Virus record (IMG/VR): IMGVR_UViG_3300037104_000796
Coordinates: 64,001 to 128,000 of that record
Direction: 5' to 3' (one strand)
Length of the DNA stretch: 64,000 nucleotides
Origin: a virus
Part shown: positions 1 to 64,000 of the stretch, piece after piece
Layout of the letters: each line of letters begins with the position of its first letter
Numbering within the stretch: the first letter of the stretch is position 1
The notes under the pieces: model-generated
Told to the model about the DNA's origin: nothing
Databases searched by the model: none
The model's input: only the letters and a program-made list of their open reading frames with translations
Made by a program: the position numbers and the translations under genes

Positions 1-28
1 CGCAAATAGCTTTTTGCAAAGCGCGTCC

Positions 29-769
29 TTAATATCTTTTTCCTATTTTAATTATAGGTTCATTTCTTTTAAAAATCAATTCTTCTATTTGTTCAAAATT
101 GATATAATCATTCTCATCGACTCGAATTAAACGATAATCATTTTTTAAACACCATTCTTCAAGTAATTTGTCTTTTACTTGTTTTAGTTCCAATTGTCCA
201 TTTATGTCTTTAAAATGCCAAATTCCATCATATTCAAAACAAACTTTTAAAATGTCTGAATACAAATCTCTTGTTAAACTTACATGATTAAATATCAGCC
301 TTCCTCCTGTTTTCCAATGATATTGAGGATAAGTGATTTTAAAATAATCTACTATATTTCGTTCTGTTTTTGATGAGAATTTTTTATTTTTGCTTTGTTT
401 TTCAAAATACGAATCATTATCATATTTTCCTTCTTTCCAGGCCTTTGCAACAGATTTGCTTGTTTGCGCTTTACTTTCTTCTGTTCTTTTTCGTAGTTTA
501 TTAGCGCAAGAAATGCTACAAATTTGCTTTGTTATAGGCTTATTTTCTCGGTGTCTTACAGTAAATTCTTTTCCACAAATTACACAATGAAGTTTTTCTT
601 TAATGATTTTTCCTCCATTTAAATTTTCTTCTCTTTCGATAAATTTGGCTCGAGAAAGTTCTTTGGATTTCAAATTTTTATATGCGTATCCTAAATGTTT
701 CCATCTGTGATGATTTGCTTTTGCTTGAAAAGTTTCAAATTCAATTCCACATTCTTCACATTTATACAT
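29..769 (-). CDS. Homing endonuclease-like protein: N-terminal Zn fingers plus Vsr/DUF559-type nuclease domain
   Basis: CEEC...H, CVIC and CSISC Zn motifs; C-terminal SKTE...DLY...FEYDGIWH...YRLIRV pattern. Confidence 0.7.
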   Translation of the reverse strand: MYKCEECGIEFETFQAKANHHRWKHLGYAYKNLKSKELSRAKFIEREENLNGGKIIKEKLHCVICGKEFTVRHRENKPITKQICSISCANKLRKRTEESKAQTSKSVAKAWKEGKYDNDSYFEKQSKNKKFSSKTERNIVDYFKITYPQYHWKTGGRLIFNHVSLTRDLYSDILKVCFEYDGIWHFKDINGQLELKQVKDKLLEEWCLKNDYRLIRVDENDYINFEQIEELIFKRNEPIIKIGKRY

Positions 770-856
770 ATCTAAGGTTCGCAGTATATTTTTATTAGTA
801 CAATATAATACAAATTTGCTTAATTATACTATTTATTCTGTTAAATTTTTGTTAAA

Positions 857-1138
857 TTATGCAGTTGGTGTTACAGGTGCAACTACTGTTAAAGCTGCTA
901 AAGCTTTTTTCTCGGCTCTTCGACGTTTAATCTCAGAAATAAGAAGAATAACTCCCCATGCAATAAGAATAACTCCCACAAATTTACTTACTGTAAAGCA
1001 AATAAATACTGCTAAAGCTAAATAACTAAGTTGTGCACAATATGCATAACGCAAAAATTGTTTTACAGCTTTTACTATTTTATCAAAGATGGGTTTAAGT
1101 TTTGAACCATCCCACCAAATTTTAAGTTTTTTAAACAT
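857..1138 (-). CDS. Small membrane protein (2 TM helices)
   Basis: Two hydrophobic segments flanked by basic residues. Confidence 0.55.
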   Translation of the reverse strand: MFKKLKIWWDGSKLKPIFDKIVKAVKQFLRYAYCAQLSYLALAVFICFTVSKFVGVILIAWGVILLISEIKRRRAEKKALAALTVVAPVTPTA

Positions 1139-1148
1139 GTGTTTAATT

Positions 1149-1241
1149 TTATTTTTGTTTACGTTCTGGTAATAAAAGTGCTATTGCAATAAGTACAATG
1201 ATCACTAATACTGGCCAAATTCCTTGTATTATTTCTAACAT
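1149..1241 (-). CDS. 30-aa single-TM peptide (not in ORF track)
   Basis: MLEIIQGIWPVLVIIVLIAIALLLPERKQK fills the gap between portal and the 857..1138 gene. Confidence 0.5.
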   Translation of the reverse strand: MLEIIQGIWPVLVIIVLIAIALLLPERKQK

Positions 1242-1260
1242 ATTTTCTATTTTTTAATTG

Positions 1261-3075
1261 TTACAATCCTAAATCTGTTCCACCTGTGTCTCCACCTGTT
1301 TCACCACCAACTTCTCCACCACCTGCTTCACCACCCGGTTCTTCAGGTGCTCCGCCGCCTAAGTCCATTCCTGCACCGGCTCCAAAGTCCATTCCTCCAC
1401 CGCCTCCGCCAAGGTCTCCGCCGCCAGCTCCTTCATCTCCTGTACCTTTAGTAGCATTTACACGTTTAACAGCATCTGCAATACGGGTAAGTTGTTCTCT
1501 TCTTTCTTTCTTATATCTTTCATTGATCTTGATATCTTCATCAGTAAAGTTCATGTATCTTTCAACCAAGAATTTAGGGTCAAAATACATACCTTCATTT
1601 GTGATATTTCCTTCACCATCAACTTCTGGCTGATGTACACCCATAAGGGTATTGACCATTTCAGCACCTTTGCCATCAATATCTCTTTTCTTAGCTTCTG
1701 TAAATAAGTTTTCTTCAACGAATTCAAGACTGATTGCACCTCTTAAAGATTTATCTTTAATGAATACAGGGTGTTTGAGACAGAACTGAATCCATGTAGG
1801 TTTCATTAAAATTTCTTGCATAATAGAACGAATTCTATTGATGAAATAATTGAAACGAATTTCTTCTCTTGCAATACCTTCGCCACCTGATGACCAATTT
1901 GCTCCACCACCGCCTTCATCTCCAGTTGATTGGAATCTGTCTTTTGGAATTTTAGTTTCGATAATGAATCTCTTCCAGAAATAATCAAGTGCCATAGTTC
2001 CTGATAAGTCATATCCTGCAGGTTGAATAGAATCTATAATTGTTTCTTGACCTTCTTTTGAAGGTATAATGTATTGTTTTGCGAATGAGAAGTTTGGTGT
2101 TCCGTTAATTGTAACTTCACCACTATGATAATCAATTGTGATATCCTCTTTGTACATACCACGTAATTCAGAAAGTCTTGTTCTTGCTTTTACTTCTGAT
2201 TGTGTACCGATTGGAACTACAATTTTCATACGATATTGTGAGTTAACAACGTTCCAAATAATACGTGAATTTTCCATTGTACGTAACATATTGAATGCTC
2301 TTACAAGTCTTTCAACGTATGATAATCTTGATATGAAGTTTCCCCTAGCCCATGATATGTAAATTACGTTTCCATCAACTAATTCTCTTTGTCTTTCAGC
2401 ATCACCTCTAAACTGAATCCATACTCGATATTCATTATCATTTTCATCTTTACGAATTTCTGGTTCAAGAGAGCAAGGATCAAGTTCTTTAAAACCTAAA
2501 ATGTTTTTTGCATCTTCACTGTTTTCACCATCGTAAATAATTTCAAATGCCAAGAATCCATCAATAAGGAATTTTTTAGTGTAATGCCATCCATCATGGC
2601 CTTGATTAAATCCGAATGCATAATAAACTTTCTTATATGCTTCATTAAGGTCATCAACAATTTCTTTAGCTTTTTCAGCTTTAAGAACTGATTTAAGTTT
2701 TTGCGTATTAGGATAAGCAAAAAAGTTATTATCGTCCTGAACAATTGTTTCGTCTGCAATAACTTCGATAACGTGTTCTATTTCTCCATTCATAGCAAAT
2801 CTACGAAGGAAATCTCTTCTTGTAGGATATTCTTTATCAAAGAAAGCAATAAATTCTTTTGCTCCAATGTCCATACCTGATGCCAACTGATGTTGACCAT
2901 AAAGGCTATACATTGAATCTTCTTGTACTTCAGTAATACCAATTGATTTAGATTGCTTAATAATATTTTGATCCCATCGCATTCCGATAATTGACAAATA
3001 ACGAATATTTCGTTGAATGTTATCTATAAAAGAACGAGGTCCTCTGTCTAAATTTCTAAGTCCGAATCCGGCCAT
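1261..3075 (-). CDS. gp20: T4-like portal protein
   Basis: EIEHVIEVIADETIV, FLIDGFLAFEI and LSYVERLVRAFNMLRTMENSRIIW blocks match the gp20 pattern; Gly/acidic tail. Confidence 0.9.
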   Translation of the reverse strand: MAGFGLRNLDRGPRSFIDNIQRNIRYLSIIGMRWDQNIIKQSKSIGITEVQEDSMYSLYGQHQLASGMDIGAKEFIAFFDKEYPTRRDFLRRFAMNGEIEHVIEVIADETIVQDDNNFFAYPNTQKLKSVLKAEKAKEIVDDLNEAYKKVYYAFGFNQGHDGWHYTKKFLIDGFLAFEIIYDGENSEDAKNILGFKELDPCSLEPEIRKDENDNEYRVWIQFRGDAERQRELVDGNVIYISWARGNFISRLSYVERLVRAFNMLRTMENSRIIWNVVNSQYRMKIVVPIGTQSEVKARTRLSELRGMYKEDITIDYHSGEVTINGTPNFSFAKQYIIPSKEGQETIIDSIQPAGYDLSGTMALDYFWKRFIIETKIPKDRFQSTGDEGGGGANWSSGGEGIAREEIRFNYFINRIRSIMQEILMKPTWIQFCLKHPVFIKDKSLRGAISLEFVEENLFTEAKKRDIDGKGAEMVNTLMGVHQPEVDGEGNITNEGMYFDPKFLVERYMNFTDEDIKINERYKKERREQLTRIADAVKRVNATKGTGDEGAGGGDLGGGGGGMDFGAGAGMDLGGGAPEEPGGEAGGGEVGGETGGDTGGTDLGL

Positions 3076-3093
3076 TTTTGATAGTTATTTATT

Positions 3094-3816
3094 TTATATA
3101 TTTAACGTGACATTTAGTTTTGTTTTATTGTCTACATTATAATGTTGTCCTCTTTTTGATTTAATCATATTTTCAATAAACATTTTATATTTTGAAGTTC
3201 CTTCAATTTCTCCATATTTTTCAATAAATCCTTGTAATCTTGATTTATCTTTTCTTTCTTTTAATTTACTTATATACGTATTATATAAAATTAATCCTTC
3301 AGTTTCTCCATATCTTTTTGAAAAATGATATAAATTATTTTTTCCTTCTGTACTGTGTTTGATTTTATCTATCGTTTTTTGTGTTACTATTTTTCCAATA
3401 TGCGAAATACTTAAATTGTGTTTATGATCTTCAGAAAAACTTTGTCCTTTTTTTCCATTACTTATTTTTTTTCGTGTTTCTGTTGACATTTGTAAAGACG
3501 ATAATAATTCTTTTGCGTATGCATAATCTCTAGATGAAACTATATTTCCATATCTTTTATTAAATGACATATAGAAGAATGCTTGAGCTATTTTTCTATT
3601 TTCTTTATAAATGTATGTTAGTAATTTATGACAAACAAAATGTTCTCTAGCAGTTAATAAAACTTTATTATTTTGATCTTCATTTACTCCAATACATTTA
3701 GGTAAAATATGATGATTTTCATAATAAATATAGCCTATTTGATTTTTCTTTATTCTAATTCTATTTTCAAATTTTGCTTTTTGAATTATAGTTTCGTAAA
3801 CTTTTTGATGATTCAT
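3094..3816 (-). CDS. HNH homing endonuclease (Mob-like) with NUMOD3-type repeats
   Basis: YENHHILPKC...NKVLLTAREHFVCHKLL; SxETRKKIS repeats. Confidence 0.85.
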   Translation of the reverse strand: MNHQKVYETIIQKAKFENRIRIKKNQIGYIYYENHHILPKCIGVNEDQNNKVLLTAREHFVCHKLLTYIYKENRKIAQAFFYMSFNKRYGNIVSSRDYAYAKELLSSLQMSTETRKKISNGKKGQSFSEDHKHNLSISHIGKIVTQKTIDKIKHSTEGKNNLYHFSKRYGETEGLILYNTYISKLKERKDKSRLQGFIEKYGEIEGTSKYKMFIENMIKSKRGQHYNVDNKTKLNVTLNI

Positions 3817-3818
3817 TT

Positions 3819-4523
3819 TTATTTATTAGCGTTTTTATTGTCCCAATATGTTCTGTGAATTTCAGCTATGTTAATTTTCTTAAATGATTGCTGAGCATCA
3901 TAAAAAGGTATGTATTTCCATTCTTCATATTCAATCATTCTAAACTTTGCCAAATTTTGTAAGTGATATGATCGATAAGCATATTCAAAAAATGCTCCTT
4001 GTTGGTCATTAAATTGTTTAAAAAGTTGTGGGTTTTTACCTGTTAAAGAAATTATCATGTAATTTATGTTGACTGCCAATTTGTTATACTCTGTTTTCTC
4101 TTCTATTCTATCAAGAAATAATTTATAGTTATTAAAATATGCTTGTAAAAATTTCAATCTTTCTGAAGATGGCAACATCGTTAGATTCAATCCTTTCATT
4201 AAAGCTGTCATTGGATTAAATGAAGTACAAAAACAGATAGGTGTAAAATCGTGAAACTGAATAGTTTTTCCGGTTTTAAGATTTTGAAGTTCCTGTAAAT
4301 TATTAGGACTTAAATTGATAAATGTGTAAATCATTCCTGGGACAGGTCTTCCAAAAGCTAATCTTTTAACAAGTGATTCTTGATCTGTAGATTCAATATC
4401 AATTAGTTTGTGATCACCCTTTAAATCATATTTCAAATACGTATTAAACAAACGATCATACGCGACATCACGAATGTTATCTATATGTTTTAATTTTTCA
4501 TATGTATCTTTGGGTGAGTCCAT
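3819..4523 (-). CDS. gp2: DNA end protector protein (T4 gp2-like)
   Basis: PGMIYTF, GLNLTMLP..ER and RSY...IEYEEW pattern; lies near gp4 as in T4-like phages. Confidence 0.65.
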   Translation of the reverse strand: MDSPKDTYEKLKHIDNIRDVAYDRLFNTYLKYDLKGDHKLIDIESTDQESLVKRLAFGRPVPGMIYTFINLSPNNLQELQNLKTGKTIQFHDFTPICFCTSFNPMTALMKGLNLTMLPSSERLKFLQAYFNNYKLFLDRIEEKTEYNKLAVNINYMIISLTGKNPQLFKQFNDQQGAFFEYAYRSYHLQNLAKFRMIEYEEWKYIPFYDAQQSFKKINIAEIHRTYWDNKNANK

Positions 4524-5182
4524 TATGCATTATTTTGTTTGCAATTCTCTCCGTGATATTTTTTAAAATTTCCCGGATCAATTTCTCTATGACAGTGAGG
4601 ACATAATTTTTTGATACGTTTAAGTGCCCCTTTTTCATAATTTTTAATTTGTTCTTTTGTACGATGTTTCCCAGATAATGATTTTGAAAGTTTTAACGTA
4701 TATTCTTTCATTTTTTTATCAGCTTTTTCTTTTCCTAATGTGTTAAACCAATGATCATATACAGATATACCATGCATGCCATTTTTATTTCCCTTTCGAG
4801 AATTGCCCATTTTGTCTTTTGTTTCTTTTGATGCTGTTAACCCCGTATGAGCCTTACGTATTTTATTTTTTGATTCTTCTGAATGTTTAAAACAATTTTT
4901 AACACAAAGTCCGCCCGTAGGACTTATATTATAGCCTATAGGCACTAATGTGTTATATTTAACTATGTATTTTTCTTGTGCGTCAAATGCTTCTTTTTTT
5001 GTTTCAAAAAATTCTAGAATTTCCTTTTTAAAATTTTGTCTATCATATTTATTTAAAGCTCTAATAATATTTCCACTACCTAAATATGTATCATTTAAAT
5101 CATCAGTAGAATGATCACCCACATATTGCTTTCCGTTTATTGAATTTGTAGTAATATAAACAAAATTAAATTTTTTCTCCAT
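4523..5182 (-). CDS. GIY-YIG (Seg-like) homing endonuclease
   Basis: FVYITTNSINGKQYVG...YLGSG...FKKEILE; NUMOD3-like repeats. Confidence 0.88.
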   Translation of the reverse strand: MEKKFNFVYITTNSINGKQYVGDHSTDDLNDTYLGSGNIIRALNKYDRQNFKKEILEFFETKKEAFDAQEKYIVKYNTLVPIGYNISPTGGLCVKNCFKHSEESKNKIRKAHTGLTASKETKDKMGNSRKGNKNGMHGISVYDHWFNTLGKEKADKKMKEYTLKLSKSLSGKHRTKEQIKNYEKGALKRIKKLCPHCHREIDPGNFKKYHGENCKQNNA

Positions 5183-5222
5183 TTATATTTTAATTTATAT
5201 ATTCACAATTAATCGGAGAATT

Positions 5223-5810
5223 TTAGACGTTACCAGCCCAGAACCTTCCTATAAGCTTTTGAAGAGTGTCTTCTGTAAATACGTAAAATTTTGAATTGTT
5301 TTTTTCAGCCCAAGCATTCATAGCGGCATATTTGGCTTCATTTATTAAATATTCTTTTGCAAGTATGTTGAATCTTCTTTGTTCTTTTAAAGGAGCATTC
5401 ATATTAGGTGGGATAGGTTTTTTTAATTTGCTTGAAGGTTTTATTTCTATAAACATTTTTTGTATTTCTCCTTCGCCTTTATCTACTTCAATCCAGAAAT
5501 CTGTGTTGTAATATTTGACAGCCCAATTTTTAGGGTTGTTAGGATCCAAATTATTACGTTTGCATTCTTCTAATTTTGATACTCTGTCATAGTAAGGAAT
5601 ACGAATTGGTTCTGATGACCAACGAAGAATAGAAGGAGAAAAATCGCACCAACGACAAAAAGAATGTTCCCAAGACGAACGAAATATTACAAGACTTGAT
5701 TCTCCTATATACTTTTTAGGATTTTGAATTTTATAATATCCCTGGCGCGTCTTTGCATCAGGTGCCATATTTGGTCCGTGCCAACGCTTATATGACTCGT
5801 TAAAGGCCAT
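5223..5810 (-). CDS. gp4: Head completion nuclease (T4 gp4, TnsA-like)
   Basis: GYYKIQNPKKYIG, RSSWE, WSSEPIRIPY, DFWIE, IEIKP, NEAKY..A. Confidence 0.88.
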   Translation of the reverse strand: MAFNESYKRWHGPNMAPDAKTRQGYYKIQNPKKYIGESSLVIFRSSWEHSFCRWCDFSPSILRWSSEPIRIPYYDRVSKLEECKRNNLDPNNPKNWAVKYYNTDFWIEVDKGEGEIQKMFIEIKPSSKLKKPIPPNMNAPLKEQRRFNILAKEYLINEAKYAAMNAWAEKNNSKFYVFTEDTLQKLIGRFWAGNV

Positions 5811-5816
5811 TTTATT

Positions 5817-6167
5817 TTATATATTGTAGATTTTATTTCCGCTTACCGATATTTTTTTACTCTTTGGCATATTTCCATAAAGTTTTCTCCACCCCTTTGC
5901 AAATCCGTTCTTAATTATTTGGGTGAAATATGCAAATGCATTTTGAGATTTATTTGGATCATAACCTCTCCAATACTGAAAACAATCCATAACTGCAAAA
6001 GCAATGCAATCTTCTCGATCCTCAGGATAAATGTAATTTAGTTTGGTAGAGAACTTCTTAGCCATTAACATAAACATATCTAATGCTTCTCTCGTTAATT
6101 CATTAGTTGCTTTACATTTTATAATTTCGTTTCTGAGATCACTATTCTTAACGTGGTGCGTCGCCAT
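5817..6167 (-). CDS. gp55: Late-transcription sigma factor (T4 gp55-like, compact)
   Basis: HVKNSDL...YDPNKSQNAFAYFTQIIKNGF resembles gp55 YVNNKEL...NPHAYITQACFNAF. Confidence 0.8.
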   Translation of the reverse strand: MATHHVKNSDLRNEIIKCKATNELTREALDMFMLMAKKFSTKLNYIYPEDREDCIAFAVMDCFQYWRGYDPNKSQNAFAYFTQIIKNGFAKGWRKLYGNMPKSKKISVSGNKIYNI

Positions 6168-6254
6168 ACAATTAAATTTTAATTAAAGTTTAATTTTATA
6201 TAACAAAAACGCGACATAGTTTTATCGCGTTTTAAATATTTATCAATATAAGTA

Positions 6255-6719
6255 TTATTTAGTTGCTTTATCTAATGCTGTTTTAACTTCTTTCTCTTGT
6301 ATGCCTAAATCAACTTTTACCTGTGATTGAGTATTTTGTATATTTTTTTGACTTTGTATCAATTCGACATTGTCCTTTTTTAGTCCTGTTATATCTTTTT
6401 TGTAACTTGCATAAATCCCTGTTATAGTTCCAAATGTAAGTAATACAAATACCGCAATTCCTGTTAAAGTTAGTTTAGGATAACGAAAAGCCCAGAATAC
6501 ATCTTCAAGTTTTTTAGCATTATCTTCATCTGAAGTTTTTAATTTAGTAAGTTCTATTTGTATTCCGGCACGTTCTATTAATGATGCTGTAATCTGTTCA
6601 TCATGTTTTTCAATTTTTACATCAATTTTATTAAAGCGGTCGTGCACATTTATGAATTGGGCGTTCATTAGTGTAGTTAATCCTCGGATTTGCTCTGATA
6701 AAACGTCGTTTGTCATCAT
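6255..6719 (-). CDS. Coiled-coil protein with one TM helix
   Basis: Heptad-rich termini; hydrophobic LTGIAVFVLLTFGTITGIYA. Confidence 0.55.
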   Translation of the reverse strand: MMTNDVLSEQIRGLTTLMNAQFINVHDRFNKIDVKIEKHDEQITASLIERAGIQIELTKLKTSDEDNAKKLEDVFWAFRYPKLTLTGIAVFVLLTFGTITGIYASYKKDITGLKKDNVELIQSQKNIQNTQSQVKVDLGIQEKEVKTALDKATK

Positions 6720-6735
6720 AATAATGTCTTTTTTA

Positions 6736-7452
6736 TTAAACTGCTAATGTTCTTATCATTGATTTTGGAGCACTTTGAAATTCTTGTTCTCCGGATGGTG
6801 TTTGTTTAATTATTTTGATTGCATCTGCATCGCCAATGGCGTTTGTATAATCTATTGCGTTTACGAGAATGTTTTCAATTACTTGTTCTGTTGCTTCATC
6901 AATTAAAACTCCAGGAACATAATTATCTTCATTTGCAAAATCATTAAGGTCTTCAAGTATTTTAACTTGTGATTTGGGCATAAATACTGCTTTTCCTTCT
7001 ATCATAACTTTAACATTTTGATCTTCTTTTGCAGCTTCCCAAAGATTGTATTTCACATAACATTCATTCATTTTGATTGGAACATTGCCGTGATACACAC
7101 CACATCTAACCCATTGTTCGAATAAAAGTTTTTGAGTCTTTTCATCAAATTTCATATGAGGAACAGTAATAAGTTCAGGTTTCTTGTCATATTCTTTAAG
7201 TTCTTTAGGATCAACTAAATATGTTGAGCCCTGAACCATTACAATCAATTTTCCTTCAATTTCGCCAGTAACAAATCCGCGTTCCTTGTTTAAGATAACT
7301 TTATCAAGGATTTGAACTTCTTCATTAAGAACAGGTAGACTTCTTGACGATACTATCTTTTGGAAAAGTTCATATGCCTCAACATCAAACATAGCTTTGT
7401 CGGCTAGTGATTCACATATTTTATCTAAATCTTGTTCTGATAGACTAATCAT
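6736..7452 (-). CDS. Hypothetical protein, probably head-associated
   Basis: Long ORF in head cluster, tightly coupled to 7455..9671. Confidence 0.5.
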   Translation of the reverse strand: MISLSEQDLDKICESLADKAMFDVEAYELFQKIVSSRSLPVLNEEVQILDKVILNKERGFVTGEIEGKLIVMVQGSTYLVDPKELKEYDKKPELITVPHMKFDEKTQKLLFEQWVRCGVYHGNVPIKMNECYVKYNLWEAAKEDQNVKVMIEGKAVFMPKSQVKILEDLNDFANEDNYVPGVLIDEATEQVIENILVNAIDYTNAIGDADAIKIIKQTPSGEQEFQSAPKSMIRTLAV

Positions 7453-7454
7453 AA

Positions 7455-9671
7455 TTATATCTTTTTATTTGATTGAGTTTTTGTTGCATCTTTTTTGGGT
7501 CTTTTCAAGAATACCTTTTTGATTTTTTTAGGTTCTTCAAGATCATCGGGGTTAGCATCTTTATTGAAGTTTGTTCTTTCAAGATTCTTTTCTGGAGGAC
7601 CTGCTGCTTCTTTCTTTTCACCTGGTTTTTCTGATGGTTTTTCACCATTTTCTTCAGTATCTCCTTCTTTTCCAGCTGGTTCGTCTAATCCAAGATCTAA
7701 TTCTGCAGTATCACTTGATCCGCTATCGCCTAAATCTAATCCTTCTCCGCCTTCTGCTGGTGCAGTACCACCGCCACCAACTCCTGCTTCAGGTTCTGCA
7801 CCTGTATCACCACCGCCTTCAACACCTGCTTCTTCTTCACCTTGTGGGTTTTCTAATTCAGCTTCTGCATCTACTTTATCAGCGTATGCTTCAAGATCAT
7901 CAGCACCTAAGTCAACTTTATCGCCATCTTCTGATGGTTCATCGCTTAACATTTCTGAATCGTCATCGTCAAATGTAACTGCTGAAGAAGCACCACCGGC
8001 ACTACCTGGGGCGGTCATATTTGCCATGCCAACTTCTGTTCCAAAATCATCACCTTCAACATTACTATCGCCTTCTGCTCCACCTTCTTCTCCTTTAGCA
8101 GCCATTGCTCCTGTAGGAACAACTACTGTATAAGATTTACCTGATGAATCATCTTGAACTGTGATGTTTAAGTTTTCACTTACATCTGTAAATGATTCAA
8201 CTTTATTAAGATAATTTTTGTAATCGTTTTTAATATCGTTAAGTTCTTCAACAAGGGCATTTACAACTTCTGTTGCAGCTTTACCTGTTTCATTTGAGAA
8301 TTGTTCGATTTTTCCTTCTAACACGTGAATGTAATCTGTATATTCACGTTTTGTTGAATCAATTTCTGATAAAATTCTTTCTTTGTTTGGAAGAATTTCA
8401 GCAAATGTTTTTGATACATCAAATCTCATATGTTCCATCATAATCTTTTCGGCCTGAATAGGGTTGATATTACGATAGAAAGTTGATTTATTGTTAATAG
8501 GATCAAATGTTGTAATGAAAATGTTATCTCTTAATTTGAATACGTCAGCTGCATAATTAGTGTTTTCTTTAAGATAAACTCTTTTAACAAAATCAAGTTC
8601 TGCGATTTCGTCAAAGTTTTCTCTTAAAACTGCAAGTGTTTTGTAAAATTGTGTGTTTCCACCCCATTCTGCTATTGCTGCAGATTCGTTAATTTGATTT
8701 ACAGTAAATATTCCGCCATTAACATAAGTTTCATTTTCTGTTAAAACTGCGTTGTCGTCTCCAATATATACTTTTATATCTTTACGTGAAACTTCGATAT
8801 TTGGAAGATTGATTGTATCGCATAATGTAGTAAAAGCTTCATCAAGTCTGCCAACGTCTTCTTTTTTAAGTTTATTAACGTAATTATTCTTTTTAACATA
8901 ATATGTTCCATGAACATTAAACAAAGCTTCGTTTTCTCCTAAGTAAAGAATAGGTGAGAAAAGTTTGTCTTCGATATCACATTCTGCGTTTGAATATTCT
9001 AATTGAAGTTGAGTGGCATCCAACATAAGTGCATTAAGAATATCATGAACGAAAGGATCATAACTGAATTTGATCAAAGTTTCTTTTAATGAACTCTTTG
9101 ATTGTTCAGTTTTATCACTTAAATAATTATCAACAACATCTTCAATAAGTGGAATAAGGTAATTGCTGCGAGTTTCTTTCATTACCTCAATGATTTTTGT
9201 AATATCTATGTCATTTTTGTATTGTTTAACTTGACTAGCCAAAGCACTTAATTCTGTATCAACTGCACGTAATTGACTAAATCCAGACATAGCTGAAATG
9301 AAGGCTTCGTAAAGAAGTACTTCTGGAGTTGTTTCTAATTTATCACGAAAATCTTCAAGAACCATTTGAAGGGTTATGTCGAGTTTTGCTTCCTTTTCCA
9401 TTAACGTGTTAACAGCTTTTCTAACACCTAAATGTTTAAGTGCATATACTCTTTTTTGGTTAACAAGCCATTTAGCGATTTCTTTATCGCTTGTATATTT
9501 TGTTAAACCTTCAAAGAGGTTTGTTAACGCAACTCGTTCAATTTCAAGTTGGGCATCAGGAGTAACTCCGTTATAAATTGCCGAACTAATAGCACTGATT
9601 GTTGACTCGCATAATGCTTTTACTTCTTGAACTTGTGTAGTTTCTTTTAATTGATTAATTTTCGTGATCAT
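7455..9671 (-). CDS. Large acidic helical protein, possible prohead core/scaffold
   Basis: Coiled-coil body, many L/I-x-E sites, Asp/Glu/Gly-rich disordered C-terminus; head-gene context. Confidence 0.45.
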   Translation of the reverse strand: MITKINQLKETTQVQEVKALCESTISAISSAIYNGVTPDAQLEIERVALTNLFEGLTKYTSDKEIAKWLVNQKRVYALKHLGVRKAVNTLMEKEAKLDITLQMVLEDFRDKLETTPEVLLYEAFISAMSGFSQLRAVDTELSALASQVKQYKNDIDITKIIEVMKETRSNYLIPLIEDVVDNYLSDKTEQSKSSLKETLIKFSYDPFVHDILNALMLDATQLQLEYSNAECDIEDKLFSPILYLGENEALFNVHGTYYVKKNNYVNKLKKEDVGRLDEAFTTLCDTINLPNIEVSRKDIKVYIGDDNAVLTENETYVNGGIFTVNQINESAAIAEWGGNTQFYKTLAVLRENFDEIAELDFVKRVYLKENTNYAADVFKLRDNIFITTFDPINNKSTFYRNINPIQAEKIMMEHMRFDVSKTFAEILPNKERILSEIDSTKREYTDYIHVLEGKIEQFSNETGKAATEVVNALVEELNDIKNDYKNYLNKVESFTDVSENLNITVQDDSSGKSYTVVVPTGAMAAKGEEGGAEGDSNVEGDDFGTEVGMANMTAPGSAGGASSAVTFDDDDSEMLSDEPSEDGDKVDLGADDLEAYADKVDAEAELENPQGEEEAGVEGGGDTGAEPEAGVGGGGTAPAEGGEGLDLGDSGSSDTAELDLGLDEPAGKEGDTEENGEKPSEKPGEKKEAAGPPEKNLERTNFNKDANPDDLEEPKKIKKVFLKRPKKDATKTQSNKKI

Positions 9672-9691
9672 AGTTAATAATTATTTTGATA

Positions 9692-10270
9692 TTAATAATT
9701 TTTTTTATATTTGCCCCTGGGCTTTCCTTTATGGGCTTTTCTTTGTTTATTCTTTGTTTCGTCTGATACTATATGATTCATTAAAGAATTACTTTGGTTT
9801 TTCTTTGTTTCTTCTGAATGTATTTTCCCTATATGAGATATACTCATTAAATGTTTTGTTTCTTCAGTTCTTGTTTTTCCAGTATTCTTTTTTACTCTTT
9901 TTTCTATTATTTCTTTGCTTTGTGTTAAACCTTTATTCCATGCAGGTATTCCTGCCATGTGAAAACTTAAATTTGTGTTAGGCAAATAACGATTATAGCC
10001 ATTAGGAGCCAATGTGTTAAATTTTAAAATATACTCTGATTCACTATTAAGCATATCTTTTGCATTTTCATAATCACTTTGCAAAATTTCCTTTTTAAAA
10101 TTTTCTTTTCCGTATTTTTCGTAATCTTTATTGAGATATTTACTTGATCCCCAATAAATGTCATCTTTTATTTTATCTCTGTAACATACTCTACTACCTA
10201 TATACTGCTTGTTTGTTATTATGTTTGTTATGATATATACGTAATAAAAACATACAGTTCTAGCCCTCAT
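9692..10270 (-). CDS. GIY-YIG homing endonuclease with NUMOD3 repeats
   Basis: YVYIITNIITNKQYIGS, YWGSS, PAWNKG, HSEETK. Confidence 0.88.
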   Translation of the reverse strand: MRARTVCFYYVYIITNIITNKQYIGSRVCYRDKIKDDIYWGSSKYLNKDYEKYGKENFKKEILQSDYENAKDMLNSESEYILKFNTLAPNGYNRYLPNTNLSFHMAGIPAWNKGLTQSKEIIEKRVKKNTGKTRTEETKHLMSISHIGKIHSEETKKNQSNSLMNHIVSDETKNKQRKAHKGKPRGKYKKNY

Positions 10271-10324
10271 ACGTTATTTATTTTATTTATATATTTATTG
10301 TTTTTTCTAAATTTTTTCCCATCT

Positions 10325-11680
10325 TTATACTATCTTAACTTGACGGGTAACCCCAAATGCTTCTGTTGAACTTGTTTGTACTAATGGGTCATTATAATTT
10401 GCCACAGAATTGACTACATATATATCTATCGTTTTGTAATCTACTATTCCCGGAAATACAATCGAGCCAAAAGGAACAGCTATATTTTGTATTTTATTAT
10501 CTTCTAAAGTAATGTTTATTGAAGCATCTCCTGAATACACTACTTGATTGGCTGTATTACGCATTTCCAATACGATATTAAATGAAGCATCAGCAGTAGG
10601 TGATAAGAAATAACCAGGATCAATAATTGTAAATGAAGATACATCTATTAAAGGCGGATTAGTAAGTGTTGGGAGTATACTTATTATCGGAGGACGATAA
10701 ATACTTACACTTACACTAGGATCATCCGGCCAAATAATGACAGGATTTTTATAAGTTGTAAATGTTTGTGGGATATTCCAAATATAATATTCATTATTAG
10801 GAACTCCTCTTTCAATAACATTTTTTGTATCTTCTCCGGTATTTGACCAAAGAATATCGACTTTATTAATAATTGTGTTTTCATCTTTATATTCCCATTC
10901 TAATAATAATGGATAACCCTTTGGAACTGTTTCTCCTTGATAATCTGTAACAAGCGTAATAATGCCATCATTTCGAGTTACATTATTATCAATCAATCTA
11001 TGACCAATTCCTACCATGTAGTCATTGTTATTTACTTCTGTGGTTGGATCGAATACAGGTTGATATGTTTCAACTTGTAAATCAAAGGTTATTTTGATTT
11101 TATTTTCAGGTTCAAACGAATAATTAATATTTTTTTCTAACGCAATATCTTCAGGAAAACCTACTGTTGAACCTACTCTCATCCCCTTGTAATAAACATA
11201 GAAGGTAATAGTTTTGTAGAAAAGTTCTCGTATCGCTTGTTCTATTTTTAATGCTGTGATTTGAGTATCTAACCAAAGTTCACAACTAAAATTAACATTT
11301 AACGGAATAGAATAAAGAAATGAACGCATTGTTTGAAGTTGTCCATTAACTTGTTTTAAGTAAGTTCCTTGTATATATCTTGAAGTTATTCTGGCTGAAT
11401 CAATCGGAGAACCCATATAAGTAACTACTCCTCTTGGAATAACATCAAAGTTTCCATCGACAGGTCTAGGTGGAAGACACCAGCCATAAAAAGTATAAAA
11501 ATCTTGCATAAATCTTTCATCACCAGACATATTATAAAACCAGGGAACTTTTACAGTTTCAATGTCTTCATTGCTCCATATTTGTTCATAAGTGATTTTA
11601 TTGTTAAGAATATTTAAAATTCCAGCAATTATCGCTCTTGACAAGATATTTTCATTATTGTATTTTTGATGTAGTGCCAT
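10325..11680 (-). CDS. gp15: Tail sheath stabiliser/tail completion protein (gp15-like) with C-terminal extension
   Basis: VKVPWFY, IPRG and IPLNVNFSCELWLDTQITALKIEQAI resemble the gp15 family. Confidence 0.6.
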   Translation of the reverse strand: MALHQKYNNENILSRAIIAGILNILNNKITYEQIWSNEDIETVKVPWFYNMSGDERFMQDFYTFYGWCLPPRPVDGNFDVIPRGVVTYMGSPIDSARITSRYIQGTYLKQVNGQLQTMRSFLYSIPLNVNFSCELWLDTQITALKIEQAIRELFYKTITFYVYYKGMRVGSTVGFPEDIALEKNINYSFEPENKIKITFDLQVETYQPVFDPTTEVNNNDYMVGIGHRLIDNNVTRNDGIITLVTDYQGETVPKGYPLLLEWEYKDENTIINKVDILWSNTGEDTKNVIERGVPNNEYYIWNIPQTFTTYKNPVIIWPDDPSVSVSIYRPPIISILPTLTNPPLIDVSSFTIIDPGYFLSPTADASFNIVLEMRNTANQVVYSGDASINITLEDNKIQNIAVPFGSIVFPGIVDYKTIDIYVVNSVANYNDPLVQTSSTEAFGVTRQVKIV

Positions 11681-11698
11681 TTTTATTTTATTTATTCA

Positions 11699-14440
11699 TT
11701 AAATTTTATTAGTATTCTTGAGTTCTTTTTTTAAAAAATCAGTCCATTCTCTTCTTGTTTGTTCATCTAAATCAGGATCACTTTCTATTTCCCAAATCCA
11801 GCCTTCCGGTCCGGACAACCATGACGCATCGCCTTCTTTAACTTTTTTATCAGCATAATTTTGAATAATTTTAAGTAAGCCAATGCGCATATCTCTTATA
11901 GGATCAGATTCTTCTGCAAAGGTTTCATTCATACGTAACTTAAAAATCCATCTATTTTGAATAGCCTTTTGTTTGTCAACATTATAAAATGCAGCTAATA
12001 TATGAATAAGTGCTTGTTCTGATCCTGTAAAAATTAATCCGGCAATACCTGATTTATATTCATCTTTCATTTTATATGTTACGCCTGATTTTTTAAAGAA
12101 GTCTCCAACTTCGTTGCCTTCTATACTTTCAATATCATTTTTGTCGGGTTTGAATTTGGTCATTCCATATAATGGAATTGTTCGATATCCTGAGCCAATA
12201 CCCATATCTTTAATAGCATCTGTATCTTCTTTGAATTTTTCATTTATCATATTGCCTTTATCGTCACACATCCATGATTGTAATTCAGGGTGAAGTTTTT
12301 TCAATGCCACGTGTACTTGTTCATAATTTACTACTTGAGGTTTGCTATTAACAGTTAAATACTTTTGAACATATTTTGCTAATCGATTCAGTTTTGATTC
12401 TAAATTTACTTTAAAATAGAGATAATAACTGCTATTAGTGTCATTTAAAATATTTTCTGGAAGATTTTTTATTTTAAGAATAGCTGATAACATTTCTGCG
12501 ATAAACATATCCATTGCTTTTTGAGATTTAAAATCATGAGGACCATATAAACCAATTCCCATACTATGAACTGGGTCTCCTTCTTCTGAAAACTTTTCAT
12601 TAACATGTGCATCAGCCATCACAATTGTTAATCGATTTAATTTTCTGGTCATTGCATCAACAGCAACACCTTTATCATTTTTAAAGCCTTTTACGTTAAT
12701 CATATGTTCTATTTCATCAAAAAATTTATTCTTTGAGTATTCTTTACATATAATCGTATATACTGTATTCCCTAATGCATTTTTATCATATTCTACTGTT
12801 GTTTCATCACCAAACAAAACATAACGAATGTAATCAATGTAATCAACTCCACCGTGTACGTATTTAACTGGAAATAAATTCATTATCTCTTCTTTGAAGT
12901 GATTAGCTCCAATATTCATATCAGCTATAGCATCACCTTCTTCTGAGAATTTTTCATTTACAGATTCTTTTAGGTTTTTTATTTTCCAGTTAGGAACGAT
13001 CTCAAGATATTTTTCGATAAACTCTTTATCTAATGACCATTGATGATAAACTAACTTATTTAAATGTTTTAATGATTTTCTTAAATCCATAAGATCATCG
13101 CAACTATAATAAAAAACACTGGTAATGTCTCCATCAAGATTTCTGAATATTTTATTAAGAATAACATATGAATTTTTAGGATGACTTTGGTTGATAGTTT
13201 TTTTAACTCGTACAATACTTCCTCGTTTTGCATCATCCCAATCGATATCGCCTATACCCATATCGTGAATTGGATCAGAATCAATTACAAATTTTTCATT
13301 TACATTTTTCTTTTCAAAATAAGGATTGACATCTAAGAAAAATTTAATTTCCAACATCTCTGCAACCTTTGTAAGAATTTTAAGTCTTATTTTAGGATCG
13401 TCATAGTCCTTCATTTTCATCTCAAGAGCAGTTATTTCTTCAAAAGATTTTTGAGGAGTTATACGTGGATGTTCAATTAAATTTTTAACAGTATGATACA
13501 TTACTCTTACAAGAGGTACTGCGTATCCTTCGTATTCTTTTGAACATGTTTTTTTGTAATATAATCGATATAAGTCCATGCAACTTCCCGGCGGAATCGA
13601 ATACAAAATCTTTTTTAAACGCTCAATACCACCAATATGCATATCTCTTATGGGATCGCCAACTTCTTCTGAAAATTTTTCGTTAAGGTCAGGATATTTC
13701 CACGATTTTAATTCAGGATGTTTTAATTTGAAAACATATGAAAAATCTAGCCAATCAAATATGTCTTTTCCGTCAACTCTAACGAAATCCTTTATATATT
13801 TTCTTAATGTATTAGCACAACGTCGTTGTTCGGCATAATCTTCTGCAAAAAATATGAAAATATTTTCTTCTGGATCATTTAAAATATTTTCAGGAATTTC
13901 ATCTATATCAAGTATTGCTGTTAAATTTTCAACAATAAATTCATACATTTTATTCGGCGTATCAAAATCTTTATGCGCATACAATCCTATTTTCATATCC
14001 TTTATAGGATCCGATTCTTCTTTGAATTTCTCATTGACTGATTCATTTACATTTATATCAATGCCAAAATGTTTTTTAAGAGCATTAGCAATATCTTTCT
14101 GTATTTCATATTTAGATGGATAAAGCCCCTCTACCAAATCAACAATGCCATTAGCCTTTTTTTTACAAGCTCTTTCAAATGCAATTTGAGGAGAATTTCC
14201 TTTAATTAAATATTTTAAAATATCACATAAACAATACATTTTTTGCCAAACACATTTGTCGCGTCTATTGATAGGTTTTTTTCTATCATCAAAATAGTCA
14301 TAATATACGCGAGATGGAGCTGCATCATTTATCTTTTTTGCATGTTCTTTCCATATTTTACGAGCGCCAATTCCCATATCCTTAATAGGATCAGATTGAT
14401 CTGTGAATTTTTCGTAAAGATTTTCTTTGATGGGTTCCAA
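11699..14440 (-). CDS. Modular polyprotein with 8 EKFxExxDPIxDMxIG tag repeats
   Basis: Eight tag copies separate ~60-125-aa modules; TTG start. Confidence 0.85.
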   Translation of the reverse strand: MEPIKENLYEKFTDQSDPIKDMGIGARKIWKEHAKKINDAAPSRVYYDYFDDRKKPINRRDKCVWQKMYCLCDILKYLIKGNSPQIAFERACKKKANGIVDLVEGLYPSKYEIQKDIANALKKHFGIDINVNESVNEKFKEESDPIKDMKIGLYAHKDFDTPNKMYEFIVENLTAILDIDEIPENILNDPEENIFIFFAEDYAEQRRCANTLRKYIKDFVRVDGKDIFDWLDFSYVFKLKHPELKSWKYPDLNEKFSEEVGDPIRDMHIGGIERLKKILYSIPPGSCMDLYRLYYKKTCSKEYEGYAVPLVRVMYHTVKNLIEHPRITPQKSFEEITALEMKMKDYDDPKIRLKILTKVAEMLEIKFFLDVNPYFEKKNVNEKFVIDSDPIHDMGIGDIDWDDAKRGSIVRVKKTINQSHPKNSYVILNKIFRNLDGDITSVFYYSCDDLMDLRKSLKHLNKLVYHQWSLDKEFIEKYLEIVPNWKIKNLKESVNEKFSEEGDAIADMNIGANHFKEEIMNLFPVKYVHGGVDYIDYIRYVLFGDETTVEYDKNALGNTVYTIICKEYSKNKFFDEIEHMINVKGFKNDKGVAVDAMTRKLNRLTIVMADAHVNEKFSEEGDPVHSMGIGLYGPHDFKSQKAMDMFIAEMLSAILKIKNLPENILNDTNSSYYLYFKVNLESKLNRLAKYVQKYLTVNSKPQVVNYEQVHVALKKLHPELQSWMCDDKGNMINEKFKEDTDAIKDMGIGSGYRTIPLYGMTKFKPDKNDIESIEGNEVGDFFKKSGVTYKMKDEYKSGIAGLIFTGSEQALIHILAAFYNVDKQKAIQNRWIFKLRMNETFAEESDPIRDMRIGLLKIIQNYADKKVKEGDASWLSGPEGWIWEIESDPDLDEQTRREWTDFLKKELKNTNKI
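11879..14419 (-). repeat. Eight in-frame copies of an ~18-codon tag motif
   Basis: Approx. 14366-14419, 13985-14038, 13631-13687, 13250-13303, 12908-12961, 12551-12604, 12194-12247, 11879-11932. Confidence 0.9.
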
Positions 14441-14463
14441 GAATTGATATTTGTTTTATTTAT

Positions 14464-16185
14464 TCACTCAACGATTACGATTCGTTTCATAAATTCTGGA
14501 GGAAATGCTTTTCGATTATTGTGTATTAAATCAGCCATTGCCCCATCTAAAATGTAAGTGACTGCCCAGTCATCTTCGCTTCTTACACTTCTACCAGTTC
14601 CTTGCAAAATATTGATGATCGCTTTCCAGCGATACCATTCGGGATTTATTTTTAATTTCGTTGCTACAAATTTATCGCCTAAAGACAGATATGGAACTTT
14701 AGCAAATATTGCAAACCTACTCCAATCATCTTTTAAGTCTAAACCTTCCAATAATGACGGACCCATAAGTACTTTATTTTTATTTACTTTTAGCATTTCA
14801 AGCACTTGTCGTTTTTCTTCTGTCCCATTATAAACTAAAATTCTTCTTTTATTTTTATGTGAAAGTCCATTATGAATTTTTAATGCAAGATCATATGATG
14901 CTGTATGAATGATTCCACTTTCGCCTACATGATTTTCAAGTATCTTATCAATAGTTTCATAAAGCCATGGAAGATTACCCTCTATTTGATTATAAGTCAT
15001 TCTTCTTTTGTTGTAAAAATAAATTGGAGACTTTGTAAAATCAAAATGCGAATCCATTTTAATGTACTTAGCAGTTTTTAAAGAAATACTTCTAAGATAA
15101 TTTGAAGGGTCTGCAAATGTAGCCGACATTAACACTGTGAATCCTGTCCATTGATGAAAATATTTATGCATCATATATGATTCTTCCAAACAATTAAATG
15201 TCAATTCATCTTTGCCTGTAGGATTTTTTACAATATTTCGAGTTGAAGTTTTTTCAATAATGTCATTATAGTCATCAACTTTGCAATGTAAATCTTTAAC
15301 CCAATCACATAAACGTAAAGCTTCCTTCCATTCTTTTGGAGGATCATCATGCGGATAATCAGTTTTAACTTTTTCTTTGAATTTCTCCCAAGTAACTCTA
15401 TAATTGTGCTGGAGATTGTTTTTGATCTCTATTAGGATTTCATGTAAGTTATCTTGATTATCTGTCTTATATAAACTACCAATATCTTCTTTAATATCGC
15501 TTAAGTCTTTATAATGATCATGCAATTTATAAAGTTTAAAAAAATCTGTAAGTTTTTGCAACTTTTCAATTGTCTTGGGATCAAATCGAGGTGAATAATG
15601 ATTTTGAACTATATCGAGAATTTTGTGGCCTTCATCACATATCGTAAAATCACGAGGTGGAAATGGAGTATCATCCATGCTTTGATTAACATAATTCATC
15701 ATTATCAACCAATATGCATAATTCAATAAAGCAGTTTCAGATCCTGAAGCTTTATCTCTTGCTGAAAAATAAGGACAATGATGATAACATGGCATTCGTT
15801 TTGCGGGTTTATTTCTTATACGACAAGTTCCTAAAGAATTCTTTTCCATATTGTCTAAGCAAATATAGTTGTCAATTCCCTTAATGGAACCCCATCTAAA
15901 ATTTCCTTTTGCAAAATCTTTTTCGTATTGTTCTTGGAGTGATAAATCTGATGCGAGAATAAATCCTTTCAATTCTTGTTGATTAAGAATCCATGCAACA
16001 GCCATGCCTATAATAGATTTTCCTGAACCTACCGGAGCATCTAATATAACTGTTTTAGTTTTATTATAATATGCCTTAATAATTTCGATTATTGCTTCTT
16101 TTTGTCCTTTACGCCAAACGAACTCATCGCCAAAAAATGTAGTGCGGAATTCTTCTATTTGTAACTCTAACTGTTCTATAGTCAT
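14464..16185 (-). CDS. DinG/XPD-family SF2 helicase with Fe-S cysteines
   Basis: DAPVGSGKS, DEGH, MSAT, EGLDL, QGTGRSVRSEDD; four Cys in YICLDN...TCR...PCYHHCPY. Confidence 0.88.
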   Translation of the reverse strand: MTIEQLELQIEEFRTTFFGDEFVWRKGQKEAIIEIIKAYYNKTKTVILDAPVGSGKSIIGMAVAWILNQQELKGFILASDLSLQEQYEKDFAKGNFRWGSIKGIDNYICLDNMEKNSLGTCRIRNKPAKRMPCYHHCPYFSARDKASGSETALLNYAYWLIMMNYVNQSMDDTPFPPRDFTICDEGHKILDIVQNHYSPRFDPKTIEKLQKLTDFFKLYKLHDHYKDLSDIKEDIGSLYKTDNQDNLHEILIEIKNNLQHNYRVTWEKFKEKVKTDYPHDDPPKEWKEALRLCDWVKDLHCKVDDYNDIIEKTSTRNIVKNPTGKDELTFNCLEESYMMHKYFHQWTGFTVLMSATFADPSNYLRSISLKTAKYIKMDSHFDFTKSPIYFYNKRRMTYNQIEGNLPWLYETIDKILENHVGESGIIHTASYDLALKIHNGLSHKNKRRILVYNGTEEKRQVLEMLKVNKNKVLMGPSLLEGLDLKDDWSRFAIFAKVPYLSLGDKFVATKLKINPEWYRWKAIINILQGTGRSVRSEDDWAVTYILDGAMADLIHNNRKAFPPEFMKRIVIVE

Positions 16186-16233
16186 CTTTATAGGTTATGT
16201 ATAAAGATTGTATGATAAAAAAAGGCTTAAGTT

Positions 16234-16485
16234 TTACTTAAGCCTGTATTTTTTATGATGTGTTACTTTTTTATTTAGCCAATCTCGTAATTTAACATTT
16301 AATTTGTACAAATCCTCTTCATTGTGGATACGTGGATAAACAGTTTGTGTAATATGCGCTACTACGTTATCAAAATAATGATCAACAACTACACCCGATC
16401 TACTTGGACGACCAATACCCATATCTTTAATGGGATCAGATTCTTCTCTAAAATCTTCGTCAATATGTTCTTTTACAATATTCAT
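16234..16485 (-). CDS. Tag-bearing small protein
   Basis: MNIVKEHIDEDFREESDPIKDMGIG N-terminus. Confidence 0.8.
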   Translation of the reverse strand: MNIVKEHIDEDFREESDPIKDMGIGRPSRSGVVVDHYFDNVVAHITQTVYPRIHNEEDLYKLNVKLRDWLNKKVTHHKKYRLK

Positions 16486-16955
16486 TCAAATTCTTCATTT
16501 ACAGTTTTTGCACGATCTCGTTTAACTCTTTCTGATTCAACCACCATATCGCGTAAAAAGATTTTTTTCATGCCACCATCTCGTAGTTTGAATAAAAATG
16601 CGTTACTTCCTATTTTAGCCATAGGAATTCCGTTAATAACTTTTGAAAGATCACCTTTTAGTCTAAAACGAACATTGGCGCGATTTGGTTCAAGCATTTT
16701 AACTTCATTGCTTAAAGCTTTGAATAACTTATCATCAAAAACATCTTCTTCAATTTCAATTGTATCGACATTAGCCATATCTGATACATCAACATCTAAT
16801 TCATCCGGATCTATTTCTTCTTCATCTTCAGGAGCATCCCATACGTCTGGCGCATCAATACCGCGTTCTTTCTTAAGTGGTCTTTTAACTTTTTTTGGTC
16901 TACCACGTTTTGCAAATTCATATAAAGTTTCTTCTATCATAGCTATCTTTTTCAT
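16482..16955 (-). CDS. AT-hook/acidic protein with L-x-E leader
   Basis: TLYE then KRGRPKK, followed by an Asp/Glu-rich segment. Confidence 0.6.
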   Translation of the reverse strand: MKKIAMIEETLYEFAKRGRPKKVKRPLKKERGIDAPDVWDAPEDEEEIDPDELDVDVSDMANVDTIEIEEDVFDDKLFKALSNEVKMLEPNRANVRFRLKGDLSKVINGIPMAKIGSNAFLFKLRDGGMKKIFLRDMVVESERVKRDRAKTVNEEFE

Positions 16956-16968
16956 ATTTATCTTTTAT

Positions 16969-18063
16969 TTATTTAAAATTCTTTAATTTAGTCATTGTGG
17001 CTGCATACGTATTTGAACCAGCATTCATTGAATTTGCTAAATAAACTGTGCTTCCATCTACTAACATACATTGTCCCTGACCATCATGATCCCAAGCCCA
17101 TACATATAATCCATATACACTATTATATTGAAGAGGATTTATTAAAACCGGTCCCTTTGTATCTAAAGACCATATTTCTGTATTTAGATCAAAATCAAGT
17201 AATAAATGTTCTCTGTTAACTCCTCCAAGACCATGAGAATAAACTCCTGTTACTCCTTGACCTCCCATTAATCCAAATACCTTTCCATTAACTTGATGTA
17301 TTGTTGGGCTATCTATTGGACCTCCCGTATTTCCCCAGTTAACACCGGCCGGAGTTGTAGAAGGTATGTTCACCTGATAATCTGTATAAGGACCTTCAAG
17401 ATTAGTTGATTTAGCCACTCTAACATTCCTATTAGGAACACCTGTAGATATATCCATCCACATCAAATGATAATAACTTCCTATTTTTACAACTGAACCC
17501 GAATATGCATTTGTTTTTAATGTAGCTCCTATTGTTAAACTAGAAGCATTTTGATCAAAATATATCATTTTTATTTCGGCAACAGAAGTAGAAGCATTAG
17601 TCATTGAGATATTAACATAATAACTACTATCAATTTGCCCTATATCACCGACAGCAATAACACTTGTGGCATTAAATAAATTTCTTGACCACCAAACACC
17701 TCCGCTATTTTGGACGGTCCATGTTGACATGTCTGTAGATGTTGCTAATCCTATCTGGTTATTACTAAATGGTGTAGACGATAATCCATAAAATAACCAT
17801 TTGAATGTAGATCCTACTTTGAATATTGGTCCTCCACCTGTATACATATCTCCCCATCCAGTTAAATTAGTAGGGTCAATGGTACCTTTTGTTGTTTGAT
17901 CACCGCAAAATTCGTAATTAGTAAATGGATTAAGTAAAGCAATATTGGTTCCTATTGCAAAATATGTTGAATTATCTTGAAGAGTAATTGTTGAATTTGA
18001 ATAATTAATAGATGAACAACGAGAAACTTTTTCCGATGCCTGATAAGTTCCTGATGTTATCAT
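16969..18063 (-). CDS. Beta-propeller glycoside-hydrolase-like protein (possible tail/receptor-binding component)
   Basis: WLFYG, IGLATSTDMSTWT, VAKSTNLEGPY and DSPTI motifs typical of five-bladed propeller GH folds; ATG at 18063 overlaps the upstream stop. Confidence 0.5.
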   Translation of the reverse strand: MITSGTYQASEKVSRCSSINYSNSTITLQDNSTYFAIGTNIALLNPFTNYEFCGDQTTKGTIDPTNLTGWGDMYTGGGPIFKVGSTFKWLFYGLSSTPFSNNQIGLATSTDMSTWTVQNSGGVWWSRNLFNATSVIAVGDIGQIDSSYYVNISMTNASTSVAEIKMIYFDQNASSLTIGATLKTNAYSGSVVKIGSYYHLMWMDISTGVPNRNVRVAKSTNLEGPYTDYQVNIPSTTPAGVNWGNTGGPIDSPTIHQVNGKVFGLMGGQGVTGVYSHGLGGVNREHLLLDFDLNTEIWSLDTKGPVLINPLQYNSVYGLYVWAWDHDGQGQCMLVDGSTVYLANSMNAGSNTYAATMTKLKNFK

Positions 18064-18317
18064 AGCAACCAAGAAGAAGGATCATTAAATTCTGAATAAT
18101 TCGGTAAATTAGGAACTGTAAGAATCATTCCTGTAGGTCCAGAAATATTGGTTATAGTTAAATTTGATGATCCTGCATCTCCAACAATGTTATTCATTTC
18201 TAGATTTCTAATAACACTTAATTTAAAATCTAATGATAACGGAACAACGCTGGGTGCGTATGTTCCGTATTTGCTGTTGTACACAACCATTTTGCCATTA
18301 TATAATGCATATGACAT
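18060..18317 (-). CDS. Hypothetical protein, possibly the N-terminal part of 16969..18063
   Basis: ATGA overlap; similar Ser/Thr/Asn-rich composition. Confidence 0.45.
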   Translation of the reverse strand: MSYALYNGKMVVYNSKYGTYAPSVVPLSLDFKLSVIRNLEMNNIVGDAGSSNLTITNISGPTGMILTVPNLPNYSEFNDPSSWLL

Positions 18318-18318
18318 A

Positions 18319-18933
18319 TTAAGTGTATTTTACTTGTTTTCTTTCTCGAGAATTTTGATTATGTATTGCACCAAATTTATCTGACCAATACCCTTGTTCA
18401 GCACAATGTTTACAAACCCCGTTTTCAAATTCACCAGGGTGGGTAGGTCTTCCACAAGCTTCACATTCAAGTTCTTCGTGTGAAATATCTGGAGATGGTT
18501 TATCACTGTCTTCATATTGAAGTCTTGTATCATTGTATAAACCTGTTACAGGTTGATTTCTGGCATTATTTGTAAAAGGCAAGACATGAACGCCTTCACT
18601 AATTTTTGAAATGATATAAGATTCCGGAACTCTGAGACCATTAATCTGATAATCAATTCTTCCCATAAATCCTCTTTGACGTTTGGAAATTCTTCCTATT
18701 TGATCTTTTCCTCTTTCAACTTTTGATGTTGCAGACATTTCAGATGCTTTATGCCAAGTTTGATATTTAACTTTATCACCTTTTTTGTATTTAGGTTTAG
18801 GATGACTTTTGTCATCATCAGCAGCATCTCCAATATAATTTGGATTCTCTAACGGATACTTTTGAGAAATAGGTTTGTTACCATCATTTCTAAAAGGCAT
18901 TTGCATATTTTCATGTACTAATTTAGCTCGCAT
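18319..18933 (-). CDS. Leader-bearing two-module protein (KOW/SH3-like plus Zn ribbon)
   Basis: MRAKLVHE leader; KYKKGDKVKY; CEAC...CKHC. Confidence 0.6.
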   Translation of the reverse strand: MRAKLVHENMQMPFRNDGNKPISQKYPLENPNYIGDAADDDKSHPKPKYKKGDKVKYQTWHKASEMSATSKVERGKDQIGRISKRQRGFMGRIDYQINGLRVPESYIISKISEGVHVLPFTNNARNQPVTGLYNDTRLQYEDSDKPSPDISHEELECEACGRPTHPGEFENGVCKHCAEQGYWSDKFGAIHNQNSRERKQVKYT

Positions 18934-19282
18934 CTTTTATAGTTAATTTTTCATCTCCAAGAATATTGTAATAATTTCCGTCTTCATTTACTACACTTAC
19001 TGAACTTTCAAATCCATTTCTTTCTTTTGTATTTACTATTTTTTTAACTTTGATAGTCATATTATCCCAACTACCTCTTCGTCCTTTCCATGGACTTAAT
19101 CTTCCAGTAATTGTTTTTCCAACTAAAGAATCATTTAAAAGTTTTATCCATTCGTTTGCTGCTCTATCTTGGATTTCTGCATGCACATCATTAAGTTTTA
19201 CACCACCAATTCCCATATCTCTTATAGGATCAGAATCTTCTGTAAACTTTGATAATTGTTCATTAATGGTTTTAGCTCGCAT
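18923..19282 (-). CDS. Tag-bearing protein (cargo family A)
   Basis: MRAKTINEQLSKFTEDSDPIRDMGIG. Confidence 0.8.
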   Translation of the reverse strand: MRAKTINEQLSKFTEDSDPIRDMGIGGVKLNDVHAEIQDRAANEWIKLLNDSLVGKTITGRLSPWKGRRGSWDNMTIKVKKIVNTKERNGFESSVSVVNEDGNYYNILGDEKLTIKDAS

Positions 19283-19326
19283 TGAACAGTCTTTGTTTTA
19301 TATATCCCAAGCAAAAAGGAGAATGT

Positions 19327-21024
19327 TTATCCTCCTTCTAATTTTTCGACCGTTAAATCACTAAATCCTGCGTTCTTATTGATTTCTATTTTAAAATCAA
19401 AGAATTCAATGGGTAAAGGACTAAAGTTAATAACGAATATATTCATATTCATCTCTTTGGTTATTTTTTGAAGTAATCCAATGATGTCATAAATTCCATC
19501 ACCATCAATAGAAGAAAGTACTTCATCCAACATAAATATGTTAAGTCCAGGGTACTTACGTTTTAACATTCTTATGATAGAGATAAGAACTGCTAAGTCC
19601 ACTCTTTTCTTTTCGCCTGTGCTTAAAGTATCTACACTGATGTTTATTCCTAAGTGATACATATCAGGTTCGAACTCTGAATTGAATGTTAAACTGTAAG
19701 GAAAGTGAAGTTCATGTAACGTGAATTCAATCTCTTTATTGAGCGTAGGTAAATAACTTTCAAGAATTTTCTTCTTTACTCCCGCATCTGAATATAATTG
19801 TTCAAGAATCGCAAGGTATTTGAATTCATCATCAAATTTAACTTTCTCATCATTTCTCGATGTTAATGTAGTTGTGTTTTCTGATATGATATTTTGTATA
19901 CTTAAAAATTCTTGTGGTTTGTCAATCTTCAATCTGTTTAACTCTGATTCAATTGTACGATAAGTTGTTTGAACATTTATGATAAAATTATTAATAGTGT
20001 TTAATCCTGTGTTTAATTTTTGAAGCGCTGTTGAGTATTTCGCTTCGTCTCCTTTTAACATTTCCAGTTGATCATTTTGATTTTTTATGTCTTCTTGTAA
20101 TTGACCCTTGATTAAATCAAATCTTGTATCATTAAAAGGAGTAGCGCATGTCGGACATTGATCGTGATTAAATAAATCGATTTGATCATTTAAATGTTGA
20201 ATCGTATGAAGAATTTTCATTTTTTGTTTCACAAATAAATTCTGTGATTTAAGTATTTCCTCTTTTTTATTATCCCATTCAACTTTCTTATCATACCCTT
20301 CTTGGAGTTTTGGTTTGTATTCTTCCAACTTCTTAGTTAAATCGAGTATCTTAATTGTATTATCTTCATTAACTTTTTCTTGTAATTTTTGAAGTTCGTT
20401 AACAGCAACATCAATGTTGTTTTTAAGAGATATAATTTCACGATCAAATAAGTCCATATTCATTTTAACATCACGTAAATCTCGTCTTACGAGTTCGTTC
20501 ATTTTGTTAATGATTTCCATAGCGAACAATTTATCGATGATGATTCTCTTATCATGTGGTGTCATCGATATAAATGATTTAAAATCATTAATACTTAATG
20601 ATATGATGTTCGAGAAGATATGATAGGGTAGTCCAGTGACTTCGAGGTCGATATATGTTTGGTAATCTGTGATTCCCGCTTTTCCGATGTCATTATCGCT
20701 TGTACATTCTTCATCTTCGCCGTGCTTGTTAACGATTAAAGATGAAGGCGAAAAATTACGTTCTATAGTTACAAACGTATCGGGGGCAGTCTGATCTACT
20801 AATTTGAGATAACCGTGTTTATTGAGACGATTTGATATCTCATCTTTTTTGAATTTATCAAGTCTTCCATAATATCCTATTTTTGGTAAATTAACAAACC
20901 AACTTTTTCCTGCGCCATTACGCCCCAATACCATCCATAATCCCCCTTCTGGTGGAAGATCTAAATGTTGTAATTTATTTCCAAAAGGCCCAATATTTCT
21001 CCATTCTATAGATAAAGTTTGCAT
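19327..21024 (-). CDS. gp46: Recombination ATPase, Rad50/SbcC-like
   Basis: GRNGAGKS, CPTC zinc hook, LSTGEKKR, LDE. Confidence 0.92.
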   Translation of the reverse strand: MQTLSIEWRNIGPFGNKLQHLDLPPEGGLWMVLGRNGAGKSWFVNLPKIGYYGRLDKFKKDEISNRLNKHGYLKLVDQTAPDTFVTIERNFSPSSLIVNKHGEDEECTSDNDIGKAGITDYQTYIDLEVTGLPYHIFSNIISLSINDFKSFISMTPHDKRIIIDKLFAMEIINKMNELVRRDLRDVKMNMDLFDREIISLKNNIDVAVNELQKLQEKVNEDNTIKILDLTKKLEEYKPKLQEGYDKKVEWDNKKEEILKSQNLFVKQKMKILHTIQHLNDQIDLFNHDQCPTCATPFNDTRFDLIKGQLQEDIKNQNDQLEMLKGDEAKYSTALQKLNTGLNTINNFIINVQTTYRTIESELNRLKIDKPQEFLSIQNIISENTTTLTSRNDEKVKFDDEFKYLAILEQLYSDAGVKKKILESYLPTLNKEIEFTLHELHFPYSLTFNSEFEPDMYHLGINISVDTLSTGEKKRVDLAVLISIIRMLKRKYPGLNIFMLDEVLSSIDGDGIYDIIGLLQKITKEMNMNIFVINFSPLPIEFFDFKIEINKNAGFSDLTVEKLEGG

Positions 21025-21096
21025 AATTATAATTTTATTATTATAATCATTAAAACTATTAAAGTTTTGTTAAATATAAAATTAAAGATATAATAA

Positions 21097-21708
21097 ATGA
21101 TTAATTTTGTATACATTACAACTAATTTAATTAATGGTAAACAATATATTGGTGACCATTCTACTAATAATTTAGAAGATGGATATTTTGGTAGTGGAGA
21201 TTTAATACTTTTAGCAATTAAAAAATACGGAAAAGATAATTTTAAAAAAGAAATCTTGGAAGAATTTAATGCAAAACAAGATGCATTTAATGCTCAAGAA
21301 AAATACATTAATCAATTTAACACATTGGTTCCAAATGGATATAATTTAAGTCCTAAAGGAGGCGCTAATTGTTCTGGAGGCTTAAGTAAAGAAAGTATAG
21401 AAAAATTAAAGAAAACTTTAAGTAATAGTTTAAAAGGAAAACCCCACTCAGATAAATGGAATGAAAATGTAAGTAAATCAAAAAAAGGAAAATCCTTTTC
21501 AAAAGATCATAAACAACACTTAAGCGATTCTCATAAAGGAAAAATTCCATGGATAAAAGATAAGCATCATTCTCAAGAAACAAAAGATAAAATTTCTCAA
21601 AAGGGTATAGGAAGAAAACACTCAGAAGAAACAATTGAAAAATTTAAGAAACGAATTCCTTGGAATAAAGGATTAAAATTAAACAAAGAAAAAAGCCACT
21701 ATTGCTAA
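21097..21708 (+). CDS. GIY-YIG homing endonuclease with NUMOD3 repeats
   Basis: FVYITTNLINGKQYIG, YFGSG, HSEET, PWNKG; close paralogue of 4523..5182. Confidence 0.88.
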   Translation: MINFVYITTNLINGKQYIGDHSTNNLEDGYFGSGDLILLAIKKYGKDNFKKEILEEFNAKQDAFNAQEKYINQFNTLVPNGYNLSPKGGANCSGGLSKESIEKLKKTLSNSLKGKPHSDKWNENVSKSKKGKSFSKDHKQHLSDSHKGKIPWIKDKHHSQETKDKISQKGIGRKHSEETIEKFKKRIPWNKGLKLNKEKSHYC

Positions 21709-21746
21709 TGGCTTTAATTGTTCGAAATTAATTTCTTCCATAATAT

Positions 21747-22025
21747 TTAACTATTTAAAACTTTATTAATCCACGCTTCAGCAATTTGATCACCAAATTG
21801 TAGGTTGCACATATCTTTTATATTATCATAAGGGATAAAAGATCTTTTGTTTTCTATTTCTACTAAAACTCCTAAATAATCTAAGTTGTCACCTAACATT
21901 ACTTGCATAGGAACTTTATCCGAAACTTCTCTATCAACAATAGTTACTTTTGTTCCTCCATTTACATTACGCATTTTGTATAAAGCAATCTGGAGAACAT
22001 TATCGTCAATTTCAAAGGATAACAT
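21747..22025 (-). CDS. Hypothetical protein
   Basis: ORF in operon-like packing. Confidence 0.55.
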   Translation of the reverse strand: MLSFEIDDNVLQIALYKMRNVNGGTKVTIVDREVSDKVPMQVMLGDNLDYLGVLVEIENKRSFIPYDNIKDMCNLQFGDQIAEAWINKVLNS

Positions 22026-22339
22026 TATTGCTTCTTTTTATATTTTTCCATGTCCTTAAACATTGTTCCGCCTTTTTTACATACGAAATATTCATCAACT
22101 ATCCACGAAGAATACCCTGGACCGTTTATTCCATTATCTTTTCGTTTTTCAATGTGATCCTTTGATGTTGATTTACATGAAGGGCATTTAATTTTTGCAA
22201 TTCGATCTTTTTCAGTTTTTCGTTCTGCCTCAACTTCAGCTTTACGTTTCGCCACTGCCTTTTCGTAACCTCCTGTCTGTAAAAAATCTTCTATAGCTTT
22301 AAGATCTACCGCCAATTTTTTAGGATCTGCTTTTTTCAT
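22025..22339 (-). CDS. Hypothetical protein with Zn-ribbon-like motif
   Basis: CPSC...VCKK. Confidence 0.55.
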   Translation of the reverse strand: MKKADPKKLAVDLKAIEDFLQTGGYEKAVAKRKAEVEAERKTEKDRIAKIKCPSCKSTSKDHIEKRKDNGINGPGYSSWIVDEYFVCKKGGTMFKDMEKYKKKQ

Positions 22340-22340
22340 C

Positions 22341-22808
22341 TTAGTATTTTAATATTGAAAATAACTCTTCAGACATTGCGTCTAAAGATTGTAAAACAAT
22401 TTGATCGGGTTTTGCCAATTGAGTTTGAATGATTACATCCTGTTTTATTTCATATGCTGGATCAACACCCACAATCATAGGACGTTGGTTCGAATTTCCC
22501 CACATTCCAAGTTCGTAAAGAACGATAGGATTGAGTGAACCTTGAGCGAACCAAAATAAAACAATATCGGCATCTCTTAAATGATTGAATTCCCAAGTTA
22601 TTTGAGCTTCAGACGCATTTGGATTTTCAATGGGAAAATTCTTTCTACGTGGATTGTAGATTGTAAGATTAGGAATTTCTTTTATATCCTCTATTAACAC
22701 TGATTGCCAATCCGGACAATTTGTAATTCCTCCTCCCAAAAACAATTTAACGTTTTTGTTATTTTCTAATGAATAGATTTCATTAATTGCTTCAATTATT
22801 AGCGCCAT
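22341..22808 (-). CDS. Nucleoside 2-deoxyribosyltransferase-like protein
   Basis: KLFLGGGI..CPDWQ, IYNPRR, QITWE..HL..AD..LFWF, LYELG. Confidence 0.8.
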   Translation of the reverse strand: MALIIEAINEIYSLENNKNVKLFLGGGITNCPDWQSVLIEDIKEIPNLTIYNPRRKNFPIENPNASEAQITWEFNHLRDADIVLFWFAQGSLNPIVLYELGMWGNSNQRPMIVGVDPAYEIKQDVIIQTQLAKPDQIVLQSLDAMSEELFSILKY

Positions 22809-23247
22809 TATTTTTAGTTTTTGATGAAGATAACTTTGGGAATATCTTCTTTTCCTTTTTTTGTTTTAATTTTTTATTACATTTGATTACAGTTCGAGCT
22901 TTTGCCATCAATGTTTCAATAGGTTGTTTTTCATATCCGAATCTTGCATCACCTTCCATTAAAATGTATAAGTCTTCTCCTATTTGATCTGCAATATTCT
23001 TTAGATCATCAAATGCTAGTGTAACATTTAAATCACCATACCAAATTTTGCCTACTGAAGGTGCAATTACATTGGCGTTAAATATGATTAAATCACCTTC
23101 ATGTTCTTTACAATATGTGCTTTTTGAAGCCCCTATCATTCTGCCAAGAGTGAGTCCATTAGTCGCAAATACTACATAATAATGCGGATCGGTTTCGAAT
23201 TCGGATTCTGCTTCTTCGTATGGTGGTATGTATTCTTTTCCGGCCAT
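22792..23247 (-). CDS. Hypothetical protein
   Basis: ORF translationally coupled to gp47. Confidence 0.55.
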   Translation of the reverse strand: MAGKEYIPPYEEAESEFETDPHYYVVFATNGLTLGRMIGASKSTYCKEHEGDLIIFNANVIAPSVGKIWYGDLNVTLAFDDLKNIADQIGEDLYILMEGDARFGYEKQPIETLMAKARTVIKCNKKLKQKKEKKIFPKLSSSKTKNNGANN

Positions 23248-24359
23248 TAGTCTATGTCCTCCTTAGATGCTTTTTCATAATATCTTCTGTTCATTAATTT
23301 CAATTTCACTATAATTTCTATTTGATGCCCGAGATCATCTATACTCATTTCTAAAAGTGTTAAAATATCTCGAATATCAACTCCATCTAAGATGTTCGTT
23401 AAATCATCATCTATTTTCTTTCTTTCATTTGCAGTTTCAATCTTTTTGTATTTGCAGTCCTTTAGTATATCTATAAATTTTGTAAGATTAAATAAGTGCA
23501 CATATTTATCAGGAACAATAATATCAGTATAATTGTTCTCTAATAATTTTATGGTTTCTCTTAAAGAAAGTTCTAAGATTGCGTCTAAAGTTACTCTTTG
23601 AAAAGCAGGTGAGAAATTGTTAATTTTAAAATCATATGAATCAATAGATGGGTCAAATATGTATACACCCTTTTCATTTCCAATATCACTTCTTTTTGTA
23701 TGATATGGAGAACCTATGTAGATAAAATTTCCTATTTCCTGTCTTTTATGAATGTGTCCTGAGAATAACTTTTTGATACTTCTGAATTTTAAAAAGTTTG
23801 TTCCTGAAGTTCTAATTTCACGCCCGTTATCATATTTAAATCCATTAATATCTGAGTGCGTAAATACATAATCAAACTTATTAGTACGAACATAATTTTC
23901 TTCTGTTTCTCTATTTCCAATCCAAGGAAGAATAAGTATTTTTGAATCACCATTTGTAAGAATCAAAGGCTTTTCATATACAAACACATTAGGAATGTAT
24001 TTAAATGCTACAATTGAGTTAACATCAGTATCATACTTTTTATATATGTCGTGATTTCCTGTTAGAAAATGCACAGGAAGAATTTCTGAAAGTTCAAGAA
24101 CAATGTCTATCGAGCTATTCATAACATAAATATCTAGCAATTGTCTATTGTCAAACCAGTCTCCAAGAATAAAAAGTATATCTCCGTTTCTAACGTGTTT
24201 TTTAAGATATGGAATGTAAAACTTTCTAAAAAATTGTACTTGATTTTGAAGCCATTCAAGAGCATTTGCTCTTACTCCAAAGTGTAAATCTGATAATAAA
24301 AATATGCGTTTATATTGTATGTCTTGAGTTTCAACTTTGTATTGTTTTAAGTCGGGCAT
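23247..24359 (-). CDS. gp47: Recombination nuclease, Mre11/SbcD-like
   Basis: SDLHFG, LGDWFD, GNHD, SGHIH, YIGSP. Confidence 0.92.
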   Translation of the reverse strand: MPDLKQYKVETQDIQYKRIFLLSDLHFGVRANALEWLQNQVQFFRKFYIPYLKKHVRNGDILFILGDWFDNRQLLDIYVMNSSIDIVLELSEILPVHFLTGNHDIYKKYDTDVNSIVAFKYIPNVFVYEKPLILTNGDSKILILPWIGNRETEENYVRTNKFDYVFTHSDINGFKYDNGREIRTSGTNFLKFRSIKKLFSGHIHKRQEIGNFIYIGSPYHTKRSDIGNEKGVYIFDPSIDSYDFKINNFSPAFQRVTLDAILELSLRETIKLLENNYTDIIVPDKYVHLFNLTKFIDILKDCKYKKIETANERKKIDDDLTNILDGVDIRDILTLLEMSIDDLGHQIEIIVKLKLMNRRYYEKASKEDID

Positions 24360-24379
24360 ATTAGTTTTGTTATTTTATG

Positions 24380-24856
24380 CTAAAACAGTCTCTTTGTTTT
24401 TATTCGTTTTGACAATCCGTATTTTTGGTTTAATTCTCTTAGTAAACCTTCTTTGTCCAAAACTCCAACTTCTGAATATAGCTGGTCATAATTAACTTGG
24501 AAAAATTCAGCAAACGCTATAAATATTTCCATGTTTGTATACTTTTTTTGTTCTAATAATTTTTGTTTGAAATAATAATACATTTTGATACGATCATTCC
24601 CATCTGCTCTTTTTGGCTTCTTATATTTTTCAAAATAAGGTGAAGCTTCAAAGATTGCATACATTTCGTCATCTAACATTTTTAACGTTCGATTTTCGAT
24701 AATGTTTTCTCCTAATTGGTCTTCATATAAAGCTAAGACACTATCATGAACTTTCATTACGCCACCAAAGTCTTCGTATGTTTGTTCACCTTGATTGTAA
24801 GAATTGTTAATGATCTTATCTTCTTTATGTTCAGCCGGGTCTTTTTTAAAATTCAT
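24380..24856 (-). CDS. Hypothetical protein
   Basis: ORF between gp41 and gp47. Confidence 0.55.
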   Translation of the reverse strand: MNFKKDPAEHKEDKIINNSYNQGEQTYEDFGGVMKVHDSVLALYEDQLGENIIENRTLKMLDDEMYAIFEASPYFEKYKKPKRADGNDRIKMYYYFKQKLLEQKKYTNMEIFIAFAEFFQVNYDQLYSEVGVLDKEGLLRELNQKYGLSKRIKTKRLF

Positions 24857-24868
24857 TTTTTAAGTTAT

Positions 24869-26362
24869 TTAAAATAAGTTATTTCCTGTTATATTTGTGA
24901 ATTCTGTAGTTAAATTTAAATCTCTTTCTTCCCCAAGTGGTTGTTCCAATATGGAAGTGTTTTTATTAATTGCTGTATGTATATCTATAGTAGTTGATTT
25001 TCCGAACTGTCCTCTTGGATTTTTATGTCCTGCCATTATTTGATTGATGAAGAATTCCATGTCCTGAATAGGTGAATTTCGATCTTCTTCAATTCTTGCA
25101 TATTTCCAATCTATTGTATATCGTTTTCGAGTATTTTCATATCCTGCAACTCTATTGGCCAAACACTTTAAGTAATATTCGCCTCTTGCTTTCATTTCAG
25201 CATTTGTTACAATACCGAATAAAATATCAACAGTATGTAATAAACCAGCAGATTCTGCAATTGAACCAAGTCCTAAGTCATTAGCTTCCCATCCACTTCT
25301 ATTCGTTTGTGTTACTGAAATAATAGCCCAGTTATTTTGCTGACCCATTGCTCTAATATCCTCAGAAATTTGTTTGATTTTTATGTAAGTGTTTTCACTA
25401 TTAGGATTTCTCCAATTCTTCATAATGTTGATATAATCGATAAAGATGTTATCGAATTTATATCCTAAAATTTCCTGTGCTTTTAACAAATAAGCTGTCA
25501 TATCATTTGCAGATGCAGTTGAAGAAGGAAATTCTTTAACATGTAATTCACCTAAAGGCTTTAAAGCATGTTGTCTTAAATGCGTAAGTTTTTGTTTAAC
25601 TAAAGGTTGATCTTTAACAAATTCATCATATTCATCTAATGGAACATTTAACATATTTGCTCCAATTCTCATATTCACAAGTTCTTCTTGCAATTCTAAT
25701 GTGATATAAGCTGTGTTATGTCCTTGCATTACCGATTTTGCTGCCATATTACACATCCACATTGATTTACCAGATTTTGGCATACCAAAGAGAACCATAA
25801 GTGATCCTTTCCAATAACCACCTTTAGTACACAAGTCAATATATTCATAACCTGTAGATGTACGAGCTAATCTCGTTTGTAAGTGAGAAGTGGGATCGAA
25901 GAAATTCTTTCCTAAATCAAAAGTAAAATCAACAACTGTTTCGCTAGATAACATATGCCTTACTTTTTCAACTACTTCACTGGCATTTTCGGCACTTACT
26001 TTTGTAGTTTTCATATAGGCGATCGCTTTTCGCATAACCATATCCAAGTTTCGAACTTGAATCCACGGGCCTACATTATTATCTAACCATTCATTACCAT
26101 ATTGCGTTAGAAGTTGTTTCGAATTATAAAGACCATCAACCATATCAATGTTAAACTTTTCACTTAATCCTTTCATTTGAATTAACTGAATCATTTGATC
26201 TTTTGAAGGAGGCTCTTTATATTGTAGAGAATACTCTTTAGCTATCTCGAATATTTCTCTAATGTTCTGATTTGTGAAAAAATCAGGTTTTGCAGTATTG
26301 AGAAATATTGCGTTGTCTAAGATGTAATGATAGAAGATTTGTTCCTGATACGCCGATATCAT
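24869..26362 (-). CDS. gp41: Replicative DnaB-like helicase
   Basis: GMPKSGKS, YITLE, VKEFP, IDYINI, TQTNR, AESAG. Confidence 0.92.
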   Translation of the reverse strand: MISAYQEQIFYHYILDNAIFLNTAKPDFFTNQNIREIFEIAKEYSLQYKEPPSKDQMIQLIQMKGLSEKFNIDMVDGLYNSKQLLTQYGNEWLDNNVGPWIQVRNLDMVMRKAIAYMKTTKVSAENASEVVEKVRHMLSSETVVDFTFDLGKNFFDPTSHLQTRLARTSTGYEYIDLCTKGGYWKGSLMVLFGMPKSGKSMWMCNMAAKSVMQGHNTAYITLELQEELVNMRIGANMLNVPLDEYDEFVKDQPLVKQKLTHLRQHALKPLGELHVKEFPSSTASANDMTAYLLKAQEILGYKFDNIFIDYINIMKNWRNPNSENTYIKIKQISEDIRAMGQQNNWAIISVTQTNRSGWEANDLGLGSIAESAGLLHTVDILFGIVTNAEMKARGEYYLKCLANRVAGYENTRKRYTIDWKYARIEEDRNSPIQDMEFFINQIMAGHKNPRGQFGKSTTIDIHTAINKNTSILEQPLGEERDLNLTTEFTNITGNNLF

Positions 26363-26445
26363 ATGAATATATATTATATTAGTTTACTTTTATATGATGA
26401 AAAAAATAAATAGATTTCGAATGAACTTTAAAAAACTGTTAAATT

Positions 26446-27345
26446 ATGAAATGCCAAGAATGTAATAAAGAAGTAAAAAATTTAAAAGCTTTATCCACCC
26501 ATATTCAATTTAAACACGGAAATAATAAAAAGGAATATTATGACAAATGGTTAAAAACGAGTAAAGAAGGATTTTGCAAAATGTGTGGAAAACCAACCGA
26601 ATTTTATATTCTAAATTATGGATATAAAGTATATTGTTCTAATAAATGTATGAGCGACGATTATGTTAAAGAAAAAACTCTGCATAATCCGATGCATACT
26701 AATTCTGCTAAATTAAATCAACGAAATACAAATTTAAAACGATATAATGTAACACAAAATACAAAACGACCTGAAATTAAGCAGCAAATAATTGATACAA
26801 ATAAAAAATTATATGGTGTTAACAATGTTTCTCAAGATCCAACTATAAAAGCAAAAGCTTTAAAATCAAGAGAGGATACGAATATGAAAAATCATGGTGT
26901 TAAAAGTAGTTTTTCTGTTCCGTACGTTCGAACTAAAATTAAAAGAGCACTTATGTTAAATCATGGAGTTGAAAATCCTATGCAAAATCAAGAAATATTT
27001 AACAAATCGCAAAAAACTCGTTTTCTTTTACATAAATTTAAAAATAAAGATTTATATTATCAAGGTTCATATGAATTACATTTTTTAGAAACATTTTTTG
27101 ATAAATTTCCAGATATTACTAGAGGCCCTTCTATTAAATATGTGTTTAATAATAAAATTAAAATACATCATCCAGATTTTTATATTCCAAGTTTAAATTT
27201 GATTATTGAAATTAAAAATTCATATTTATATAAAAAATATTATGATTCTATTAAAGCTAAAGAAAAAGGCGCTCTAAAAGTCGGATATAAATACATAATT
27301 ATTGTAGAAAAAAATTATGATAAATTTTTAGATTCAATTAATTGA
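26446..27345 (+). CDS. Homing endonuclease-like protein, PD-(D/E)xK domain with Zn fingers
   Basis: CQEC...H, YGV.N repeats, QGSYE...HHPDFYIPSLNLIIEIK. Confidence 0.8.
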   Translation: MKCQECNKEVKNLKALSTHIQFKHGNNKKEYYDKWLKTSKEGFCKMCGKPTEFYILNYGYKVYCSNKCMSDDYVKEKTLHNPMHTNSAKLNQRNTNLKRYNVTQNTKRPEIKQQIIDTNKKLYGVNNVSQDPTIKAKALKSREDTNMKNHGVKSSFSVPYVRTKIKRALMLNHGVENPMQNQEIFNKSQKTRFLLHKFKNKDLYYQGSYELHFLETFFDKFPDITRGPSIKYVFNNKIKIHHPDFYIPSLNLIIEIKNSYLYKKYYDSIKAKEKGALKVGYKYIIIVEKNYDKFLDSIN

Positions 27346-27575
27346 GTTAATGCTTTTTCTAATAGTATTGCTTTTCTGCCCTGTTTCCACGCTATATTAA
27401 TAATCATATCAATATCTACATCACCATTATTAAATTGTTTCCTGATATGTTCTTTCCAATGTTCACCGAATTGTGCAGTAACAAATGGTTTCTCGGCTTT
27501 TTTATCTATTTCTTCAATAAGTTCTTCAGTATTCATTTTTATAAGTGTTTTATTTGTTATATTCATTTTTCCCAT
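27315..27575 (-). CDS. Hypothetical protein
   Basis: ORF; start uncertain. Confidence 0.45.
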   Translation of the reverse strand: MGKMNITNKTLIKMNTEELIEEIDKKAEKPFVTAQFGEHWKEHIRKQFNNGDVDIDMIINIAWKQGRKAILLEKALTQLIESKNLS

Positions 27576-27838
27576 AAATGTTTACTTACTTTGTAACTCG
27601 AATATTTTCCTTTTTCTAAATATCCTAACTTAACCAATTCGTCAAGATCATCAGATAAAAAAGATGATAGTCTTACACGAGTTTTCATAAAAGCTTCATG
27701 TGTTTTGAATTCATCGTCATATCTTCTTTCAGAATCTAAAAAGGAAACGATTTCAAATAAGAGGTCTATAAGTGTTGGATTTTCAATTATCCCAATAAGA
27801 TTTTTGATTTTTACAACATTGTGATTTACGGGCTTCAT
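27563..27838 (-). CDS. Hypothetical protein, possible winged helix
   Basis: LDELVKLGYLEK..YKV; preceded by the AAAACT promoter motif. Confidence 0.5.
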   Translation of the reverse strand: MKPVNHNVVKIKNLIGIIENPTLIDLLFEIVSFLDSERRYDDEFKTHEAFMKTRVRLSSFLSDDLDELVKLGYLEKGKYSSYKVSKHLWEK

Positions 27839-27916
27839 GTTTAAGTGGTTTAGATTTATAATGAAAAAAAGGTCTATAGTTTTGCTACAGACCTTTAATA
27901 AAATGTTAAAAAATGA

Positions 27917-29275
27917 TTATATCTCGTAGGGAGTAGGTTCTTCACTAAATTCTCCAAAATCTTCAACACCATTATCATCACCAATGTTAATATCTCCCAT
28001 TTCAGCGTCATCCATAAGATCACCTGTAACTTCAGCTAAATCTTCAAGAGATTCGATACTTGGAAGCATAAAAGTCTTCTTGATAATATTATCATCTAAC
28101 AAATGAAGAACTTCTTCAGTAAATACTTTTGGTGTATATAGTTCAGCTATAGGAACTTCTCCGTGTAAATGTTCACAAACTAATTTACGAGCAGTATCTT
28201 TAGATTGAGCATATCGAGTTCCATCATCTCCAATTTTTAATCCTTCTTGGGGAATTAAAAAATCACGGCATTTCTTTTGTTCTGCCGCAGGAAGTTTATT
28301 GAATTCTTTTGGAGTTATCATATTTCCTCTTACTATTCCGCATGTGTCCCAATTTACGAATTTTTCAAGTCCTACGTAAGGATTTGGTTTTTTGTAGAAT
28401 GGAATATGAATTTGAACTTTAATAGGACGTGCAAATCTTTGTTTGAAAGGATGAACTGTAACAACAATACCAACTTTAGTGTATTTGTCAAGTCCTTGAT
28501 TTTTTACATGTTCTTCTGAATCTTTATCAGAAAGTTTGGATTTTGAAAGAACAAAAATAATTGATGAATTGTATTTTGTACCACCTCCACCAGAAATTTC
28601 ATCGCCAGGTCTAAATCCGCCAATAGCTGCATATACGTGATTGCATATAATAAATGGAATGCCATTCTTAGCAAAATCAGTTCCGATAACTCTAAACATT
28701 CTACGAATAGATTGTTGTTTAGTCATATCACGCTTTCCAGAACCTGCCGTTGTGTCTTCTTTTTCTTTCGTTGAAGATAAATTTCCAAGAGAATCAAGAA
28801 CTACCATAATTTTTGGAGGAGTTTTTCCCTGTCCTCTTATAGTTGCAATTGTTTCATTTAACTTAGCAGCTAAAGTAGCAAATTCTTCAATTGTGTTAAC
28901 ATTTTCAATACGAAATTTTGTGGTGTCAATTCCAAGACGTTTAACAAAGTCAACGTCAATTGAACCTTCTGAATCATAATAGATCGGAAAATAATCCATT
29001 GCTTGCGCACTTCTAACAATAGAACACGCAAGATATGTTTTTCCTGTTCCTTCTTGTCCTGCAAACATTAATGATCTTCGATTCGGCATACCACCAAATA
29101 ATGATCCGCTTAGTGCAGCGTTAAGAATGTACGAACCTGTGGGAATCCACTCATCGATTTTTGCATAAATACTATCCTCTATGATTGCTCCGTCTGGGGA
29201 GAATTTGCTCAACATATCATTGAGTTCACTGAATGAGGATTTTTGAGACTTTTCTGTAGATACTCGTTTGGCCAT
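27917..29275 (-). CDS. uvsX: RecA-like recombinase
   Basis: TGSYILNAALSG, GQEGTGKT, YDSEG, LDSLGNL, NHVY, SGGGG. Confidence 0.93.
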   Translation of the reverse strand: MAKRVSTEKSQKSSFSELNDMLSKFSPDGAIIEDSIYAKIDEWIPTGSYILNAALSGSLFGGMPNRRSLMFAGQEGTGKTYLACSIVRSAQAMDYFPIYYDSEGSIDVDFVKRLGIDTTKFRIENVNTIEEFATLAAKLNETIATIRGQGKTPPKIMVVLDSLGNLSSTKEKEDTTAGSGKRDMTKQQSIRRMFRVIGTDFAKNGIPFIICNHVYAAIGGFRPGDEISGGGGTKYNSSIIFVLSKSKLSDKDSEEHVKNQGLDKYTKVGIVVTVHPFKQRFARPIKVQIHIPFYKKPNPYVGLEKFVNWDTCGIVRGNMITPKEFNKLPAAEQKKCRDFLIPQEGLKIGDDGTRYAQSKDTARKLVCEHLHGEVPIAELYTPKVFTEEVLHLLDDNIIKKTFMLPSIESLEDLAEVTGDLMDDAEMGDINIGDDNGVEDFGEFSEEPTPYEI

Positions 29276-29349
29276 AATTTAATATTTTCTTTATTATTCT
29301 ATTAAATTATAGCCAAAAAGTTTTAACAATGTGTATAATAATTTGACAA

Positions 29350-30225
29350 TTATGCCATACCTGTATTCTTTAATTTTTGTGCCATTTTGTAAGGTTGATC
29401 TTGACTATAATCAGTTTTGATAGCATCGTAAGCTTGTACAAGTTGTTGTAATCCTGAAATATTTATGCCAGCAACTAATTTTTTTCCAATTTCTTCTTTA
29501 CTAATATTGAATGAATATCCTCTTTTTATATCTGCGATAACATTTTCTAATGCTTTATCAAGAGTAGCACCCATTTGTGTTTTTATTTTATCAATTTCTA
29601 TTACAAGTTTTTTATCTAATACAGGTTTTTTCAAATCGCCATATTTTTTAGCTCTTGCTTTTTGTGCAACTGAAGGAATTGGATCACCCCATTGTGGTTT
29701 GTTTGTTTGTAACGGGTCTACTTTTTGTCTTTCTGTACCTCTTTGTAATGATAATTCCTGACGTTCTGCATCTTTTGAAATAGCTTCGACCGTTAAATCT
29801 TCAAAATCTTGATTCTGCATCATTTTATCGATAATATCAATGATTTGATTCATATCGAAAAAATCATTAGTAACTGATCTACGTCTTCTTCTCCCTGCAT
29901 AAAATTGTTCACCTTTAGCTTCAAATTTTCCTTTTCCGGGTGTAACTTCAAAAATACGAAATTTATTTCTTTTATCGTCATGAGGCGCAATCATAAAAAT
30001 TGGTTCGCCATCTTTTTTTCCAATAACAGCTATATTAGTTGCATCTTTTAAAGCTTTCTTTATCGTGTTAGGATCGAATTTCTTTAATGGGGTGATTGTA
30101 CTATTTTCTCCGGCATAATCATAACCATATCCATGTCCTTTGCCATAGCGATATGCTAAATATGTAATCCAGTGTTTTGGCAAACCCTTAAATACCGTGG
30201 CTTCATTAATATTTTGAATATTCAT
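29350..30225 (-). CDS. Basic hypothetical protein with I-N-E leader, possibly virion-internal
   Basis: MNIQNINE start; co-oriented with two tag-bearing genes. Confidence 0.55.
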   Translation of the reverse strand: MNIQNINEATVFKGLPKHWITYLAYRYGKGHGYGYDYAGENSTITPLKKFDPNTIKKALKDATNIAVIGKKDGEPIFMIAPHDDKRNKFRIFEVTPGKGKFEAKGEQFYAGRRRRRSVTNDFFDMNQIIDIIDKMMQNQDFEDLTVEAISKDAERQELSLQRGTERQKVDPLQTNKPQWGDPIPSVAQKARAKKYGDLKKPVLDKKLVIEIDKIKTQMGATLDKALENVIADIKRGYSFNISKEEIGKKLVAGINISGLQQLVQAYDAIKTDYSQDQPYKMAQKLKNTGMA

Positions 30226-30234
30226 TTATATGAA

Positions 30235-30924
30235 TTATTTTACGAATTGACGAAATGGAAATTTAACATAATATGTGCCATAGTTTTTGTATAAACTTAC
30301 ACCATTATTTCTTGCAGTTGTTGCTATTCTTGACATTGTACTACCCAAATATCTTTTATTATAGCCGGTAACATTCTCGGGTCCTCCTGAAGTATAGCCA
30401 CTATAACTTGCTCCTTCAACATGAGGAATATCAACGAATAAACCTTCATTACTCTCATAAGGATATGGCGACATAGTACTTATACGTACATCCATTCCAA
30501 AAACTCTTTTCATATGTTTAACAAACTTTTCTGCGAAAGGCATTACAATTGCTCTTTTTCTATCGAGTTCGGCTTCGTATTTTGCTTTATCATCAGCAAC
30601 TTTTTCTTTTTTAACGCTGCCGGCTTCTTCATGTCCTAACGATACTGCTTTTTCAAGAAATATCTGAGCAACTCTTGAATCTTTACCTGCAATTTGTGCA
30701 GCAGCTAAATAACGACGATAGGCTTTTTCTTTATCTTTGATTAACTTACACATCGTTTCAGCTAGATCAGTAGCAGAAACATGTCTTTTCTGTTGAGCTT
30801 TTGTAAAAATATCATTAACTCTTTGGATATCTTTAGCATCAGGTTTTTGTCCAATACCTAAATCATGAATAGGATCTGAATCTTCTACAAATTTTTCATA
30901 CAATTGTTCTCTTACTAATTTCAC
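30235..30924 (-). CDS. Tag-bearing protein (cargo family B)
   Basis: MKLVREQLYEKFVEDSDPIHDLGIG; GTG start. Confidence 0.8.
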   Translation of the reverse strand: MKLVREQLYEKFVEDSDPIHDLGIGQKPDAKDIQRVNDIFTKAQQKRHVSATDLAETMCKLIKDKEKAYRRYLAAAQIAGKDSRVAQIFLEKAVSLGHEEAGSVKKEKVADDKAKYEAELDRKRAIVMPFAEKFVKHMKRVFGMDVRISTMSPYPYESNEGLFVDIPHVEGASYSGYTSGGPENVTGYNKRYLGSTMSRIATTARNNGVSLYKNYGTYYVKFPFRQFVK

Positions 30925-30933
30925 AATCTTGAA

Positions 30934-31278
30934 TTATTTTATACCAGCAAGTTCGCCAGCTCTTTTAAGAAATACTCTTGTTACGTCCCAATGCTCGCCT
31001 CCAATCTTGGCAGCTGCAACATAACGTCTATATGCTTTTTTAGGGTCTTGAATTAATTTGCCCATGGTGGTTGCTAGTGAAATTTCTTTTTTAGAATTTC
31101 CTCCGGCTTTTGAAACAATAGCTTCGACACGCATTCTATCTTTTGGTTCAGGACTGACCCATCGATATTTTTTTTGTAATTCGTCTCTGTATTTTGGTAA
31201 TAGGCCGATGCCTAAATCCATGATAGGATCACTTTCTTCTGAAAACTTTTCGTATAACGATTCTTTTACAAGTTTCAC
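30934..31278 (-). CDS. Tag-bearing protein (cargo family B)
   Basis: MKLVKESLYEKFSEESDPIMDLGIG; shares LA.TM.KLI.D..KAYRRY.AA with 30235..30924. Confidence 0.8.
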   Translation of the reverse strand: MKLVKESLYEKFSEESDPIMDLGIGLLPKYRDELQKKYRWVSPEPKDRMRVEAIVSKAGGNSKKEISLATTMGKLIQDPKKAYRRYVAAAKIGGEHWDVTRVFLKRAGELAGIK

Positions 31279-31288
31279 TTCATTGACA

Positions 31289-31693
31289 TTATTTTAGATT
31301 GACTAATAGTCGCTTTAATCTCCAAAAGATTCGCTTTTCAGCGTCTTCTTTTGTTAAAAATCCAGCCCAATCTATTTCGTCTTTTTGTAACTTGTCTTTG
31401 TCAATTTGTATTTGCTCGTTTAAAATTATGATATAAAAATAAACTTTTTTGTATATGTTGCCTTTTGGATCTGTATAACTTATATATCCTTCTGTAGTAG
31501 GATCAATTTGGTCAGCAGAAAATTCGATTCCTATTTCTTCTTTTGTTTCTCTTAAAGCTGCGGTAATTTTGTCTTCACCTTCTTCGATGTGGCCTTTTGG
31601 AATACTGTACGTATCATACCACTTTTGTCCTTTAGGATGTTCTAAAAGAATTTTATTGTCATAGATAATGACTAAACCTGCAGACTCAACCAT
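31289..31693 (-). CDS. NUDIX hydrolase
   Basis: PKGHIEEGEDKITAALRETKEEIG Nudix box; ATG at 31693 (MVESAG) avoids overlap with the upstream gene. Confidence 0.9.
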   Translation of the reverse strand: MVESAGLVIIYDNKILLEHPKGQKWYDTYSIPKGHIEEGEDKITAALRETKEEIGIEFSADQIDPTTEGYISYTDPKGNIYKKVYFYIIILNEQIQIDKDKLQKDEIDWAGFLTKEDAEKRIFWRLKRLLVNLK

Positions 31694-31694
31694 G

Positions 31695-31967
31695 TTAAAA
31701 AGTAGCAATCCAAACTTTATTAAAGTCAGCCCAATCATAAAGTTGTTGCCAAACAAAATCAAATTCATCTTCATCAGTTGTGCCTTCAAGATCATTTAGC
31801 ATATCTTCATAATCCATAGCTTCATCTTCATCAACTTTTTCTGTAACTTCGTCTTGTTTTGCTTTTAAAGCAGGAATTAATTCTGAAATAAAGCTTTCAA
31901 AATCATTATCGTCTTCATATTTTTGCCAAATTTCAGACACATCAATTTTAAATTTCCAATTTGCCAT
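31695..31967 (-). CDS. Small highly acidic protein
   Basis: Asp/Glu-rich 90-aa ORF. Confidence 0.6.
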   Translation of the reverse strand: MANWKFKIDVSEIWQKYEDDNDFESFISELIPALKAKQDEVTEKVDEDEAMDYEDMLNDLEGTTDEDEFDFVWQQLYDWADFNKVWIATF

Positions 31968-31985
31968 AATAAAGTTTTATTTTAT

Positions 31986-32624
31986 TTATTCAACATCGAT
32001 TTCTGAATTGTTGTTTTCTGCAACCAATTCTCTTTCAGACATGATTAAACAAACTTCATACAGATTTATTGGACGACACCATCCAAAAACTCCACACGCA
32101 ACATTTCTATTATCAATACCGCAGTCCCACGCCAAACCTGGAGCTTGGAATCTTCCGTGTACGTGGCCGTACAAATGCCATGAACCGTGAATCTTTCTAT
32201 TCCATGATGCCATTGGATAATGACATAACACAATGTGAATATTCAGAGTTCCACGTGAAAATGTGAAGTCCTTTATTTGAGTTATTTCATTGAAGTTACC
32301 AAGATGGGATATATTTTTGTCGTGATTTCCAAGAATGAGGTGTTTATTTCCATTCATACGAGCAATCCACTTTTCAGCATCTTTTCTTTTACCTAAAGAT
32401 ATATCGCCGATAATATAAACTTCATCTTTCTTTTCTACGTATTTATTGAAAACTTCTTTAAGAAGCCATTCGTCGTGTTCTTCACGGGTAGTAGGTCTAT
32501 TACATATGTCCACCATCTTTGGGTGTTGTGCATGCAAATCAGCAGTAAACCAAATATGCTGCATTTCTTTTATTAGATTGTCATCTAATTTGTCTAAAAT
32601 ATCTTTTTGTATGTTCATATTCAT
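31986..32624 (-). CDS. Calcineurin-like metallophosphoesterase
   Basis: TADLH, IGD, LGNHD, CHYP, HLYGHVH; start placed downstream of the promoter motif. Confidence 0.88.
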   Translation of the reverse strand: MNMNIQKDILDKLDDNLIKEMQHIWFTADLHAQHPKMVDICNRPTTREEHDEWLLKEVFNKYVEKKDEVYIIGDISLGKRKDAEKWIARMNGNKHLILGNHDKNISHLGNFNEITQIKDFTFSRGTLNIHIVLCHYPMASWNRKIHGSWHLYGHVHGRFQAPGLAWDCGIDNRNVACGVFGWCRPINLYEVCLIMSERELVAENNNSEIDVE

Positions 32625-32683
32625 TTTAAGTTTGTTAAATATAACAATAAAATCCGACAAATAAAAATTTTGTCGGACTTATT

Positions 32684-33019
32684 TTAAATTATTTTTTTAA
32701 GTAATTTCCTCGCGTCAGCTCGTTTTTTCTTTTTCTTTTTCTCAACTCTTACTGATACGTATGAACCTATCCACGCTCCCACACACATAGGCAACAAATA
32801 CCATAAATTATGTACATATTCAAATGTTGCCAATCCTGTTAAAAATATTAATGCTGCACTAAAATTTGCTGTATTGACCGCATGTAATCTATTAAGCGAA
32901 AATACATAATTTGAATATATTGCATCCAAAGCAATATATAACACAAATAGTCCTAAACACACCCAAGGGTTAAGTAACAGTAAAGAAGCATAAATATCAT
33001 TTAAATATTTCAGAATCAT
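32684..33019 (-). CDS. Small multi-pass membrane protein
   Basis: Three to four hydrophobic helices, basic tail. Confidence 0.6.
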   Translation of the reverse strand: MILKYLNDIYASLLLLNPWVCLGLFVLYIALDAIYSNYVFSLNRLHAVNTANFSAALIFLTGLATFEYVHNLWYLLPMCVGAWIGSYVSVRVEKKKKKKRADARKLLKKII

Positions 33020-33038
33020 CGTATTATTGTTTCGTCTT

Positions 33039-33539
33039 TTATGATCCTACCTTTTCATCTGTTCCATACCACACAAATTCATCAACAGGCAAATGTTTGT
33101 TACAGCCACAACAGAATGTTGCTCCGTAAAATTTCGGATCTCTCGCGTATGTTTCTGATAAATCATTACCCATTGTTGTTCGTGTTCCACAACCACCAAG
33201 CAATTTGCCCGATTTCCAAGCATTTAATTCTTTTTGCGTAACATAAGCTCCTCCAGTATATTTTCCGTTTTCATCTACTAAAACAGTCATTATAGCAACA
33301 TATTCATCTCTATCAGGATATTCTTTTTTCATTTCTACTCTTTCTTCTTTATCGAGCATTCGATGTATTTCTTTCCAATTTGGTTTTCTACCAACGTGAA
33401 CATAAGAATTTCTTACAGGACGAACAAATCCCTTTGATCTTTCTTCTTCTGAAAGAACTAAATAAATTTCATGTTGTCCTGTCTCATTTTTTTGACCTTC
33501 TTTTAATTTGGGGTCTTTGGGGTCTGTTGTTAAACTCAT
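33039..33539 (-). CDS. Hypothetical protein with Cys motif
   Basis: GCG...TYARDPKFYGATFCCGC. Confidence 0.6.
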   Translation of the reverse strand: MSLTTDPKDPKLKEGQKNETGQHEIYLVLSEEERSKGFVRPVRNSYVHVGRKPNWKEIHRMLDKEERVEMKKEYPDRDEYVAIMTVLVDENGKYTGGAYVTQKELNAWKSGKLLGGCGTRTTMGNDLSETYARDPKFYGATFCCGCNKHLPVDEFVWYGTDEKVGS

Positions 33540-33545
33540 AATATT

Positions 33546-34718
33546 TTAAAATAAAGATTTTGCGTAAATTAAATTTCCTGGAACTGGATTGAATCCTATT
33601 GATGTTAAAATTCGATTGAAAGGTTCCACAATAGTTTTTTCAAACTGTAAGTCATAATCAACAGTTGGAGCAAATTCGTATGGGAAGTTTCCTGGAAGAA
33701 AGCCAAATACTTCATTTCCATCTTTTGTATAATAGTACTTAACCTTATCTCCCGTTTTAATCAAATTGTATTTTGTTTTCCATTTTGGACTATTAAGAAT
33801 AATGTGATTGTAAACAGCCGATGCCCTTACGTTTTGACCACATTTTTCTGCAAGTCTTATTTGTTTTTTATCTTCCAAACAATACTTTTCATAATCACCC
33901 AATGATTGTGTTTTTGCGACATCATCAGGATTTTGAAGAACATATTGCTTTTTATATTCTTTTAACTTCTTAACTACTTCTGCATATTGAATATTCTTTC
34001 CCTTTTCACAAGCCATTTTTATCATTTCTTTCAAAACTTTTCTTGCAAATTTTGGGGTTGAACCTTGAACAATTTCAACACCTACAAATTTAATTTTTGC
34101 TTGAGGTTCAATATAAACACCCGGTTCTTTCCAAGCTAAATCAAGAATATATTTCTTTTTAGCAACCATGATTGCAGAATATGATATTTTTTCCAATTCC
34201 AAATTCTGTATATTTTTGGTGTTATATTTTAATGCATATTCTTCGAATTTTTTATCAAGATAAGCATTCAATCTTAATTCTTTAATTTTCAAAATAAAAT
34301 CAACTTTGCTTTCTTTATAATCACACGATTTTAATACGGGATCAAATGTAACATAACATGAATCTGTGTCCATATAAATTGTTAAAGTTTTTTCAGTTAT
34401 TTTGTTTGCGTGTGTTATTCCAAGTGCTTCATGAAGTTTCTTATCTTTATGCCAAAATTCAAAGAAATATTCATCAATAGCTCTACTTGCGTATTTTGCC
34501 ACATCTTGGCCTTGTAACGTAACTGCTTCAGCTACATTGACATTATAACATTCAAAATATGCAGAACCTGTAGCCCCATAAACTGAGTTTATAAACACCT
34601 TAAGAGACTGCTCGAGACCATGATATTCTTCTTTTAAATTATTTAATTTTTGAATCTCTTCTTCCAATTCTTCTATACTACAATTATAAGGATCTATAGT
34701 TGTTAATTTAAATTCCAT
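33546..34718 (-). CDS. gp43: Family-B DNA polymerase, C-terminal subunit only (gp43B-like)
   Basis: Motif B KVFINSVYG, motif C YMDTDS, KKKY, GVEIV; no exonuclease domain or motif A; ATG at 34718 follows the promoter. Confidence 0.9.
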   Translation of the reverse strand: MEFKLTTIDPYNCSIEELEEEIQKLNNLKEEYHGLEQSLKVFINSVYGATGSAYFECYNVNVAEAVTLQGQDVAKYASRAIDEYFFEFWHKDKKLHEALGITHANKITEKTLTIYMDTDSCYVTFDPVLKSCDYKESKVDFILKIKELRLNAYLDKKFEEYALKYNTKNIQNLELEKISYSAIMVAKKKYILDLAWKEPGVYIEPQAKIKFVGVEIVQGSTPKFARKVLKEMIKMACEKGKNIQYAEVVKKLKEYKKQYVLQNPDDVAKTQSLGDYEKYCLEDKKQIRLAEKCGQNVRASAVYNHIILNSPKWKTKYNLIKTGDKVKYYYTKDGNEVFGFLPGNFPYEFAPTVDYDLQFEKTIVEPFNRILTSIGFNPVPGNLIYAKSLF

Positions 34719-34827
34719 AATATATTTTATTTTTATATACACAAAAATTAATCAAGTTTTAAATTTTGTTAATTATTTTAAATTAATGAAAAACTTTGTT
34801 CGTTGTTAGATATATAAAATAAAAACA

Positions 34828-35889
34828 ATGAACAAACAAAATGTAATAAGCGCTATCACTAAACATTTAAAAATTAATAATAAAATAATGGGCTTTAAAT
34901 CTAAGAAAAATATTATTTTTATAAATTGGATAAATGATTATTTTAAAAATTCAGAAATAGCAACATCTAGTTTTTTAGAAAAAGTGTGGGTAATAACACA
35001 CAACGATAATATAGAACATTGCGCTACTTGTGGAATTAAATCTGTTTTCGGAAATTTTAATGTTGGTTATCGAAGTAAACATTGTAAAAAATGTGCATCT
35101 CCTGAGGGATATAGAAGATTAGCACAAAAAAGAAAAGAAGAATCTCCGGAAATAATAGTTACAAAAAATTGTAAAGAGTGTGATATAATTTTTTCATATA
35201 AAACGCACAAATTAAATAACACAATAAATAAAGAATTTTGCTCTAAATCTTGTGCGGGCATTTACAATCAGAATAATATGTCCGTAGAAACTATAAAAAA
35301 TAAAAATGAGAAAACAAATAAAACCAATGTAGAAAAATATAAAGACCCGTGGGTAGTTAATTCAAAATATACACGAAATATAACAAAAGAAAAATTAGGT
35401 GTAGAATATCCATTTCAAGATCCAAAAATTATAAAAAAATGCAAAGATACATTATATGAAAATACCGGATATACAAATCCTCTCAAAAATCCTAAAACTC
35501 TTAAAAAGATGCTAAATACAAAAATAGAACGTTATGGAGATTTATTAATTCCTATGGCCAAATATAAAGATTTTAAAATGCCTTCAGGGAAAGTTGTTAA
35601 AGTTCAAGGAAATGAAAGCTACGGATTGAATATTCTTCTTGAAAAATATAATGAAACTGATATATTTGTTGGAAGAAAAAATATAGAAAACGAAATAGGA
35701 CAAATACATTATATTGGAAAAGATCACAGACAACACATATACTATCCTGATATTTACATTAAATCACAAAATAAAATATTTGAAGTTAAATCTAATTTCA
35801 CATATAAAATTCATAAAGAAACTAATGAATTGAAAAAACAAGCCGTTTTAGAAAAAAATATAGAATTTGAATTTATGATAATCAATTAA
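34828..35889 (+). CDS. Homing endonuclease-like protein, PD-(D/E)xK
   Basis: Cys motifs; VQGNE...YYPDIYIKSQNKIFEVKS. Confidence 0.8.
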   Translation: MNKQNVISAITKHLKINNKIMGFKSKKNIIFINWINDYFKNSEIATSSFLEKVWVITHNDNIEHCATCGIKSVFGNFNVGYRSKHCKKCASPEGYRRLAQKRKEESPEIIVTKNCKECDIIFSYKTHKLNNTINKEFCSKSCAGIYNQNNMSVETIKNKNEKTNKTNVEKYKDPWVVNSKYTRNITKEKLGVEYPFQDPKIIKKCKDTLYENTGYTNPLKNPKTLKKMLNTKIERYGDLLIPMAKYKDFKMPSGKVVKVQGNESYGLNILLEKYNETDIFVGRKNIENEIGQIHYIGKDHRQHIYYPDIYIKSQNKIFEVKSNFTYKIHKETNELKKQAVLEKNIEFEFMIIN

Positions 35890-36245
35890 TTTATGTGATA
35901 CTTTTCGCCCCACAATAATAAATATGTAAAGCCTTTATCATCTTCAAAAATTAATTTTTCACGAATATCATCATTAGAAGTATATCGAGTAATTATAAAT
36001 ATGTAATCTCTACCGTCGGCATCAAATGCGCCATATTCTGAACGACGTCTTTTAAACTTTCCAGATATTGTTTTGTAAATTAGCGAACTTAAAAATTCAC
36101 GTACTTTATTATCATACTGATTTTCAATTTTCAAATCTTGAATATACTTCAAAATATCTATTTTTCCAATACCCATATCAGTGATAGGATCACTATCTTC
36201 TGTGAAGCCCATTCTTTCATCAATATGTTCTCTAACTAATTTCAT
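35886..36245 (-). CDS. Tag-bearing protein (cargo family A)
   Basis: MKLVREHIDERMGFTEDSDPITDMGIG. Confidence 0.8.
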   Translation of the reverse strand: MKLVREHIDERMGFTEDSDPITDMGIGKIDILKYIQDLKIENQYDNKVREFLSSLIYKTISGKFKRRRSEYGAFDADGRDYIFIITRYTSNDDIREKLIFEDDKGFTYLLLWGEKYHIN

Positions 36246-36901
36246 TAAAAACCTCTTTCTTCAACTATAAATCTATAATCGAATTTCTTTTTAGATACTA
36301 TCATGCGTCCATTGGTGCCTCCATAGAGTGTCGTATTTCCATGAGTTTTAAAATAGTCACGGGATATATCCATTTGTTCTTTGTTGTTATATTTTTTAAA
36401 ACGTAAATCTTTATAATTTGTGCCATATCGTATAACATTGTATATGACAATATATGACTCTGGATAAAGTTTTAATCCTGAGTGCCACGATGTAAATTGG
36501 CCTGATTGATTTTTAGTTACTGCAAAACCCATTCTTTTGGCTTTAAGTACTGCACCGGGTTTGAGAGTTTCATATGAGAACCCGCCAATACCCATATCAG
36601 AAATGGGATCAGAATCTGCATCAGTAAAAGCTTCATCTAATCCAGGCCAACCACCATTTGGAGGTACATCATCTAAAGCATCTTCAGGTAATTCGTTAAA
36701 AATTTTCATCCAATCAAACGCAGGATATTTTTTATGGAATCTACGAATTATTTGTTCATATTCATATTGAATATCATCTTCAGTTTTTGCAGCTCTTTTT
36801 AATTGTTTAATAAATTTAGACATAAGTCCTATTCCTAAATCTTGAATAGGATCAGATTCAGCTTTAAATTTCTCGTATAATTGTTCTCTAACTAATTTCA
36901 T
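36245..36901 (-). CDS. Two-module tag-bearing protein
   Basis: MKLVREQLYEKFKAESDPIQDLGIG plus internal LDEAFTDADSDPISDMGIG. Confidence 0.8.
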   Translation of the reverse strand: MKLVREQLYEKFKAESDPIQDLGIGLMSKFIKQLKRAAKTEDDIQYEYEQIIRRFHKKYPAFDWMKIFNELPEDALDDVPPNGGWPGLDEAFTDADSDPISDMGIGGFSYETLKPGAVLKAKRMGFAVTKNQSGQFTSWHSGLKLYPESYIVIYNVIRYGTNYKDLRFKKYNNKEQMDISRDYFKTHGNTTLYGGTNGRMIVSKKKFDYRFIVEERGF

Positions 36902-37266
36902 TCTTCAATGAATATTTTTTTATCATCGTAAGGAATAGTGTAAGAAGCTTTTTCTTCAGTATCAAAAACACTTAATCCGTGTGAATCTTCATCAAATTCA
37001 TTTATTTTACCAACATATATTGTGTATTTTCCCCAACCTTTTCCAGTTTTAATTGAATCGTTTTTAACCACAAGCATCTGATTAAATTCGCCTGTTATAT
37101 GTTTATTTAAGAGTGCATCTTTAAAAGTTTTAATGAAATTTTCACGATATTCTTTTTTTAATCGCGAACGTGTTCTTCCCGCATTAAAACCGCCGATTCC
37201 CATATCGTGAACGGGATCGCCTTCTTCACTAAATTTTTCGTATAAATATTCTCTTACTTTTTTCAT
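36898..37266 (-). CDS. Tag-bearing protein (cargo family A)
   Basis: MKKVREYLYEKFSEEGDPVHDMGIG. Confidence 0.8.
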   Translation of the reverse strand: MKKVREYLYEKFSEEGDPVHDMGIGGFNAGRTRSRLKKEYRENFIKTFKDALLNKHITGEFNQMLVVKNDSIKTGKGWGKYTIYVGKINEFDEDSHGLSVFDTEEKASYTIPYDDKKIFIEE

Positions 37267-37646
37267 TAGTCATCTATTTGATTATCTAATCCCGCTTTTC
37301 CACTTTTCATAGCTTCTTCAGGTGTATTCCATTTATATGGCCCATCTCCCATATAAGGTTCTCCAGTATCTGGAATTGCAATATAAAATGTTTTAACTAT
37401 CGTTCCCTGTTTATCTCTTAATACTCCTAAAGCATTTACTTGTACAATTTTAAGATGAAGACTTCGATATTCAATTATGTCAATTATTTTTTCTTTAACC
37501 GGAAATTCATAAGCGCGCACACTCCAATCCCATTCATATTGTTTGTCCAATTTAGCCATTTGAGCATCATGTCCAATCTCCATATCTTTTATAGGATCTG
37601 AATCTTCGGTAAAGCCTAATGCTTCATATATAAATTGTGCTCTCAT
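37266..37646 (-). CDS. Tag-bearing protein
   Basis: MRAQFIYEALGFTEDSDPIKDMEIG. Confidence 0.8.
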   Translation of the reverse strand: MRAQFIYEALGFTEDSDPIKDMEIGHDAQMAKLDKQYEWDWSVRAYEFPVKEKIIDIIEYRSLHLKIVQVNALGVLRDKQGTIVKTFYIAIPDTGEPYMGDGPYKWNTPEEAMKSGKAGLDNQIDD

Positions 37647-38041
37647 TACTTTATAAGATAATTTTCTTCAGGCAATACCCTGTAAATGTTAAATACTGCA
37701 TCTCGTGAAGATGTTGCCTCGGCCTTTTTATCAAAAAAATATAATTCGGCTCCATTTAAATAGCTGTTATAATCATTTATAGTAAAAGTTATTCTATTAG
37801 TTTTTTTAAATGGCTTTTCTCTTACTGCTTTAACTTGTTCAAATATTCCAGAAATGATTTTTCCTTTTAATGAATTTAAAAAAACTTGCCATTTATCACG
37901 TTTCTTTCCAAAATCTTTAATTTTATCATTTTGTATAGTTTTAAGAGCTTCTGTTTTAAAATTTACATTGCTTCCAATACTCATATCATGAACAGGGTCA
38001 CTTACTTCATCAAACTTTTCAAATACAAATTGTGCTTTCAT
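37646..38041 (-). CDS. Tag-bearing protein (cargo family A)
   Basis: MKAQFVFEKFDEVSDPVHDMSIG. Confidence 0.8.
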   Translation of the reverse strand: MKAQFVFEKFDEVSDPVHDMSIGSNVNFKTEALKTIQNDKIKDFGKKRDKWQVFLNSLKGKIISGIFEQVKAVREKPFKKTNRITFTINDYNSYLNGAELYFFDKKAEATSSRDAVFNIYRVLPEENYLIK

Positions 38042-40569
38042 TTCGGTATTTTGTATATTTTATTTTTATACATTACTCTTAATCCACGCATTTTATTCTC
38101 ATCCAAAATATCTGCATCTCCCTTAGGAACAAAAATCATAGAAGCATTTGCATATCTATTGAATTTCACTAGAACAGTTTTTACTTGTCCTTCAGTTAAA
38201 GAATGCGTTAGACTTCCTGATTGATTTTCTTGTTCTATACTTTGCAATGCTATGTCATATCCTATTCCCATATCATGTATCGGGTCTGATTTTTCAGTAA
38301 ACTTTTCATTAAGTTGTGGATAAAAATTATCCGGTTGCAACTCTTCTGCTAAGTTTTCTATTTCAGTTATCCTTTGAACTTCAATATTTACTTGAATGCT
38401 TTTATCTGTTCTTCTCGTTCCTTGATTAACACGAATTTGAATAACAACACTATAAAGAATTTCTGCAGTAACAATATAATATTTTATTTCAAGTCCGGCG
38501 TTGTTATTTCCATCTTTTATGAAAATCTTTCCATCATAATCTTCATACGCTTTATTGTATAAACTTACACCACCGTTTTGTGGAAATTTATGAATCTTAA
38601 CTTTATTAGGATCGCCATCTTTATTCCCTTGAAATTTAAAGAATGCTGGATTTTGTCCTAAGCTCAAACTATACGCGGCCAAACTGATAAACATGTTATC
38701 TTCAGCAACTTTTTCTAAAAGATAATTTAACATCTTTAAAGATCCGTATTTTGCTTTTGCCGCTGTAGAATCACTAAATCCTTCAACTGTTCCTTCAAGT
38801 CGATAATTAAATGAATCGGCTTCTTTTAATTTTGATATATTTGTAGGAATTTTATTTCTTTGATTAATGATTTCGGTCATGAATCGTTCGGGAGTCCACG
38901 TTTGTTCTTCTTTTGTTAAATTATAACGATCAGACACTGTCTCGTGTTTTGAAATATAACTCTTTCCTTTTCCACCTTGAGCAGTTTGTTCTTTTAATGA
39001 AATGGCTAATGCCAAAATATTTTGGTTTTCAGTTTCTAAATCATCTGCAAAAATATTATTGTAATCGCCGAGTTTAAGTTGTTCAGTTTCTTTTTGTGCG
39101 GCTTCGGTCCAACGATCAAGAATTTCTTGTTTTTTGCCCGGTTTAACAAGCATCATATCCATTGGATTCCATTTGTCTACTGCATTAGCAGCAAATCCGA
39201 TTCCTTTAGCAGCTTCTTTTTTAATATCAGTAAAGAATTTATCACGATATATTTCCCAATCTGAAAAATTTGTTTCTTTTAATTTCTTTCCAATTGACAT
39301 TGCATTAAAAATACTGTTTACGAAAAGTAAATTGTATTTGTCGCCTTCTTGTGTTAAAGTTCTAAGAATATAATCAGTATCCTTTTCATCCATGCCTTTA
39401 ATGCGATTATCAGTTATATCTTTAACAATTTTTTCAATCGTATTAAAATAATTGGCTTTCTTCTCTTCTTCTTTGCCGATTTTCTTAAATGGTTCATATT
39501 CTTCTTCTGTTTGGAAGAAATAAACAACCAAACCTTCTTTAAAAACTGTAGGAGTTTGCGTCATTTGACCACCTGAAGAAACACCGGAATATTTTACTCC
39601 GTATTTATTTCCATCTAATGTGTAAAGCAAACCTGGGAATTTTCCTGATACAGCTCCTGGCTGTCCGGGATAGACGAGTCTCATTGAACTTTTATCAAGG
39701 TCTAAATTAAATTCATCTGATACCTCAGTAAAGTCTTTTACGAATTGATCATCGGAAGTTTTTGCAATATTTTCAATACGTTTTCCTGTGCTATATTTGT
39801 ATTTTGCAGGATATTTTTTTGCCACTTCTCTTAATAAAAATGTATTTCCGGTTCCTTTGGTATATAATTTGGAATCAACTTCATTTAATGATGGGTAAAA
39901 TGGTTCATGAACGCTTTCATCACCAAGAGTTGCCATCTGCCATTGACGTTTTGATTTATATTTAGGACTTTTTGAACCAAAACCATACGGCACTTCTTTT
40001 TTGCCTGCGCCTGGAGGAATTAAGTGTTTGATTTGTAATTCTTCTGGATGTCTTTCATATTTTTTATTATATTCATCAGGAGTAACAAATTTTTGAGTTT
40101 TTGCATCCGGGTGCCAATCTCCCCAAACTGGAAATATTGCATAATAATCATCATTAACTGGTCTTGTGGGATATTTTTTAAGTTTTTTGAAATTTTTAGA
40201 AGGAACTTCTATTTTCCATTCACCATCGAAAAAGTCAACTTTTACTTCATCTTCTTGAAGTTTAATATTTAAATCTTGTAATACTTTTTTAAGCTTTTCT
40301 TTATTCTCGGGGAAATGCCAAAACGTTACGATTTTAAAATCAAAGAAAAGTCTTCCCGCATATTGACCACGACCATCACCATAATATTCTTCTGGATAAT
40401 CATCAAGATATTTCATATCATCGTGTGTTGTTTGACGCTCACCGATAAGTAATTTTTCATTGTAATAAGAAAAAGGCATCGTGTTCGTATCATCCCAGTC
40501 TATTGCACGATTCTTCTTTGGATCATATATTGAGTTTGGATTTTCGAATAATCGTGGGTATAATGACAT
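38038..40569 (-). CDS. Three-module polyprotein; central module nuclease-like
   Basis: Junctions LYPRLFE, FYPSLNE and FYPQLNE-KFTEKSDPIHDMGIG; central DKWNPMD...AISLK. Confidence 0.7.
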   Translation of the reverse strand: MSLYPRLFENPNSIYDPKKNRAIDWDDTNTMPFSYYNEKLLIGERQTTHDDMKYLDDYPEEYYGDGRGQYAGRLFFDFKIVTFWHFPENKEKLKKVLQDLNIKLQEDEVKVDFFDGEWKIEVPSKNFKKLKKYPTRPVNDDYYAIFPVWGDWHPDAKTQKFVTPDEYNKKYERHPEELQIKHLIPPGAGKKEVPYGFGSKSPKYKSKRQWQMATLGDESVHEPFYPSLNEVDSKLYTKGTGNTFLLREVAKKYPAKYKYSTGKRIENIAKTSDDQFVKDFTEVSDEFNLDLDKSSMRLVYPGQPGAVSGKFPGLLYTLDGNKYGVKYSGVSSGGQMTQTPTVFKEGLVVYFFQTEEEYEPFKKIGKEEEKKANYFNTIEKIVKDITDNRIKGMDEKDTDYILRTLTQEGDKYNLLFVNSIFNAMSIGKKLKETNFSDWEIYRDKFFTDIKKEAAKGIGFAANAVDKWNPMDMMLVKPGKKQEILDRWTEAAQKETEQLKLGDYNNIFADDLETENQNILALAISLKEQTAQGGKGKSYISKHETVSDRYNLTKEEQTWTPERFMTEIINQRNKIPTNISKLKEADSFNYRLEGTVEGFSDSTAAKAKYGSLKMLNYLLEKVAEDNMFISLAAYSLSLGQNPAFFKFQGNKDGDPNKVKIHKFPQNGGVSLYNKAYEDYDGKIFIKDGNNNAGLEIKYYIVTAEILYSVVIQIRVNQGTRRTDKSIQVNIEVQRITEIENLAEELQPDNFYPQLNEKFTEKSDPIHDMGIGYDIALQSIEQENQSGSLTHSLTEGQVKTVLVKFNRYANASMIFVPKGDADILDENKMRGLRVMYKNKIYKIPK

Positions 40570-40608
40570 ATCGATACTTTATTTTATATATTTAAGACAG
40601 GATAAACA

Positions 40609-40641
40609 AAAAAGCTCGATCATTTTAGTAATCGAGCTTTT
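40609..40641 (-). terminator. Intrinsic terminator after the sliding clamp gene
   Basis: AAAAGCTCGAT...ATCGAGCTTTT inverted repeat with A/T tails. Confidence 0.7.
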
Positions 40642-40660
40642 AAGTAGTAGAATTGTATTG

Positions 40661-41437
40661 TTAATCTTTATCTTCTGCTTTTGATATAACTGTTGTGGTC
40701 TCGCTATCTTTTGAGATAAATACGAGTCTATCTTCTCCAAGATTGACATCATAATTTTCTACATCTAATGTTGAGAATTGATCTTTAAAAATACTTAATT
40801 CAGCTGTTGTAAGTTGTTTTTCTGCAATTACTCTTTCATATGCTTTTCCTGATACAATAACTTCACCTTCTTTAAATGCTATTTGCATAAATCTATGGTC
40901 GTTATCCAAGCCATTAAGTGAATTGATATTTTCAAGAACTGCTTTCGGTAATTCGAAACTTCCAATTGTTTGAATTGTTGCGATACTATCTACAAACAAT
41001 TGATCGGGAATATATTTGAAAATATTTAATGAAGTACAATCAACATTCATTTTCAAATTCTTATTTTTCAAAAGAATCTTTTCACCTGCATATTGAGTGT
41101 CTGCCTCGTTTATCATTTCCTGATATTCGATCGTTATTGTGAATTCGACATCATTAAACTGATCCATAATTTTAATCAATCTTGGAATGTTGAATATACC
41201 AACTTTTACTCTTTTCGGATCTTTAGTTACTGTTGCTGCTAATCCTGCTTCATCAAATTTAATTGAACTCATTTTTACTACAGAACGTTCTTCGTTATAT
41301 GTCTTTGCGATGAACATTGATTTCTGTTGATCGATCTCTAAGAGTAATGAGTTGTCAATCGTAGAAAATCTTTTGAGCCATCCTGTAAATGCTTTTACGT
41401 TTTTTGCTGTAAATTCTACTGTTTTTTTCGTAGCCAT
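40661..41437 (-). CDS. gp45: DNA polymerase sliding clamp
   Basis: Size ~250 aa; LKRFSTIDNSLLL and VGIFNIPRLIKIM resemble gp45 (LKNFATINSGIML, IYDLNGFL); replication-type promoter. Confidence 0.7.
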   Translation of the reverse strand: MATKKTVEFTAKNVKAFTGWLKRFSTIDNSLLLEIDQQKSMFIAKTYNEERSVVKMSSIKFDEAGLAATVTKDPKRVKVGIFNIPRLIKIMDQFNDVEFTITIEYQEMINEADTQYAGEKILLKNKNLKMNVDCTSLNIFKYIPDQLFVDSIATIQTIGSFELPKAVLENINSLNGLDNDHRFMQIAFKEGEVIVSGKAYERVIAEKQLTTAELSIFKDQFSTLDVENYDVNLGEDRLVFISKDSETTTVISKAEDKD

Positions 41438-41471
41438 GGTGTTAAAAATTATAATTTATGTTTGTACAAGT

Positions 41472-41500
41472 ATTATACATCTCAAAAGGAGGAAAGTTTT
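41472..41500 (-). promoter_or_regulatory. Replication-gene (middle-type) promoter motif (representative of 9 copies)
   Basis: AAAACT(T/A)-N16-TA(T/C/G)AA(T/A) with fixed spacing. Confidence 0.7.
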
Positions 41501-41540
41501 AAGCTTTCACTCCTTTATTATATTTTTAACAAAGTTTTAA

Positions 41541-41789
41541 TTATTTGTGTTTTTCTCGGTCATTGTTAGGTTCTTCCCAATCTACTTCATTTAAAGCTTC
41601 ATTAATTACTTCTTGAAGTTCATCAAATTCAAATCCTACAACTGCCGCTTCATAAAATAATTCTGTCAATTCCATTACTAAACCTTTGCGATCTTTTGCA
41701 TCATATGATGATCCGCCATCTTCTTTATCACCTTCAAACCAATCTAAATCTGATTCGTTAAGTTTTTCTTTTACAAATTTACCTTTCAT
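41541..41789 (-). CDS. Small acidic protein with L-N-E leader
   Basis: MKGKFVKEKLNE start. Confidence 0.55.
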   Translation of the reverse strand: MKGKFVKEKLNESDLDWFEGDKEDGGSSYDAKDRKGLVMELTELFYEAAVVGFEFDELQEVINEALNEVDWEEPNNDREKHK

Positions 41790-41825
41790 GTTTTCTTGAT
41801 TATTTTCTTTTTAAGATTTATTTAT

Positions 41826-43265
41826 TTATTCATCATCTTCTTCAGAATTTTCATCATTTTCATCGTAAACATCTTGGCCATCCCAAATTGTAACATCATC
41901 TATTACTTCAATATCATCTGTTTCGAATAAGTTAACTACATTAGTTTTATGTCCGACTCCTCTAACAATAGTTGGGTCTGTATAAGCGTTATATGATTTT
42001 TCAGCTACCTTTAACTCTACTTCTTTATCCTTAAGTTTCTTTATTAACTCTTTTATTTCAATTTTAGTTGAAATTAACTCATCAGTAGTAAATTTTCGAG
42101 CTGTCATTCTCTCTAATCTTTCTTGAATTTCTTTCTCATAAGTCTTTAACCATGTGTCAATTTCAGCATTTGATCTTTTCTTAGCGAGTATAAAAGCGAT
42201 AAACAATTCCTTTGCATAATTAAATGTAAGATCAAATTGAAGTTTATCACGTTCGTATAAAGTATTTTTATGTTTAAGTCTTACAACTTGCCATTTATAA
42301 TCTTCAAGATATTGTTCAATTGAATCATAAGTTAGTACTGTGCCGTCTTTTACAAATACAAGATTTTCTGTAACTATAATCGAAAAGGCTTTATGAACAA
42401 ATTTTTGAATATCTTCCCAATCTTTGTCACTGCGTCCTTTATAAATGATATCGATATTTACATTAACTTTTGAATTATCTTCAATACGAATAACTCCTTC
42501 GTATTTGTTAAAAAGATAATCAAATTTCTTTATTACAGATTCATATTTAAGAATTGGTGGAATTTCACGTATTAGCAATTTCTTCCCTTCAACCGCAACT
42601 TTTGAAGAAATTATCCACGATTTATCAATGTTTTTGTACTTTTCAATAGTTCCAGTGAATCCTTCAAAATAAGGTTTTGCAGATTTACGAGTTCCAGCCA
42701 AAAAGTCTTTGATATCACTTAATTTACGTGGAAGTATTGTAGTTTTATAACCTACAGCGATACCAACAATGGGTGAAACAAGTCCTAATGGAATGTCTAA
42801 CCACAATGGATCGTACGGCCCTTCCGGTTCTCTCGTAGTAAGGTAATTGTATTTGCCTAAGATACCATTGGTAGCAGAAGATAAACGCACCGAAGTGTAT
42901 CGTGCTGCTGCAGGGGAGGGACTTACTTCTGTACCAAAAAATCCATCTCCTTCAAGAATGCACATAGCATTTCCAAAAGGACGAGTCAATTTATTGATAG
43001 CTTTTTCAAGAGATGCATCACCGTGGTGATAACCATCCGAAATAACTTTCCCTACTATAGTTAAAGTCTTTACATAATTTGTAGGAGTATTTTTGACGAT
43101 ATAGCGTTGAACTGGAGTCAACGCATCATAAAAGTTTGGAATCCCTCGAGATTCAAGAACATACACAGCATAATCTCGGTATTTTGAATCAATAAACTTT
43201 GAGATTGGAAGTCGAATGATCTTTTCTTTACGTTTGGGTTTCGTTAAATCTTTTGATTTACGCAT
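41826..43265 (-). CDS. gp52: DNA topoisomerase II, GyrA/ParC-like subunit
   Basis: RGIPNFYDALTPVQR, YHHGDASL, AAARYT catalytic Tyr. Confidence 0.92.
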   Translation of the reverse strand: MRKSKDLTKPKRKEKIIRLPISKFIDSKYRDYAVYVLESRGIPNFYDALTPVQRYIVKNTPTNYVKTLTIVGKVISDGYHHGDASLEKAINKLTRPFGNAMCILEGDGFFGTEVSPSPAAARYTSVRLSSATNGILGKYNYLTTREPEGPYDPLWLDIPLGLVSPIVGIAVGYKTTILPRKLSDIKDFLAGTRKSAKPYFEGFTGTIEKYKNIDKSWIISSKVAVEGKKLLIREIPPILKYESVIKKFDYLFNKYEGVIRIEDNSKVNVNIDIIYKGRSDKDWEDIQKFVHKAFSIIVTENLVFVKDGTVLTYDSIEQYLEDYKWQVVRLKHKNTLYERDKLQFDLTFNYAKELFIAFILAKKRSNAEIDTWLKTYEKEIQERLERMTARKFTTDELISTKIEIKELIKKLKDKEVELKVAEKSYNAYTDPTIVRGVGHKTNVVNLFETDDIEVIDDVTIWDGQDVYDENDENSEEDDE

Positions 43266-43274
43266 ATAACGCTT

Positions 43275-43550
43275 TTATTTTTGTTTTGGAAAAAGTGATG
43301 CATCAGCAAAACGAGAAAATCTATCTTTTGGTTCAGGCTGAGGTTCGCTTACTGAAATACTGAAATAAACTTCTTTCTTTTTATTGCCATCTGTAAGTGT
43401 TGCAAATTCTTCTTTTCGACCTGAATTAGGATTGCCTGACGCAAGTTGTGAACTAAGAGATTGAATCAATTCAATAGCCTCTTTGTTATTGAGTCTTACC
43501 ATAAATCCGGGTGTTCCATCTTTAATCTTACTAAAATCAAATATTTCCAT
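43275..43550 (-). CDS. Hypothetical protein
   Basis: ORF in packed array. Confidence 0.5.
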   Translation of the reverse strand: MEIFDFSKIKDGTPGFMVRLNNKEAIELIQSLSSQLASGNPNSGRKEEFATLTDGNKKKEVYFSISVSEPQPEPKDRFSRFADASLFPKQK

Positions 43551-43551
43551 G

Positions 43552-43764
43552 TTATTTTTGTTTAAGACAATTTTTTATAGTGTTGTTTGTATAAAATGCA
43601 CATCCGGTTTTAAAATAGAGTCCGCATTCATCACATATTTTTTGACGATCTTTTTTACCCCTTTTAACTTGTTTGGTTTCATCATAAGAAAAATCTTCGT
43701 TCCAATGTGATAATGGGCCTATATTGTCATTATCATCTTCTAACCAATGATCAAACCAACCCAT
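43552..43764 (-). CDS. Small Cys-containing hypothetical protein
   Basis: CDECG...C...C. Confidence 0.45.
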   Translation of the reverse strand: MGWFDHWLEDDNDNIGPLSHWNEDFSYDETKQVKRGKKDRQKICDECGLYFKTGCAFYTNNTIKNCLKQK

Positions 43765-43890
43765 CTTATTTCCAAATATATTCGATTAACATTTCTAGTA
43801 GCACTAGTCCTACCGTACCGACAATTATGCCAAAAACAATCCATTTGGTTTTATCAAGTTCAGGTTTAACTTCACTATATGATTTTTTCA

Positions 43891-44460
43891 TTATGCTAAT
43901 TTTTTGCCTCTTAATAATTCTCTTAAAAAAAGATTTTTTTCGCCTCCTAAAAATTTAACCCATTCAGGGTACCATTCAGGAAACATTATTTTAAGTTCTT
44001 CAGATGTTTTTCCTTTAAGCATTATGTAGTTTTGAGCTGGCATTTGTTCTGCAGCATCAACTGTCATTTTAACTTCAACGATAAAATCAAAAAAGTTAGG
44101 ATAATTTTTGTAATCCCATACTCTTTCATCTGCAAGAAAACATACTGCAGTAAGAGCATCATTGAGATCGGGTTCATAAAAACTTGATATGTCAATGTTA
44201 TTTTTTTGTAAATTTTCCTGAATTTGATTCAATGTTCCAAACGGAAGCATGATCTCTTCATCAATTTTTGAATTTGTCGTTCCACCATTAAGAACTACCC
44301 AAGTCTTATCATCATCCATAAAGTGTATAAGTTCAGGACGAAGTTGGTGCGTGTACACATATTCCATGCCTGCGTGGCCTGCCTGTATCGCCTGTTGAAT
44401 AGGTGAAATATTGTAGGGTACAAAAAAGTACATCCTATAAGCTAATCTTTTTTCTTCCAT
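43891..44460 (-). CDS. Divergent peptidyl-tRNA hydrolase 2-like protein
   Basis: RMYFFV...QAGHA, VVLNGG, FYEPDLNDALTAVCF. Confidence 0.6.
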   Translation of the reverse strand: MEEKRLAYRMYFFVPYNISPIQQAIQAGHAGMEYVYTHQLRPELIHFMDDDKTWVVLNGGTTNSKIDEEIMLPFGTLNQIQENLQKNNIDISSFYEPDLNDALTAVCFLADERVWDYKNYPNFFDFIVEVKMTVDAAEQMPAQNYIMLKGKTSEELKIMFPEWYPEWVKFLGGEKNLFLRELLRGKKLA

Positions 44461-44507
44461 AGTACTAATATAATCAATTTTTCTGACAAATAAAAATATT
44501 TGACCAT

Positions 44508-44990
44508 TTATTTTATGTCACGTCTAACTTTCATCAAAACCTTCCCAAGAAGATTAAGGCCATTCCAGTTCTTTTCGTCCAATATTCGATCATCGTCCCA
44601 TTTTATTTTAACACCCCAAATTGGGTCAAAAGGAGTTCCTTCAACAAGAATTTTATTGCCAGTTTCCAGAAGTTGTTTTTTAAGTTTTGAACTTGATTCA
44701 AATTTAGCTCGTATAGCAATATACATAGAATTTTCACGATATTTTGACCATTCTTCTTCATTGTAATTCTTAACAGTTCTTCCTAAATCTTTTGCTGTTT
44801 TAGGATCACCACCGTATTGAACAATATTCAGAGCTGAATTCTCATCTTTAAAATGTTTTGCTTTTAAGTACATGAACAATTGTTCCGAATTTGTAAATAT
44901 ATGACCTTCATAAGGAATAGTCATGTCATTGGGAATCCAGTTCGATAGGTATGATCCCCAAAAATAAATGTGTGTATCAGTTATTCTCAT
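44508..44990 (-). CDS. NADAR/YbiA family protein
   Basis: LSNW, SEQLFMYLKA, AKDLGR, LLETG..ILVE.TPFDPIWG, GLNLLGKVLM. Confidence 0.92.
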   Translation of the reverse strand: MRITDTHIYFWGSYLSNWIPNDMTIPYEGHIFTNSEQLFMYLKAKHFKDENSALNIVQYGGDPKTAKDLGRTVKNYNEEEWSKYRENSMYIAIRAKFESSSKLKKQLLETGNKILVEGTPFDPIWGVKIKWDDDRILDEKNWNGLNLLGKVLMKVRRDIK

Positions 44991-45131
44991 TTTTTTCTAA
45001 TTTTTCTAATTGTTCTTTAAAAGAATGATATTGTTGGCAAAGTTGATGTGATGCATAAGCATTTCCTGCTTCAGCCATACATTCCCATGTTTCTTCAGTT
45101 TCTTTCATTGCTGCTTTTAATTCTTCTGTAT

Positions 45132-45584
45132 TCATAATAGTGTTAATTTTCCGGTTATCGTGTCTATTTTTTCTGATGCGCAAGGTCCGATAGCGCATGC
45201 CGTTATTGTTATTTCTCCACCAAATTCAGTAAGTCCTTTATCCTCAATAAGAGAACATGGAAGACCGGCAGCTTTTGCAGTTTGATAAATGTTAACCAAT
45301 TCGGCAAGTGAATCAACACCAACTACGATTTTCTTGAACATTCCAGTCATCCATTCATACATTTCATCACCATTATCTCCAAGAGGAAGAGTTATTTTTA
45401 ATTCTTTCTGTTTATAATTCAGTTCAATAGGACTGGCGTTTTCAATTGGTTTGTTCAAATAATTTGGGTACATATAATTGAATATGACTGCCATAGAAGC
45501 GTGACTTCCTTGAGCCACCATTTTGCCTTTTCTCATATTTAAATCCTTTCGGAGTATTATGACTTGTTTTACGTCTTTATTCAT
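45132..45584 (-). CDS. pth2: Peptidyl-tRNA hydrolase type 2
   Basis: KQVIILRKDLNMRKGKMVAQGSHA, KKIVV, IEDKGLTE, TACAIGP. Confidence 0.92.
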   Translation of the reverse strand: MNKDVKQVIILRKDLNMRKGKMVAQGSHASMAVIFNYMYPNYLNKPIENASPIELNYKQKELKITLPLGDNGDEMYEWMTGMFKKIVVGVDSLAELVNIYQTAKAAGLPCSLIEDKGLTEFGGEITITACAIGPCASEKIDTITGKLTLL

Positions 45585-45991
45585 TAAAATAAGGGTTTTA
45601 TATTTTTCTTTTGTTGTAATTGTAATAACTTTTCATCTTTATAATTCCATTCAGGAACTTCAATGCCAATACTTTCTTGAATCCATTTGGCCACGATACG
45701 TCGGTGACAAAATTCTCCTGGGTCTTCCCAACATAGCAATACATTCTTATTAAACATACTTAGAATTGTTTGTGGGTCTAATTTTCCAAGAGTATTTTCT
45801 CTATAAAGTTTTTCATATTCCTTTTGAGTCAATTGACCATTTTTAATTGCAAAAAAGATATCCCTTTCGGGTTCAAGTGCTGGAAATCTTAGACCTGACC
45901 AATCAATTGGAGGATATAAACAAATGGCCACTCCCATTTCTCCTGTGTAATATTTAAAGCAACTTGTCTTCATCAAAAGGTACTCCTGCAA
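45584..45991 (-). CDS. DUF488-like protein
   Basis: LLCWEDPGEFCHRRIVAKWI; true start probably at MKTS. Confidence 0.7.
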   Translation of the reverse strand: MQEYLLMKTSCFKYYTGEMGVAICLYPPIDWSGLRFPALEPERDIFFAIKNGQLTQKEYEKLYRENTLGKLDPQTILSMFNKNVLLCWEDPGEFCHRRIVAKWIQESIGIEVPEWNYKDEKLLQLQQKKNIKPLF

Positions 45992-46595
45992 GTTTCCATT
46001 TCATATCTTTGGCTCTTTCATTTTTCTCTAAACAATCCCAACAACATGTATAAACCCAACCACGAGTTCTTCCTACGTTATTTGTTGTTCCACAAGTTTC
46101 ACATGTTCTATAAGAAAGAGATTGAGCGTAATCAACCATGCCTTCAATAACTTTATCGCCGCCACTGTAATAGAAACAAAGCCCGCCAAATTTTTCTTTA
46201 ATCTGATTTACAGATACTGTGATAGGAGTTTGTTTTTTTCTTGGGGCTTTATTGTAAAGCCATTCAGCAAAAGCAAAAAGTTTTTTCTTTTTGTAGTGTT
46301 TTCTGCGAAGATATGCCTGTAATTTCCACATCCACTTATATTGAAATTCATTGTCTCGATTACGATTTTCATTTTCAAGGTGCCATTTAATATTAGCCAT
46401 GAGTGTATCAAGAATAAGATACCAACCATTTCCTACTTCCATTCCGAACTGTATTGGTTCTACAATTTCTTTTTGTTTCGCTAAGTCTTTAACTTCTTCT
46501 ATCATTGGTTTTTCTCCAATGTAAATTTTTTGCTTAGTGTGTGAAAAAAATTCTGGGTATTTATTTAATAATTTTCTTTGTAGATTTGTGTCCAT
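45954..46595 (-). CDS. Hypothetical phage protein
   Basis: QIKEKFGGLCFY...CETCG...TCC. Confidence 0.6.
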   Translation of the reverse strand: MDTNLQRKLLNKYPEFFSHTKQKIYIGEKPMIEEVKDLAKQKEIVEPIQFGMEVGNGWYLILDTLMANIKWHLENENRNRDNEFQYKWMWKLQAYLRRKHYKKKKLFAFAEWLYNKAPRKKQTPITVSVNQIKEKFGGLCFYYSGGDKVIEGMVDYAQSLSYRTCETCGTTNNVGRTRGWVYTCCWDCLEKNERAKDMKWKLAGVPFDEDKLL

Positions 46596-46607
46596 ATTTA
46601 TAAGTTT

Positions 46608-47504
46608 TTAATTAAGTTCAATGTAATTTTTATCAACTATCATAATATAATTAAATCCGGCAGTGATAGTAGCTTTTTTCTTTTCTTCTATTTGATTTAT
46701 TCCTTGTAATTCAATTATCCAACTACTTTTTATTTCAACTATAAGATTTAATGATGGTATGAAAAAATCTGAATAATAAACTTTATGCTTATCACCAACA
46801 ACATATTTAATTGAAAGTCCTCTTTGTATGTCTGGATATTTATCATAATATTTTTCTAGAAAATCAAATTCAAATGTTCCCTGATACCAAATATTAGTAT
46901 CTCTAAATTTTTTTATTTTATATCCAGATTTTTGAGCTTTTTCAAAAATTTCTTTATTTTGTATTGGATTTTTAACATTGTAGTTTTTGAAGCAAGTTTC
47001 TTCTTTCTTCTTTTTTATTTCATTAGATTGTGATATATTTTCTACACCATAATTTTTTAATAACGTGCCTTTTATTTTTTCCTTTATTTCTTCAGATTGC
47101 CACGGATTATCTACACCATAATGTTCTTTAAGTGTTTTTTTACAAGTTTCTTGATTCCAGCCATTAGGAACACATTTTAAAGAACAATATTGATTAGGCA
47201 CACCTCTTGTAAATTTTACAGGCTTTCCGCAAGTTTTACATATTGGATTTCCATATTGTATAATGTAATTTTTCTCTCTCCATTTTGGGCCTTTATGCCC
47301 TACAGCAAAATCATGAAAAATATTATCTCGATATTCCGGTATTTCGTTGCAATATCCGCATTTACATATAGGCTTAATTCCGTTTAAAATATACTCTATA
47401 TGATAGTCCAGTGGAGATAAATTATGACATTGTTTTAGATGATTATTAAATTTTCTTAAATCTAAAAATTCTTCATTACAAACTTTACATTCATTAGAAT
47501 TCAT
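46608..47504 (-). CDS. Homing endonuclease-like protein, PD-(D/E)xK
   Basis: Paralogue of 26446..27345: YQGTFE...YSDFFIPSLNLIVEIKS; YGVxN repeats. Confidence 0.8.
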   Translation of the reverse strand: MNSNECKVCNEEFLDLRKFNNHLKQCHNLSPLDYHIEYILNGIKPICKCGYCNEIPEYRDNIFHDFAVGHKGPKWREKNYIIQYGNPICKTCGKPVKFTRGVPNQYCSLKCVPNGWNQETCKKTLKEHYGVDNPWQSEEIKEKIKGTLLKNYGVENISQSNEIKKKKEETCFKNYNVKNPIQNKEIFEKAQKSGYKIKKFRDTNIWYQGTFEFDFLEKYYDKYPDIQRGLSIKYVVGDKHKVYYSDFFIPSLNLIVEIKSSWIIELQGINQIEEKKKATITAGFNYIMIVDKNYIELN

Positions 47505-47571
47505 TTTTATTTTATATATCCTATCTAATTCAAAATTGTAATGAATGCGGTGTTAAATTTTTGTTAATGTT

Positions 47572-47886
47572 TTATTCAATACCCGCATGTAAGTGTTTCA
47601 TTGATTTTTGTTTCTTTTCAAAAACATCTTCTATAGGAGTAGAAACATAATGTGAATCTTTTATATGTGAATATGGCTCTACATCTTCAATCTTTAACAT
47701 AAAATTTCCATTCTTATCCCACCCACCGAAAGTTCCTATACTATAAAAATTAAATGGCATTTGTACATAAAATTTCTTATTATATGTTTCAGATTTTTCG
47801 TATAATTCAACAATACGTTTAGCATCAAAATATTCCTTAAATGTTGGCGAAATTTTGTTAATTTGTTTAATTATTTTTTTATTCAT
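47572..47886 (-). CDS. Hypothetical protein
   Basis: ORF. Confidence 0.5.
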   Translation of the reverse strand: MNKKIIKQINKISPTFKEYFDAKRIVELYEKSETYNKKFYVQMPFNFYSIGTFGGWDKNGNFMLKIEDVEPYSHIKDSHYVSTPIEDVFEKKQKSMKHLHAGIE

Positions 47887-47892
47887 AATATT

Positions 47893-49110
47893 TTAATTTC
47901 CGAAGCCTATTCGTTTTGTTTTTTTGGCATTTGAATTATTATCTGATCCGTAGTAATAAATATCTGCAAGAGACATCGGTTCTTTTACTTCTATTTCTCC
48001 GTTACCCAATTTAGCTAATAAGTTATGTGATTTAATAACGGAAAGTTTTTCAAAATTATAGTTCATTAAAAGTCTTCCTTTACGAGTAAGAGCTTCATCG
48101 ATATTCTTTTCTTTTGTATTGAAAGTTGCTACAATAGAGATATTCAAACAATCTGAAAGCAATCCATCAGTTAAGTTAAGAACATTTGATACTGCGCTAC
48201 TTCTTCCACCATTTCCTCGTTTTTCAAGAACAGGTTCTGCATCTTCTATTATAAGAATTGAATCATTATTCTTCATTAAAAATGGAATGAAAGCTGGATC
48301 AGTAATTGAATCCACCATGTCTGGAGATATAAAAATGATGTTCTTTTTAAGTTTTGAAGTAAGATAACGAATATAAGTTGTTTTGCCTGTTCCTGTTTCA
48401 CCTGGCAAAATAACGAGATTTGTTTTATTCTTACTATTTAGTCCTTCGAGTATTCGCCCTGAAATTTCAGCGAATCCGTCATTATAATTTTCTTCCAGAT
48501 CAACTTTTACTTTTTTAACGTTAAAGCCCATTTTATCATATCCATGATTTGTCTTATAAACAATATAGATTTTATTTTTAGGAACTTTAGGACGTTTGCT
48601 ATTTTTAAGCAATCCAAAAAGTGTATATAAGAATGAATTGGGATCGTGATCGTCTTTAGGATCGTAATAAATAATACCTTTATCAGTTCCATCAACATAC
48701 ATCCACGTTTTCTCCGAGAATCCTATGAGCAATGATGTCACAACAGATTCGGTACTATTTTGGAATGAGGTTTTGATATATGCTGTTGTGGGAATTTCAT
48801 AATATTTGAACATATTTTTAATAAACAAATTAACATCAAATTGTTCAAATCTATATGTGTACGGATGAATCTTGTTATGTTTTTGGTAACAATAAACGTA
48901 ATAGTTTAATTCTGAATATGCATCAACATAAGCTGCCTGACTATCTTCAGGGCATATTAAGGGATGTATATTAAAAAAGGGAATCTCTTTAACATCGGCA
49001 AATTTAAGCACTGGAATTTTTGAAATATCAAGCGCTACATTTTTCCAATCTTGTTCATCTTCGATTATATTGCCCTCATCATCGTATTCATCATATTTTT
49101 CTAAGTTCAT
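47893..49110 (-). CDS. AAA+ ATPase
   Basis: GETGTGKT, IIEDAE, LNLTDGLL, ALTRKGRL. Confidence 0.88.
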   Translation of the reverse strand: MNLEKYDEYDDEGNIIEDEQDWKNVALDISKIPVLKFADVKEIPFFNIHPLICPEDSQAAYVDAYSELNYYVYCYQKHNKIHPYTYRFEQFDVNLFIKNMFKYYEIPTTAYIKTSFQNSTESVVTSLLIGFSEKTWMYVDGTDKGIIYYDPKDDHDPNSFLYTLFGLLKNSKRPKVPKNKIYIVYKTNHGYDKMGFNVKKVKVDLEENYNDGFAEISGRILEGLNSKNKTNLVILPGETGTGKTTYIRYLTSKLKKNIIFISPDMVDSITDPAFIPFLMKNNDSILIIEDAEPVLEKRGNGGRSSAVSNVLNLTDGLLSDCLNISIVATFNTKEKNIDEALTRKGRLLMNYNFEKLSVIKSHNLLAKLGNGEIEVKEPMSLADIYYYGSDNNSNAKKTKRIGFGN

Positions 49111-49196
49111 ATCGTTTGATTGTTCGTTAATTTATCTTAAAATATCAGGAGTTACATCAATACAATTATATCCCGGAATACGTATGTCTCCTTTTT

Positions 49197-51008
49197 TTAT
49201 TTGCCCTCTAGCCATACTTTGCGTTTTTTAGCTGAATCACCAAACGCAATGTCTAAAAATTTACTGGCACTTCTATCGTTTATAATTGAAAAAAGCGTTT
49301 TGTTTTCCATTACGTATTGCCAATCTTTTAATGAAAGTGATCCAAGTCCTTTCAAGTATTTCACTCCTGAAACTTTATTTTTCGTGGAAAAATTTTGAAA
49401 TTCTTCAAATGTAAAGAAATATTTTCTCTCTTTGCCTGCATCACATGAAACTAATGGAGTAATAATTCTATAAAGTCTTTTATCTTCAATGATTTGTGGG
49501 AACCATCGATGGAAAAAACTTATGATTAAAGAACTAATGTGTTGACCATCAGCATCCTCATCAGTCGCAATGATAATTTTATCATATACAGGAAGTTTTT
49601 TGTTTCCTGGCTCAATTTCAAGTATACTCATAATGTCTAACCATTCTACATTTCCAGTAAGATCAGATAACTTACGAGCATTTTTAACTTTTCCTTTAAG
49701 AGCATATATTGCATCAGTTTCAGAATCTCTGGCTTGTTTAACTGAACCTGCGGCAGAAAGCCCTTCTGTAATATAAATGTTTTGCTTAAATCTTGAAGCA
49801 GGACTAAACTTTTCTGAAATCTTACGTTTTGATTGTCTTCCAGCTTTTTTAATTTTATTCATATTATCATTATGCATACGATCTTCAATAGCTTGCTCAA
49901 TATTTCTAGCGATTGCAGATTTTTTCAACAGTTTCATTTGTTTATCCATGAAACGTTCTTTCATATCATCTTCAAGTTCCCAACGACCTGTTACAAGTTT
50001 GGTTTTGTTTTGATCTCCAAATCTCATAAGAGTTGATGGAACATTAAGAGATATCAGTGTTTCATAGAAATGGTGAGCCAAATTGTATTTAAAGTATTCA
50101 TTAACCCAATCATTTACAACTTTCTGGTGTATTCCTGTGCATTGAGAACCGTTAATAAATGACAATGAACAAGAATTTTCATACGCTTCCCAAAGATACA
50201 TAGTGCCATAACTATTCGATACTACAACATGTTCCGTAGGGATAAATCCAGCTGTAATAGGAACAGGTAATTCTTTTCCGTTTTTGATATAATATCCGTG
50301 AATGTTAAGTTTACTAATCACCGGATCGCTTTTTATCAAAAACGTTTTGTATGATAAATATGTCGTAACAATATCAAAATCCCATTTGTAATCAGGAAAC
50401 ATTTCCTTTAAGGGGATGAAAGTAATTTTTGTTCCAAATTTATCTGATGGAACTTTCTTTCGTATTTCTTCATCAACAATTTTAAAGTTATCCCATTTAA
50501 ATCTTACATAATGGGTTTTATTAACAGTCTCAATACTAAATGTTTCAGCTAAAATGTTAACAACTGCAGCACCTACGCCATGTGTTCCAAGAATGTTTGT
50601 GCTTGTATCAATAAAATTCGAACCTGCATGCAATTCTTCTAATGCCGTACGAACAACATTCTTTTTCGTTTTAGGATGCTTTTTAGCAGCATTATGAAAA
50701 CCAAGACCTTCATCAATTACAGTTACTTCATTATTGTCAAAATTGACTTTAACTGTAATGTTTTTCATTTTCCCCTTACAACGTTTTGCTTCATCCAATG
50801 CGTTCTCTACTATTTCAACAAGAAGTTGCATAAAACCTGGCGACCATTTTTTCTCAGCTGCAATAAGCTTTCCGTCTATGATTAATGGAAGTTTTTCTTC
50901 TATGGGAGATATTTGGCCAATTTGTTGAGTAGGACGTAAACGAACAGATTCAAACGTATTAAGAGCAATGATCTCTTTTGAGTTTTTCTGATCTATTTTT
51001 ATTGGCAT
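49197..51008 (-). CDS. gp39: DNA topoisomerase II, GyrB/ParE-like subunit (gp39 and gp60 domains in one ORF)
   Basis: EIVENALDE, DEGLG, GTHGVG, TEGLSA, LKGK, TDEDADG, YLKGLGS. Confidence 0.93.
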   Translation of the reverse strand: MPIKIDQKNSKEIIALNTFESVRLRPTQQIGQISPIEEKLPLIIDGKLIAAEKKWSPGFMQLLVEIVENALDEAKRCKGKMKNITVKVNFDNNEVTVIDEGLGFHNAAKKHPKTKKNVVRTALEELHAGSNFIDTSTNILGTHGVGAAVVNILAETFSIETVNKTHYVRFKWDNFKIVDEEIRKKVPSDKFGTKITFIPLKEMFPDYKWDFDIVTTYLSYKTFLIKSDPVISKLNIHGYYIKNGKELPVPITAGFIPTEHVVVSNSYGTMYLWEAYENSCSLSFINGSQCTGIHQKVVNDWVNEYFKYNLAHHFYETLISLNVPSTLMRFGDQNKTKLVTGRWELEDDMKERFMDKQMKLLKKSAIARNIEQAIEDRMHNDNMNKIKKAGRQSKRKISEKFSPASRFKQNIYITEGLSAAGSVKQARDSETDAIYALKGKVKNARKLSDLTGNVEWLDIMSILEIEPGNKKLPVYDKIIIATDEDADGQHISSLIISFFHRWFPQIIEDKRLYRIITPLVSCDAGKERKYFFTFEEFQNFSTKNKVSGVKYLKGLGSLSLKDWQYVMENKTLFSIINDRSASKFLDIAFGDSAKKRKVWLEGK

Positions 51009-51036
51009 ATAATTTTTGTATATTATATGAAGATTA

Positions 51037-51324
51037 TTAATTAAGTTTCATAGCATCTTCTGCGATTGCCTTCTCAATATTATCGAGAATATCTTCCTGT
51101 TGTTCTTTAGACAAAGCATTATATGCATCTCGTCTCTTTTTTCTTGCTTCTGCAGAATAAGAAATTTCTGTTTGTTTAAGAATGTCAAAATAATTAACTA
51201 CACCACCAAGAGTTATTAAAGATACAAAAAATCCAGGTGCTATCCAATTGTGATAAAACATTACAGCTGCTATGATCACCATACCTATGATAGCAATCAT
51301 ATACAAAGTTTTTCCTAATTTCAT
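51037..51324 (-). CDS. Small membrane protein
   Basis: Two N-terminal hydrophobic helices. Confidence 0.55.
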   Translation of the reverse strand: MKLGKTLYMIAIIGMVIIAAVMFYHNWIAPGFFVSLITLGGVVNYFDILKQTEISYSAEARKKRRDAYNALSKEQQEDILDNIEKAIAEDAMKLN

Positions 51325-51325
51325 A

Positions 51326-51592
51326 TTATCGAGTTTCTTTAAAAGTTATTTCGCCTTCTAAAATTCCGCGTTTGCTTTTTTCTTTAAATAAAGATGTTTT
51401 TGGAATATCTGTTGATTCCATTGGAACGGTTAAATACCAAAGATTGTCATCTTTCCATGTAACATTAACTAATTTTTCATTAGCTTTAAGTTCAATGGTC
51501 ATTTTGCCACCATATTTTTTAACTCTTGTATTTTTGCATGAAGTAAAAGAAACAAGACTAATAATTGCAAGTAAAATAAAAATTCTTTTCAT
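51326..51592 (-). CDS. Small lipoprotein
   Basis: Signal peptide ending in SFTSC. Confidence 0.65.
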   Translation of the reverse strand: MKRIFILLAIISLVSFTSCKNTRVKKYGGKMTIELKANEKLVNVTWKDDNLWYLTVPMESTDIPKTSLFKEKSKRGILEGEITFKETR

Positions 51593-51885
51593 TATTTGAT
51601 AGGTTTAAGTTGTTTGTATGTTTCAATATTTTCTAGGGCATCGGAACGGTGCGAATCCCAATCATAACTTCTGGTAATTTCACCACTATATTTGCTACTC
51701 CAAAAAGGAGACCATCCAAAAATAATATGAAGCATTTCGGGTCTGTAAAAAGTGATTGTTCCTTTTTTCTTTTCAGCTACGCGAAAAGCTGCTGTTGCAG
51801 GGAACCATTTAAGCCAAACGATAAAGGCTGCAAAAAATAATGCAATGCCTATAATTACGAGTATTGATGCGAGTGTTTCTGACAT
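51592..51885 (-). CDS. Small membrane-anchored protein
   Basis: N-terminal TM helix. Confidence 0.5.
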   Translation of the reverse strand: MSETLASILVIIGIALFFAAFIVWLKWFPATAAFRVAEKKKGTITFYRPEMLHIIFGWSPFWSSKYSGEITRSYDWDSHRSDALENIETYKQLKPIK

Positions 51886-51915
51886 GTTTTTATGTGTTAA
51901 TGGGTTTATATTGTA

Positions 51916-51935
51916 GAGAGACCCGAAGGTCTCTC
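51916..51935 (-). terminator. cUUCGg tetraloop hairpin downstream of the DUF932 gene
   Basis: Minus strand GAGAGACC-TTCG-GGTCTCTC; poor U tail, so possibly a stabiliser rather than a terminator. Confidence 0.6.
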
Positions 51936-51950
51936 GTATTTTCTTGTGAA

Positions 51951-52811
51951 TTACTGAGCCAATTCAGGTGTCATATATGATTCAGCTATTTCCCAAAGTT
52001 TCTTATTGAAATCGATATGGCGAGCTGCATTATTGATACCTCTTGGTTTTGTCCTACGACCGTTCATTGTCTGACGATCAAATTCACCTTTTACAAGTCT
52101 TTCCTGTATAACATTGAATATCGTCCAAAGGTCTTCCTTTGCATCTTCTCCACGAAGTGGTTCAACTATCTGTGAAGGTTTTATGATAAAAGTGGCTTTC
52201 TTCATGTCTATCGTTCCGTCTTCTTTTACGAAAACGTGAGGTTCTCTGGCTGCAACTGCTTTTATAACGAACATTTCTCTTTCGTCTTGATTCAATTTAA
52301 CCTGCTGCATTTCCTCAATATGTGAACCAATAGTGTTGTACTGATTAGCAACAACTTCCATGAGTTGTTTAAGTTCAGTCATATCGATACCTACGTGACG
52401 TAATCTTACTGATGTGAACATACCTGGCATTGCGACTACAAGTCCGTTGGTACAAACCAGACGGAAAAGACCCATGTGAATTTGTGCGTTTGACATTCCA
52501 TTATGGGAGTTGTCGAGAACAATCTGAGGTTTAACCTTATCAGATCTGAGGTCCATGAAGCCAAGTTTGGGATTCGTTAAACGAACCATGTGGCGAGCGT
52601 AAGGGCCTGTACCATTTTGTCTGGCGTATGTCGGATTCCATCCGAGTAATTCAAATGCGTTAAGTAAATCGAGGGTTGGTACGAATGAGTACCTGGGAGA
52701 AACTTTTGGGCTTTCATGGGCTGAAAAAGCAGCCGGAGCATAGTTACGAATTTCATCAATAGATGCTACCTTGTAACCGATACTGGTAATTGGATTGACT
52801 TGAGTTGTCAT
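51951..52811 (-). CDS. DUF932 (DUF945) family protein
   Basis: APAAF...SPRYSFVPT, NSHNG, GLFRLVCTNGLV, DLWTIFNVIQE. Confidence 0.88.
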   Translation of the reverse strand: MTTQVNPITSIGYKVASIDEIRNYAPAAFSAHESPKVSPRYSFVPTLDLLNAFELLGWNPTYARQNGTGPYARHMVRLTNPKLGFMDLRSDKVKPQIVLDNSHNGMSNAQIHMGLFRLVCTNGLVVAMPGMFTSVRLRHVGIDMTELKQLMEVVANQYNTIGSHIEEMQQVKLNQDEREMFVIKAVAAREPHVFVKEDGTIDMKKATFIIKPSQIVEPLRGEDAKEDLWTIFNVIQERLVKGEFDRQTMNGRRTKPRGINNAARHIDFNKKLWEIAESYMTPELAQ

Positions 52812-52842
52812 AATGTGAGTGATAAATTAATTTCTATAATAC

Positions 52843-52891
52843 TAATATAATAAAATAATCCGACAAATAAAAATATTTGACGGATTATTTT
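52843..52891 (-). promoter_or_regulatory. Early-type promoter/hairpin motif (representative of ~8 copies)
   Basis: TTTTTATTTGTC-N12-TATATT on the minus strand; also ~32638, 44467, 54156, 55241, 55744, 58755 (variant), 59841. Confidence 0.7.
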
Positions 52892-52911
52892 CAGATTTTT
52901 GTTTTTAATAA

Positions 52912-54117
52912 TTAAAGGGCGGCTATGTCGGTTGCTATTAAAGCCTCGTTGTATATTTTAAAATTGGTTATAGTTCCATTATAATTCATATACGAGTCTC
53001 CATCATTGCCAACATATACACCGTATGATGCTACTTCTACTCCTGATGATGCTGATGAAATTAATGCTCCATCGACATAAAGAGACATAATAGAACCGTC
53101 ATAGCTTATAACTACTTTGTGTTTTCCGTTCCAAACTGTAGAATTTGCATAAACAACTTCCGTTACATTAGTTACCGAAGGTACACCTGTTGCACCGACT
53201 TGATATCTCTTATATGAAATTCCGCTTGTAGATAATTCTAATTTTATACAACCATTTCCAGCATCATTAAAATTATGTCCACCAGGACTAACTCCACCTT
53301 CGTCAGTAACTACTGTAAGTAAAGCTGCTTTAAGACTTCCTGCAGACCCATTATTTAAATCTCTATTAATATGATTTCCGGCAGTTTCATAAGTAAATGA
53401 TACTGAAAATCTATTACGACCTCTGAAAAGACCGCTATATGTTGAAAGAATAGAAGCTGGTGTTGTTGATGTGTACATTGTCTGTACGGCAGGTTGAGTA
53501 ATAACAACTGATAATGTAGCAGTTTGTTGTTTGCTATCAGTAACGGTAACTAAATATGTTCCTGCATGTAAATTATTAAAAGTACAACCTGAACCTACTA
53601 TTAAGGTACCTGCAGTTATGACTCCAACTGCATCAGTAGACGTATATGCATAAGGATATGTACCAGTGTTAACTCTGACTTCCAAAGAACCTGTTTTTAA
53701 ATTATAAATGTCAACATTAACCTGTTTTTGAAGATAAATTGCTAATGGTGTAATAACTGCAACAAATGGTGGCACTACCACATCTTGAGAAGCTACTGTA
53801 CCTTTACTGTCTTTAACAGTTATTGTATATGTTCCAGCTGATAAATTAACGAATTTAGGGAATTCCATTGTCGCAAAGTCGGCAGTTCCTATTTTATAGG
53901 TATAAGGTTCAACTCCAGAAGAAACAACAATAGAAATGATTTCGTTAGTTCCATTATAAATGGCTGTATTGGTTAAAGTTGCCGTAAAAATAACGGGGGT
54001 AGCAGGAGTAACAACCGCTGGAGGTTCAGACGGCGTAATAACCGGGTCCATGTCGGTAGGTTTTGAACATGACGCAAATAATAAACTCATCAATAATAAA
54101 AATCCAAATTTTTTCAT
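52912..54117 (-). CDS. Lipoprotein with SprB-like repeats and a LamG/ConA-like domain
   Basis: FASC lipobox; NLSAGTYTITVKDSKG and NLHAGTYLVTVTDSKQ; W..H.V.ISYDG...LYVDG...YNGTITNFKIYN. Confidence 0.75.
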   Translation of the reverse strand: MKKFGFLLLMSLLFASCSKPTDMDPVITPSEPPAVVTPATPVIFTATLTNTAIYNGTNEIISIVVSSGVEPYTYKIGTADFATMEFPKFVNLSAGTYTITVKDSKGTVASQDVVVPPFVAVITPLAIYLQKQVNVDIYNLKTGSLEVRVNTGTYPYAYTSTDAVGVITAGTLIVGSGCTFNNLHAGTYLVTVTDSKQQTATLSVVITQPAVQTMYTSTTPASILSTYSGLFRGRNRFSVSFTYETAGNHINRDLNNGSAGSLKAALLTVVTDEGGVSPGGHNFNDAGNGCIKLELSTSGISYKRYQVGATGVPSVTNVTEVVYANSTVWNGKHKVVISYDGSIMSLYVDGALISSASSGVEVASYGVYVGNDGDSYMNYNGTITNFKIYNEALIATDIAAL

Positions 54118-54212
54118 TTTTTTAATTTTAATTGTTTTTTTTAATGTTATAGATAAATATAATCATTATTTCTGACAAATAAAAATTTTTGATGGATTAT
54201 TTTAACAATTTC

Positions 54213-54449
54213 TTAATTATTTTTATAAATATTTTCTTGATGTACAAGGAGTGTATTATGCGGGCTTTTACCTGTATGAAACTTTAGACACTGAGGACAC
54301 TTGTAAGCCACCTGTTTGTGTATAAATTTAGGGTTTTGGTTCATTCTTTTGGCCCAGTTTACGGCTTCCTCGAAGATCGAGAATGTTTTCTTGGGCCGGC
54401 CTGTAGCTTTGCTTATGCATTGCCTTACGGGATTAGAACAACTTTGCAT
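54213..54449 (-). CDS. Small Cys/His protein
   Basis: AYKCPQCLKFHTG. Confidence 0.55.
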   Translation of the reverse strand: MQSCSNPVRQCISKATGRPKKTFSIFEEAVNWAKRMNQNPKFIHKQVAYKCPQCLKFHTGKSPHNTLLVHQENIYKNN

Positions 54450-54450
54450 A

Positions 54451-55200
54451 TTATTTTTCGTTTCTAATTGCTTCTATTAACATTTCTCTTGTTTTTGTTT
54501 CGTAGTGTGTTACTACGAATCTATCTGCAAATAACATTCGTTGTTCTGACGTGAATTTGTAGTTAAATTCAGTTTCATATTCTTGCATATAAATTTCAGG
54601 AGTAATAGATGTACCGGCGTTCTGGAATTTTTTTATTCTTTGATTAAATGATGCTGTTGTCATTAATGTACATGCAAATTTTAAAAGATATTTCTGCATA
54701 TCTTCATAAGTATTAATTTTTTTAGTGTATACAAGATATGCTCCATTTACGCCTATATCAGTTCTTCCTCCAAAATGGTCGGCTGTTTTAGCCCCATGAG
54801 GAATAGGGATATTAAGTATACTATTTATTGAATATTCTTTTGTATCTGATATATCATAAGGATAATGACGTATATCATAAAATATGCCGCTTAGGATTTG
54901 CTTAATAGTACGTCCTTTGGCAATATTATCTCGTATTTGATCAATTGAAGAATTCAAATTTATAAGAATTTTCTCGTGTTGCATTTGAGTAATAATTTTT
55001 TTATCCTCAACTTTTATATCGTCAGCTTCTTTTTTAGCTGCAGCTTTATTGAGTTTATTCTGAGCCCATACTTCTTTTTGTGCTATCCAAGCTTTTGCTT
55101 TTTCAGCTTTTTTAGCATCTCGTTTTTCTTTATCAATCCTACGTATTTCTTTACGTTGTGCAACTTCTAATTTGTGTAATTCCCTTTCACTTTTAGTCAT
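54451..55200 (-). CDS. Hypothetical protein
   Basis: Basic coiled-coil N-terminus; preceded by early-type motif. Confidence 0.55.
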   Translation of the reverse strand: MTKSERELHKLEVAQRKEIRRIDKEKRDAKKAEKAKAWIAQKEVWAQNKLNKAAAKKEADDIKVEDKKIITQMQHEKILINLNSSIDQIRDNIAKGRTIKQILSGIFYDIRHYPYDISDTKEYSINSILNIPIPHGAKTADHFGGRTDIGVNGAYLVYTKKINTYEDMQKYLLKFACTLMTTASFNQRIKKFQNAGTSITPEIYMQEYETEFNYKFTSEQRMLFADRFVVTHYETKTREMLIEAIRNEK

Positions 55201-55290
55201 TTTCTTTAGTTTTAAATGATTTAATTACTATTACAATACAAATATAATCATTTTTCTGATATAAAAAAATATTTATGCCATTATTTTCAT

Positions 55291-55722
55291 TTATTTACGT
55301 AACGGGCTTATTAATTTATGCGGTCTGATGGTATTTTTTAACGTAGTTTTTATCAATGCATCTATCTCGGGAATATGAGCGAGTATAACATTAAAGAACT
55401 TAGTTGCATATTCACCAAAATCCTCAGCATATAATTGTCTATCGATCGGGTAGCCAATAACTTCATCCATCCTATCCGTTAAGATATCTGCCAAATAATC
55501 ATGAACTTTCATTGTGCATTCATTTACATTATAAGTATCTTCATGTCTTGGAGTTCCTTCACACAAAATGAAATTGCATAAAGCTGTTGAAATACCTATA
55601 TGAATATCAGCTCTTTCAGAACCATCAAATCTTCCTTTAGAGTTACACATCATATATCTGATGCAATAAAAGTCCAAAAGATAATGGAGCATCCAGATTT
55701 CTCTCTTTGTTAAATTTTTCAT
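55291..55722 (-). CDS. Hypothetical protein
   Basis: Start MKNLTKRE lies just downstream of the promoter motif; the longer ORF-track version overlaps that promoter. Confidence 0.6.
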   Translation of the reverse strand: MKNLTKREIWMLHYLLDFYCIRYMMCNSKGRFDGSERADIHIGISTALCNFILCEGTPRHEDTYNVNECTMKVHDYLADILTDRMDEVIGYPIDRQLYAEDFGEYATKFFNVILAHIPEIDALIKTTLKNTIRPHKLISPLRK

Positions 55723-55819
55723 GATAATTTTAATTCTATAGCAAATATAACAAAAATACTTGACAAATAAAAATATTTTGGCCGTTATTTTATGAATATA
55801 TACAAAAAGAAGCATTTTT

Positions 55820-56272
55820 ATGCATGCACGACTTATAAATGAGAAATTTACTGAACAATCTGATCCCATTCAGGATATGGGTTTGGGTTTGAAAAACAAT
55901 CCTAAAATTCTTTTGCCTATGGTTATTAAAAAGCTAAAGGAATTTGGAATTAATGCCGAAGTCAAAAAATCTTTTGAATTTGGTAATGGCCACTACGAAA
56001 TTTACGTAAATGGAAATTCCGATGATGAAGTTTTGGAGGTTCAATATTTTTATTCTACTGATAAAGCTGCTCATGAAGAAGGTTGGAAAGGTGGATTCGC
56101 ATTATCTGATGATGGTGGAGCTGATTTATGTAAAGTTTCGCATGATCCAATGGTGTCTATAAAAGTTTTACTGAAAAGAAAATATGGAACTAAAGCAAAA
56201 ATTGCAAAATATATTGACAAAGCTGAAAAGAAAATAGCATTTTTAAAAGAAGTAGAAAAAATAATAGATTAA
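55820..56272 (+). CDS. Tag-bearing protein
   Basis: MHARLINEKFTEQSDPIQDMGLG. Confidence 0.8.
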   Translation: MHARLINEKFTEQSDPIQDMGLGLKNNPKILLPMVIKKLKEFGINAEVKKSFEFGNGHYEIYVNGNSDDEVLEVQYFYSTDKAAHEEGWKGGFALSDDGGADLCKVSHDPMVSIKVLLKRKYGTKAKIAKYIDKAEKKIAFLKEVEKIID

Positions 56273-56275
56273 GAT

Positions 56276-56668
56276 ATGATACTCCCAGGAAACGAATCAA
56301 AAACACTCCCTATAATTATCTATGAAGAAATGAGGGGAACAATAGTAATAAAAGGTAGATCAATTTCTCCAGAAGTAGAAAGTTATTTCGCTGATTTTAC
56401 GCCTTATCTAGATGAATGCGTATCAAAAAATCCCATGGATTTGAAAATAGATATTGATCTCGAGTATTTCAATACCAAAACTGCTAAAATCATGATTAAA
56501 ATGCTTGACACACTTAAAAAAGTAGTAGAGACAGGTTTTAAAGTTGATGTAACGTGGTTTTACGAAGCAGATGATGAAGATATGTATGACGCAGGATTAG
56601 ATTATGAAGAACTATCAAAATTAAAATTCAATTTTGTTGAAAAACCAAGCACAGAAAAACCCGATTAA
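56276..56668 (+). CDS. siaC: SiaC family (DUF1987) regulatory phosphoprotein
   Basis: IKGRSI, LEYFNT, VTWFYEADDEDM..AG.DY. Confidence 0.82.
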   Translation: MILPGNESKTLPIIIYEEMRGTIVIKGRSISPEVESYFADFTPYLDECVSKNPMDLKIDIDLEYFNTKTAKIMIKMLDTLKKVVETGFKVDVTWFYEADDEDMYDAGLDYEELSKLKFNFVEKPSTEKPD

Positions 56669-56679
56669 CTCGGGTTTTT
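56656..56679. terminator. Bidirectional intrinsic terminator between convergent genes
   Basis: AAAACCCGA-TTAAC-TCGGGTTTT. Confidence 0.75.
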
Positions 56680-56682
56680 GTT

Positions 56683-56958
56683 TTATTCTGCATCTATATT
56701 TTGTGCATATTCAAAATTCATGAAATATTCTCGCTTATCAAGCAATTGATTTAGAATGTTATGATCTTCTATTCCAAACTGAGACATAAAATAATCATAA
56801 AGATCGCCATCTGTACTATTTTCATCATTTTCTAATGAAGATACTATATTGTACCAAGGCAAGCTTGGATTTTTTGTTGTTATGTCTTCATACCAAGCAA
56901 CAAATTCGTCTACTGTCATTCGTGGGTACATACTTTCATTTACTAATTTTGCTTTCAT
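56683..56958 (-). CDS. Small acidic protein with V-N-E leader
   Basis: MKAKLVNE start. Confidence 0.6.
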   Translation of the reverse strand: MKAKLVNESMYPRMTVDEFVAWYEDITTKNPSLPWYNIVSSLENDENSTDGDLYDYFMSQFGIEDHNILNQLLDKREYFMNFEYAQNIDAE

Positions 56959-56974
56959 AATGTGTAAGTTTCTT

Positions 56975-57838
56975 TTAGTATATATTCACCTTTATAAATT
57001 CTTTAAACATCTTTACACTAAGATATTGAGTCGTGGTTGAGCGAGATTTTATTTCTTCATAGTGTTTATCACGAAACGTTGAGAGAAATTTCTCGAATTT
57101 TGGGCGTAACTTTTCATCAAGAAGATTAACACCTAAGCTAACTTCAAATTGAGGCTCTTTTGAAACGTTGCCAACTGCATATCCATAAGCAGCAATGTAA
57201 TACTGCCAGTGTTCATCAATCATACGTGAAAGATGATACTCTTTGATCGAAAAGTCTTTATCGATTCTTGCATCAGTTGTGTCATAACTGTTTCTTGGTG
57301 AGATGCTTTGATACACGTTAACACAAGTTTTGACTTTTTGTGAAAGTCCTCCACGATCTTTAGCTCCAGTGAATGTGATCTTTCCAAGCTGATCACTCTT
57401 AATCAGTTGAAGTGTTGGAACAGGATGCTTAACGTTGTAGAAGTACACAGGAGAGATGAAAACGACGTAATCTCCAAGTTCTGAAGCTTTCTTAGCGAAA
57501 GCAAGCCAGAGCTTACTGCCAGTGCCGTAAGGAGGTCCGGTGATAATGAGACGACCACGTTTGTAGGTCATCGGATTGTTATGAAGAAAGTCTTGCTTTT
57601 TAATTTTGGGATCGTCGGGATCAAGATCGTAATAGTGTACAGGAATGTTCAATTCGTGTGAGAGTTTGTCAAGATAGGGCCCGAATGCTAGATCACCTGC
57701 TGCGGGTTCTACGATGTCTGTAAGTTTATCAAGAGGGATATACTGACGTACCATTTCGAACACATGATCAAGAAGCTCAGGTGGAGCATAGTATTTGTCC
57801 ATTGTGTTAACTGCTTCGAATACAAATTGAGCTTTCAT
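56975..57838 (-). CDS. SAM-dependent amino-methyltransferase-like protein with MKAQFVFE leader
   Basis: DKYYAP, VEPAAGD (motif I), YDLDP, QDFL, IITGPPYG (motif IV variant), FISP. Confidence 0.8.
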   Translation of the reverse strand: MKAQFVFEAVNTMDKYYAPPELLDHVFEMVRQYIPLDKLTDIVEPAAGDLAFGPYLDKLSHELNIPVHYYDLDPDDPKIKKQDFLHNNPMTYKRGRLIITGPPYGTGSKLWLAFAKKASELGDYVVFISPVYFYNVKHPVPTLQLIKSDQLGKITFTGAKDRGGLSQKVKTCVNVYQSISPRNSYDTTDARIDKDFSIKEYHLSRMIDEHWQYYIAAYGYAVGNVSKEPQFEVSLGVNLLDEKLRPKFEKFLSTFRDKHYEEIKSRSTTTQYLSVKMFKEFIKVNIY

Positions 57839-57944
57839 ACAAGGTTTGTTTTATTTATCTTTAACTTTACATTAACTATTTTAACAAAACCCTAACACTC
57901 AAGTTCATATAACTTAAGTACTTAAGCAACTCGGAATGTATACT

Positions 57945-58451
57945 CTATACTGTGTATCTCTTTACAAAATTTCCCAAATAACTTTGATTTTCCCTCAAAT
58001 ATTGTTCGATAAAGAAATATCTACTTGAGTTTCCCTCTTCTTCAGATACTCTTAATATGGGTTTATTAACATTCAAACATTCACGAAATCTATCTGTATT
58101 GATAAAAATCAATTCTGAAGGATTATCCGGAATATTGAAGATGATGAACATTGATTTTGAATCATCTAATGTATTTTTGAGATTATTGTCGTATAAAGTA
58201 AAAGATTTTGCCCACTTTACATCAATCGCAATACTTTCAATAATTCTTCCTTCACTATTTCGAAAAGGCTTGCTGCCTTCTTTAAAAGTTATTATGTAGT
58301 CAAATTTTTCTTTCATATCCTGATAACGTGAAGCTGGCATAACTTCTACTTCGTATCCTTGAGATTGAAAAAGTCTTCTAACTTTATGAGCTATAAACGG
58401 TTGTTGTCGAATACCATCTCGTTTATGCTGGTTGCTTCCATACATATTCAT
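57945..58451 (-). CDS. PD-(D/E)xK nuclease-like protein
   Basis: QDMKEKFDY...AIDVK. Confidence 0.5.
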   Translation of the reverse strand: MNMYGSNQHKRDGIRQQPFIAHKVRRLFQSQGYEVEVMPASRYQDMKEKFDYIITFKEGSKPFRNSEGRIIESIAIDVKWAKSFTLYDNNLKNTLDDSKSMFIIFNIPDNPSELIFINTDRFRECLNVNKPILRVSEEEGNSSRYFFIEQYLRENQSYLGNFVKRYTV

Positions 58452-58723
58452 TTTTTTCGTAATTTAGGTGATGCCGGCATACCTGCAGCCGACAAATATA
58501 TTTCCGTCAGGAACTTTTGCATGTTAGCCAATTGGTATATATTGCCTGCAGTTAATGTGTACTGGAATGCCTTCTCTTTAGACACGGATGTATCTGGATT
58601 GTAAAGGATACGTTTCAATTCATGCTTCAATTGTTCAAGACTATACTTATTAATGTTGATAATAATAGGTTCCAATTGTTTACCTACTGCCATGCTACTT
58701 TCAATTCGTGTTAAATCTCTCAT
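58448..58723 (-). CDS. Hypothetical protein
   Basis: ORF downstream of early-type motif. Confidence 0.55.
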   Translation of the reverse strand: MRDLTRIESSMAVGKQLEPIIININKYSLEQLKHELKRILYNPDTSVSKEKAFQYTLTAGNIYQLANMQKFLTEIYLSAAGMPASPKLRKK

Positions 58724-58813
58724 AATACATATTTTATGTTACATATTTATTGTAAATATAACAACAAAAACCCAATAAGAAAAACTTATTGGGTTAAATG
58801 TTTGTTAATTTAT

Positions 58814-59794
58814 TTAGTTGAGCGTAATATCTATTTGATGAACTGTAACGTTAACATCTGCGGAAGTAATAGTTTGGCTATCATACCATCCTAATTTCGT
58901 TGTATGCAATGTTATTTTTGATGCTTTACCTGGCATACCAAATTCGGATGCTGGAACAGTAAGTGTAATTACACTACCATTAACACCGGGAGAAGATGAT
59001 GAAGGAGCTTCTGTAATAGTTATAACAACCTCACCAAAAACTTTCTTATCAGTACCAAAATAAAGAGGAAGGTCTCCTGTATTATTAGGAACTGTTACAG
59101 TTGTTGATACTGCAGCACCATATAATATGTCAGAAAAATCAAGAGCACCAGTTACACCAGTTGTGTTTGGGCCGGTTGCAGTTGATAATGTGCTTAATTC
59201 AGTTCCAGCAATATTGACAGGTTTTAAATCAAATTTTACAGTAATTGTAAGATTTGCACCGGGGAGTTTTGTTAATGCTTCAGTATTAATTGTGAAGAAA
59301 TCACCAAGTCTTTTACCAACAACTGTTAAAGGAAAATGTGCCTGTGTTGGATTAAAATCAAGAACGCCAAGATAATTGATGCGACCATCACTATCTTTTG
59401 TTTCCATAACTAATCTTACAGGTTCTGCCGGGGTTAAGTTAGAATAAACAGCCTGATTAGCTCCAAATACAATAGGGTTATTGCTTGGCGTGCTCCACCA
59501 AATATTAGCAGCAGAACCATTAAGAAATTCCAAACCTTTTACAAGAGCAAAAGCTTGATTGCCATAAAATGGAGAATTAATAGCATACATAATCCAATTA
59601 CGTGTAACGGCTGCGGGAGCTTCAAATGGTCCGAGAGATTTAGAGATGCTTACGTTCGCGTCTTGAGCAAGAAATGAACCATTAACTGTTCCAACATATT
59701 GTGTTGATGGATTAAGGTCAGTTTTCTTGCAATTAGTTAGTCCTACCAACATAACTGTTGCGATTAAAATAAAAAGAAATTTAATGTTTTTCAT
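58814..59794 (-). CDS. Lipoprotein, beta-rich
   Basis: Signal peptide ending in LTNC-KK. Confidence 0.7.
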   Translation of the reverse strand: MKNIKFLFILIATVMLVGLTNCKKTDLNPSTQYVGTVNGSFLAQDANVSISKSLGPFEAPAAVTRNWIMYAINSPFYGNQAFALVKGLEFLNGSAANIWWSTPSNNPIVFGANQAVYSNLTPAEPVRLVMETKDSDGRINYLGVLDFNPTQAHFPLTVVGKRLGDFFTINTEALTKLPGANLTITVKFDLKPVNIAGTELSTLSTATGPNTTGVTGALDFSDILYGAAVSTTVTVPNNTGDLPLYFGTDKKVFGEVVITITEAPSSSSPGVNGSVITLTVPASEFGMPGKASKITLHTTKLGWYDSQTITSADVNVTVHQIDITLN

Positions 59795-59900
59795 GTTTGT
59801 GATTTTTTGTTAATAATGTTAATATTTAAATGTAATAGTAAATATAACAATAAAACTCGACAAATAAAAATCTGTCGAGTTAAATGTTTGTTAAAGTATG

Positions 59901-60413
59901 TTATTTTTTAACTGTTGCTGATGTAGTTGAAATTACACTACCTAAAGCTGACTCAAGACCTTTTTTATCTATAGGAGTATCATATGTAAGAGTTACAACA
60001 TTGTTTGTGTTTTCAACAATAGTAGTAAATCCTGAAATATAATATCGTGGGTCCTCGATCTTATATTGAATTATTATAGGATCATTAGATGGCAAAACTT
60101 TAAGAGATATTTTGATTTTAGTAATGCTTGCATCCACTACAGTTTTAGCTGTTATTCCTCCGGCAGGGGCAATTTTATCAAATTTATCGGTTCTCACTAT
60201 TGACGAACCAACATAGCAATCAACCCAAACTTCATATACTGAATTATCAAGGAGTGGGTCACCACCTTGATTAGGAACTAAAGGCATGTTGTTGGCAATT
60301 TGATATGTTGTAGTTGTAACTTTTTCTTTGCCTCCACAGGAATTTAATCCGATAGTCATAATTATTACTGCAAATATTGCAAGTAATGTTCTCAAAAATG
60401 TTAATTTTTTCAT
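59901..60413 (-). CDS. Lipoprotein
   Basis: Signal peptide ending in LNSC. Confidence 0.7.
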   Translation of the reverse strand: MKKLTFLRTLLAIFAVIIMTIGLNSCGGKEKVTTTTYQIANNMPLVPNQGGDPLLDNSVYEVWVDCYVGSSIVRTDKFDKIAPAGGITAKTVVDASITKIKISLKVLPSNDPIIIQYKIEDPRYYISGFTTIVENTNNVVTLTYDTPIDKKGLESALGSVISTTSATVKK

Positions 60414-60452
60414 TTAATTTGTTTTGTTTTTAGATTTGTAATTGATTTATTT

Positions 60453-61328
60453 TTATTTTACGTCGTAACTTTCAGGAAGTCCGAGTTTTTCTTTTAATTT
60501 TTTGTTATAAGCCTGTGCATCTTTATTAGCCACATCAGGAGAGTAATAATGAGCTGGTTTCTTTTTATCAGAATTCATTATCATCATATATGATACTGTT
60601 CCTGCAGCTATACATCCTGTGAGAACACCTATTTCAAATCCACCTGCTGTAGTTCCTGCTTGGTGTAAGAATGGTTTCTTAACAAGCATATCTGCTATTA
60701 ATGTACCACCTATAAGTAAACTACCTAAAAATACGCCTGCTCCAATATTTGTCATTTTTGTTATTCTAGCATTATCAGCAGCATTTCTTTGTAATATTGG
60801 CTGATTTCCTGCTAAAGTAGCTAAACTCATTTCACTTATTTCTTTAACACCACCTTGAATAATCTTAAAATCAGATACTTGGTTTGTAACAGTATTAGAA
60901 CTACTATAACCGTAATATCCGTAATAACCTGGGTACATTGAGCTTTTTCCTGTAGTTGTGCTTACATTTTTGGTTGAGAAAACAACTTCTAGTTTAGAGT
61001 TATTATATTCTTGACGTTGAGGAGTTTTTGCTTCCATCACTTTTTCTTGTACCTGACCAGTATTTTTAATAAGAACTGTAGTTGTTTCTCCAGCTTTTAT
61101 TTCTACTAAGTCACCATATACACTTACAGTTCCAAGAAGTACTTTAAGATAATGACTTCCAACTGGTACAGCTTTGATTTCTTTCACATCTGTTCCTTGT
61201 TTTGCATCATCAAGATATACAGAGATTCCGGTCAATTCAGAAAAGACTTTAAGCGTGCCGGTTTTCGTCTGACTGAACAGAGAAAGACTTAAAATCATTA
61301 ATAATAAAATACTTGCTAATTTTTTCAT
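60453..61328 (-). CDS. Exported PEGA-like domain protein with C-terminal TM hairpin
   Basis: Signal MKKLAS...LFSQ; GTLKVFSE...VYLD...VGSHYLKV. Confidence 0.7.
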   Translation of the reverse strand: MKKLASILLLMILSLSLFSQTKTGTLKVFSELTGISVYLDDAKQGTDVKEIKAVPVGSHYLKVLLGTVSVYGDLVEIKAGETTTVLIKNTGQVQEKVMEAKTPQRQEYNNSKLEVVFSTKNVSTTTGKSSMYPGYYGYYGYSSSNTVTNQVSDFKIIQGGVKEISEMSLATLAGNQPILQRNAADNARITKMTNIGAGVFLGSLLIGGTLIADMLVKKPFLHQAGTTAGGFEIGVLTGCIAAGTVSYMMIMNSDKKKPAHYYSPDVANKDAQAYNKKLKEKLGLPESYDVK

Positions 61329-61356
61329 TTGTTTAATTTGTTTAATTTGTTTGTTT

Positions 61357-62376
61357 TTAATATTGATAATTGTTAATTTTGATTTTTTTGTCATGTGCTT
61401 CCTTTAATAAAGGCGCATATTCATATCCGACTCCTACTACCATAGCTTTTGTATATGCTATCATTAAAGTTGCTACGTTTCCATTTGGAATTATCCAAGC
61501 TGTTTTTATAGTAGCTTGATGTTTTTTTATTGCTTCAACTTCACGTCCATCACCATCTTTATAGCCTCCAGTAAAATCTCTTTGAATTGTTGTAGGTTGT
61601 CCGTAAGTGGATAATAACGTTTCATTTATTTCATTATAGTCGGATACTGGTATGCTAAGTTTATCAACTTTTTGTTGAACTAAATCTATAGCAACATATC
61701 CTACGATAATATTGAATAATTTGTCATCGAGTAATCGAATTTCAAGAAAAAATGGTTTCTGAGTATTGTTATCCATAGAAAAGGTTATAAATCCCTTTCC
61801 TTGACCAATGTATACACCACCAAGTTGATTAATTATGAGATTACTAGCAGTGACTCTATCCATTCCCCAAGCTAATCCGAAAATACCATCCATATCAGGA
61901 GATAATTTTCCATCTACTTGCCCTATATTAATGACTTGACCAATATCAGTCAACAGTTCTTCTTTAGGCACATATGAATCAGGTTCGTCAGTAGGTGGAT
62001 CAATCTTAATAGAATTAGAATTAGGATTATAAGTAACCACTCCTGTATTTTCCTCTTGTTTTGCAATTGGCTTTACAATTGGTTTTTCACCCGTTTTGTT
62101 ACTAACTCCTTTAATAAGAACAGTAGTAACTTCACCAATTTTTATTTCAACGATTTCACCATAAATAGCAGTACCATTTGATAAAGCTTTAAGATAATGG
62201 CTTCCAACTATAACATTGGTTATTACTTTTGTGCCATCTTCCTGTTTTACTTCATCAAGATATAAAACAGTGCCGGGCACTTCGGTAAAAATTTTAAGTG
62301 TGCCCGTTTTGGCCTGGCCAAATAAGACAGACACACTTAATAATACCAATGCCAAAAAACATAACGTTTTCTTCAT
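61357..62376 (-). CDS. Exported PEGA-like domain protein
   Basis: Signal peptide; N-terminal domain paralogous to 60453..61328. Confidence 0.7.
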   Translation of the reverse strand: MKKTLCFLALVLLSVSVLFGQAKTGTLKIFTEVPGTVLYLDEVKQEDGTKVITNVIVGSHYLKALSNGTAIYGEIVEIKIGEVTTVLIKGVSNKTGEKPIVKPIAKQEENTGVVTYNPNSNSIKIDPPTDEPDSYVPKEELLTDIGQVINIGQVDGKLSPDMDGIFGLAWGMDRVTASNLIINQLGGVYIGQGKGFITFSMDNNTQKPFFLEIRLLDDKLFNIIVGYVAIDLVQQKVDKLSIPVSDYNEINETLLSTYGQPTTIQRDFTGGYKDGDGREVEAIKKHQATIKTAWIIPNGNVATLMIAYTKAMVVGVGYEYAPLLKEAHDKKIKINNYQY

Positions 62377-62395
62377 TTGTGTTTGTTTTTAAAAA

Positions 62396-62752
62396 TTAAT
62401 TACATTTTGAACATGAAGAATAACCACCTGCATGACATGCATCAGCAGATGAAAAACATTTATTACCACCTCTCCAAGGTGTACTACCACTGCAACCATT
62501 ATTGCAACCAGTGCCACCGCCGCCACCGCCGCCAGCACAACAGTATACGCCGGCAGCGCCTGAACTACAGCCAGAACCTCCGCTATGTGATGGAGAACCA
62601 CCACCCGGACAAGAATAACAACTGCCATCGTTACCAGCTAATTCGCCAGTGCCGCAAACAGGTTCGCATCCAACAAGACCCCAAATAGTAAAAGCTGATA
62701 ATATCAGTCCTAAACTAAATGTTACTAAAATTTTTAATAATTTTGTTTTCAT
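62396..62752 (-). CDS. Cys/Gly-rich exported (lipo)peptide
   Basis: Hydrophobic leader ending in LVGC, then 12 more Cys in a Gly/Ser-rich region. Confidence 0.75.
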   Translation of the reverse strand: MKTKLLKILVTFSLGLILSAFTIWGLVGCEPVCGTGELAGNDGSCYSCPGGGSPSHSGGSGCSSGAAGVYCCAGGGGGGGTGCNNGCSGSTPWRGGNKCFSSADACHAGGYSSCSKCN

Positions 62753-62784
62753 TTTTTTGATTTGTTTAATTTATTTTTGTTTAT

Positions 62785-63744
62785 TTATTTATTGTTTATA
62801 TTTGCTATTACGCTTTCGAATACGAAAGGAGATGAGAGTTGTCCAGATGCAACTATTTTTATTGTATCATGTTCCACATAGAATGCAGTTGGATAAGTGA
62901 ATGTTAGTTTATCCATTGCATTAGAACTTAATATAGTGACAGGAAAATCCTGTTTAAATTTATCTTCAAAAATAAGTCTATCTTTATCATTTCCTACTGT
63001 TAATATTATAACACTGTCAACAACATTAGTTTTAATGAAACTCCTTAAATTTTCAATTGAGTTCCAACAATAAGGACATGTGTATGAAAAACAGAAAATT
63101 AAATATGTACTATCTTTTGATGTTTGAACATATTTATTGAATTCTGTGTTTTTGATATTTTGGTTTTTCATTTTCATTTCTGGTTCTTCAACATTGATAA
63201 ACCTGGTTGTTTGTGCAAATAATGGAGAAGAAGTTGTCTTACCTGATATAAAAGTAAAAATAATCAAAGACGATATAAGTATATATTTTTTCCAACTTGG
63301 AGTAATTCTACATCTCAGAGTTTTAGGATATAATTGCCATACACTCAATGACATTATTATCAATATAACATTGCGAATAAATGAAAATAAAGGTGGAAAG
63401 TTTGTGTTTTTGATAGCCCCAAAACATCCACAATCATTAATTCCATGTGCAAAGTGTGCATAAGCAAATAATGCGGTAAACACTACCAACATACCGAGTG
63501 AAATTATTGAATCTCTTTCAGGATTAACTAATAAAAGTAATGAGAATCCTAATAGTATTTCAAATAAAATAATTACGGGAGCTAATGGAGCAAATAATCC
63601 CAATCCATATTGTCCGATAAGAGCAGTAAATGCAGCTACATCAATAGCCTTTCCGATTCCTGAAAAAATGAATATCGCTCCAATCATGATTGAAATAACA
63701 TTCAAAGTTTTCTTATCAAAAATACTTTTAAGAAATGTGTTCAT
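62785..63744 (-). CDS. MauE/DoxX membrane domain fused to a thioredoxin-like domain
   Basis: FIFSGIGKA, EILLG, DCGCFG, RN; C-terminal FSYTCPYC. Confidence 0.85.
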   Translation of the reverse strand: MNTFLKSIFDKKTLNVISIMIGAIFIFSGIGKAIDVAAFTALIGQYGLGLFAPLAPVIILFEILLGFSLLLLVNPERDSIISLGMLVVFTALFAYAHFAHGINDCGCFGAIKNTNFPPLFSFIRNVILIIMSLSVWQLYPKTLRCRITPSWKKYILISSLIIFTFISGKTTSSPLFAQTTRFINVEEPEMKMKNQNIKNTEFNKYVQTSKDSTYLIFCFSYTCPYCWNSIENLRSFIKTNVVDSVIILTVGNDKDRLIFEDKFKQDFPVTILSSNAMDKLTFTYPTAFYVEHDTIKIVASGQLSSPFVFESVIANINNK

Positions 63745-63787
63745 TTGTATGTATTTAATGTAATTTAATGTAATTATGATTCGTCAA

Positions 63788-64000
63788 TTATTTTTTTCAA
63801 GTCTGATGCAGCAAGTTCAATGTTATTGTAAACATCAATAATCATATCAGAGTTAAACACTTTGCGTGTAAATTTTGAAGATTTAACACCTTGATCATGA
63901 CCAGTATCGAATGCATCTACAATTGTTTTGTAAGTTGCTTCAAGAAGACCATCGTTAACATTATCAGGAATCCCTGCACTTCTTAAAACATGTGTGTATT
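63788..64000 (-). CDS. Partial ORF (5' end outside the window)
   Basis: Open frame ...DVYNNIELAASDLKK ending in TAA at 63788. Confidence 0.5.

Follow-up and report, generated by a model that had tools for sequence, protein, structure and literature searches.

Tagged genes of the window

The window analyzed here is a 64,000-nucleotide stretch of a 162-kb viral contig. A six-frame regular-expression scan found 20 copies of the motif [LIV]-x-E-K-F-x-E-x-S-D-P-I-x-D-M-G-I-G in 12 ORFs, exactly the number and the ORFs given by an earlier sequence-only reading of this DNA. Nineteen copies are on the minus strand and one is on the plus strand; the ORF at 11699–14440 has eight, that at 36245–36901 has two, and the other ten have one each (Table 1). 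The mean expectation from 50 shuffles of the window was 0.02 copies. Four additional copies upstream of the window bring the total on the contig to 24, and a profile HMM of the tag, a scan that the sequence-only reading had suggested, found nothing beyond these 24 on the contig. The same reading had placed a variable domain after each tag, and a module of 78–227 aa indeed lies downstream of every copy in the window, few of the modules being related. The whole shared peptide is about 25 residues long and fronts dozens of unrelated small proteins.

The eight-module polyprotein has a syntenic orthologue (73584–75848) in a complete relative, G001, which is only 26% identical and has kept the tags. 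The 843-aa protein at the head of the coupled array gave no match in Pfam, PHROG, PDB, or NCBIfam, and its G001 orthologue retains the tag. It was considered as the N-terminal half of a split family-B polymerase; this assignment was rejected because the contig has its exonuclease domain (PF03104) at another place and the ORF has no matches. The second module of 36245–36901, internal to a longer protein in the window, has in G001 a gene and a leader of its own.

Table 1. Tagged ORFs, leader-only ORFs, and promoter-like motifs of the window
Feature	Coordinates	Strand	Tag core	Remarks
913-aa polyprotein, eight tagged modules of 82–127 aa	11699..14440	-	first four: 14366-14419, 13985-14038, 13631-13687, 13250-13303; last four: 12908-12961, 12551-12604, 12194-12247, 11879-11932	
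83-aa tagged protein	16234..16485	-	16411-16464	core I-D-E-D-F...
Leader-only ORF (MRAKLVHE...)	18319..18933	-		first tier without second; read directly from the sequence
119-aa tagged protein	18923..19282	-	19205-19267	
Late-promoter-like motif ATATATAAA	19297..19305	-		about 15 nt upstream of the 19282 start, after a terminator-like hairpin
229-aa tagged protein	30235..30924	-	30850-30903	cargo paralogous to 30934-31278
114-aa tagged protein	30934..31278	-	31204-31257	
119-aa tagged protein	35886..36245	-	36165-36224	last gene of coupled array
218-aa two-module protein	36245..36901	-	36827-36880, 36584-36640	
122-aa tagged protein	36898..37266	-	37192-37245	
126-aa tagged protein	37266..37646	-	37572-37631	class-B leader MRAQFIYE
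131-aa tagged protein	37646..38041	-	37973-38026	class-B leader MKAQFVFE
843-aa protein, family unassigned	38038..40569	-	38260-38313	heads coupled array; core near C-terminus, then 73-aa module
Late-promoter-like motif ATATATAAA	40583..40591	-		about 14 nt upstream of the 40569 start, after a hairpin
Leader-only ORF (MKGKFVKEKLNE...)	41541..41789	-		
150-aa tagged protein	55820..56272	+	55835-55888	sole plus-strand copy
Leader-only ORF (MKAKLVNE...)	56683-56958	-		adjoins 56975-57838
Leader-only ORF (MKAQFVFE..., 287 aa)	56975-57838	-		adjoins 56683-56958; pair = 56683..57838

Conservation and predicted disorder of the tag

Within the 18-residue core, 43% of the identical degenerate residues differ in codon between copies, the codon diversity at the invariant D, P, I, G, and F columns equals the free codon usage of the genome, and nucleotide identity among the copies is only 64%. 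Because codon choice is free at the conserved residues, selection acts on the peptide, as the sequence-only reading had surmised from synonymous differences between copies. A DNA-level feature (the boundary of a recombination cassette or a regulatory element) or a chance low-complexity match would account for dispersed repetition alone. Both are refuted by the shuffles and the codon analysis, all copies being in frame in long ORFs, and the probability that we leave to them is negligible.

Among 374 unique copies, the P3 position is [LIV] in 90–94% and the P1 position is Glu in 90–95%. Of 78 tagged genes, 35 have the N-terminal Glu as residue 10 and 19 have it as residue 8 (54 together), and a hydrophobic residue stands two positions before it. 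In AF2 models, pLDDT was below 50 across N-terminal and internal tags, and the adjoining domains were confident. This applied to both tag regions (residues 1–25 and 65–108) of the two-module protein 36245–36901 and to residues 8–24 of 36898–37266, whose domain at residues 29–122 was modeled with confidence. The tag is predicted by these models to be disordered ahead of folded cargo. A Foldseek search of the PDB with the cargo domain of 36898–37266 gave no match at E ≤ 0.001. Ribosome skipping of the 2A type (D-[VI]-E-x-N-P-G-P) was also considered and discarded: the core S-D-P-I-x-D-M-G-I-G has no N-P-G-P, and skipping would be useless for most copies because they are N-terminal.

Cargo modules

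The modules have a median length of about 126 aa. BLASTP among 25 tag-stripped modules showed clear paralogy in only two pairs, and a few more were weakly related; a small paralogue family comprises the cargo of 18923–19282 and of the ORFs starting at 35886, 36898, and 37646. Some cargo consists of ankyrin repeats. The median identity of cargo is 42%, compared with 61% for the rest of the genome (G000 versus G001, p 0.003), and the content of the tagged arrays varies between relatives, including close ones. The isoelectric points show a weak basic bias. The ankyrin cargo and the fast evolution suggest that the modules may serve as effectors.

Leader-only ORFs and the promoter motif

The first tier of the peptide, the leader, was also found without the second tier on other ORFs of the window (Table 1). 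The two tiers are separable because the first also stands alone. The account of the sequence-only reading is corrected on this point; its observation of the tag is confirmed.

A T4-late-like motif (ATATATAA[AT] or ATATAAATA) lies 8–50 nt upstream of 10 of 15 tagged genes, compared with 36 of 168 untagged genes with a gap of at least 35 nt (Fisher p 4.7e-4). The copy at 40583–40591 is probably the promoter of the whole array from 40569 to 35886. The motif also stands before the sheath, head-closure-like, and tail-fibre-sized genes and is absent from the helicase, SbcC, DnaB, RecA, polymerase, and topoisomerase genes. Homing-endonuclease genes are preceded by it as well; the motif is therefore a mark of a transcription class and not of virion proteins in particular.

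Distribution in relatives and metagenomes

The complete relative G001 (405 kb) is syntenic, with core genes 60–88% identical to those of the window's contig. It has 88 tag copies in 64 of its 496 ORFs (13%), spread over about 25 genomic places with no constant neighbour gene. In metagenomes, about 1,674 protein clusters bear the tag, with up to 10 copies per protein. The sequence-only reading had not recognized the tag from any described family, and this was borne out: the tag and the tagged proteins hit no family above the cut-off among Pfam, PHROGs, and NCBIfam profiles, tblastn against 50,697 GenBank phage records gave no match, and the motif strings gave none in a literature search. Among 185,579 prokaryote genomes, true tags were present on only two small AT-rich MAG contigs, which are probably mis-binned phage; four further pattern matches had no upstream half of the tag. 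The tag is absent from LR756500.1 (462 kb), the GenBank record closest by helicase, and was not found near the protease gene in the relatives L135 and L136, which have the same type of protease–scaffold protein. This protease family can therefore do without the second tier.

The D-P-I-x-D-M-G-I-G core, which is invariant and has free flanks, also looks like an enzyme recognition sequence, and G001 has four radical-SAM-like genes, one of which lies between tagged genes. The second tier could accordingly be a recognition or modification site of a phage enzyme, one maturase acting on many substrates in a RiPP-like manner. However, the product of the radical-SAM gene beside the tags is an amino-acid aminomutase of the KamA family (TIGR00238, 341 bits) and no peptide maturase, and it was rejected as the modifying enzyme. 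Folded substrates of 100–200 residues are unlike RiPP precursors, and the scatter of the tags over G001 without a constant neighbour does not suit a dedicated maturase either. We regard this explanation as very improbable.

Protease, capsid protein, and candidate cut sites

The window's own contig is about 40% complete and has no protease or capsid gene, so the argument from the protease rests on the relative G001. A protease–scaffold fusion of this genome, encoded at L128:6658-9003 on the minus strand with its protease domain in about residues 1–230, matches Pfam Peptidase_S77 (PF03420, 57 bits) and phrog_207 (E 6e-40), and also Pfam Peptidase_S80 (phiKZ type). A gene for a gp23-type capsid protein (PF07068, 134 bits) adjoins it. 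A search of G000 and G001 for trypsin-like (Trypsin_2) and ClpP proteases was negative. With 11 [LIVM]-N-E sites, the fusion is more enriched in this tripeptide than any other protein of the genome (Poisson p 1.7e-8). In 120 orthologues, six of these sites are 93–100% conserved, with interchange of L, I, and V at the first position. The N-terminus of the capsid protein carries H-[AM]-L-N-E-[AS], which is kept in four relatives. A complex prediction with the tag (42-aa N-termini, alignment A4) and the full G001 protease–scaffold protein (alignment A5) gave no answer (ipSAE 0.00).

In G001 and L134, tagged genes lie directly upstream of the protease gene. In T4, the small core proteins gp67 and gp68 are encoded at the corresponding position. 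This arrangement would suit tagged proteins that are packaged and processed as structural head filling (core, inner-body, or DNA-organizing proteins, as in phiKZ-like phages) and not as effectors, the second tier mediating assembly among these proteins or with DNA. In giant phages, large masses of packaged protein are processed after Glu (PMC9026906), and the slightly basic cargo also fits. Such a role is at odds with cargo that is mostly unrelated and fast-evolving, with a gene content that varies between close relatives, and with ankyrin-repeat modules, which are unlike conserved structural paralogues. We consider head filling quite improbable.

Proposed function of the two-part peptide

The best explanation, on which our confidence is evenly balanced, is a two-part N-terminal capsid address in a clade of uncultured huge T4-related myophages. 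The first part, M-K-[LI]-V-[RK]-E-x-[LIV]-x-E or the shorter M-[KR]-A-x-[FY]-[IV]-x-E, would act like the T4 capsid targeting sequence (CTS) and bring the protein into the core of the assembling prohead. Its terminal [LIV]-x-E would be the site at which a T4-type (S77) prohead protease cuts after Glu. In T4, an Asp at position 10 abolishes processing and leaves targeting intact. Given a CTS-like leader with a head-protease cut site, the tagged proteins are probably loaded into the capsid and cut there. The sequence-only reading had likewise taken the first tier for a T4-like packaging and cleavage leader; the S77 protease and gp23-type capsid protein of the relative, the position of the Glu, the conserved [LIV]-N-E, and the late-type motif are consistent with this putative role.

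In the polyproteins, the same cut site would recur at every junction and the modules would be separated inside the head, so that one gene could deliver up to 8–10 small modules. The second part, K-F-x-E-[ED]-S-D-P-I-x-D-[ML]-G-I-G, would form a flexible acidic N-terminal peptide on each freed module. Since it is downstream of the cut, it would remain on the released module. The one pointer to its retention comes from the internal copies in polyproteins, in which the cut site (E 95%, [LIV] 94%) and the second tier are preserved at full strength while the upstream leader decays. It may persist at the N-terminus of the mature protein and serve in docking or ejection, as the sequence-only reading proposed; candidate roles are head retention, ejection, and docking to one common partner. 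The cargo would be a large, fast-changing set of mostly unrelated domains, plausibly co-injected with the DNA in the manner of T-even internal proteins. A bolder version, in which the retained K-F-x-E-E-S-D-P-I-x-D-M-G-I-G couples each module to one receptor (the DNA end, the portal, the tail channel, or a host hub) and makes up a programmable multi-effector injection system, seems to us unlikely.

Cleavage, packaging, and injection of the tagged proteins are steps that we infer, and the support for capsid loading is circumstantial. Among the observations that count against such loading, the 64 tagged genes of G001 (13% of its ORFs) are far above any known packaged set, and those of the window lie mostly among replication and recombination genes, outside the head module. 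Both the number and the location would be easier to understand if the whole 25-residue peptide were an uncleaved docking motif to one non-virion partner, a host hub or a phage machine. In that case, the [LIV]-x-E would simply belong to an amphipathic helix, and the polyproteins would be multivalent beads or would be cut by another protease. A tag that is predicted to be disordered and is detached from its cargo resembles short linear binding motifs, ankyrin repeats are typical adaptors, and the second tier is missing in relatives with the same protease type, all of which favor docking. However, docking does not account for the T4-CTS-like position of the Glu (residue 10 or 8), for the enrichment and conservation of one and the same tripeptide in the protease–scaffold protein and at the capsid protein N-terminus, or for the existence of leader-only proteins. 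The late-type promoter common to structural genes also fits it less well. We judge uncleaved docking to be rather unlikely.

If the capsid address is correct, the set of capsid-delivered proteins in this clade is far larger than any other known, and two of its devices are undescribed in phages: cargo polyproteins that are cut in the head, and a second, retained tag common to the cargo. It would partly explain the "dark" genes of 400-kb phages as a fast-evolving arsenal delivered at infection. If the address were universal, the polyproteins would be "cartridges" of up to ten interchangeable cargoes within a system that takes up about 13% of the genes. One small profile (about 1,700 clusters) would provide a handle for cargo searches in metagenomes. 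The packaging tool based on the T4 CTS could be extended in a natural way, to a short, portable peptide with which any chosen protein is loaded into a capsid of very large size. Should the capsid address prove wrong, about 13% of the phage's genes still share a linear motif that is under strong selection and has not been described.

Comparison with known systems

The polyproteins resemble those of picorna-like 3C and arterivirus nsp4 systems in that a short cleavage motif with Glu at P1 recurs between several functional units of one ORF. The latter differ in being replicases of eukaryotic RNA viruses that are cut in the cytoplasm. To our knowledge, no cargo polyprotein of this kind has been described for a dsDNA phage.

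Encapsulin cargo-loading peptides are likewise short, disordered, and rich in Gly and hydrophobic residues, and they address unrelated cargo into an HK97-fold shell. They differ in that they are usually C-terminal, remain uncleaved, and bind the shell protein directly; capsid binding of the present tag is putative. An encapsulin cargo-loading peptide was rejected as an identity for the tag, which is N-terminal or internal and not C-terminal; the shell is a gp23-type phage capsid protein.

In phiKZ, 201phi2-1, and SPN3US, the ejection and inner-body proteins are cut after S/A-x-E by gp21-like proteases (PMC9026906, PMC7411985). Large heads that pack many proteins with propeptides cut after Glu by a gp21 homologue are the common feature, packaging being predicted here from sequence. 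In contrast, the propeptides of these phages are long and are not a shared portable tag, and neither a common post-cleavage motif nor a multi-cargo polyprotein has been described for phiKZ-type systems.

The closest parallel is with T4. Its internal proteins IPI, IPII, and IPIII and Alt carry a CTS that the prohead protease gp21 removes (PMC9026906, PMC3012670). The CTS is made up of the first 10 residues, its processing is controlled by residues 8 and 10, and the cut by gp21 falls after L/I-x-E (PMC9026906); T-even internal proteins are diverse behind the conserved CTS (PMC3012670). Here, too, a leader of about 10 residues ending in hydrophobic-x-Glu fronts unrelated, rapidly diversifying small proteins, accompanied by an S77 protease and a gp23-type capsid protein (in the relative G001) and by a late-type TATAAATA-like promoter motif. 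The 10-residue resemblance is too short for a homology test. What is new here is the second tier, a 15-residue tag, and the polyproteins. Unlike in T4, this much better conserved second tag follows the putative cut site, the modules are chained (up to eight in the window and 10 in metagenomes), and a single genome has 64 tagged genes instead of a handful.

Tag copies and their genomic setting

The IMG/VR virus record that holds the window is 162,358 bp long and rated ~40% complete, and the G+C content is 31%. Upstream of the window, the same contig carries genes for the terminase, tail sheath, and tail tube; it contains no head genes. The window carries a replication/recombination block (topoisomerase II, DnaB-like helicase, RecA/UvsX, Mre11-like phosphoesterase, and the C-terminal part of a family-B polymerase), and replication genes are the neighbors of most tagged genes there. 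By helicase similarity, the closest GenBank records are that of a 462-kb uncultured phage, at 44% identity, and those of the Lak megaphages, at 31%.

The tag (tier 2) follows the Glu of a [LIV]-x-E tripeptide, which ends an N-terminal leader (tier 1), and precedes a variable cargo domain. Six frames were scanned with D-[PA]-[IVL]-x-[DSEN]-[MLIF]-x-[IVL]-G plus upstream context, giving 20 copies in the window, 19 on the minus and one on the plus strand. Shuffled windows yielded a mean of 0.02 copies (50 shuffles), which rules out chance. The 12 ORFs named by the sequence-only reading are exactly those that hold all 20 copies. A profile HMM built from these copies, the check that reading had proposed, brought the total to 24 for the entire contig, with no weaker matches, so that the tag family is sharply bounded.

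Further features are collected in the table. The family-B polymerase is split, its two parts lying ~57 kb apart on the same contig. The 157-aa ORF ends in T-V-N-E-E-F-E, which resembles a shortened cut site followed by the beginning of a tag, and its end overlaps the start of the next, tagged gene.

Coordinates of selected features in the window, its contig (G000), the complete 405-kb relative (G001), and other stretches (L-numbers)
Feature	Location	Strand	Remarks
8-tag ORF	window 11699-14440	minus	913 aa
2-tag ORF	window 36245-36901	minus	two modules
157-aa ORF	window 16482-16955	minus	upstream of tagged 16234-16485
Polymerase palm-thumb part	window 33546-34742	minus	phrog_262 positions 493-841
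Polymerase exonuclease domain	G000:C1:156514-157947		PF03104
Homing-endonuclease-like genes	window 3094-3816, 4523-5182, 9692-10270 (minus), 21097-21708 (plus); L009:4934-5662		
GIY-YIG gene with tier-1 leader	G000 150934-151662		outside window
KamA-family radical-SAM amino-acid 2,3-aminomutase	L126:8924-10099 (G001 268924-270099)	minus	between tagged genes
Protease-scaffold fusion	L128:6658-9003 (G001 306658-309003)	minus	scaffold-like tail ~600 aa
181-aa protein	L120:17439-17984 (G001 157439-157984)	minus	5 [LIVM]-N-E sites
Release-factor-like gene pieces	L134:407-1084		PF03462 (weak), PF00472; few kb upstream of relative's protease gene

Architecture of the tag and its modules

Across 374 unique copies, the conserved core reads [LIV]-N-E-K-F-[TS]-E-[ED]-S-D-P-I-x-D-[ML]-G-I-G. 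In N-terminal copies a leader stands before the core, either M-K-[LI]-V-[RK]-E-[HY] or, in a shorter form, M-[KR]-A-x-[FY], and the Glu is therefore residue 10 (35 of 78 tagged genes) or residue 8 (19 of 78). Only 4 of the 78 have a long region ahead of the first tag. Internal copies retain [LIV] (94%), E (95%), K-F, and the entire downstream tag, with a weak echo of the leader upstream. With the residue following the Glu as position 1, modules have a median size of 126 aa (5th–95th percentile, 85–220). Fusion and fission of modules happen at the tag: module 2 of 36245-36901 exists in G001 and in a further contig as a separate gene, led there by its own M-K-L-V-R-E-H-I-N-E. Some other ORFs have the leader but no tier 2. 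Tier 2 is kept on each polyprotein module while the leader is needed once, an arrangement that would fit a role after module separation.

Comparison of the copies over the 18-residue core gives 58% protein and 64% DNA identity; where a degenerate residue is identical, the codons differ in 43% of cases. At the invariant D, P, I, G, and F columns, codon diversity is the maximum allowed by the codon usage of the genome. Selection thus acts on the peptide, as the sequence-only reading had proposed from synonymous variation, and this together with the free codon choice rules out a DNA-level feature.

In the AlphaFold2 model of 36898-37266 (12 sequences), residues 29-122 form a confident helix-plus-sheet domain, whereas residues 8-24 have pLDDT <50. 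The two-module 36245-36901 likewise has pLDDT <50 in the N-terminal tag (1-25) and in the internal junction and tag (65-108), beside a confident module 2. The tag is therefore predicted to behave as a flexible linear peptide outside any fold and separate from the cargo. Once the tag is removed, clear paralogy remains for only two pairs of modules. Sequence evolution is faster in the cargo than elsewhere in the genome (42% versus 61% identity, p 0.003), and part of the cargo contains ankyrin repeats. The main alternative to capsid loading is that the tag stays uncleaved and docks the proteins to a partner outside the virion; this would account for the disorder of the tag and for adaptor-like cargo. 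A RiPP-like recognition site was rejected, as the radical-SAM enzyme encoded next to tagged genes is an aminomutase of the KamA type.

Distribution

Searched with a degenerate DNA pattern of the core, IMG/VR contigs gave matches in 102 stretches. One matching record, G001 (405,016 bp, with terminal repeats, rated 100% complete), is syntenic with the contig of the window, with core genes 60–88% identical; 64 of its 496 ORFs (13%) carry a total of 88 tags, at most six or seven in a single ORF. Among 1.84 billion representative proteins, a 33-position profile matched 1,674 clusters at E <= 1e-3, or 652 when the cut-off was set to E <= 1e-10, with up to 10 tags in one protein. The tag had no match in Pfam, PHROGs, or NCBIfam and was found neither in 50,697 GenBank phage records nor in a literature search, in agreement with the earlier statement that it belongs to no described family. 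A search of cellular genomes gave matches in two small AT-rich MAG contigs only, which look like mis-binned phage. The 462-kb GenBank relative has no tag. Relatives sharing the protease type can thus lack it, which makes tier 2 an addition of a subclade.

Protease-scaffold and capsid proteins

G001 encodes a 781-aa protein with an S77 prohead-protease domain (Pfam 57 bits; phrog_207 E 6e-40) and a long scaffold-like tail, adjoined by a gp23-type capsid protein (134 bits). The fusion is widespread in metagenomes (>4,000 homologues). It contains 11 [LIVM]-N-E sites, the strongest enrichment among all G001 proteins (p 1.7e-8). Sites 133, 163, 181, 200, 368, and 748 are 93–100% conserved in 120 orthologues; L, I, and V interchange at the first position and the residues after the Glu are free, a pattern that looks like repeatedly selected cleavage sites. 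Near the N terminus of the capsid protein, four relatives retain H-[AM]-L-N-E-[AS], which resembles the maturation site of T4 gp23 and may correspond to it; a phmmer alignment with gp23 begins after this region. Given this recurrence, the tripeptide ahead of K-F is likely the protease site of the clade. A docking motif leaves both the enrichment in the scaffold protein and the T4-like geometry unexplained, and we consider it unlikely. In G001, the immediate upstream neighbors of the protease gene are tagged genes, and the same holds for a contig whose protease is 82% identical.

The fusion protein itself begins with 10 residues that resemble a capsid targeting sequence (CTS) and end in I-L-E (100% conserved in 120 orthologues), and its tail has repeated N-E-W-[TGN]-x-x-[IV]-A-K units. 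The "methyl-accepting chemotaxis protein" label on some homologues looks like a misannotation. The 181-aa protein, second in site enrichment in the genome (p 6e-6), has no family match and a late-like motif upstream of its gene; it is a candidate small prohead-core protein.

Late-promoter-like motif

Among genes with an upstream gap, 10 of 15 tagged ones are preceded at 8–50 nt by a motif, ATATATAA[AT] or ATATAAATA, which we take to contain or resemble the T4 late promoter TATAAATA; the figure is 36 of 168 for untagged genes (p 4.7e-4) and <1% for random windows. In the window, the motif precedes the 40569 array and 19282. It also precedes sheath, head-closure-like, tail-fibre-sized, leader-only, and homing-endonuclease genes, but not those for helicase, SbcC, DnaB, RecA, polymerase, or topoisomerase. 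The motif marks a transcription class rather than virion proteins, and the tagged genes look late.

Homing-endonuclease-like genes are numerous, with GIY-YIG-type (YVYITTN..NGKQYIGD) or HNH-type (NHQK[IV]YE...ENHHI) N termini; several have the late-like ATATATAAA upstream, and one GIY-YIG gene opens with the leader MKLVRESIEN.

Proposed function and comparison with T4

T4 gp21 cleaves after L/I-x-E; in IPIII, the CTS comprises residues 1-10, of which residues 8 and 10 govern processing (PMC9026906). T-even internal proteins are a diverse defence-countering set with the leader as their only common feature (PMC3012670). Here, we propose that the leader would act like the T4 CTS, so that the proteins are loaded into the head; the head protease would cut after the Glu of [LIV]-x-E, separating the modules, and tier 2 would stay on the mature protein. 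Loading into the capsid is the best reading because of the T4-like leader geometry, the S77 fusion with its enriched sites, the late-like motif, the tagged genes beside the protease, and the fast-evolving cargo; cleavage, packaging, and injection are all putative. A load of 13% of ORFs is unprecedented and counts against it, as do the position of most of the window's tagged genes among replication genes and the absence of head genes from its contig. A variant in which the tagged proteins have a structural inner-body role is more improbable than docking.

All sequence-testable features of the T4 CTS/internal-protein system are found here, the S77 protease and the gp23-type capsid protein in G001. 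The present system differs in its scale, in the chaining of cargo into polyproteins, and in having a second tier, strongly conserved, that the mature protein would keep. Tier 2 and the cargo polyproteins are new.

Follow-up and report, generated by a model that had tools for sequence, protein, structure and literature searches.

A hypervariable locus in a giant relative of phage T4 encodes a chain of eight tagged cassettes, a candidate head-processed polyprotein

Organization of the locus and conservation of the tag

The window analyzed here is a stretch of 64,000 nucleotides (positions 64,001 to 128,000 of IMG/VR record IMGVR_UViG_3300037104_000796), and it comes from a giant phage related to T4 that has not been cultured. 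An open reading frame (ORF) of 913 aa (106.8 kDa) with a TTG start lies on the minus strand at positions 11699-14440. This start aligned with the ATG of the syntenic orthologue P0002, whose N terminus reads MKSVKENLYE. The ORF contains eight copies of a repeated unit, [VLIM]-N-E (hereafter PhiNE) followed directly by K-F-x-E-x-S-D-P-I-x-D-M-x-I-G (the tag). The Asp positions of the tags are residues 17, 144, 262, 389, 503, 622, 741, and 846, with a regular distance of 105-127 residues between successive motifs. The features of the locus are as follows.

1261..3075, minus strand: T4-type portal (gp20) gene (Pfam Portal_T4, 4e-52)
11699..14440, minus strand: whole ORF, 913 aa plus stop; stop codon at 11699-11701, TTG start at 14438-14440
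14411..14440, minus strand: N-terminal leader MEPIKENLYE, 10 residues, ending in L-Y-E, T4-CTS-like
14030..14410, minus strand: module 1, aa 11-137, 14.8 kDa, pI 9.2; tag KFTDQSDPIKDMGIG at 14366-14410
13679..14029, minus strand: module 2, aa 138-254, about 14 kDa, acidic; tag at 13985-14029; end DLNE
13295..13678, minus strand: module 3, aa 255-382, about 15 kDa; 16-residue tag KFSEEVGDPIRDMHIG at 13631-13678; end NVNE
12953..13294, minus strand: module 4, aa 383-496, 13.5 kDa; tag at 13250-13294; end SVNE
12596..12952, minus strand: module 5, aa 497-615, 13.7 kDa, pI 5.2; tag at 12908-12952; end HVNE
12239..12595, minus strand: module 6, aa 616-734, 13.8 kDa; tag at 12551-12595; end MINE
11924..12238, minus strand: module 7, aa 735-839, 12.0 kDa, pI 8.8; tag at 12194-12238; end RMNE
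11702..11923, minus strand: module 8, aa 840-913, 8.7 kDa, pI 4.7; variant tag TFAEESDPIRDMRIG at 11879-11923
14464..16185, minus strand: DNA helicase gene, upstream of the polyprotein ORF, 23 nt away
35886..40569, minus strand: array of six overlapping tagged genes (stand-alone and two-module); late-type promoter motif at 40591

In a six-frame translation of the window, the tag regex gave 17 matches, compared with 0.01 in 100 shuffles; a chance origin of this recurrence is excluded. The original prediction of eight tagged cassettes in one ORF was therefore confirmed, and each of the seven internal sites that it had listed was present exactly as given (SVNE137, DLNE254, NVNE382, SVNE496, HVNE615, MINE734, and RMNE839). 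Module 1 ends in NVNESVNE, i.e., two VNE sites. The 913-aa protein contains eight [LIVM]NE triplets where 1.05 are expected, all eight of them in linkers.

At identical residues, the same-codon fraction was 0.61, versus 0.57 expected from codon usage. The tag is therefore a repeat at the peptide level and not at the DNA level, and a DNA-level repeat or recombination site was ruled out. Internal translation starts at the tag Met were also ruled out, since the peptide upstream of this Met is itself conserved. In a logo of 440 tags, the positions outside the search regex were conserved as well (E, 96%; K, 84%; F, 97%). This conservation, together with synonymous codon use, argues for selection on the tag as a peptide. 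The tag occurs in viruses only, in 1,642 protein clusters. It was not found in the literature searched, in which DMGIG matched only unrelated papers on the GYF domain. No match was found among GenBank phages (50,697 records) by megablast and tblastn, whether the query was the whole ORF or a consensus leader plus tag.

Module families, shuffling, and predicted folds

Searches of Pfam and PHROGs (E<=0.01) gave no family for the 913-aa ORF or for 10 other tagged proteins, and no peptidase, MuF, or portal domain was found in the chain with these two resources. Most of its modules were mutually unrelated in sequence, only the pairs 2/6 and 1/3 being related. Modules 2 and 6 had been proposed as paralogues, and their tag-free cores indeed aligned by blastp with an E value of 1e-17 and 35% identity (3e-23 and 41% with tags included). 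A relationship between modules 1 and 3 had also been claimed. No similarity was seen by pairwise BLAST (E>1); with profiles, the two were found to be remote paralogues, at 1.5e-5 in jackhmmer iteration 2 and with a probability of 97.3% (E 2.7e-11, 96 columns) by hhalign of non-overlapping family alignments. For the weak resemblance noted earlier between module 4 and the second module of 36245-36901, kinship is probable (hhalign 79.5%, E 1.5e-5, 83 columns; two mismatched pairs used as controls gave 0.1%).

Relatives were located by a degenerate DNA pattern for the tag; a whole-protein query chose variable peptides and matched none. The 461 modules from 215 tagged proteins fell into about 120 families, which occur in many orders and also in single-tag genes, with 1 to 10 tags per protein. 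The 10 modules of P0002 run 4,2,3,6',6'',6,x,1,7,y. This protein is rearranged and only 37% identical to the 913-aa ORF, whereas the flanking genes are 85-90% identical. Against the complete 405-kb relative G001, the flanking genes showed 63-79% identity and the polyprotein 29% over part of its length. The polyprotein locus is thus hypervariable between conserved flanks. The module orthologous to module 1 is the 7th/8th in P0002, module 6 is triplicated there (52-65% identity), and modules 3 and 7 are 60% and 64% identical, respectively, to modules of the same protein. The module 2 family comprises 64 modules, stand-alone tagged genes among them, and that of module 4 has at least 30 members at varying positions. 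Module 5 belongs to family F7, with seven members; its stand-alone form was never found in the sample. The homologues of module 8 amount to one module, in P0007.

A two-module tagged gene nearby has kept a whole fossil leader, KLVKENLHE, in its interior. This fossil and the permuted and duplicated modules of the relatives bear out the earlier proposal that the chain grew by duplication and fusion, and tagged cassettes have been duplicated, fused, and shuffled in the evolution of the locus. The comparison of module number and order in relatives that had been suggested gave other orders and other numbers. The modules are also, as proposed, built like stand-alone tagged genes, with the same families occurring in single-tag form.

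When MAFFT was applied to the whole chain, every module fragment was piled onto module 6, with tags in or out. Structures were modeled with AF2 for anchored one- and two-module constructs covering modules 2, 3, and 4. In the model of residues 126-275, the core of module 2 had a pLDDT of about 90-97, versus 51-66 for the flanking linkers and tags. In that of residues 271-492, module 3 was all-alpha with six helices (pLDDT 90-97) and module 4 was alpha/beta with a small sheet (pLDDT 93-98); the pTM was only 0.53, and the pLDDT dropped below 50 exactly at residues 380-385, VNEKFV. According to these models, the 913-aa chain resembles beads on a string, with independently folded cassettes and flexible joints. 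Independent domains with flexible linkers were what the original prediction expected, and the models do not display the contrary outcome that it named, a single cooperative fold or solenoid. With Foldseek against the PDB, the module 2 model retrieved nothing at E<=1e-3, and its best VIA-wide Z score was 3.9, below the noise level. The model of modules 3 and 4 likewise retrieved nothing by Foldseek at E<=1e-3 (best VIA-wide Z, 6.1, below the noise level). Weak SH3/FeoA-like rows were seen VIA-wide for the module 4 model, with a Z of about 5, below the noise level.

Genome context, head protease, and candidate cut sites

The order helicase, polyprotein, 451-aa gene, about 740-aa gene, and, further on, portal is kept in two relatives. 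Two tagged genes (G000 62105-63237), which fall outside the window, are located downstream of the portal gene, with small ORFs and genes resembling those of homing endonucleases in between; their place is roughly that of T4 core genes 67/68 (T4 order 20-67-68-21-22-23). The 205-aa gene that follows this pair was considered as a protease and rejected, as it had no family and no PDB relative and was unlike the G001 protease. A TATAAATA-containing motif was present 14-34 nt before the start codon both at the heads of tagged clusters and at portal, neck, tube, and protease genes. These sequences suggest that the tagged system is expressed late. No late-type motif of its own was found for the 913-aa ORF, and a terminator-like hairpin (16223-16245) lies between the helicase-polyprotein unit and the upstream operon with a late motif.

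The window's own record (162 kb) is a fragment, 40% complete, in which neither an S77 protease gene nor capsid genes were found; the link to a protease therefore comes from a relative. In G001, a Peptidase_S77 domain (2e-17), with the catalytic His and Ser conserved, is fused to the scaffold. A gp23-type capsid gene adjoins this protease-scaffold gene, with two tagged genes immediately upstream. The G001 protease-scaffold contains 11 copies of PhiNE (1.33 expected) and the capsid protein contains 3 (0.26 expected), two of which lie within residues 1-43; elsewhere in the G001 proteome the frequency is 1.19 per 1,000 aa. By these motif statistics, the polyprotein, the scaffold, and the major capsid protein of G001 have the motif in common. 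In 47 homologues, the protease domain ends in L-x-R-V-N-E-S, with V in 85%, N in 89%, and E in 100%. T4 gp21 cuts after L/I-X-E (PMC9026906), and in a pairwise alignment its KEITES and MALAEA aligned with KQLNES and GILNED. We infer from these sequences that a prohead protease cleaves at V/L/I/M-N-E. The site HALNE/AAMGG was not accepted as the exact equivalent of T4 gp23 LTE/AEIGG; it is a candidate only, because pairwise alignment puts the two sites in different columns, but the capsid propeptide starts of G001 and T4 gp23 do align (KW.P..E..GL). A complex prediction with residues 1-162 of the G001 protease (45 rows) and a 30-residue linker plus tag (147 rows) scored 0.00 and was counted neither way.

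The internal proteins of T4 carry N-terminal propeptides of 10-19 residues that are capsid-targeting sequences (PMC9026906). MEPIKENLYE, with 10 residues and an L-Y-E end, follows the same rule (10-19 residues, L/I-x-E end) and is identical at 5 of 10 residues to the T4 Alt leader, MELITELFDE. The leader consensus of 184 N-terminal tags was MKLVREHINE, and the leaders end in the same Phi-x-E at residues 8-10, like T4 propeptides. Leader-bearing proteins without the tag exist, and the tag is thus not needed for a leader-type site.

Proposed fate of the chain and comparison with known systems

The 913-aa chain is probably cargo that is loaded into the head and cleaved into eight mini-proteins, which are delivered together with the DNA. 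We favor this reading because the same flexible peptide, a putative cut site plus an address, precedes each domain. The locus would be a hypervariable cargo magazine of eight self-folding cassettes of 9-15 kDa, with a linker made of [VLIM]-N-E and a 15- to 16-residue acidic tag. The whole chain is made as a single protein, as the open frame and the orthologues show. By analogy and gene position, it would be recruited to the prohead core via the 10-residue T4-CTS-like leader, the tags, or both. The S77 protease, active inside the prohead, would then cut after the Glu of each PhiNE, as the motif enrichment in the expected substrates suggests. Eight small proteins would presumably result in equal numbers, each with the tag at its new N terminus; during infection, these products would exit together with the DNA and would act on the host. 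The tag, outside any fold, is a putative linear docking motif for a common partner. A further and more doubtful possibility is that KFxExSDPIxDMGIG is a second address, retained on each released cassette for a later step, within a virus-only delivery system in which polyproteins serve as equal-dose magazines of interchangeable mini-effectors. The later step may be head retention, tail passage, docking to a host target, or timed turnover via the new Lys-Phe N terminus.

PhiNE and the tag are always contiguous, and PhiNE may therefore belong to a single binding motif instead of a cut site. The chain would then be an uncleaved multivalent tether, with the 19-residue PhiNE plus KFxExSDPIxDMGIG as one docking motif present in up to eight copies for avidity; its targets may be, for example, sites that recur on the scaffold or on the inside of the capsid wall, as with encapsulins, or a host oligomer. 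The tag is predicted to be flexible, as linear binding motifs are, the range of 1 to 10 tags per protein would suit a tether, and the G-I-G core presumably resembles encapsulin targeting peptides. The cargo-loading peptides of encapsulins are short and flexible, with a Gly-hydrophobic-Gly core, and address unrelated cargo into an HK97-fold shell. They are terminal and single and have no tie to a protease site, and what links them to the tag is a resemblance only. We regard an uncleaved tether as unlikely, since tag-free PhiNE is enriched in the scaffold, the capsid-protein N terminus, and the protease-domain end of the relative, the leaders share their Phi-x-E end with T4 propeptides, and modules of unrelated folds have no apparent joint function.

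It is less probable still that the tag directs proteins to a destination other than the head or that another enzyme processes them. A candidate enzyme would be a C1 peptidase of the papain type that cuts behind G-I-G, with Ile at P2, whereby a 25-residue propeptide of leader plus tag would be lost or internal tags would be excised as spacers. Papain-type peptidases have a P2 preference, and no part of the tag varies less than I-G (I, 98-99%). A Peptidase_C1 gene is located at G000 54171-54920 (8e-15), and its homologue in the complete relative lies within a tagged-gene cluster. In addition, 60 of the 475 ORFs of G001 (about 13%) are tagged, with 82 tags, a very large set for one capsid, which could point to another destination. 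However, the C1 gene is not beside tagged genes in the window's genome, tagged genes adjoin the protease-scaffold gene in the relative and follow the portal gene in G000, and the heads of tagged clusters carry the late-type motif of virion genes. As for one cooperative repeat protein (solenoid, fiber, or decoration) with the motif as its structural repeat, the regular motif spacing would fit it, but this reading is highly improbable and already contradicted: adjacent modules are confidently all-alpha and alpha/beta, with a low pTM and low-confidence linkers, and most modules are unrelated in sequence, shuffled, and also found alone.

The putative head cargo has a close counterpart in T4, where IPI-III, Alt, and gp67/gp68 have leaders of about 10 residues ending in Phi-x-E (PMC9026906, PMC3012670). 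A T4-type portal is encoded by the window's own genome, and an S77 protease of the T4 type by the complete relative with the same tag system. The cargo, putative here, is in both cases small and unrelated, with only an address in common, and is encoded at a hypervariable locus between conserved flanks, with tagged genes roughly at the 67/68 place. The differences are several. T4 cargo consists of single proteins, whereas up to 10 cassettes per chain occur here; the P2 residue is almost always Asn; an additional conserved peptide, the 15-residue tag, lies downstream of the putative cut and would remain on each product; tagged proteins are far more numerous, with 82 tags on 60 ORFs in the 405-kb relative; and the modules are not uniformly basic (pI 4.7-9.2). 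In phiKZ, 201phi2-1, and SPN3US, dozens of head-internal proteins, several from paralogous families, are processed by a diverged homologue of gp21, which cleaves behind a short motif, on the C-terminal side of a Glu (PMC9026906, PMC7411985). Those are mostly single proteins that shed propeptides, in a different lineage with a different capsid type, and no common 15-residue tag or multicassette chains have been described for them. The earlier remark that tailed phages seldom have processed polyproteins is a fair one as regards the published literature that was searched.

Polyvalent proteins, described by Iyer et al. in 2017, carry many domains per polypeptide, are shuffled, and are predicted to be packaged in virions and delivered to the host, with domain-releasing processing proposed (PMC5512222). 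The 913-aa chain is similar in its multidomain build and shuffled composition. In contrast, their domains are recognizable enzymatic conflict domains, often with a zincin-like peptidase of their own, whereas the eight domains here match no Pfam or PHROGs family and include no built-in peptidase, and a uniform tag with a head-protease-type site stands at every joint.

If head loading, cutting, and delivery hold true, the few head-delivered internal proteins of T4 would have become a large combinatorial system in uncultured giant relatives, in which a common address peptide marks dozens of unrelated mini-proteins that are shuffled as cassettes and can be dosed equally via one chain cut in the head. 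PhiNE plus the tag would be a sequence rule for injected phage proteins in metagenomes, matched by the 1,642 protein clusters, and would define a pool of small domains with no family or fold match detected (modules 2 to 4), likely aimed at host defenses. One could also try this natural two-part tag as a means of bringing foreign proteins into T4-like capsids. The 405-kb phage would devote about 13% of its genes to such a virus-only delivery system. As a separate observation, ankyrin repeats are present in relatives.

Architecture of the 913-aa polyprotein

The polyprotein gene (window 11699-14440, minus strand) is a single open frame encoding 913 aa (106.8 kDa), and its TTG start aligns with the ATG of the closest orthologue. 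The IMG/VR virus record from which the window comes has 162,358 bp, 31% G+C and an estimated completeness of 40%. The protein contains eight copies of [VLIM]-N-E (PhiNE, a putative cut site) followed by the tag K-F-x-E-x-S-D-P-I-x-D-M-x-I-G. Its N terminus reads MEPIKENLYE before tag 1, and all seven internal sites were found as originally listed (SVNE137, DLNE254, NVNE382, SVNE496, HVNE615, MINE734 and RMNE839). When the window was translated in all six frames, the tag regex matched 17 times, always in a coding frame, versus 0.01 times in shuffles. The protein has eight [LIVM]NE triplets (expected, 1.05), all of them in linkers and none in module cores. The same-codon fraction among tag codons was 0.61, versus 0.57 predicted by codon usage, so it is the peptide that is constrained rather than the DNA.

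Because MAFFT gave no registered full-length alignment, we folded two anchored constructs with a 53-row alignment each. Residues 126 to 275 (linker, tag 2, module 2, linker and tag 3) formed a compact core with a pLDDT of about 90 to 97; both tag and linker stretches had a pLDDT of 51 to 66, with only a one-turn helix at DPIxDM. Residues 271 to 492 (module 3, linker with tag 4, and module 4), whose alignment was anchored on the single central tag, gave a mean pLDDT of 89.7 and a pTM of 0.53. Module 3 was modeled as an all-alpha domain of six helices and module 4 as an alpha/beta domain, and confidence fell below 50 exactly at residues 380 to 385 (VNEKFV). The models thus showed separate cores with low-confidence joints and not the one cooperative fold that would have contradicted the original prediction; the polyprotein is predicted to be beads on a string. 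No solved structure matched the modeled modules above noise, and Pfam and PHROG held no family for this ORF or ten other tagged proteins.

The proposed kinship of modules 2 and 6 was clear, with tag-free cores matching at an E value of 1e-17. Modules 1 and 3 proved to be remote paralogues when non-overlapping family alignments were compared with hhalign (97.3%; E, 2.7e-11). The resemblance of module 4 to the second module of 36245-36901 held up as a probable relationship (79.5%; E, 1.5e-5); the value for mismatched control pairs was 0.1%. The 461 modules of 215 tagged proteins sorted into about 120 families, whose order and position vary widely and which are also found as single-tag genes. The gene order helicase, polyprotein, 451-aa gene, ~740-aa gene and, further on, portal was kept in two relatives. 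In one relative (L016), the syntenic orthologue P0002 was 37% identical to the polyprotein, versus 85 to 90% for the flanking genes, and its 10 modules ran 4, 2, 3, 6', 6'', 6, x, 1, 7, y. Compared with a 405-kb relative, the flanks were 63 to 79% identical and the polyprotein shared only some modules. Below the portal, one two-module gene has kept an intact leader (...KLVKENLHEKF...) where its modules join, a relic of gene fusion. Taken together, these results give good support to the view that the chain has grown as tagged cassettes were duplicated, fused and shuffled. The polyprotein is almost certainly a series of independent cassettes, each with its tag, that has been reshuffled.

Distribution of the tag

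With a word-indexed search we identified 32 multi-tag homologues, 515 to 1418 aa long, some of which contain ankyrin repeats. When 1.84 billion representative proteins were scored with a profile of 150 tag segments, 1,642 matched at an E value of ≤1e-3 and 114 at ≤1e-30; the maximum was 10 tags per protein, and our ORF with 8 ranked second. A strict back-translated tag pattern matched 68 stretches of IMG/VR contigs but only 2 among 32 million contigs of prokaryote genomes, each of them from a MAG bin. These two (L091, CAZIVH010000039.1, and L092, CAZDZI010000057.1), which were assigned to a Candidatus Peribacteria MAG and a Woesearchaeota MAG, probably stem from phages and were binned wrongly. 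The ORF and tag had no match in 50,697 GenBank phage records, and a full-text literature search for the tag motif returned nothing relevant. We regard the tag as a trait shared across the family and restricted to viruses.

Among 440 tags, positions outside the search regex were nearly invariant (E, 96%; K, 84%; F, 97%), and internal linkers retained the latter half of the N-terminal leader in degenerate form (Phi-K-E-S-[VLI]-N-E internally; M-K-L-V-R-E-H-I-N-E at the N terminus). One of the ten tags of P0002 (residues ~235 to 260) has decayed to ...DPIHDMGID, so tags can drift within a chain. The 405-kb relative (G001; 405,016 bp, terminal repeats, complete) has 82 tags in 60 of its 475 ORFs.

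Head genes and the late-type motif

The whole record containing the window (G000) encodes a T4-type portal (Pfam, 4e-52), a large terminase and T4-like replication genes; protease and capsid genes were not found in this fragment. In G001, a single 781-aa ORF (L089:8658-11003 of that genome, minus strand) joins a Peptidase_S77 domain (2e-17), the T4-type prohead protease, to a PhiNE-rich, scaffold-like tail of 580 residues, whereas T4 genes 21 and 22 are separate. This gene adjoins a gp23-type capsid gene, with two tagged genes directly upstream; in T4 (portal-67-68-21-22-23), small core proteins precede the protease gene. L-x-R-V-N-E-S closes the catalytic domain in 47 protease homologues, its Glu being invariant, and the C-terminal ITE and LAE of T4 gp21 align with LNE and LNE of the relative's protease. 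PhiNE occurs 11 times in the G001 protease-scaffold (expected, 1.33) and 3 times in the capsid protein (expected, 0.26; 2 within the first 43 residues), versus 1.19 per 1000 aa in the remaining proteome. By these counts, PhiNE is enriched in G001 in the kinds of protein that are gp21 substrates in T4. The ORF immediately after the major capsid gene (145 aa; L089:6273-6710, minus strand) consists mostly of collagen-like G-x-Q/G-I-T triplets and may encode a head fibre or decoration.

A motif containing the T4-late-like TATAAATA, ATATATAAA[AT]?[ATC]A, lies 14 to 34 nt before the start codon at the heads of tagged-gene clusters and of portal, neck, tube, fibre and protease genes. It precedes 19 genes in G000 (e.g., at window 19305, 40591 and 3101) and 63 in G001, where the distance is mostly 15 to 28 nt; the 63 genes include portal, neck, tail tube, large fibre-like and protease-scaffold genes, tagged-cluster heads and many homing-endonuclease genes.

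Candidate processing and genomic setting

T4 gp21 cuts after L/I-X-E, and N-terminal propeptides of 10 to 19 residues target T4 internal proteins to the core and are later removed (PMC9026906, PMC3012670). The N terminus of T4 Alt is MELITELFDE, compared with MEPIKENLYE here. The tagged-cassette system would work most like this internal-protein/Alt system but differs in its multi-cassette chains, nearly fixed Asn at P2 and second tag, which would be retained; what sets it apart is the conserved downstream tag and the scale of its use. Polyvalent proteins (PMC5512222) are defined by recognisable effector domains and their own peptidase, whereas the tagged polyprotein lacks both. We infer cleavage, packaging and ejection of the polyprotein, and judging from sequence we lean toward its being loaded into the head and cut at PhiNE.

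Several points weigh against this reading. PhiNE directly adjoins the tag, and the two could instead make up a single binding motif. Leader-only proteins exist, so the tag has a separate role. About 10 proteins carry an MK(K)LV(K/R)ESLNE or MKAQFVFE leader but lack the DPIxDMGIG tag; one is an AAA-type ATPase of 554 aa that has a late-type motif. This suggests that leader and tag are separable signals.

Tag-less leader proteins
G000 45229-46893
G000 52471-52782
G000 135885-137072
G000 151715-152332
Window 41541-41789
Window 56683-56958
Window 56975-57838

A phage papain-like peptidase could alternatively cut after the invariant I-G; its homologue in the relative is located inside a tagged cluster. 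With cutting after Glu, the tag would stay on each product. The papain-family Peptidase_C1 gene (8e-15) is at G000 54171-54920 (minus strand), and its G001 homologue (363311-364087; 32% identical) lies between tagged genes. Also against head loading and cutting at PhiNE, the polyprotein ORF is not itself preceded by a late-type motif and lies 23 nt behind the helicase gene, past a terminator-like hairpin; sixty tagged ORFs are also a large load for one capsid.

The hairpin (window 16223-16245) has a perfect 10-bp stem, reads as a terminator on both strands and falls between a small tagged gene (16234-16485) and the helicase gene. Toward the portal, the polyprotein is always followed by conserved genes of 451 and 738 aa (window 10325-11680 and 7455-9671, minus strand), which are 63 to 90% identical in relatives and have no Pfam or PHROG family; the larger has a late-type motif in the relative. 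A GIY-YIG/SegE-like homing endonuclease gene (window 9692-10270, minus strand) is inserted between them, at a position where no gene was called in the otherwise syntenic L016. Many such endonuclease genes are scattered through the genome.

What the first reader, a model, noticed from the sequence alone, without database searches (positions are those of the whole stretch)
56975..57838. Methyltransferase-like gene with the same 8-aa leader as a tagged protein, an altered catalytic motif and atypical composition
The N-terminus MKAQFVFE is identical to that of 37646..38041 and is joined directly to an amino-MTase fold. Motif IV reads TGPPYG rather than (N/D/S)PP(Y/F). The gene is visibly richer in G+C than its flanks (33/60 at 57481-57540) with many C/G-ending codons. 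Inference: an acquired MTase given a packaging leader, to be injected with the DNA as a protective MTase or as a catalytically altered SAM-binding or decoy protein.
Basis: partly seen in the sequence, partly recalled or inferred. Interest (0 to 1): 0.75.

Follow-up and report, generated by a model that had tools for sequence, protein, structure and literature searches.

The report
Leader-tagged dead methyltransferase in giant phage
A large T4-type phage encodes a DNA-methyltransferase look-alike that has lost the two residues needed to transfer a methyl group and has gained the short "load into the head, then cut off" style leader used by this phage's cargo proteins, so it is probably a non-catalytic protein delivered with the DNA, although packaging has not been measured.

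Summary
ORF 56975..57838(-) starts with MKAQFVFE, as does the tagged protein at 37646..38041(-). Its motif IV reads TGPPYG. Its codon usage is unusual for this genome (GC3 z 2.75; CTN-Leu rank 1 of 188).

It belongs to a large family with no Pfam or NCBIfam model, related to M.TaqI-type gamma-class N6-adenine DNA methyltransferases (profile hit E 1.7e-4; AF2 pLDDT 91.6; M.BseCI, CamA and M.TaqI Z~13 over both domains).

Of 149 family representatives that could be scored, 124 have NPP(Y/F), a motif-X Thr/Ser and no leader. The other 25 have GPP(Y/F) with Ala/Val; 23 of them were put on a tree and sit on one side of a single branch. These two switches match the M.TaqI N105-T23 catalytic pair. 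Twenty of the 25 carry the leader, and none of the 124 do.

Leaderless relatives begin exactly at residue 9, and two fossils keep the old Met after the leader. The gene is under purifying selection (dN/dS ~0.12-0.16). It is linked, and in four relatives fused, to a small acidic leader-bearing protein.

Best reading: a head-targeted pseudo-methyltransferase. Packaging, cleavage and function are inferred, not shown. An earlier report from this scan described the leader/tag system on this same genome.

The parts
57815..57838 (-). 8-codon leader MKAQFVFE, ending in a V-x-E site (P3 hydrophobic, P1 Glu).
   Evidence: Identical peptide on 37646..38041(-) with 2 synonymous DNA differences. AF2 pLDDT is below 50 for residues 1-9. 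Leaderless relatives start at residue 9. The same x-x-E junction precedes the second-tier tag inside polyproteins.
56975..57814 (-). Body of the methyltransferase-like protein (residues 9-287). It has a Rossmann MTase domain (about 9-183) and a C-terminal module of about 100 aa (about 185-287) in the place where M.TaqI has its DNA-recognition domain. Key residues are A18 (M.TaqI T23), E44-PAAGDLAF (motif I with G50L), D71, D83-F84, G101-PPY104 (M.TaqI N105-PPY108).
56683..56958 (-). Partner gene: a 91-aa acidic helical protein with its own leader, MKAKLVNE. The part after the leader has pI 4.05.
   Evidence: Adjacent here and on the P0002 contig, near in L001, L004 and L016, and fused to the MTase-like protein in P0008, P0009, P0017 and L007 through a ..xNE|S junction. 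AF2 pLDDT is 85, and Foldseek finds no significant PDB match.
56655..56679 (.). Two-way terminator-like hairpin that closes the minus-strand unit and the convergent SiaC-family gene.
57945..58723 (-). Two upstream genes of the same terminator-bounded unit (91 aa and 168 aa, overlapping by 4 nt). Function unknown. Conserved upstream of the ortholog in L012.
   Evidence: 56% and 65% identity to the L012 pair.
37646..38041 (-). Tagged protein with the identical leader, followed by the second-tier tag KFDEVSDPVHDMSIG.

Best explanation
The gene encodes a pseudo-methyltransferase that this phage lineage has recruited as head cargo.

Shown:
- It descends from a large family of small two-domain N6-adenine DNA methyltransferases of the M.TaqI (gamma) type.
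- In one clade of that family, the catalytic Asn of motif IV became Gly and the motif-X Thr that holds it became Ala. These are the only two fixed switches.
- Most of that clade also gained an N-terminal leader that ends in hydrophobic-x-Glu.
- The clade stays under strong purifying selection.
- It is linked or fused to a small acidic protein that carries the same kind of leader.

Inferred, by analogy with the 10-residue capsid targeting sequence of T4 internal proteins, which gp21 removes after (L/I)-x-E:
- The leader docks the 287-aa precursor in the assembling prohead.
- A head protease cuts after Glu8. This leaves a 279-aa, 32-kDa protein starting AVNTMDKYYAPP, the same register as the Met-trimmed leaderless enzymes.
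- The protein travels with the DNA into the next cell.

More speculative: it acts there by binding rather than methylating. It keeps the PPY aromatic platform, the ribose- and adenine-binding acids (D71, D83-F84) and a conserved recognition-like C-terminal module. Its target would be DNA, a host SAM-dependent defence enzyme, or the cofactor. In this phage the SAM loop also carries Gly50-to-Leu, so even cofactor binding may be weakened.
For: Fold and family:
- The profile of 54 family members hits M.TaqI at E 1.7e-4, with motifs I, III and IV aligned and G101 on N105.
- AF2 gives pLDDT 91.6, with residues 1-9 disordered.
- The top Foldseek hits are M.BseCI and M.TaqI.
- VIA-align gives Z 15 for METTL5/PH1948 on residues 8-183, and Z 13 over 240-260 residues for M.BseCI, CamA and M.TaqI. 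Model residues 15/16 align to TaqI 20/21, so A18 corresponds to T23.

Loss of the catalytic pair:
- In M.TaqI, N105 accepts the proton and is positioned by an H-bond from T23 (PMC3814359).
- The tally is 124 Asn+Thr/Ser representatives against 25 Gly+Ala/Val, with no mixed forms (with P0010 and P0018 corrected by eye).
- T18A and N101G are the only two fixed switches in the alignment. E149, N174, D123 and N135 lose conservation in the Gly clade, and the C-terminal module gains it.
- The 23 Gly-type rows put on the tree sit on one side of a branch (94/95).

Leader as a module:
- 20 of 25 Gly-type proteins carry it, against 0 of 124 Asn-type.
- P0028 and P0007 keep the old Met after the leader.
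- Internal junctions of the fusions read ..INE|S..MNE|S and ..LDE|S, followed by a tag.
- Loci with leader-bearing Gly-type genes are full of leader and tag proteins. The loci of a canonical member and of a leaderless Gly-type member have none.

T4 precedent: the first 10 residues are sufficient for packaging, and residues 8 and 10 govern cutting (PMC9026906). The T4 sequence is MKTYQEFIAE (PMC8442874).

Selection: dN/dS is 0.12-0.16 against two orthologs, and TGPPYG is invariant in 12 relatives down to 32% identity.
Against: - There are no virion proteome, expression-timing or cleavage data.
- No gp21-type protease (PF03420) or gp23 (PF07068) was found in the 162-kb record. That search rang nowhere, and CheckV rates the record about 40% complete, so the cutting enzyme is unidentified here.
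- T4-type late promoters (TATAAATA) are not enriched.
- The protein has only the first tier of the two-tier address. It lacks the KFxExSDPIxDMGIG tag that follows the leader on most cargo candidates.
- Motifs I-III and PPY are kept in most clade members, so a residual or altered transferase activity is not excluded.
- Five Gly-type representatives have no leader, so the loss of the catalytic pair is not tied strictly to the leader.
Confidence: 0.5

Rival explanations
1. It is still an active transferase with an unusual motif IV (GPPY). The clade would have changed substrate or chemistry, for example to another nucleophile, a modified base, RNA or protein. The leader would simply deliver a working enzyme into the next cell, in the manner of T4 Alt.
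For: Motif I (E-P-x-A-G-x-G-x-F), D71, D83-F84, PPY and F114 stay nearly invariant across the Gly clade. Purifying selection is strong. Replacing Asn with Gly enlarges the pocket rather than filling it.
Against: Both members of the N105-T23 pair that act in adenine-N6 methylation are gone together in all 25 representatives. Four other positions conserved in the canonical family lose conservation. In this phage, in P0002 and in P0018, the SAM-loop Gly is Leu.
Confidence: 0.15
2. The leader is not a head-loading signal. It would be a handle for another phage machine (an earlier scan note links the tag to an AAA+ ATPase and protease pair) or a cell-internal address. The protein would then work inside the infected cell, for example as the non-catalytic subunit of a neighbouring Eco57I-type methyltransferase, as METTL14 does for METTL3.
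For: A canonical MTase gene (Eco57I-like or N6_N4) lies within about 6 kb in 6 of 9 contexts of Gly-type genes: L001, L007, L010, L012, L013 and L016. In L010 the leaderless Gly-type gene overlaps a gene that has YTP and NPPY but no recognisable Gly-rich motif I. A leader-bearing ATPase exists in this genome. No head protease was found.
Against: No canonical (D/N)PP(Y/F) ORF exists in the 162-kb record held, nor on the P0002 contig. The leader ends in the hydrophobic-x-Glu rule of T4-type head proteases, and the same rule marks module borders in polyproteins. The phage has a T4-type portal.
Confidence: 0.25
3. It is a decaying relic of a methyltransferase with no present function, and the shared leader comes from a recombination accident.
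For: The catalytic residues are lost, and Gly50 is Leu in this copy.
Against: dN/dS is 0.12-0.16. There are 25 clusters at the 50% level with invariant TGPPYG-type motifs and a better conserved C-terminal module. The leader is conserved as a peptide, with synonymous and conservative codon changes. Linkage and fusion to the partner are conserved.
Confidence: 0.05

Closest known systems
M.TaqI, M.BseCI and CamA: gamma-class N6-adenine DNA methyltransferases
   Same: Two-domain layout: a Rossmann MTase domain followed by a C-terminal domain. Motif order is X-I-II-III-IV. The sequence matches at motifs I, III and IV, with Z about 13 over 240-260 residues.
   Different: It is much smaller (279 aa against 421-580). 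The catalytic Asn105 equivalent is Gly and the Thr23 equivalent is Ala. It carries an added N-terminal leader. No Pfam or NCBIfam model covers the family.
T4 internal proteins IPI-III and Alt, with the capsid targeting sequence cut by gp21
   Same: A short N-terminal peptide that starts MK, is partly hydrophobic, ends in hydrophobic-x-Glu, and is shared by unrelated proteins (MKAQFVFE against MKTYQEFIAE). The phage has a T4-type portal, UvsX and topoisomerase II.
   Different: The sequences are not alignable beyond the pattern. Here the system has a second-tier tag, which this protein lacks. No gp21 homolog was found in the partial record. Nothing has been shown by experiment.
Phage P1 DarB and the Dar antirestriction system
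   Same: A protein packed into the head through an N-terminal signal, released with the DNA, and acting against type I restriction (PMC9024508, PMC12810830). From my own knowledge, not checked here, DarB carries methyltransferase-like and helicase motifs.
   Different: DarB is 250 kDa, multi-domain, and needs other Dar proteins for loading. No sequence relation was tested or seen. Here the protein is a 32-kDa single MTase-like unit with the catalytic pair lost.
METTL14 (EPPL), the inactive partner of METTL3
   Same: An MTase-fold protein whose motif IV has lost the catalytic residue and which is kept for binding (established knowledge). Gly-type genes often have active-looking MTase genes nearby.
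   Different: It belongs to a different MTase class (MT-A70). No partner MTase is present in this record, and heterodimer formation was not tested.

Membership tests
Gamma-class N6-adenine DNA methyltransferase (M.TaqI-like), as an active enzyme | Class I Rossmann MTase fold with motif order X, I, II, III, IV. | tested here: met
   AF2 pLDDT 91.6. Z is 13-15 to METTL5, KsgA, M.BseCI, CamA and M.TaqI. The profile hits M.TaqI at E 1.7e-4.
Gamma-class N6-adenine DNA methyltransferase (M.TaqI-like), as an active enzyme | Motif IV (D/N/S)PP(Y/F/W) with the catalytic Asp or Asn. | tested here: not met
   The motif reads TG101PPY, with G101 aligned to M.TaqI N105. Gly occupies this position in all 25 clade representatives.
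Gamma-class N6-adenine DNA methyltransferase (M.TaqI-like), as an active enzyme | Motif-X Thr (the TP of YTP/ETP) that positions the catalytic residue. | tested here: not met
   A18 replaces it, against Thr/Ser in 124 of 124 canonical members. The role of T23 comes from PMC3814359.
Gamma-class N6-adenine DNA methyltransferase (M.TaqI-like), as an active enzyme | Gly-rich SAM loop of motif I, (D/E)-P-x-x-G-x-G-x-F. | tested here: inconclusive
   The loop reads EPAAGDLAF. The second Gly is Leu here, in P0002 and in P0018, while 91% of the clade keeps Gly. The effect on SAM binding was not measured.
Gamma-class N6-adenine DNA methyltransferase (M.TaqI-like), as an active enzyme | Methyl transfer to adenine N6 in DNA. 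| not testable with these tools
   This needs an enzyme assay or a methylome.
T4-type capsid-targeted internal protein (CTS cargo) | A short N-terminal peptide shared by unrelated proteins and ending in (L/I/V)-x-E. | tested here: met
   MKAQFVFE is identical to 37646..38041. About 20 ORFs of the record carry leaders of this type.
T4-type capsid-targeted internal protein (CTS cargo) | A phage with T4-type head machinery, including a gp21-like prohead protease. | tested here: inconclusive
   A T4-type portal is present. Searches with PF03420 and PF07068 gave no hit, but the controls did not ring either and the record is about 40% complete.
T4-type capsid-targeted internal protein (CTS cargo) | Presence in the virion and removal of the leader. 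| not testable with these tools
   This needs virion mass spectrometry or N-terminal sequencing.
This genome's two-tier tagged cargo set (leader plus KFxExSDPIxDMGIG) | The second-tier tag directly after the leader. | tested here: not met
   After E8 comes AVNTMDKYYAPP, the start of the MTase body. The window has 14 DP[IVLM]xDM sites, none in this ORF. In relatives the tag follows the MTase-like module, at the fusion junction.

The most novel reading that the evidence does not exclude
A family of capsid-delivered pseudo-methyltransferases. A phage lineage took a small adenine methyltransferase, removed its catalytic Asn-Thr pair, gave it a head-loading leader, and now injects it, together with a small acidic partner, to disarm SAM-dependent host defences (type I/III restriction, BREX-type systems) by binding rather than by methylating. 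It would be the first pseudoenzyme described among phage ejection proteins.
Probability: 0.2. Interest if true: 0.75.

Novelty: new variant of a known kind. Interest (0 to 1): 0.55.

Why it matters
Phage proteins that ride in the capsid and enter the cell with the DNA act before any phage gene is expressed. The known ones (T4 IPI and Alt, the P1 Dar proteins) are counter-defence or host-takeover factors.

This case gives a clean, datable series: leaderless active-looking enzyme, then loss of the catalytic pair, then gain of a leader, then fusion into cargo polyproteins. It therefore shows how such cargo is recruited from ordinary enzymes.

It also defines an uncatalogued methyltransferase family (664 representatives at the 50% level with E up to 0.001, and no Pfam or NCBIfam model) and a 25-cluster pseudoenzyme clade within it. 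Both can be tested directly by virion proteomics and a simple methylation assay.

If the protein blocks a host defence by binding, it would be a new type of anti-restriction factor.

Tried and rejected
- Pfam, NCBIfam and single-sequence PDB searches of the protein gave nothing useful. PHROGs gave only phrog_5172 of unknown function.
- Megablast of the locus against GenBank phages gave no match.
- The profile of the ten nearest canonical relatives (A4) gave no PDB hit.
- Searches of the record for PF03420 (gp21 protease) and PF07068 (gp23) rang nowhere, controls included, so they say nothing.
- TATAAATA (the T4 late promoter) occurs 8 times against 14 expected, so expression timing cannot be read from it. 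The sigma-70-type scan was below its shuffles.
- Complex prediction of the mature MTase-like protein with the mature 91-aa partner gave no verdict (score 0.01). It counts neither for nor against binding.
- Foldseek of the partner model against PDB found nothing with E up to 0.001.
- The idea that 51951..52811 (286 aa, also GC-rich) is a paralog was rejected on reading its sequence.
- The idea that the 168-aa upstream gene matches the 171-aa gene upstream in L007 was rejected. It has no PDB sequence match either.
- A literature search for the tag core DMGIG found only unrelated GIGYF papers.
- A recent horizontal transfer as the cause of the codon bias was considered. It is not favoured, because a 68%-identical ortholog shares the bias.

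Full report
**1. What is there**

The window is bases 64001-128000 of a 162,358-bp viral record with 31% G+C. CheckV rates the record about 40% complete. It encodes a T4-type portal, UvsX, a DnaB-like helicase, an SbcC-like protein and topoisomerase II, so it is a large T4-related phage. A Bacteroidales MAG carries a family member. PorP/SprF and SiaC genes and lipoprotein signal peptides lie nearby. Together these hint at a Bacteroidota host.

ORF 56975..57838(-) encodes 287 aa starting MKAQFVFEAVNTMDKYYAPP. ORF 37646..38041(-) starts MKAQFVFEKFDEVSDPVHDMSIG. The two leaders differ at two synonymous bases. Orthologs vary the leader only by synonymous or conservative changes (K/R, Q/R, V/I), and the internal Met13 is not conserved. 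The leader is therefore translated and selected as a peptide.

**2. Composition**

Against 188 ORFs of the record, the gene ranks:
- 4th in GC (z 2.1)
- 4th in GC3 (z 2.75)
- 3rd in C-ending NNY codons
- 1st in CTN leucine codons (0.88 against a mean of 0.38)

The ortholog in L001 (68% identical) is also GC3-rich against its neighbours (0.326 against about 0.19). The 49%-identical one in L004 is not. The bias is real and old within the closest subclade. It does not by itself show recent transfer.

**3. Fold and family**

Pfam, NCBIfam and a single-sequence PDB search give nothing; PHROGs gives one family of unknown function. An exhaustive search finds 664 representatives at E up to 0.001.

- A 54-sequence profile hits M.TaqI (E 1.7e-4) with motif I (EPsAGdGaF on EPACAHGPF), motif III (qdFl on ADFL) and motif IV (ignPPyg on LGNPPYG) in register.
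- The AF2 model has pLDDT 91.6, and only residues 1-9 fall below 50.
- Foldseek ranks M.BseCI and M.TaqI first.
- VIA-align gives Z 15 for the Rossmann domain against METTL5 and PH1948. It gives Z about 13 over 240-260 residues, both domains, against M.BseCI, CamA and M.TaqI.

The protein therefore has the fold of a gamma-class N6-adenine methyltransferase, with a small C-terminal module where those enzymes have their DNA-recognition domain.

**4. The catalytic pair is gone, clade-wide**

Of the 159 retrieved relatives, 149 could be scored for both motifs:
- 124 have NPP(Y/F) with Thr (one Ser) in the motif-X YTP, and no leader.
- 25 have GPP(Y/F) with Ala (one Val).
- None are mixed.

P0010 and P0018 were corrected by eye.

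A column-by-column comparison of 23 Gly-type and 31 Asn-type sequences finds exactly two fixed switches, T18A and N101G. Four further positions (D123, N135, E149, N174) are conserved in the canonical set and lose conservation in the Gly set. Several positions of the C-terminal module become more conserved. In a maximum-likelihood tree the 23 Gly-type rows sit on one side of a branch with support 94/95.

The structural alignment puts model residues 15/16 on M.TaqI 20/21, so A18 corresponds to T23. The profile alignment puts G101 on N105. In M.TaqI, N105 is the proton acceptor for adenine N6, and it is positioned by a hydrogen bond from T23 (PMC3814359). The two switches thus remove both members of one functional pair.

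In this phage, in P0002 and in P0018, the second Gly of the SAM loop is also Leu.

Even so, the gene is under purifying selection (dN/dS 0.12-0.16 against two orthologs, with dS near saturation). TGPPYG is invariant in 12 relatives down to 32% identity.

**5. The leader is an added module**

Many canonical members begin M-A-V-N-x-x-DKYYTP and align query residue 9 to target residue 2. Examples are a Bacteroidales MAG gene (MPVNENNKYYTP..IGNPPF) and the Felixounavirus gene next to rIIA/rIIB (MAKAELDKYYTP..TNPPFG).

- 20 of 25 Gly-type representatives carry a leader of the form M(K/R)A..(V/I/L)xE, against 0 of 124 canonical ones.
- Two sequences keep the ancestral Met behind the leader: MRARLVLE|MAVNTDDKYY in P0028 and MKALYVSKTLNE|MAVNELDKYY in P0007.
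- A cut after Glu8 would leave AVNTMDKYY. A leaderless enzyme has this same N-terminus once its Met is trimmed before Ala (established rule of Met excision).

Elsewhere in the window, the same hydrophobic-x-Glu ending precedes the second-tier tag KFxExSDPIxDMGIG, both at N-termini and inside polyproteins.

In P0008, P0009, P0017, P0018 and L007 the MTase-like module is the first unit of a longer protein. The junction reads ..INE|S..MNE|S or ..LDE|S, followed by a tag and another module.

Loci with leader-bearing Gly-type genes are rich in leader and tag proteins. The loci of a canonical member (L009) and of a leaderless Gly-type member (L010) have none.

The pattern matches the T4 capsid targeting sequence. 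There the first 10 residues of IPIII suffice for head incorporation, residues 8 and 10 govern cutting, and gp21 cleaves after Glu (PMC9026906). The T4 sequence is MKTYQEFIAE (PMC8442874).

An earlier report of this scan (e1-5661467) reached the same reading for the leader and tag system on this genome. I used it as a lead and re-derived the points above independently.

**6. Partner and neighbourhood**

The next gene, 56683..56958(-), encodes a 91-aa protein with its own leader, MKAKLVNE. After the leader it is strongly acidic (pI 4.05) and is predicted to be helical (pLDDT 85). Foldseek finds no significant PDB match.

Its family lies:
- directly downstream here and on the P0002 contig
- one gene away in L001
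- upstream in L004
- upstream in L016, in two copies
- fused to the MTase-like protein in P0008, P0009, P0017 and L007

Terminator-like hairpins at 58769-58795 and 56655-56679 bound a four-gene minus-strand unit. Its first two genes (91 and 168 aa, function unknown) are also conserved upstream of the ortholog in L012.

In 6 of 9 contexts a canonical MTase gene (Eco57I-like or N6_N4) lies within about 6 kb. No (D/N)PP(Y/F) ORF exists in the record held here.

**7. Reading**

Shown:
- the fold
- the family
- the coupled loss of the catalytic pair in one clade
- purifying selection
- the modular leader and its restriction to that clade
- the partner linkage

Inferred: head loading, cutting after Glu8 and delivery into the next cell. 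These rest on the T4 analogy and on P1 DarB, a head-packaged antirestriction protein with an N-terminal packaging signal (PMC9024508; PMC12810830).

Speculative: action by binding DNA, cofactor or a host SAM-dependent defence enzyme.

The main rivals are an active enzyme with changed chemistry, and a cell-internal role as the non-catalytic partner of a neighbouring methyltransferase, with the leader serving another machine.

**8. Novelty**

Capsid targeting leaders and packaged counter-defence proteins are known. Pseudo-methyltransferases are known in eukaryotes. A leader-bearing, catalytically disarmed clade of a phage adenine-methyltransferase family has not been described, as far as the tools and papers at hand show. 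I rate it a new variant of a known kind, of moderate interest, and directly testable.

Noticed in passing
P0014 (L009:5053-8772), also P0021, P0025, P0027, P0040: The nearest canonical (NPPY) relatives carry 2-9 extra tandem copies of the C-terminal module of about 100 aa (query residues about 185-287). P0014 has about nine in 1239 aa. If this module is the target-recognition domain, these could be multispecific adenine methyltransferases, like the multi-TRD cytosine methyltransferases of Bacillus phages.
   Followed up: partly
L016:2503-3840; L012:6788-7977; L007:8083-9385; L001:158-1021: An Eco57I-like methyltransferase near the Gly-type gene occurs in several forms: as a C-terminal half (starting MKFDVV.GNPPF), as an N-terminal half (..DFTP..GNGNF), or as a C-half-then-N-half permuted fusion (L016, where motif IV reads TNSPF). 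It often has an HTH plus HNH or a GIY-YIG endonuclease gene beside or between the halves.
   Followed up: no
L010:294-2581: A leaderless Gly-type protein (P0100: motif I present, catalytic pair absent) overlaps a 387-aa gene (P0168) that has YTP and NPPY but no recognisable Gly-rich motif I. The two defects look complementary and may mark a heteromeric enzyme.
   Followed up: no
L012:2846-6367: A 1173-aa ResIII helicase plus Eco57I methylase fusion lies between the conserved 168-aa gene and the Gly-type gene in a relative. Here those two genes are 106 bp apart. From my own knowledge, not checked here, phage P1 DarB has a similar methylase-plus-helicase architecture.
   Followed up: no
window 57945-58723 (-): A conserved overlapping pair of 91 aa (basic, GC3 0.35) and 168 aa lies upstream in the same unit. 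The 168-aa protein has a D..(I)DVK stretch that could be a PD-(D/E)xK nuclease motif. It has no family or PDB sequence match.
   Followed up: partly
window 56276-56668 (+): A SiaC-family (PF09345) gene converges on the partner gene. It keeps this position in L001 and on the P0002 contig, an odd conserved neighbour for a phage cargo gene.
   Followed up: no
window 51951-52811 (-): A 286-aa gene has the highest GC in the window (0.41) and a similar codon bias (CTN/Leu 0.71). It is unrelated in sequence to the MTase-like gene.
   Followed up: partly
L007:10001-14697: This 137-kb relative uses the same first-tier leaders but a different second-tier tag, (S/N)xxFERGxDPxxxxxIG(R/K). The tag therefore evolves by lineage while the hydrophobic-x-Glu junction stays.
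   Followed up: partly
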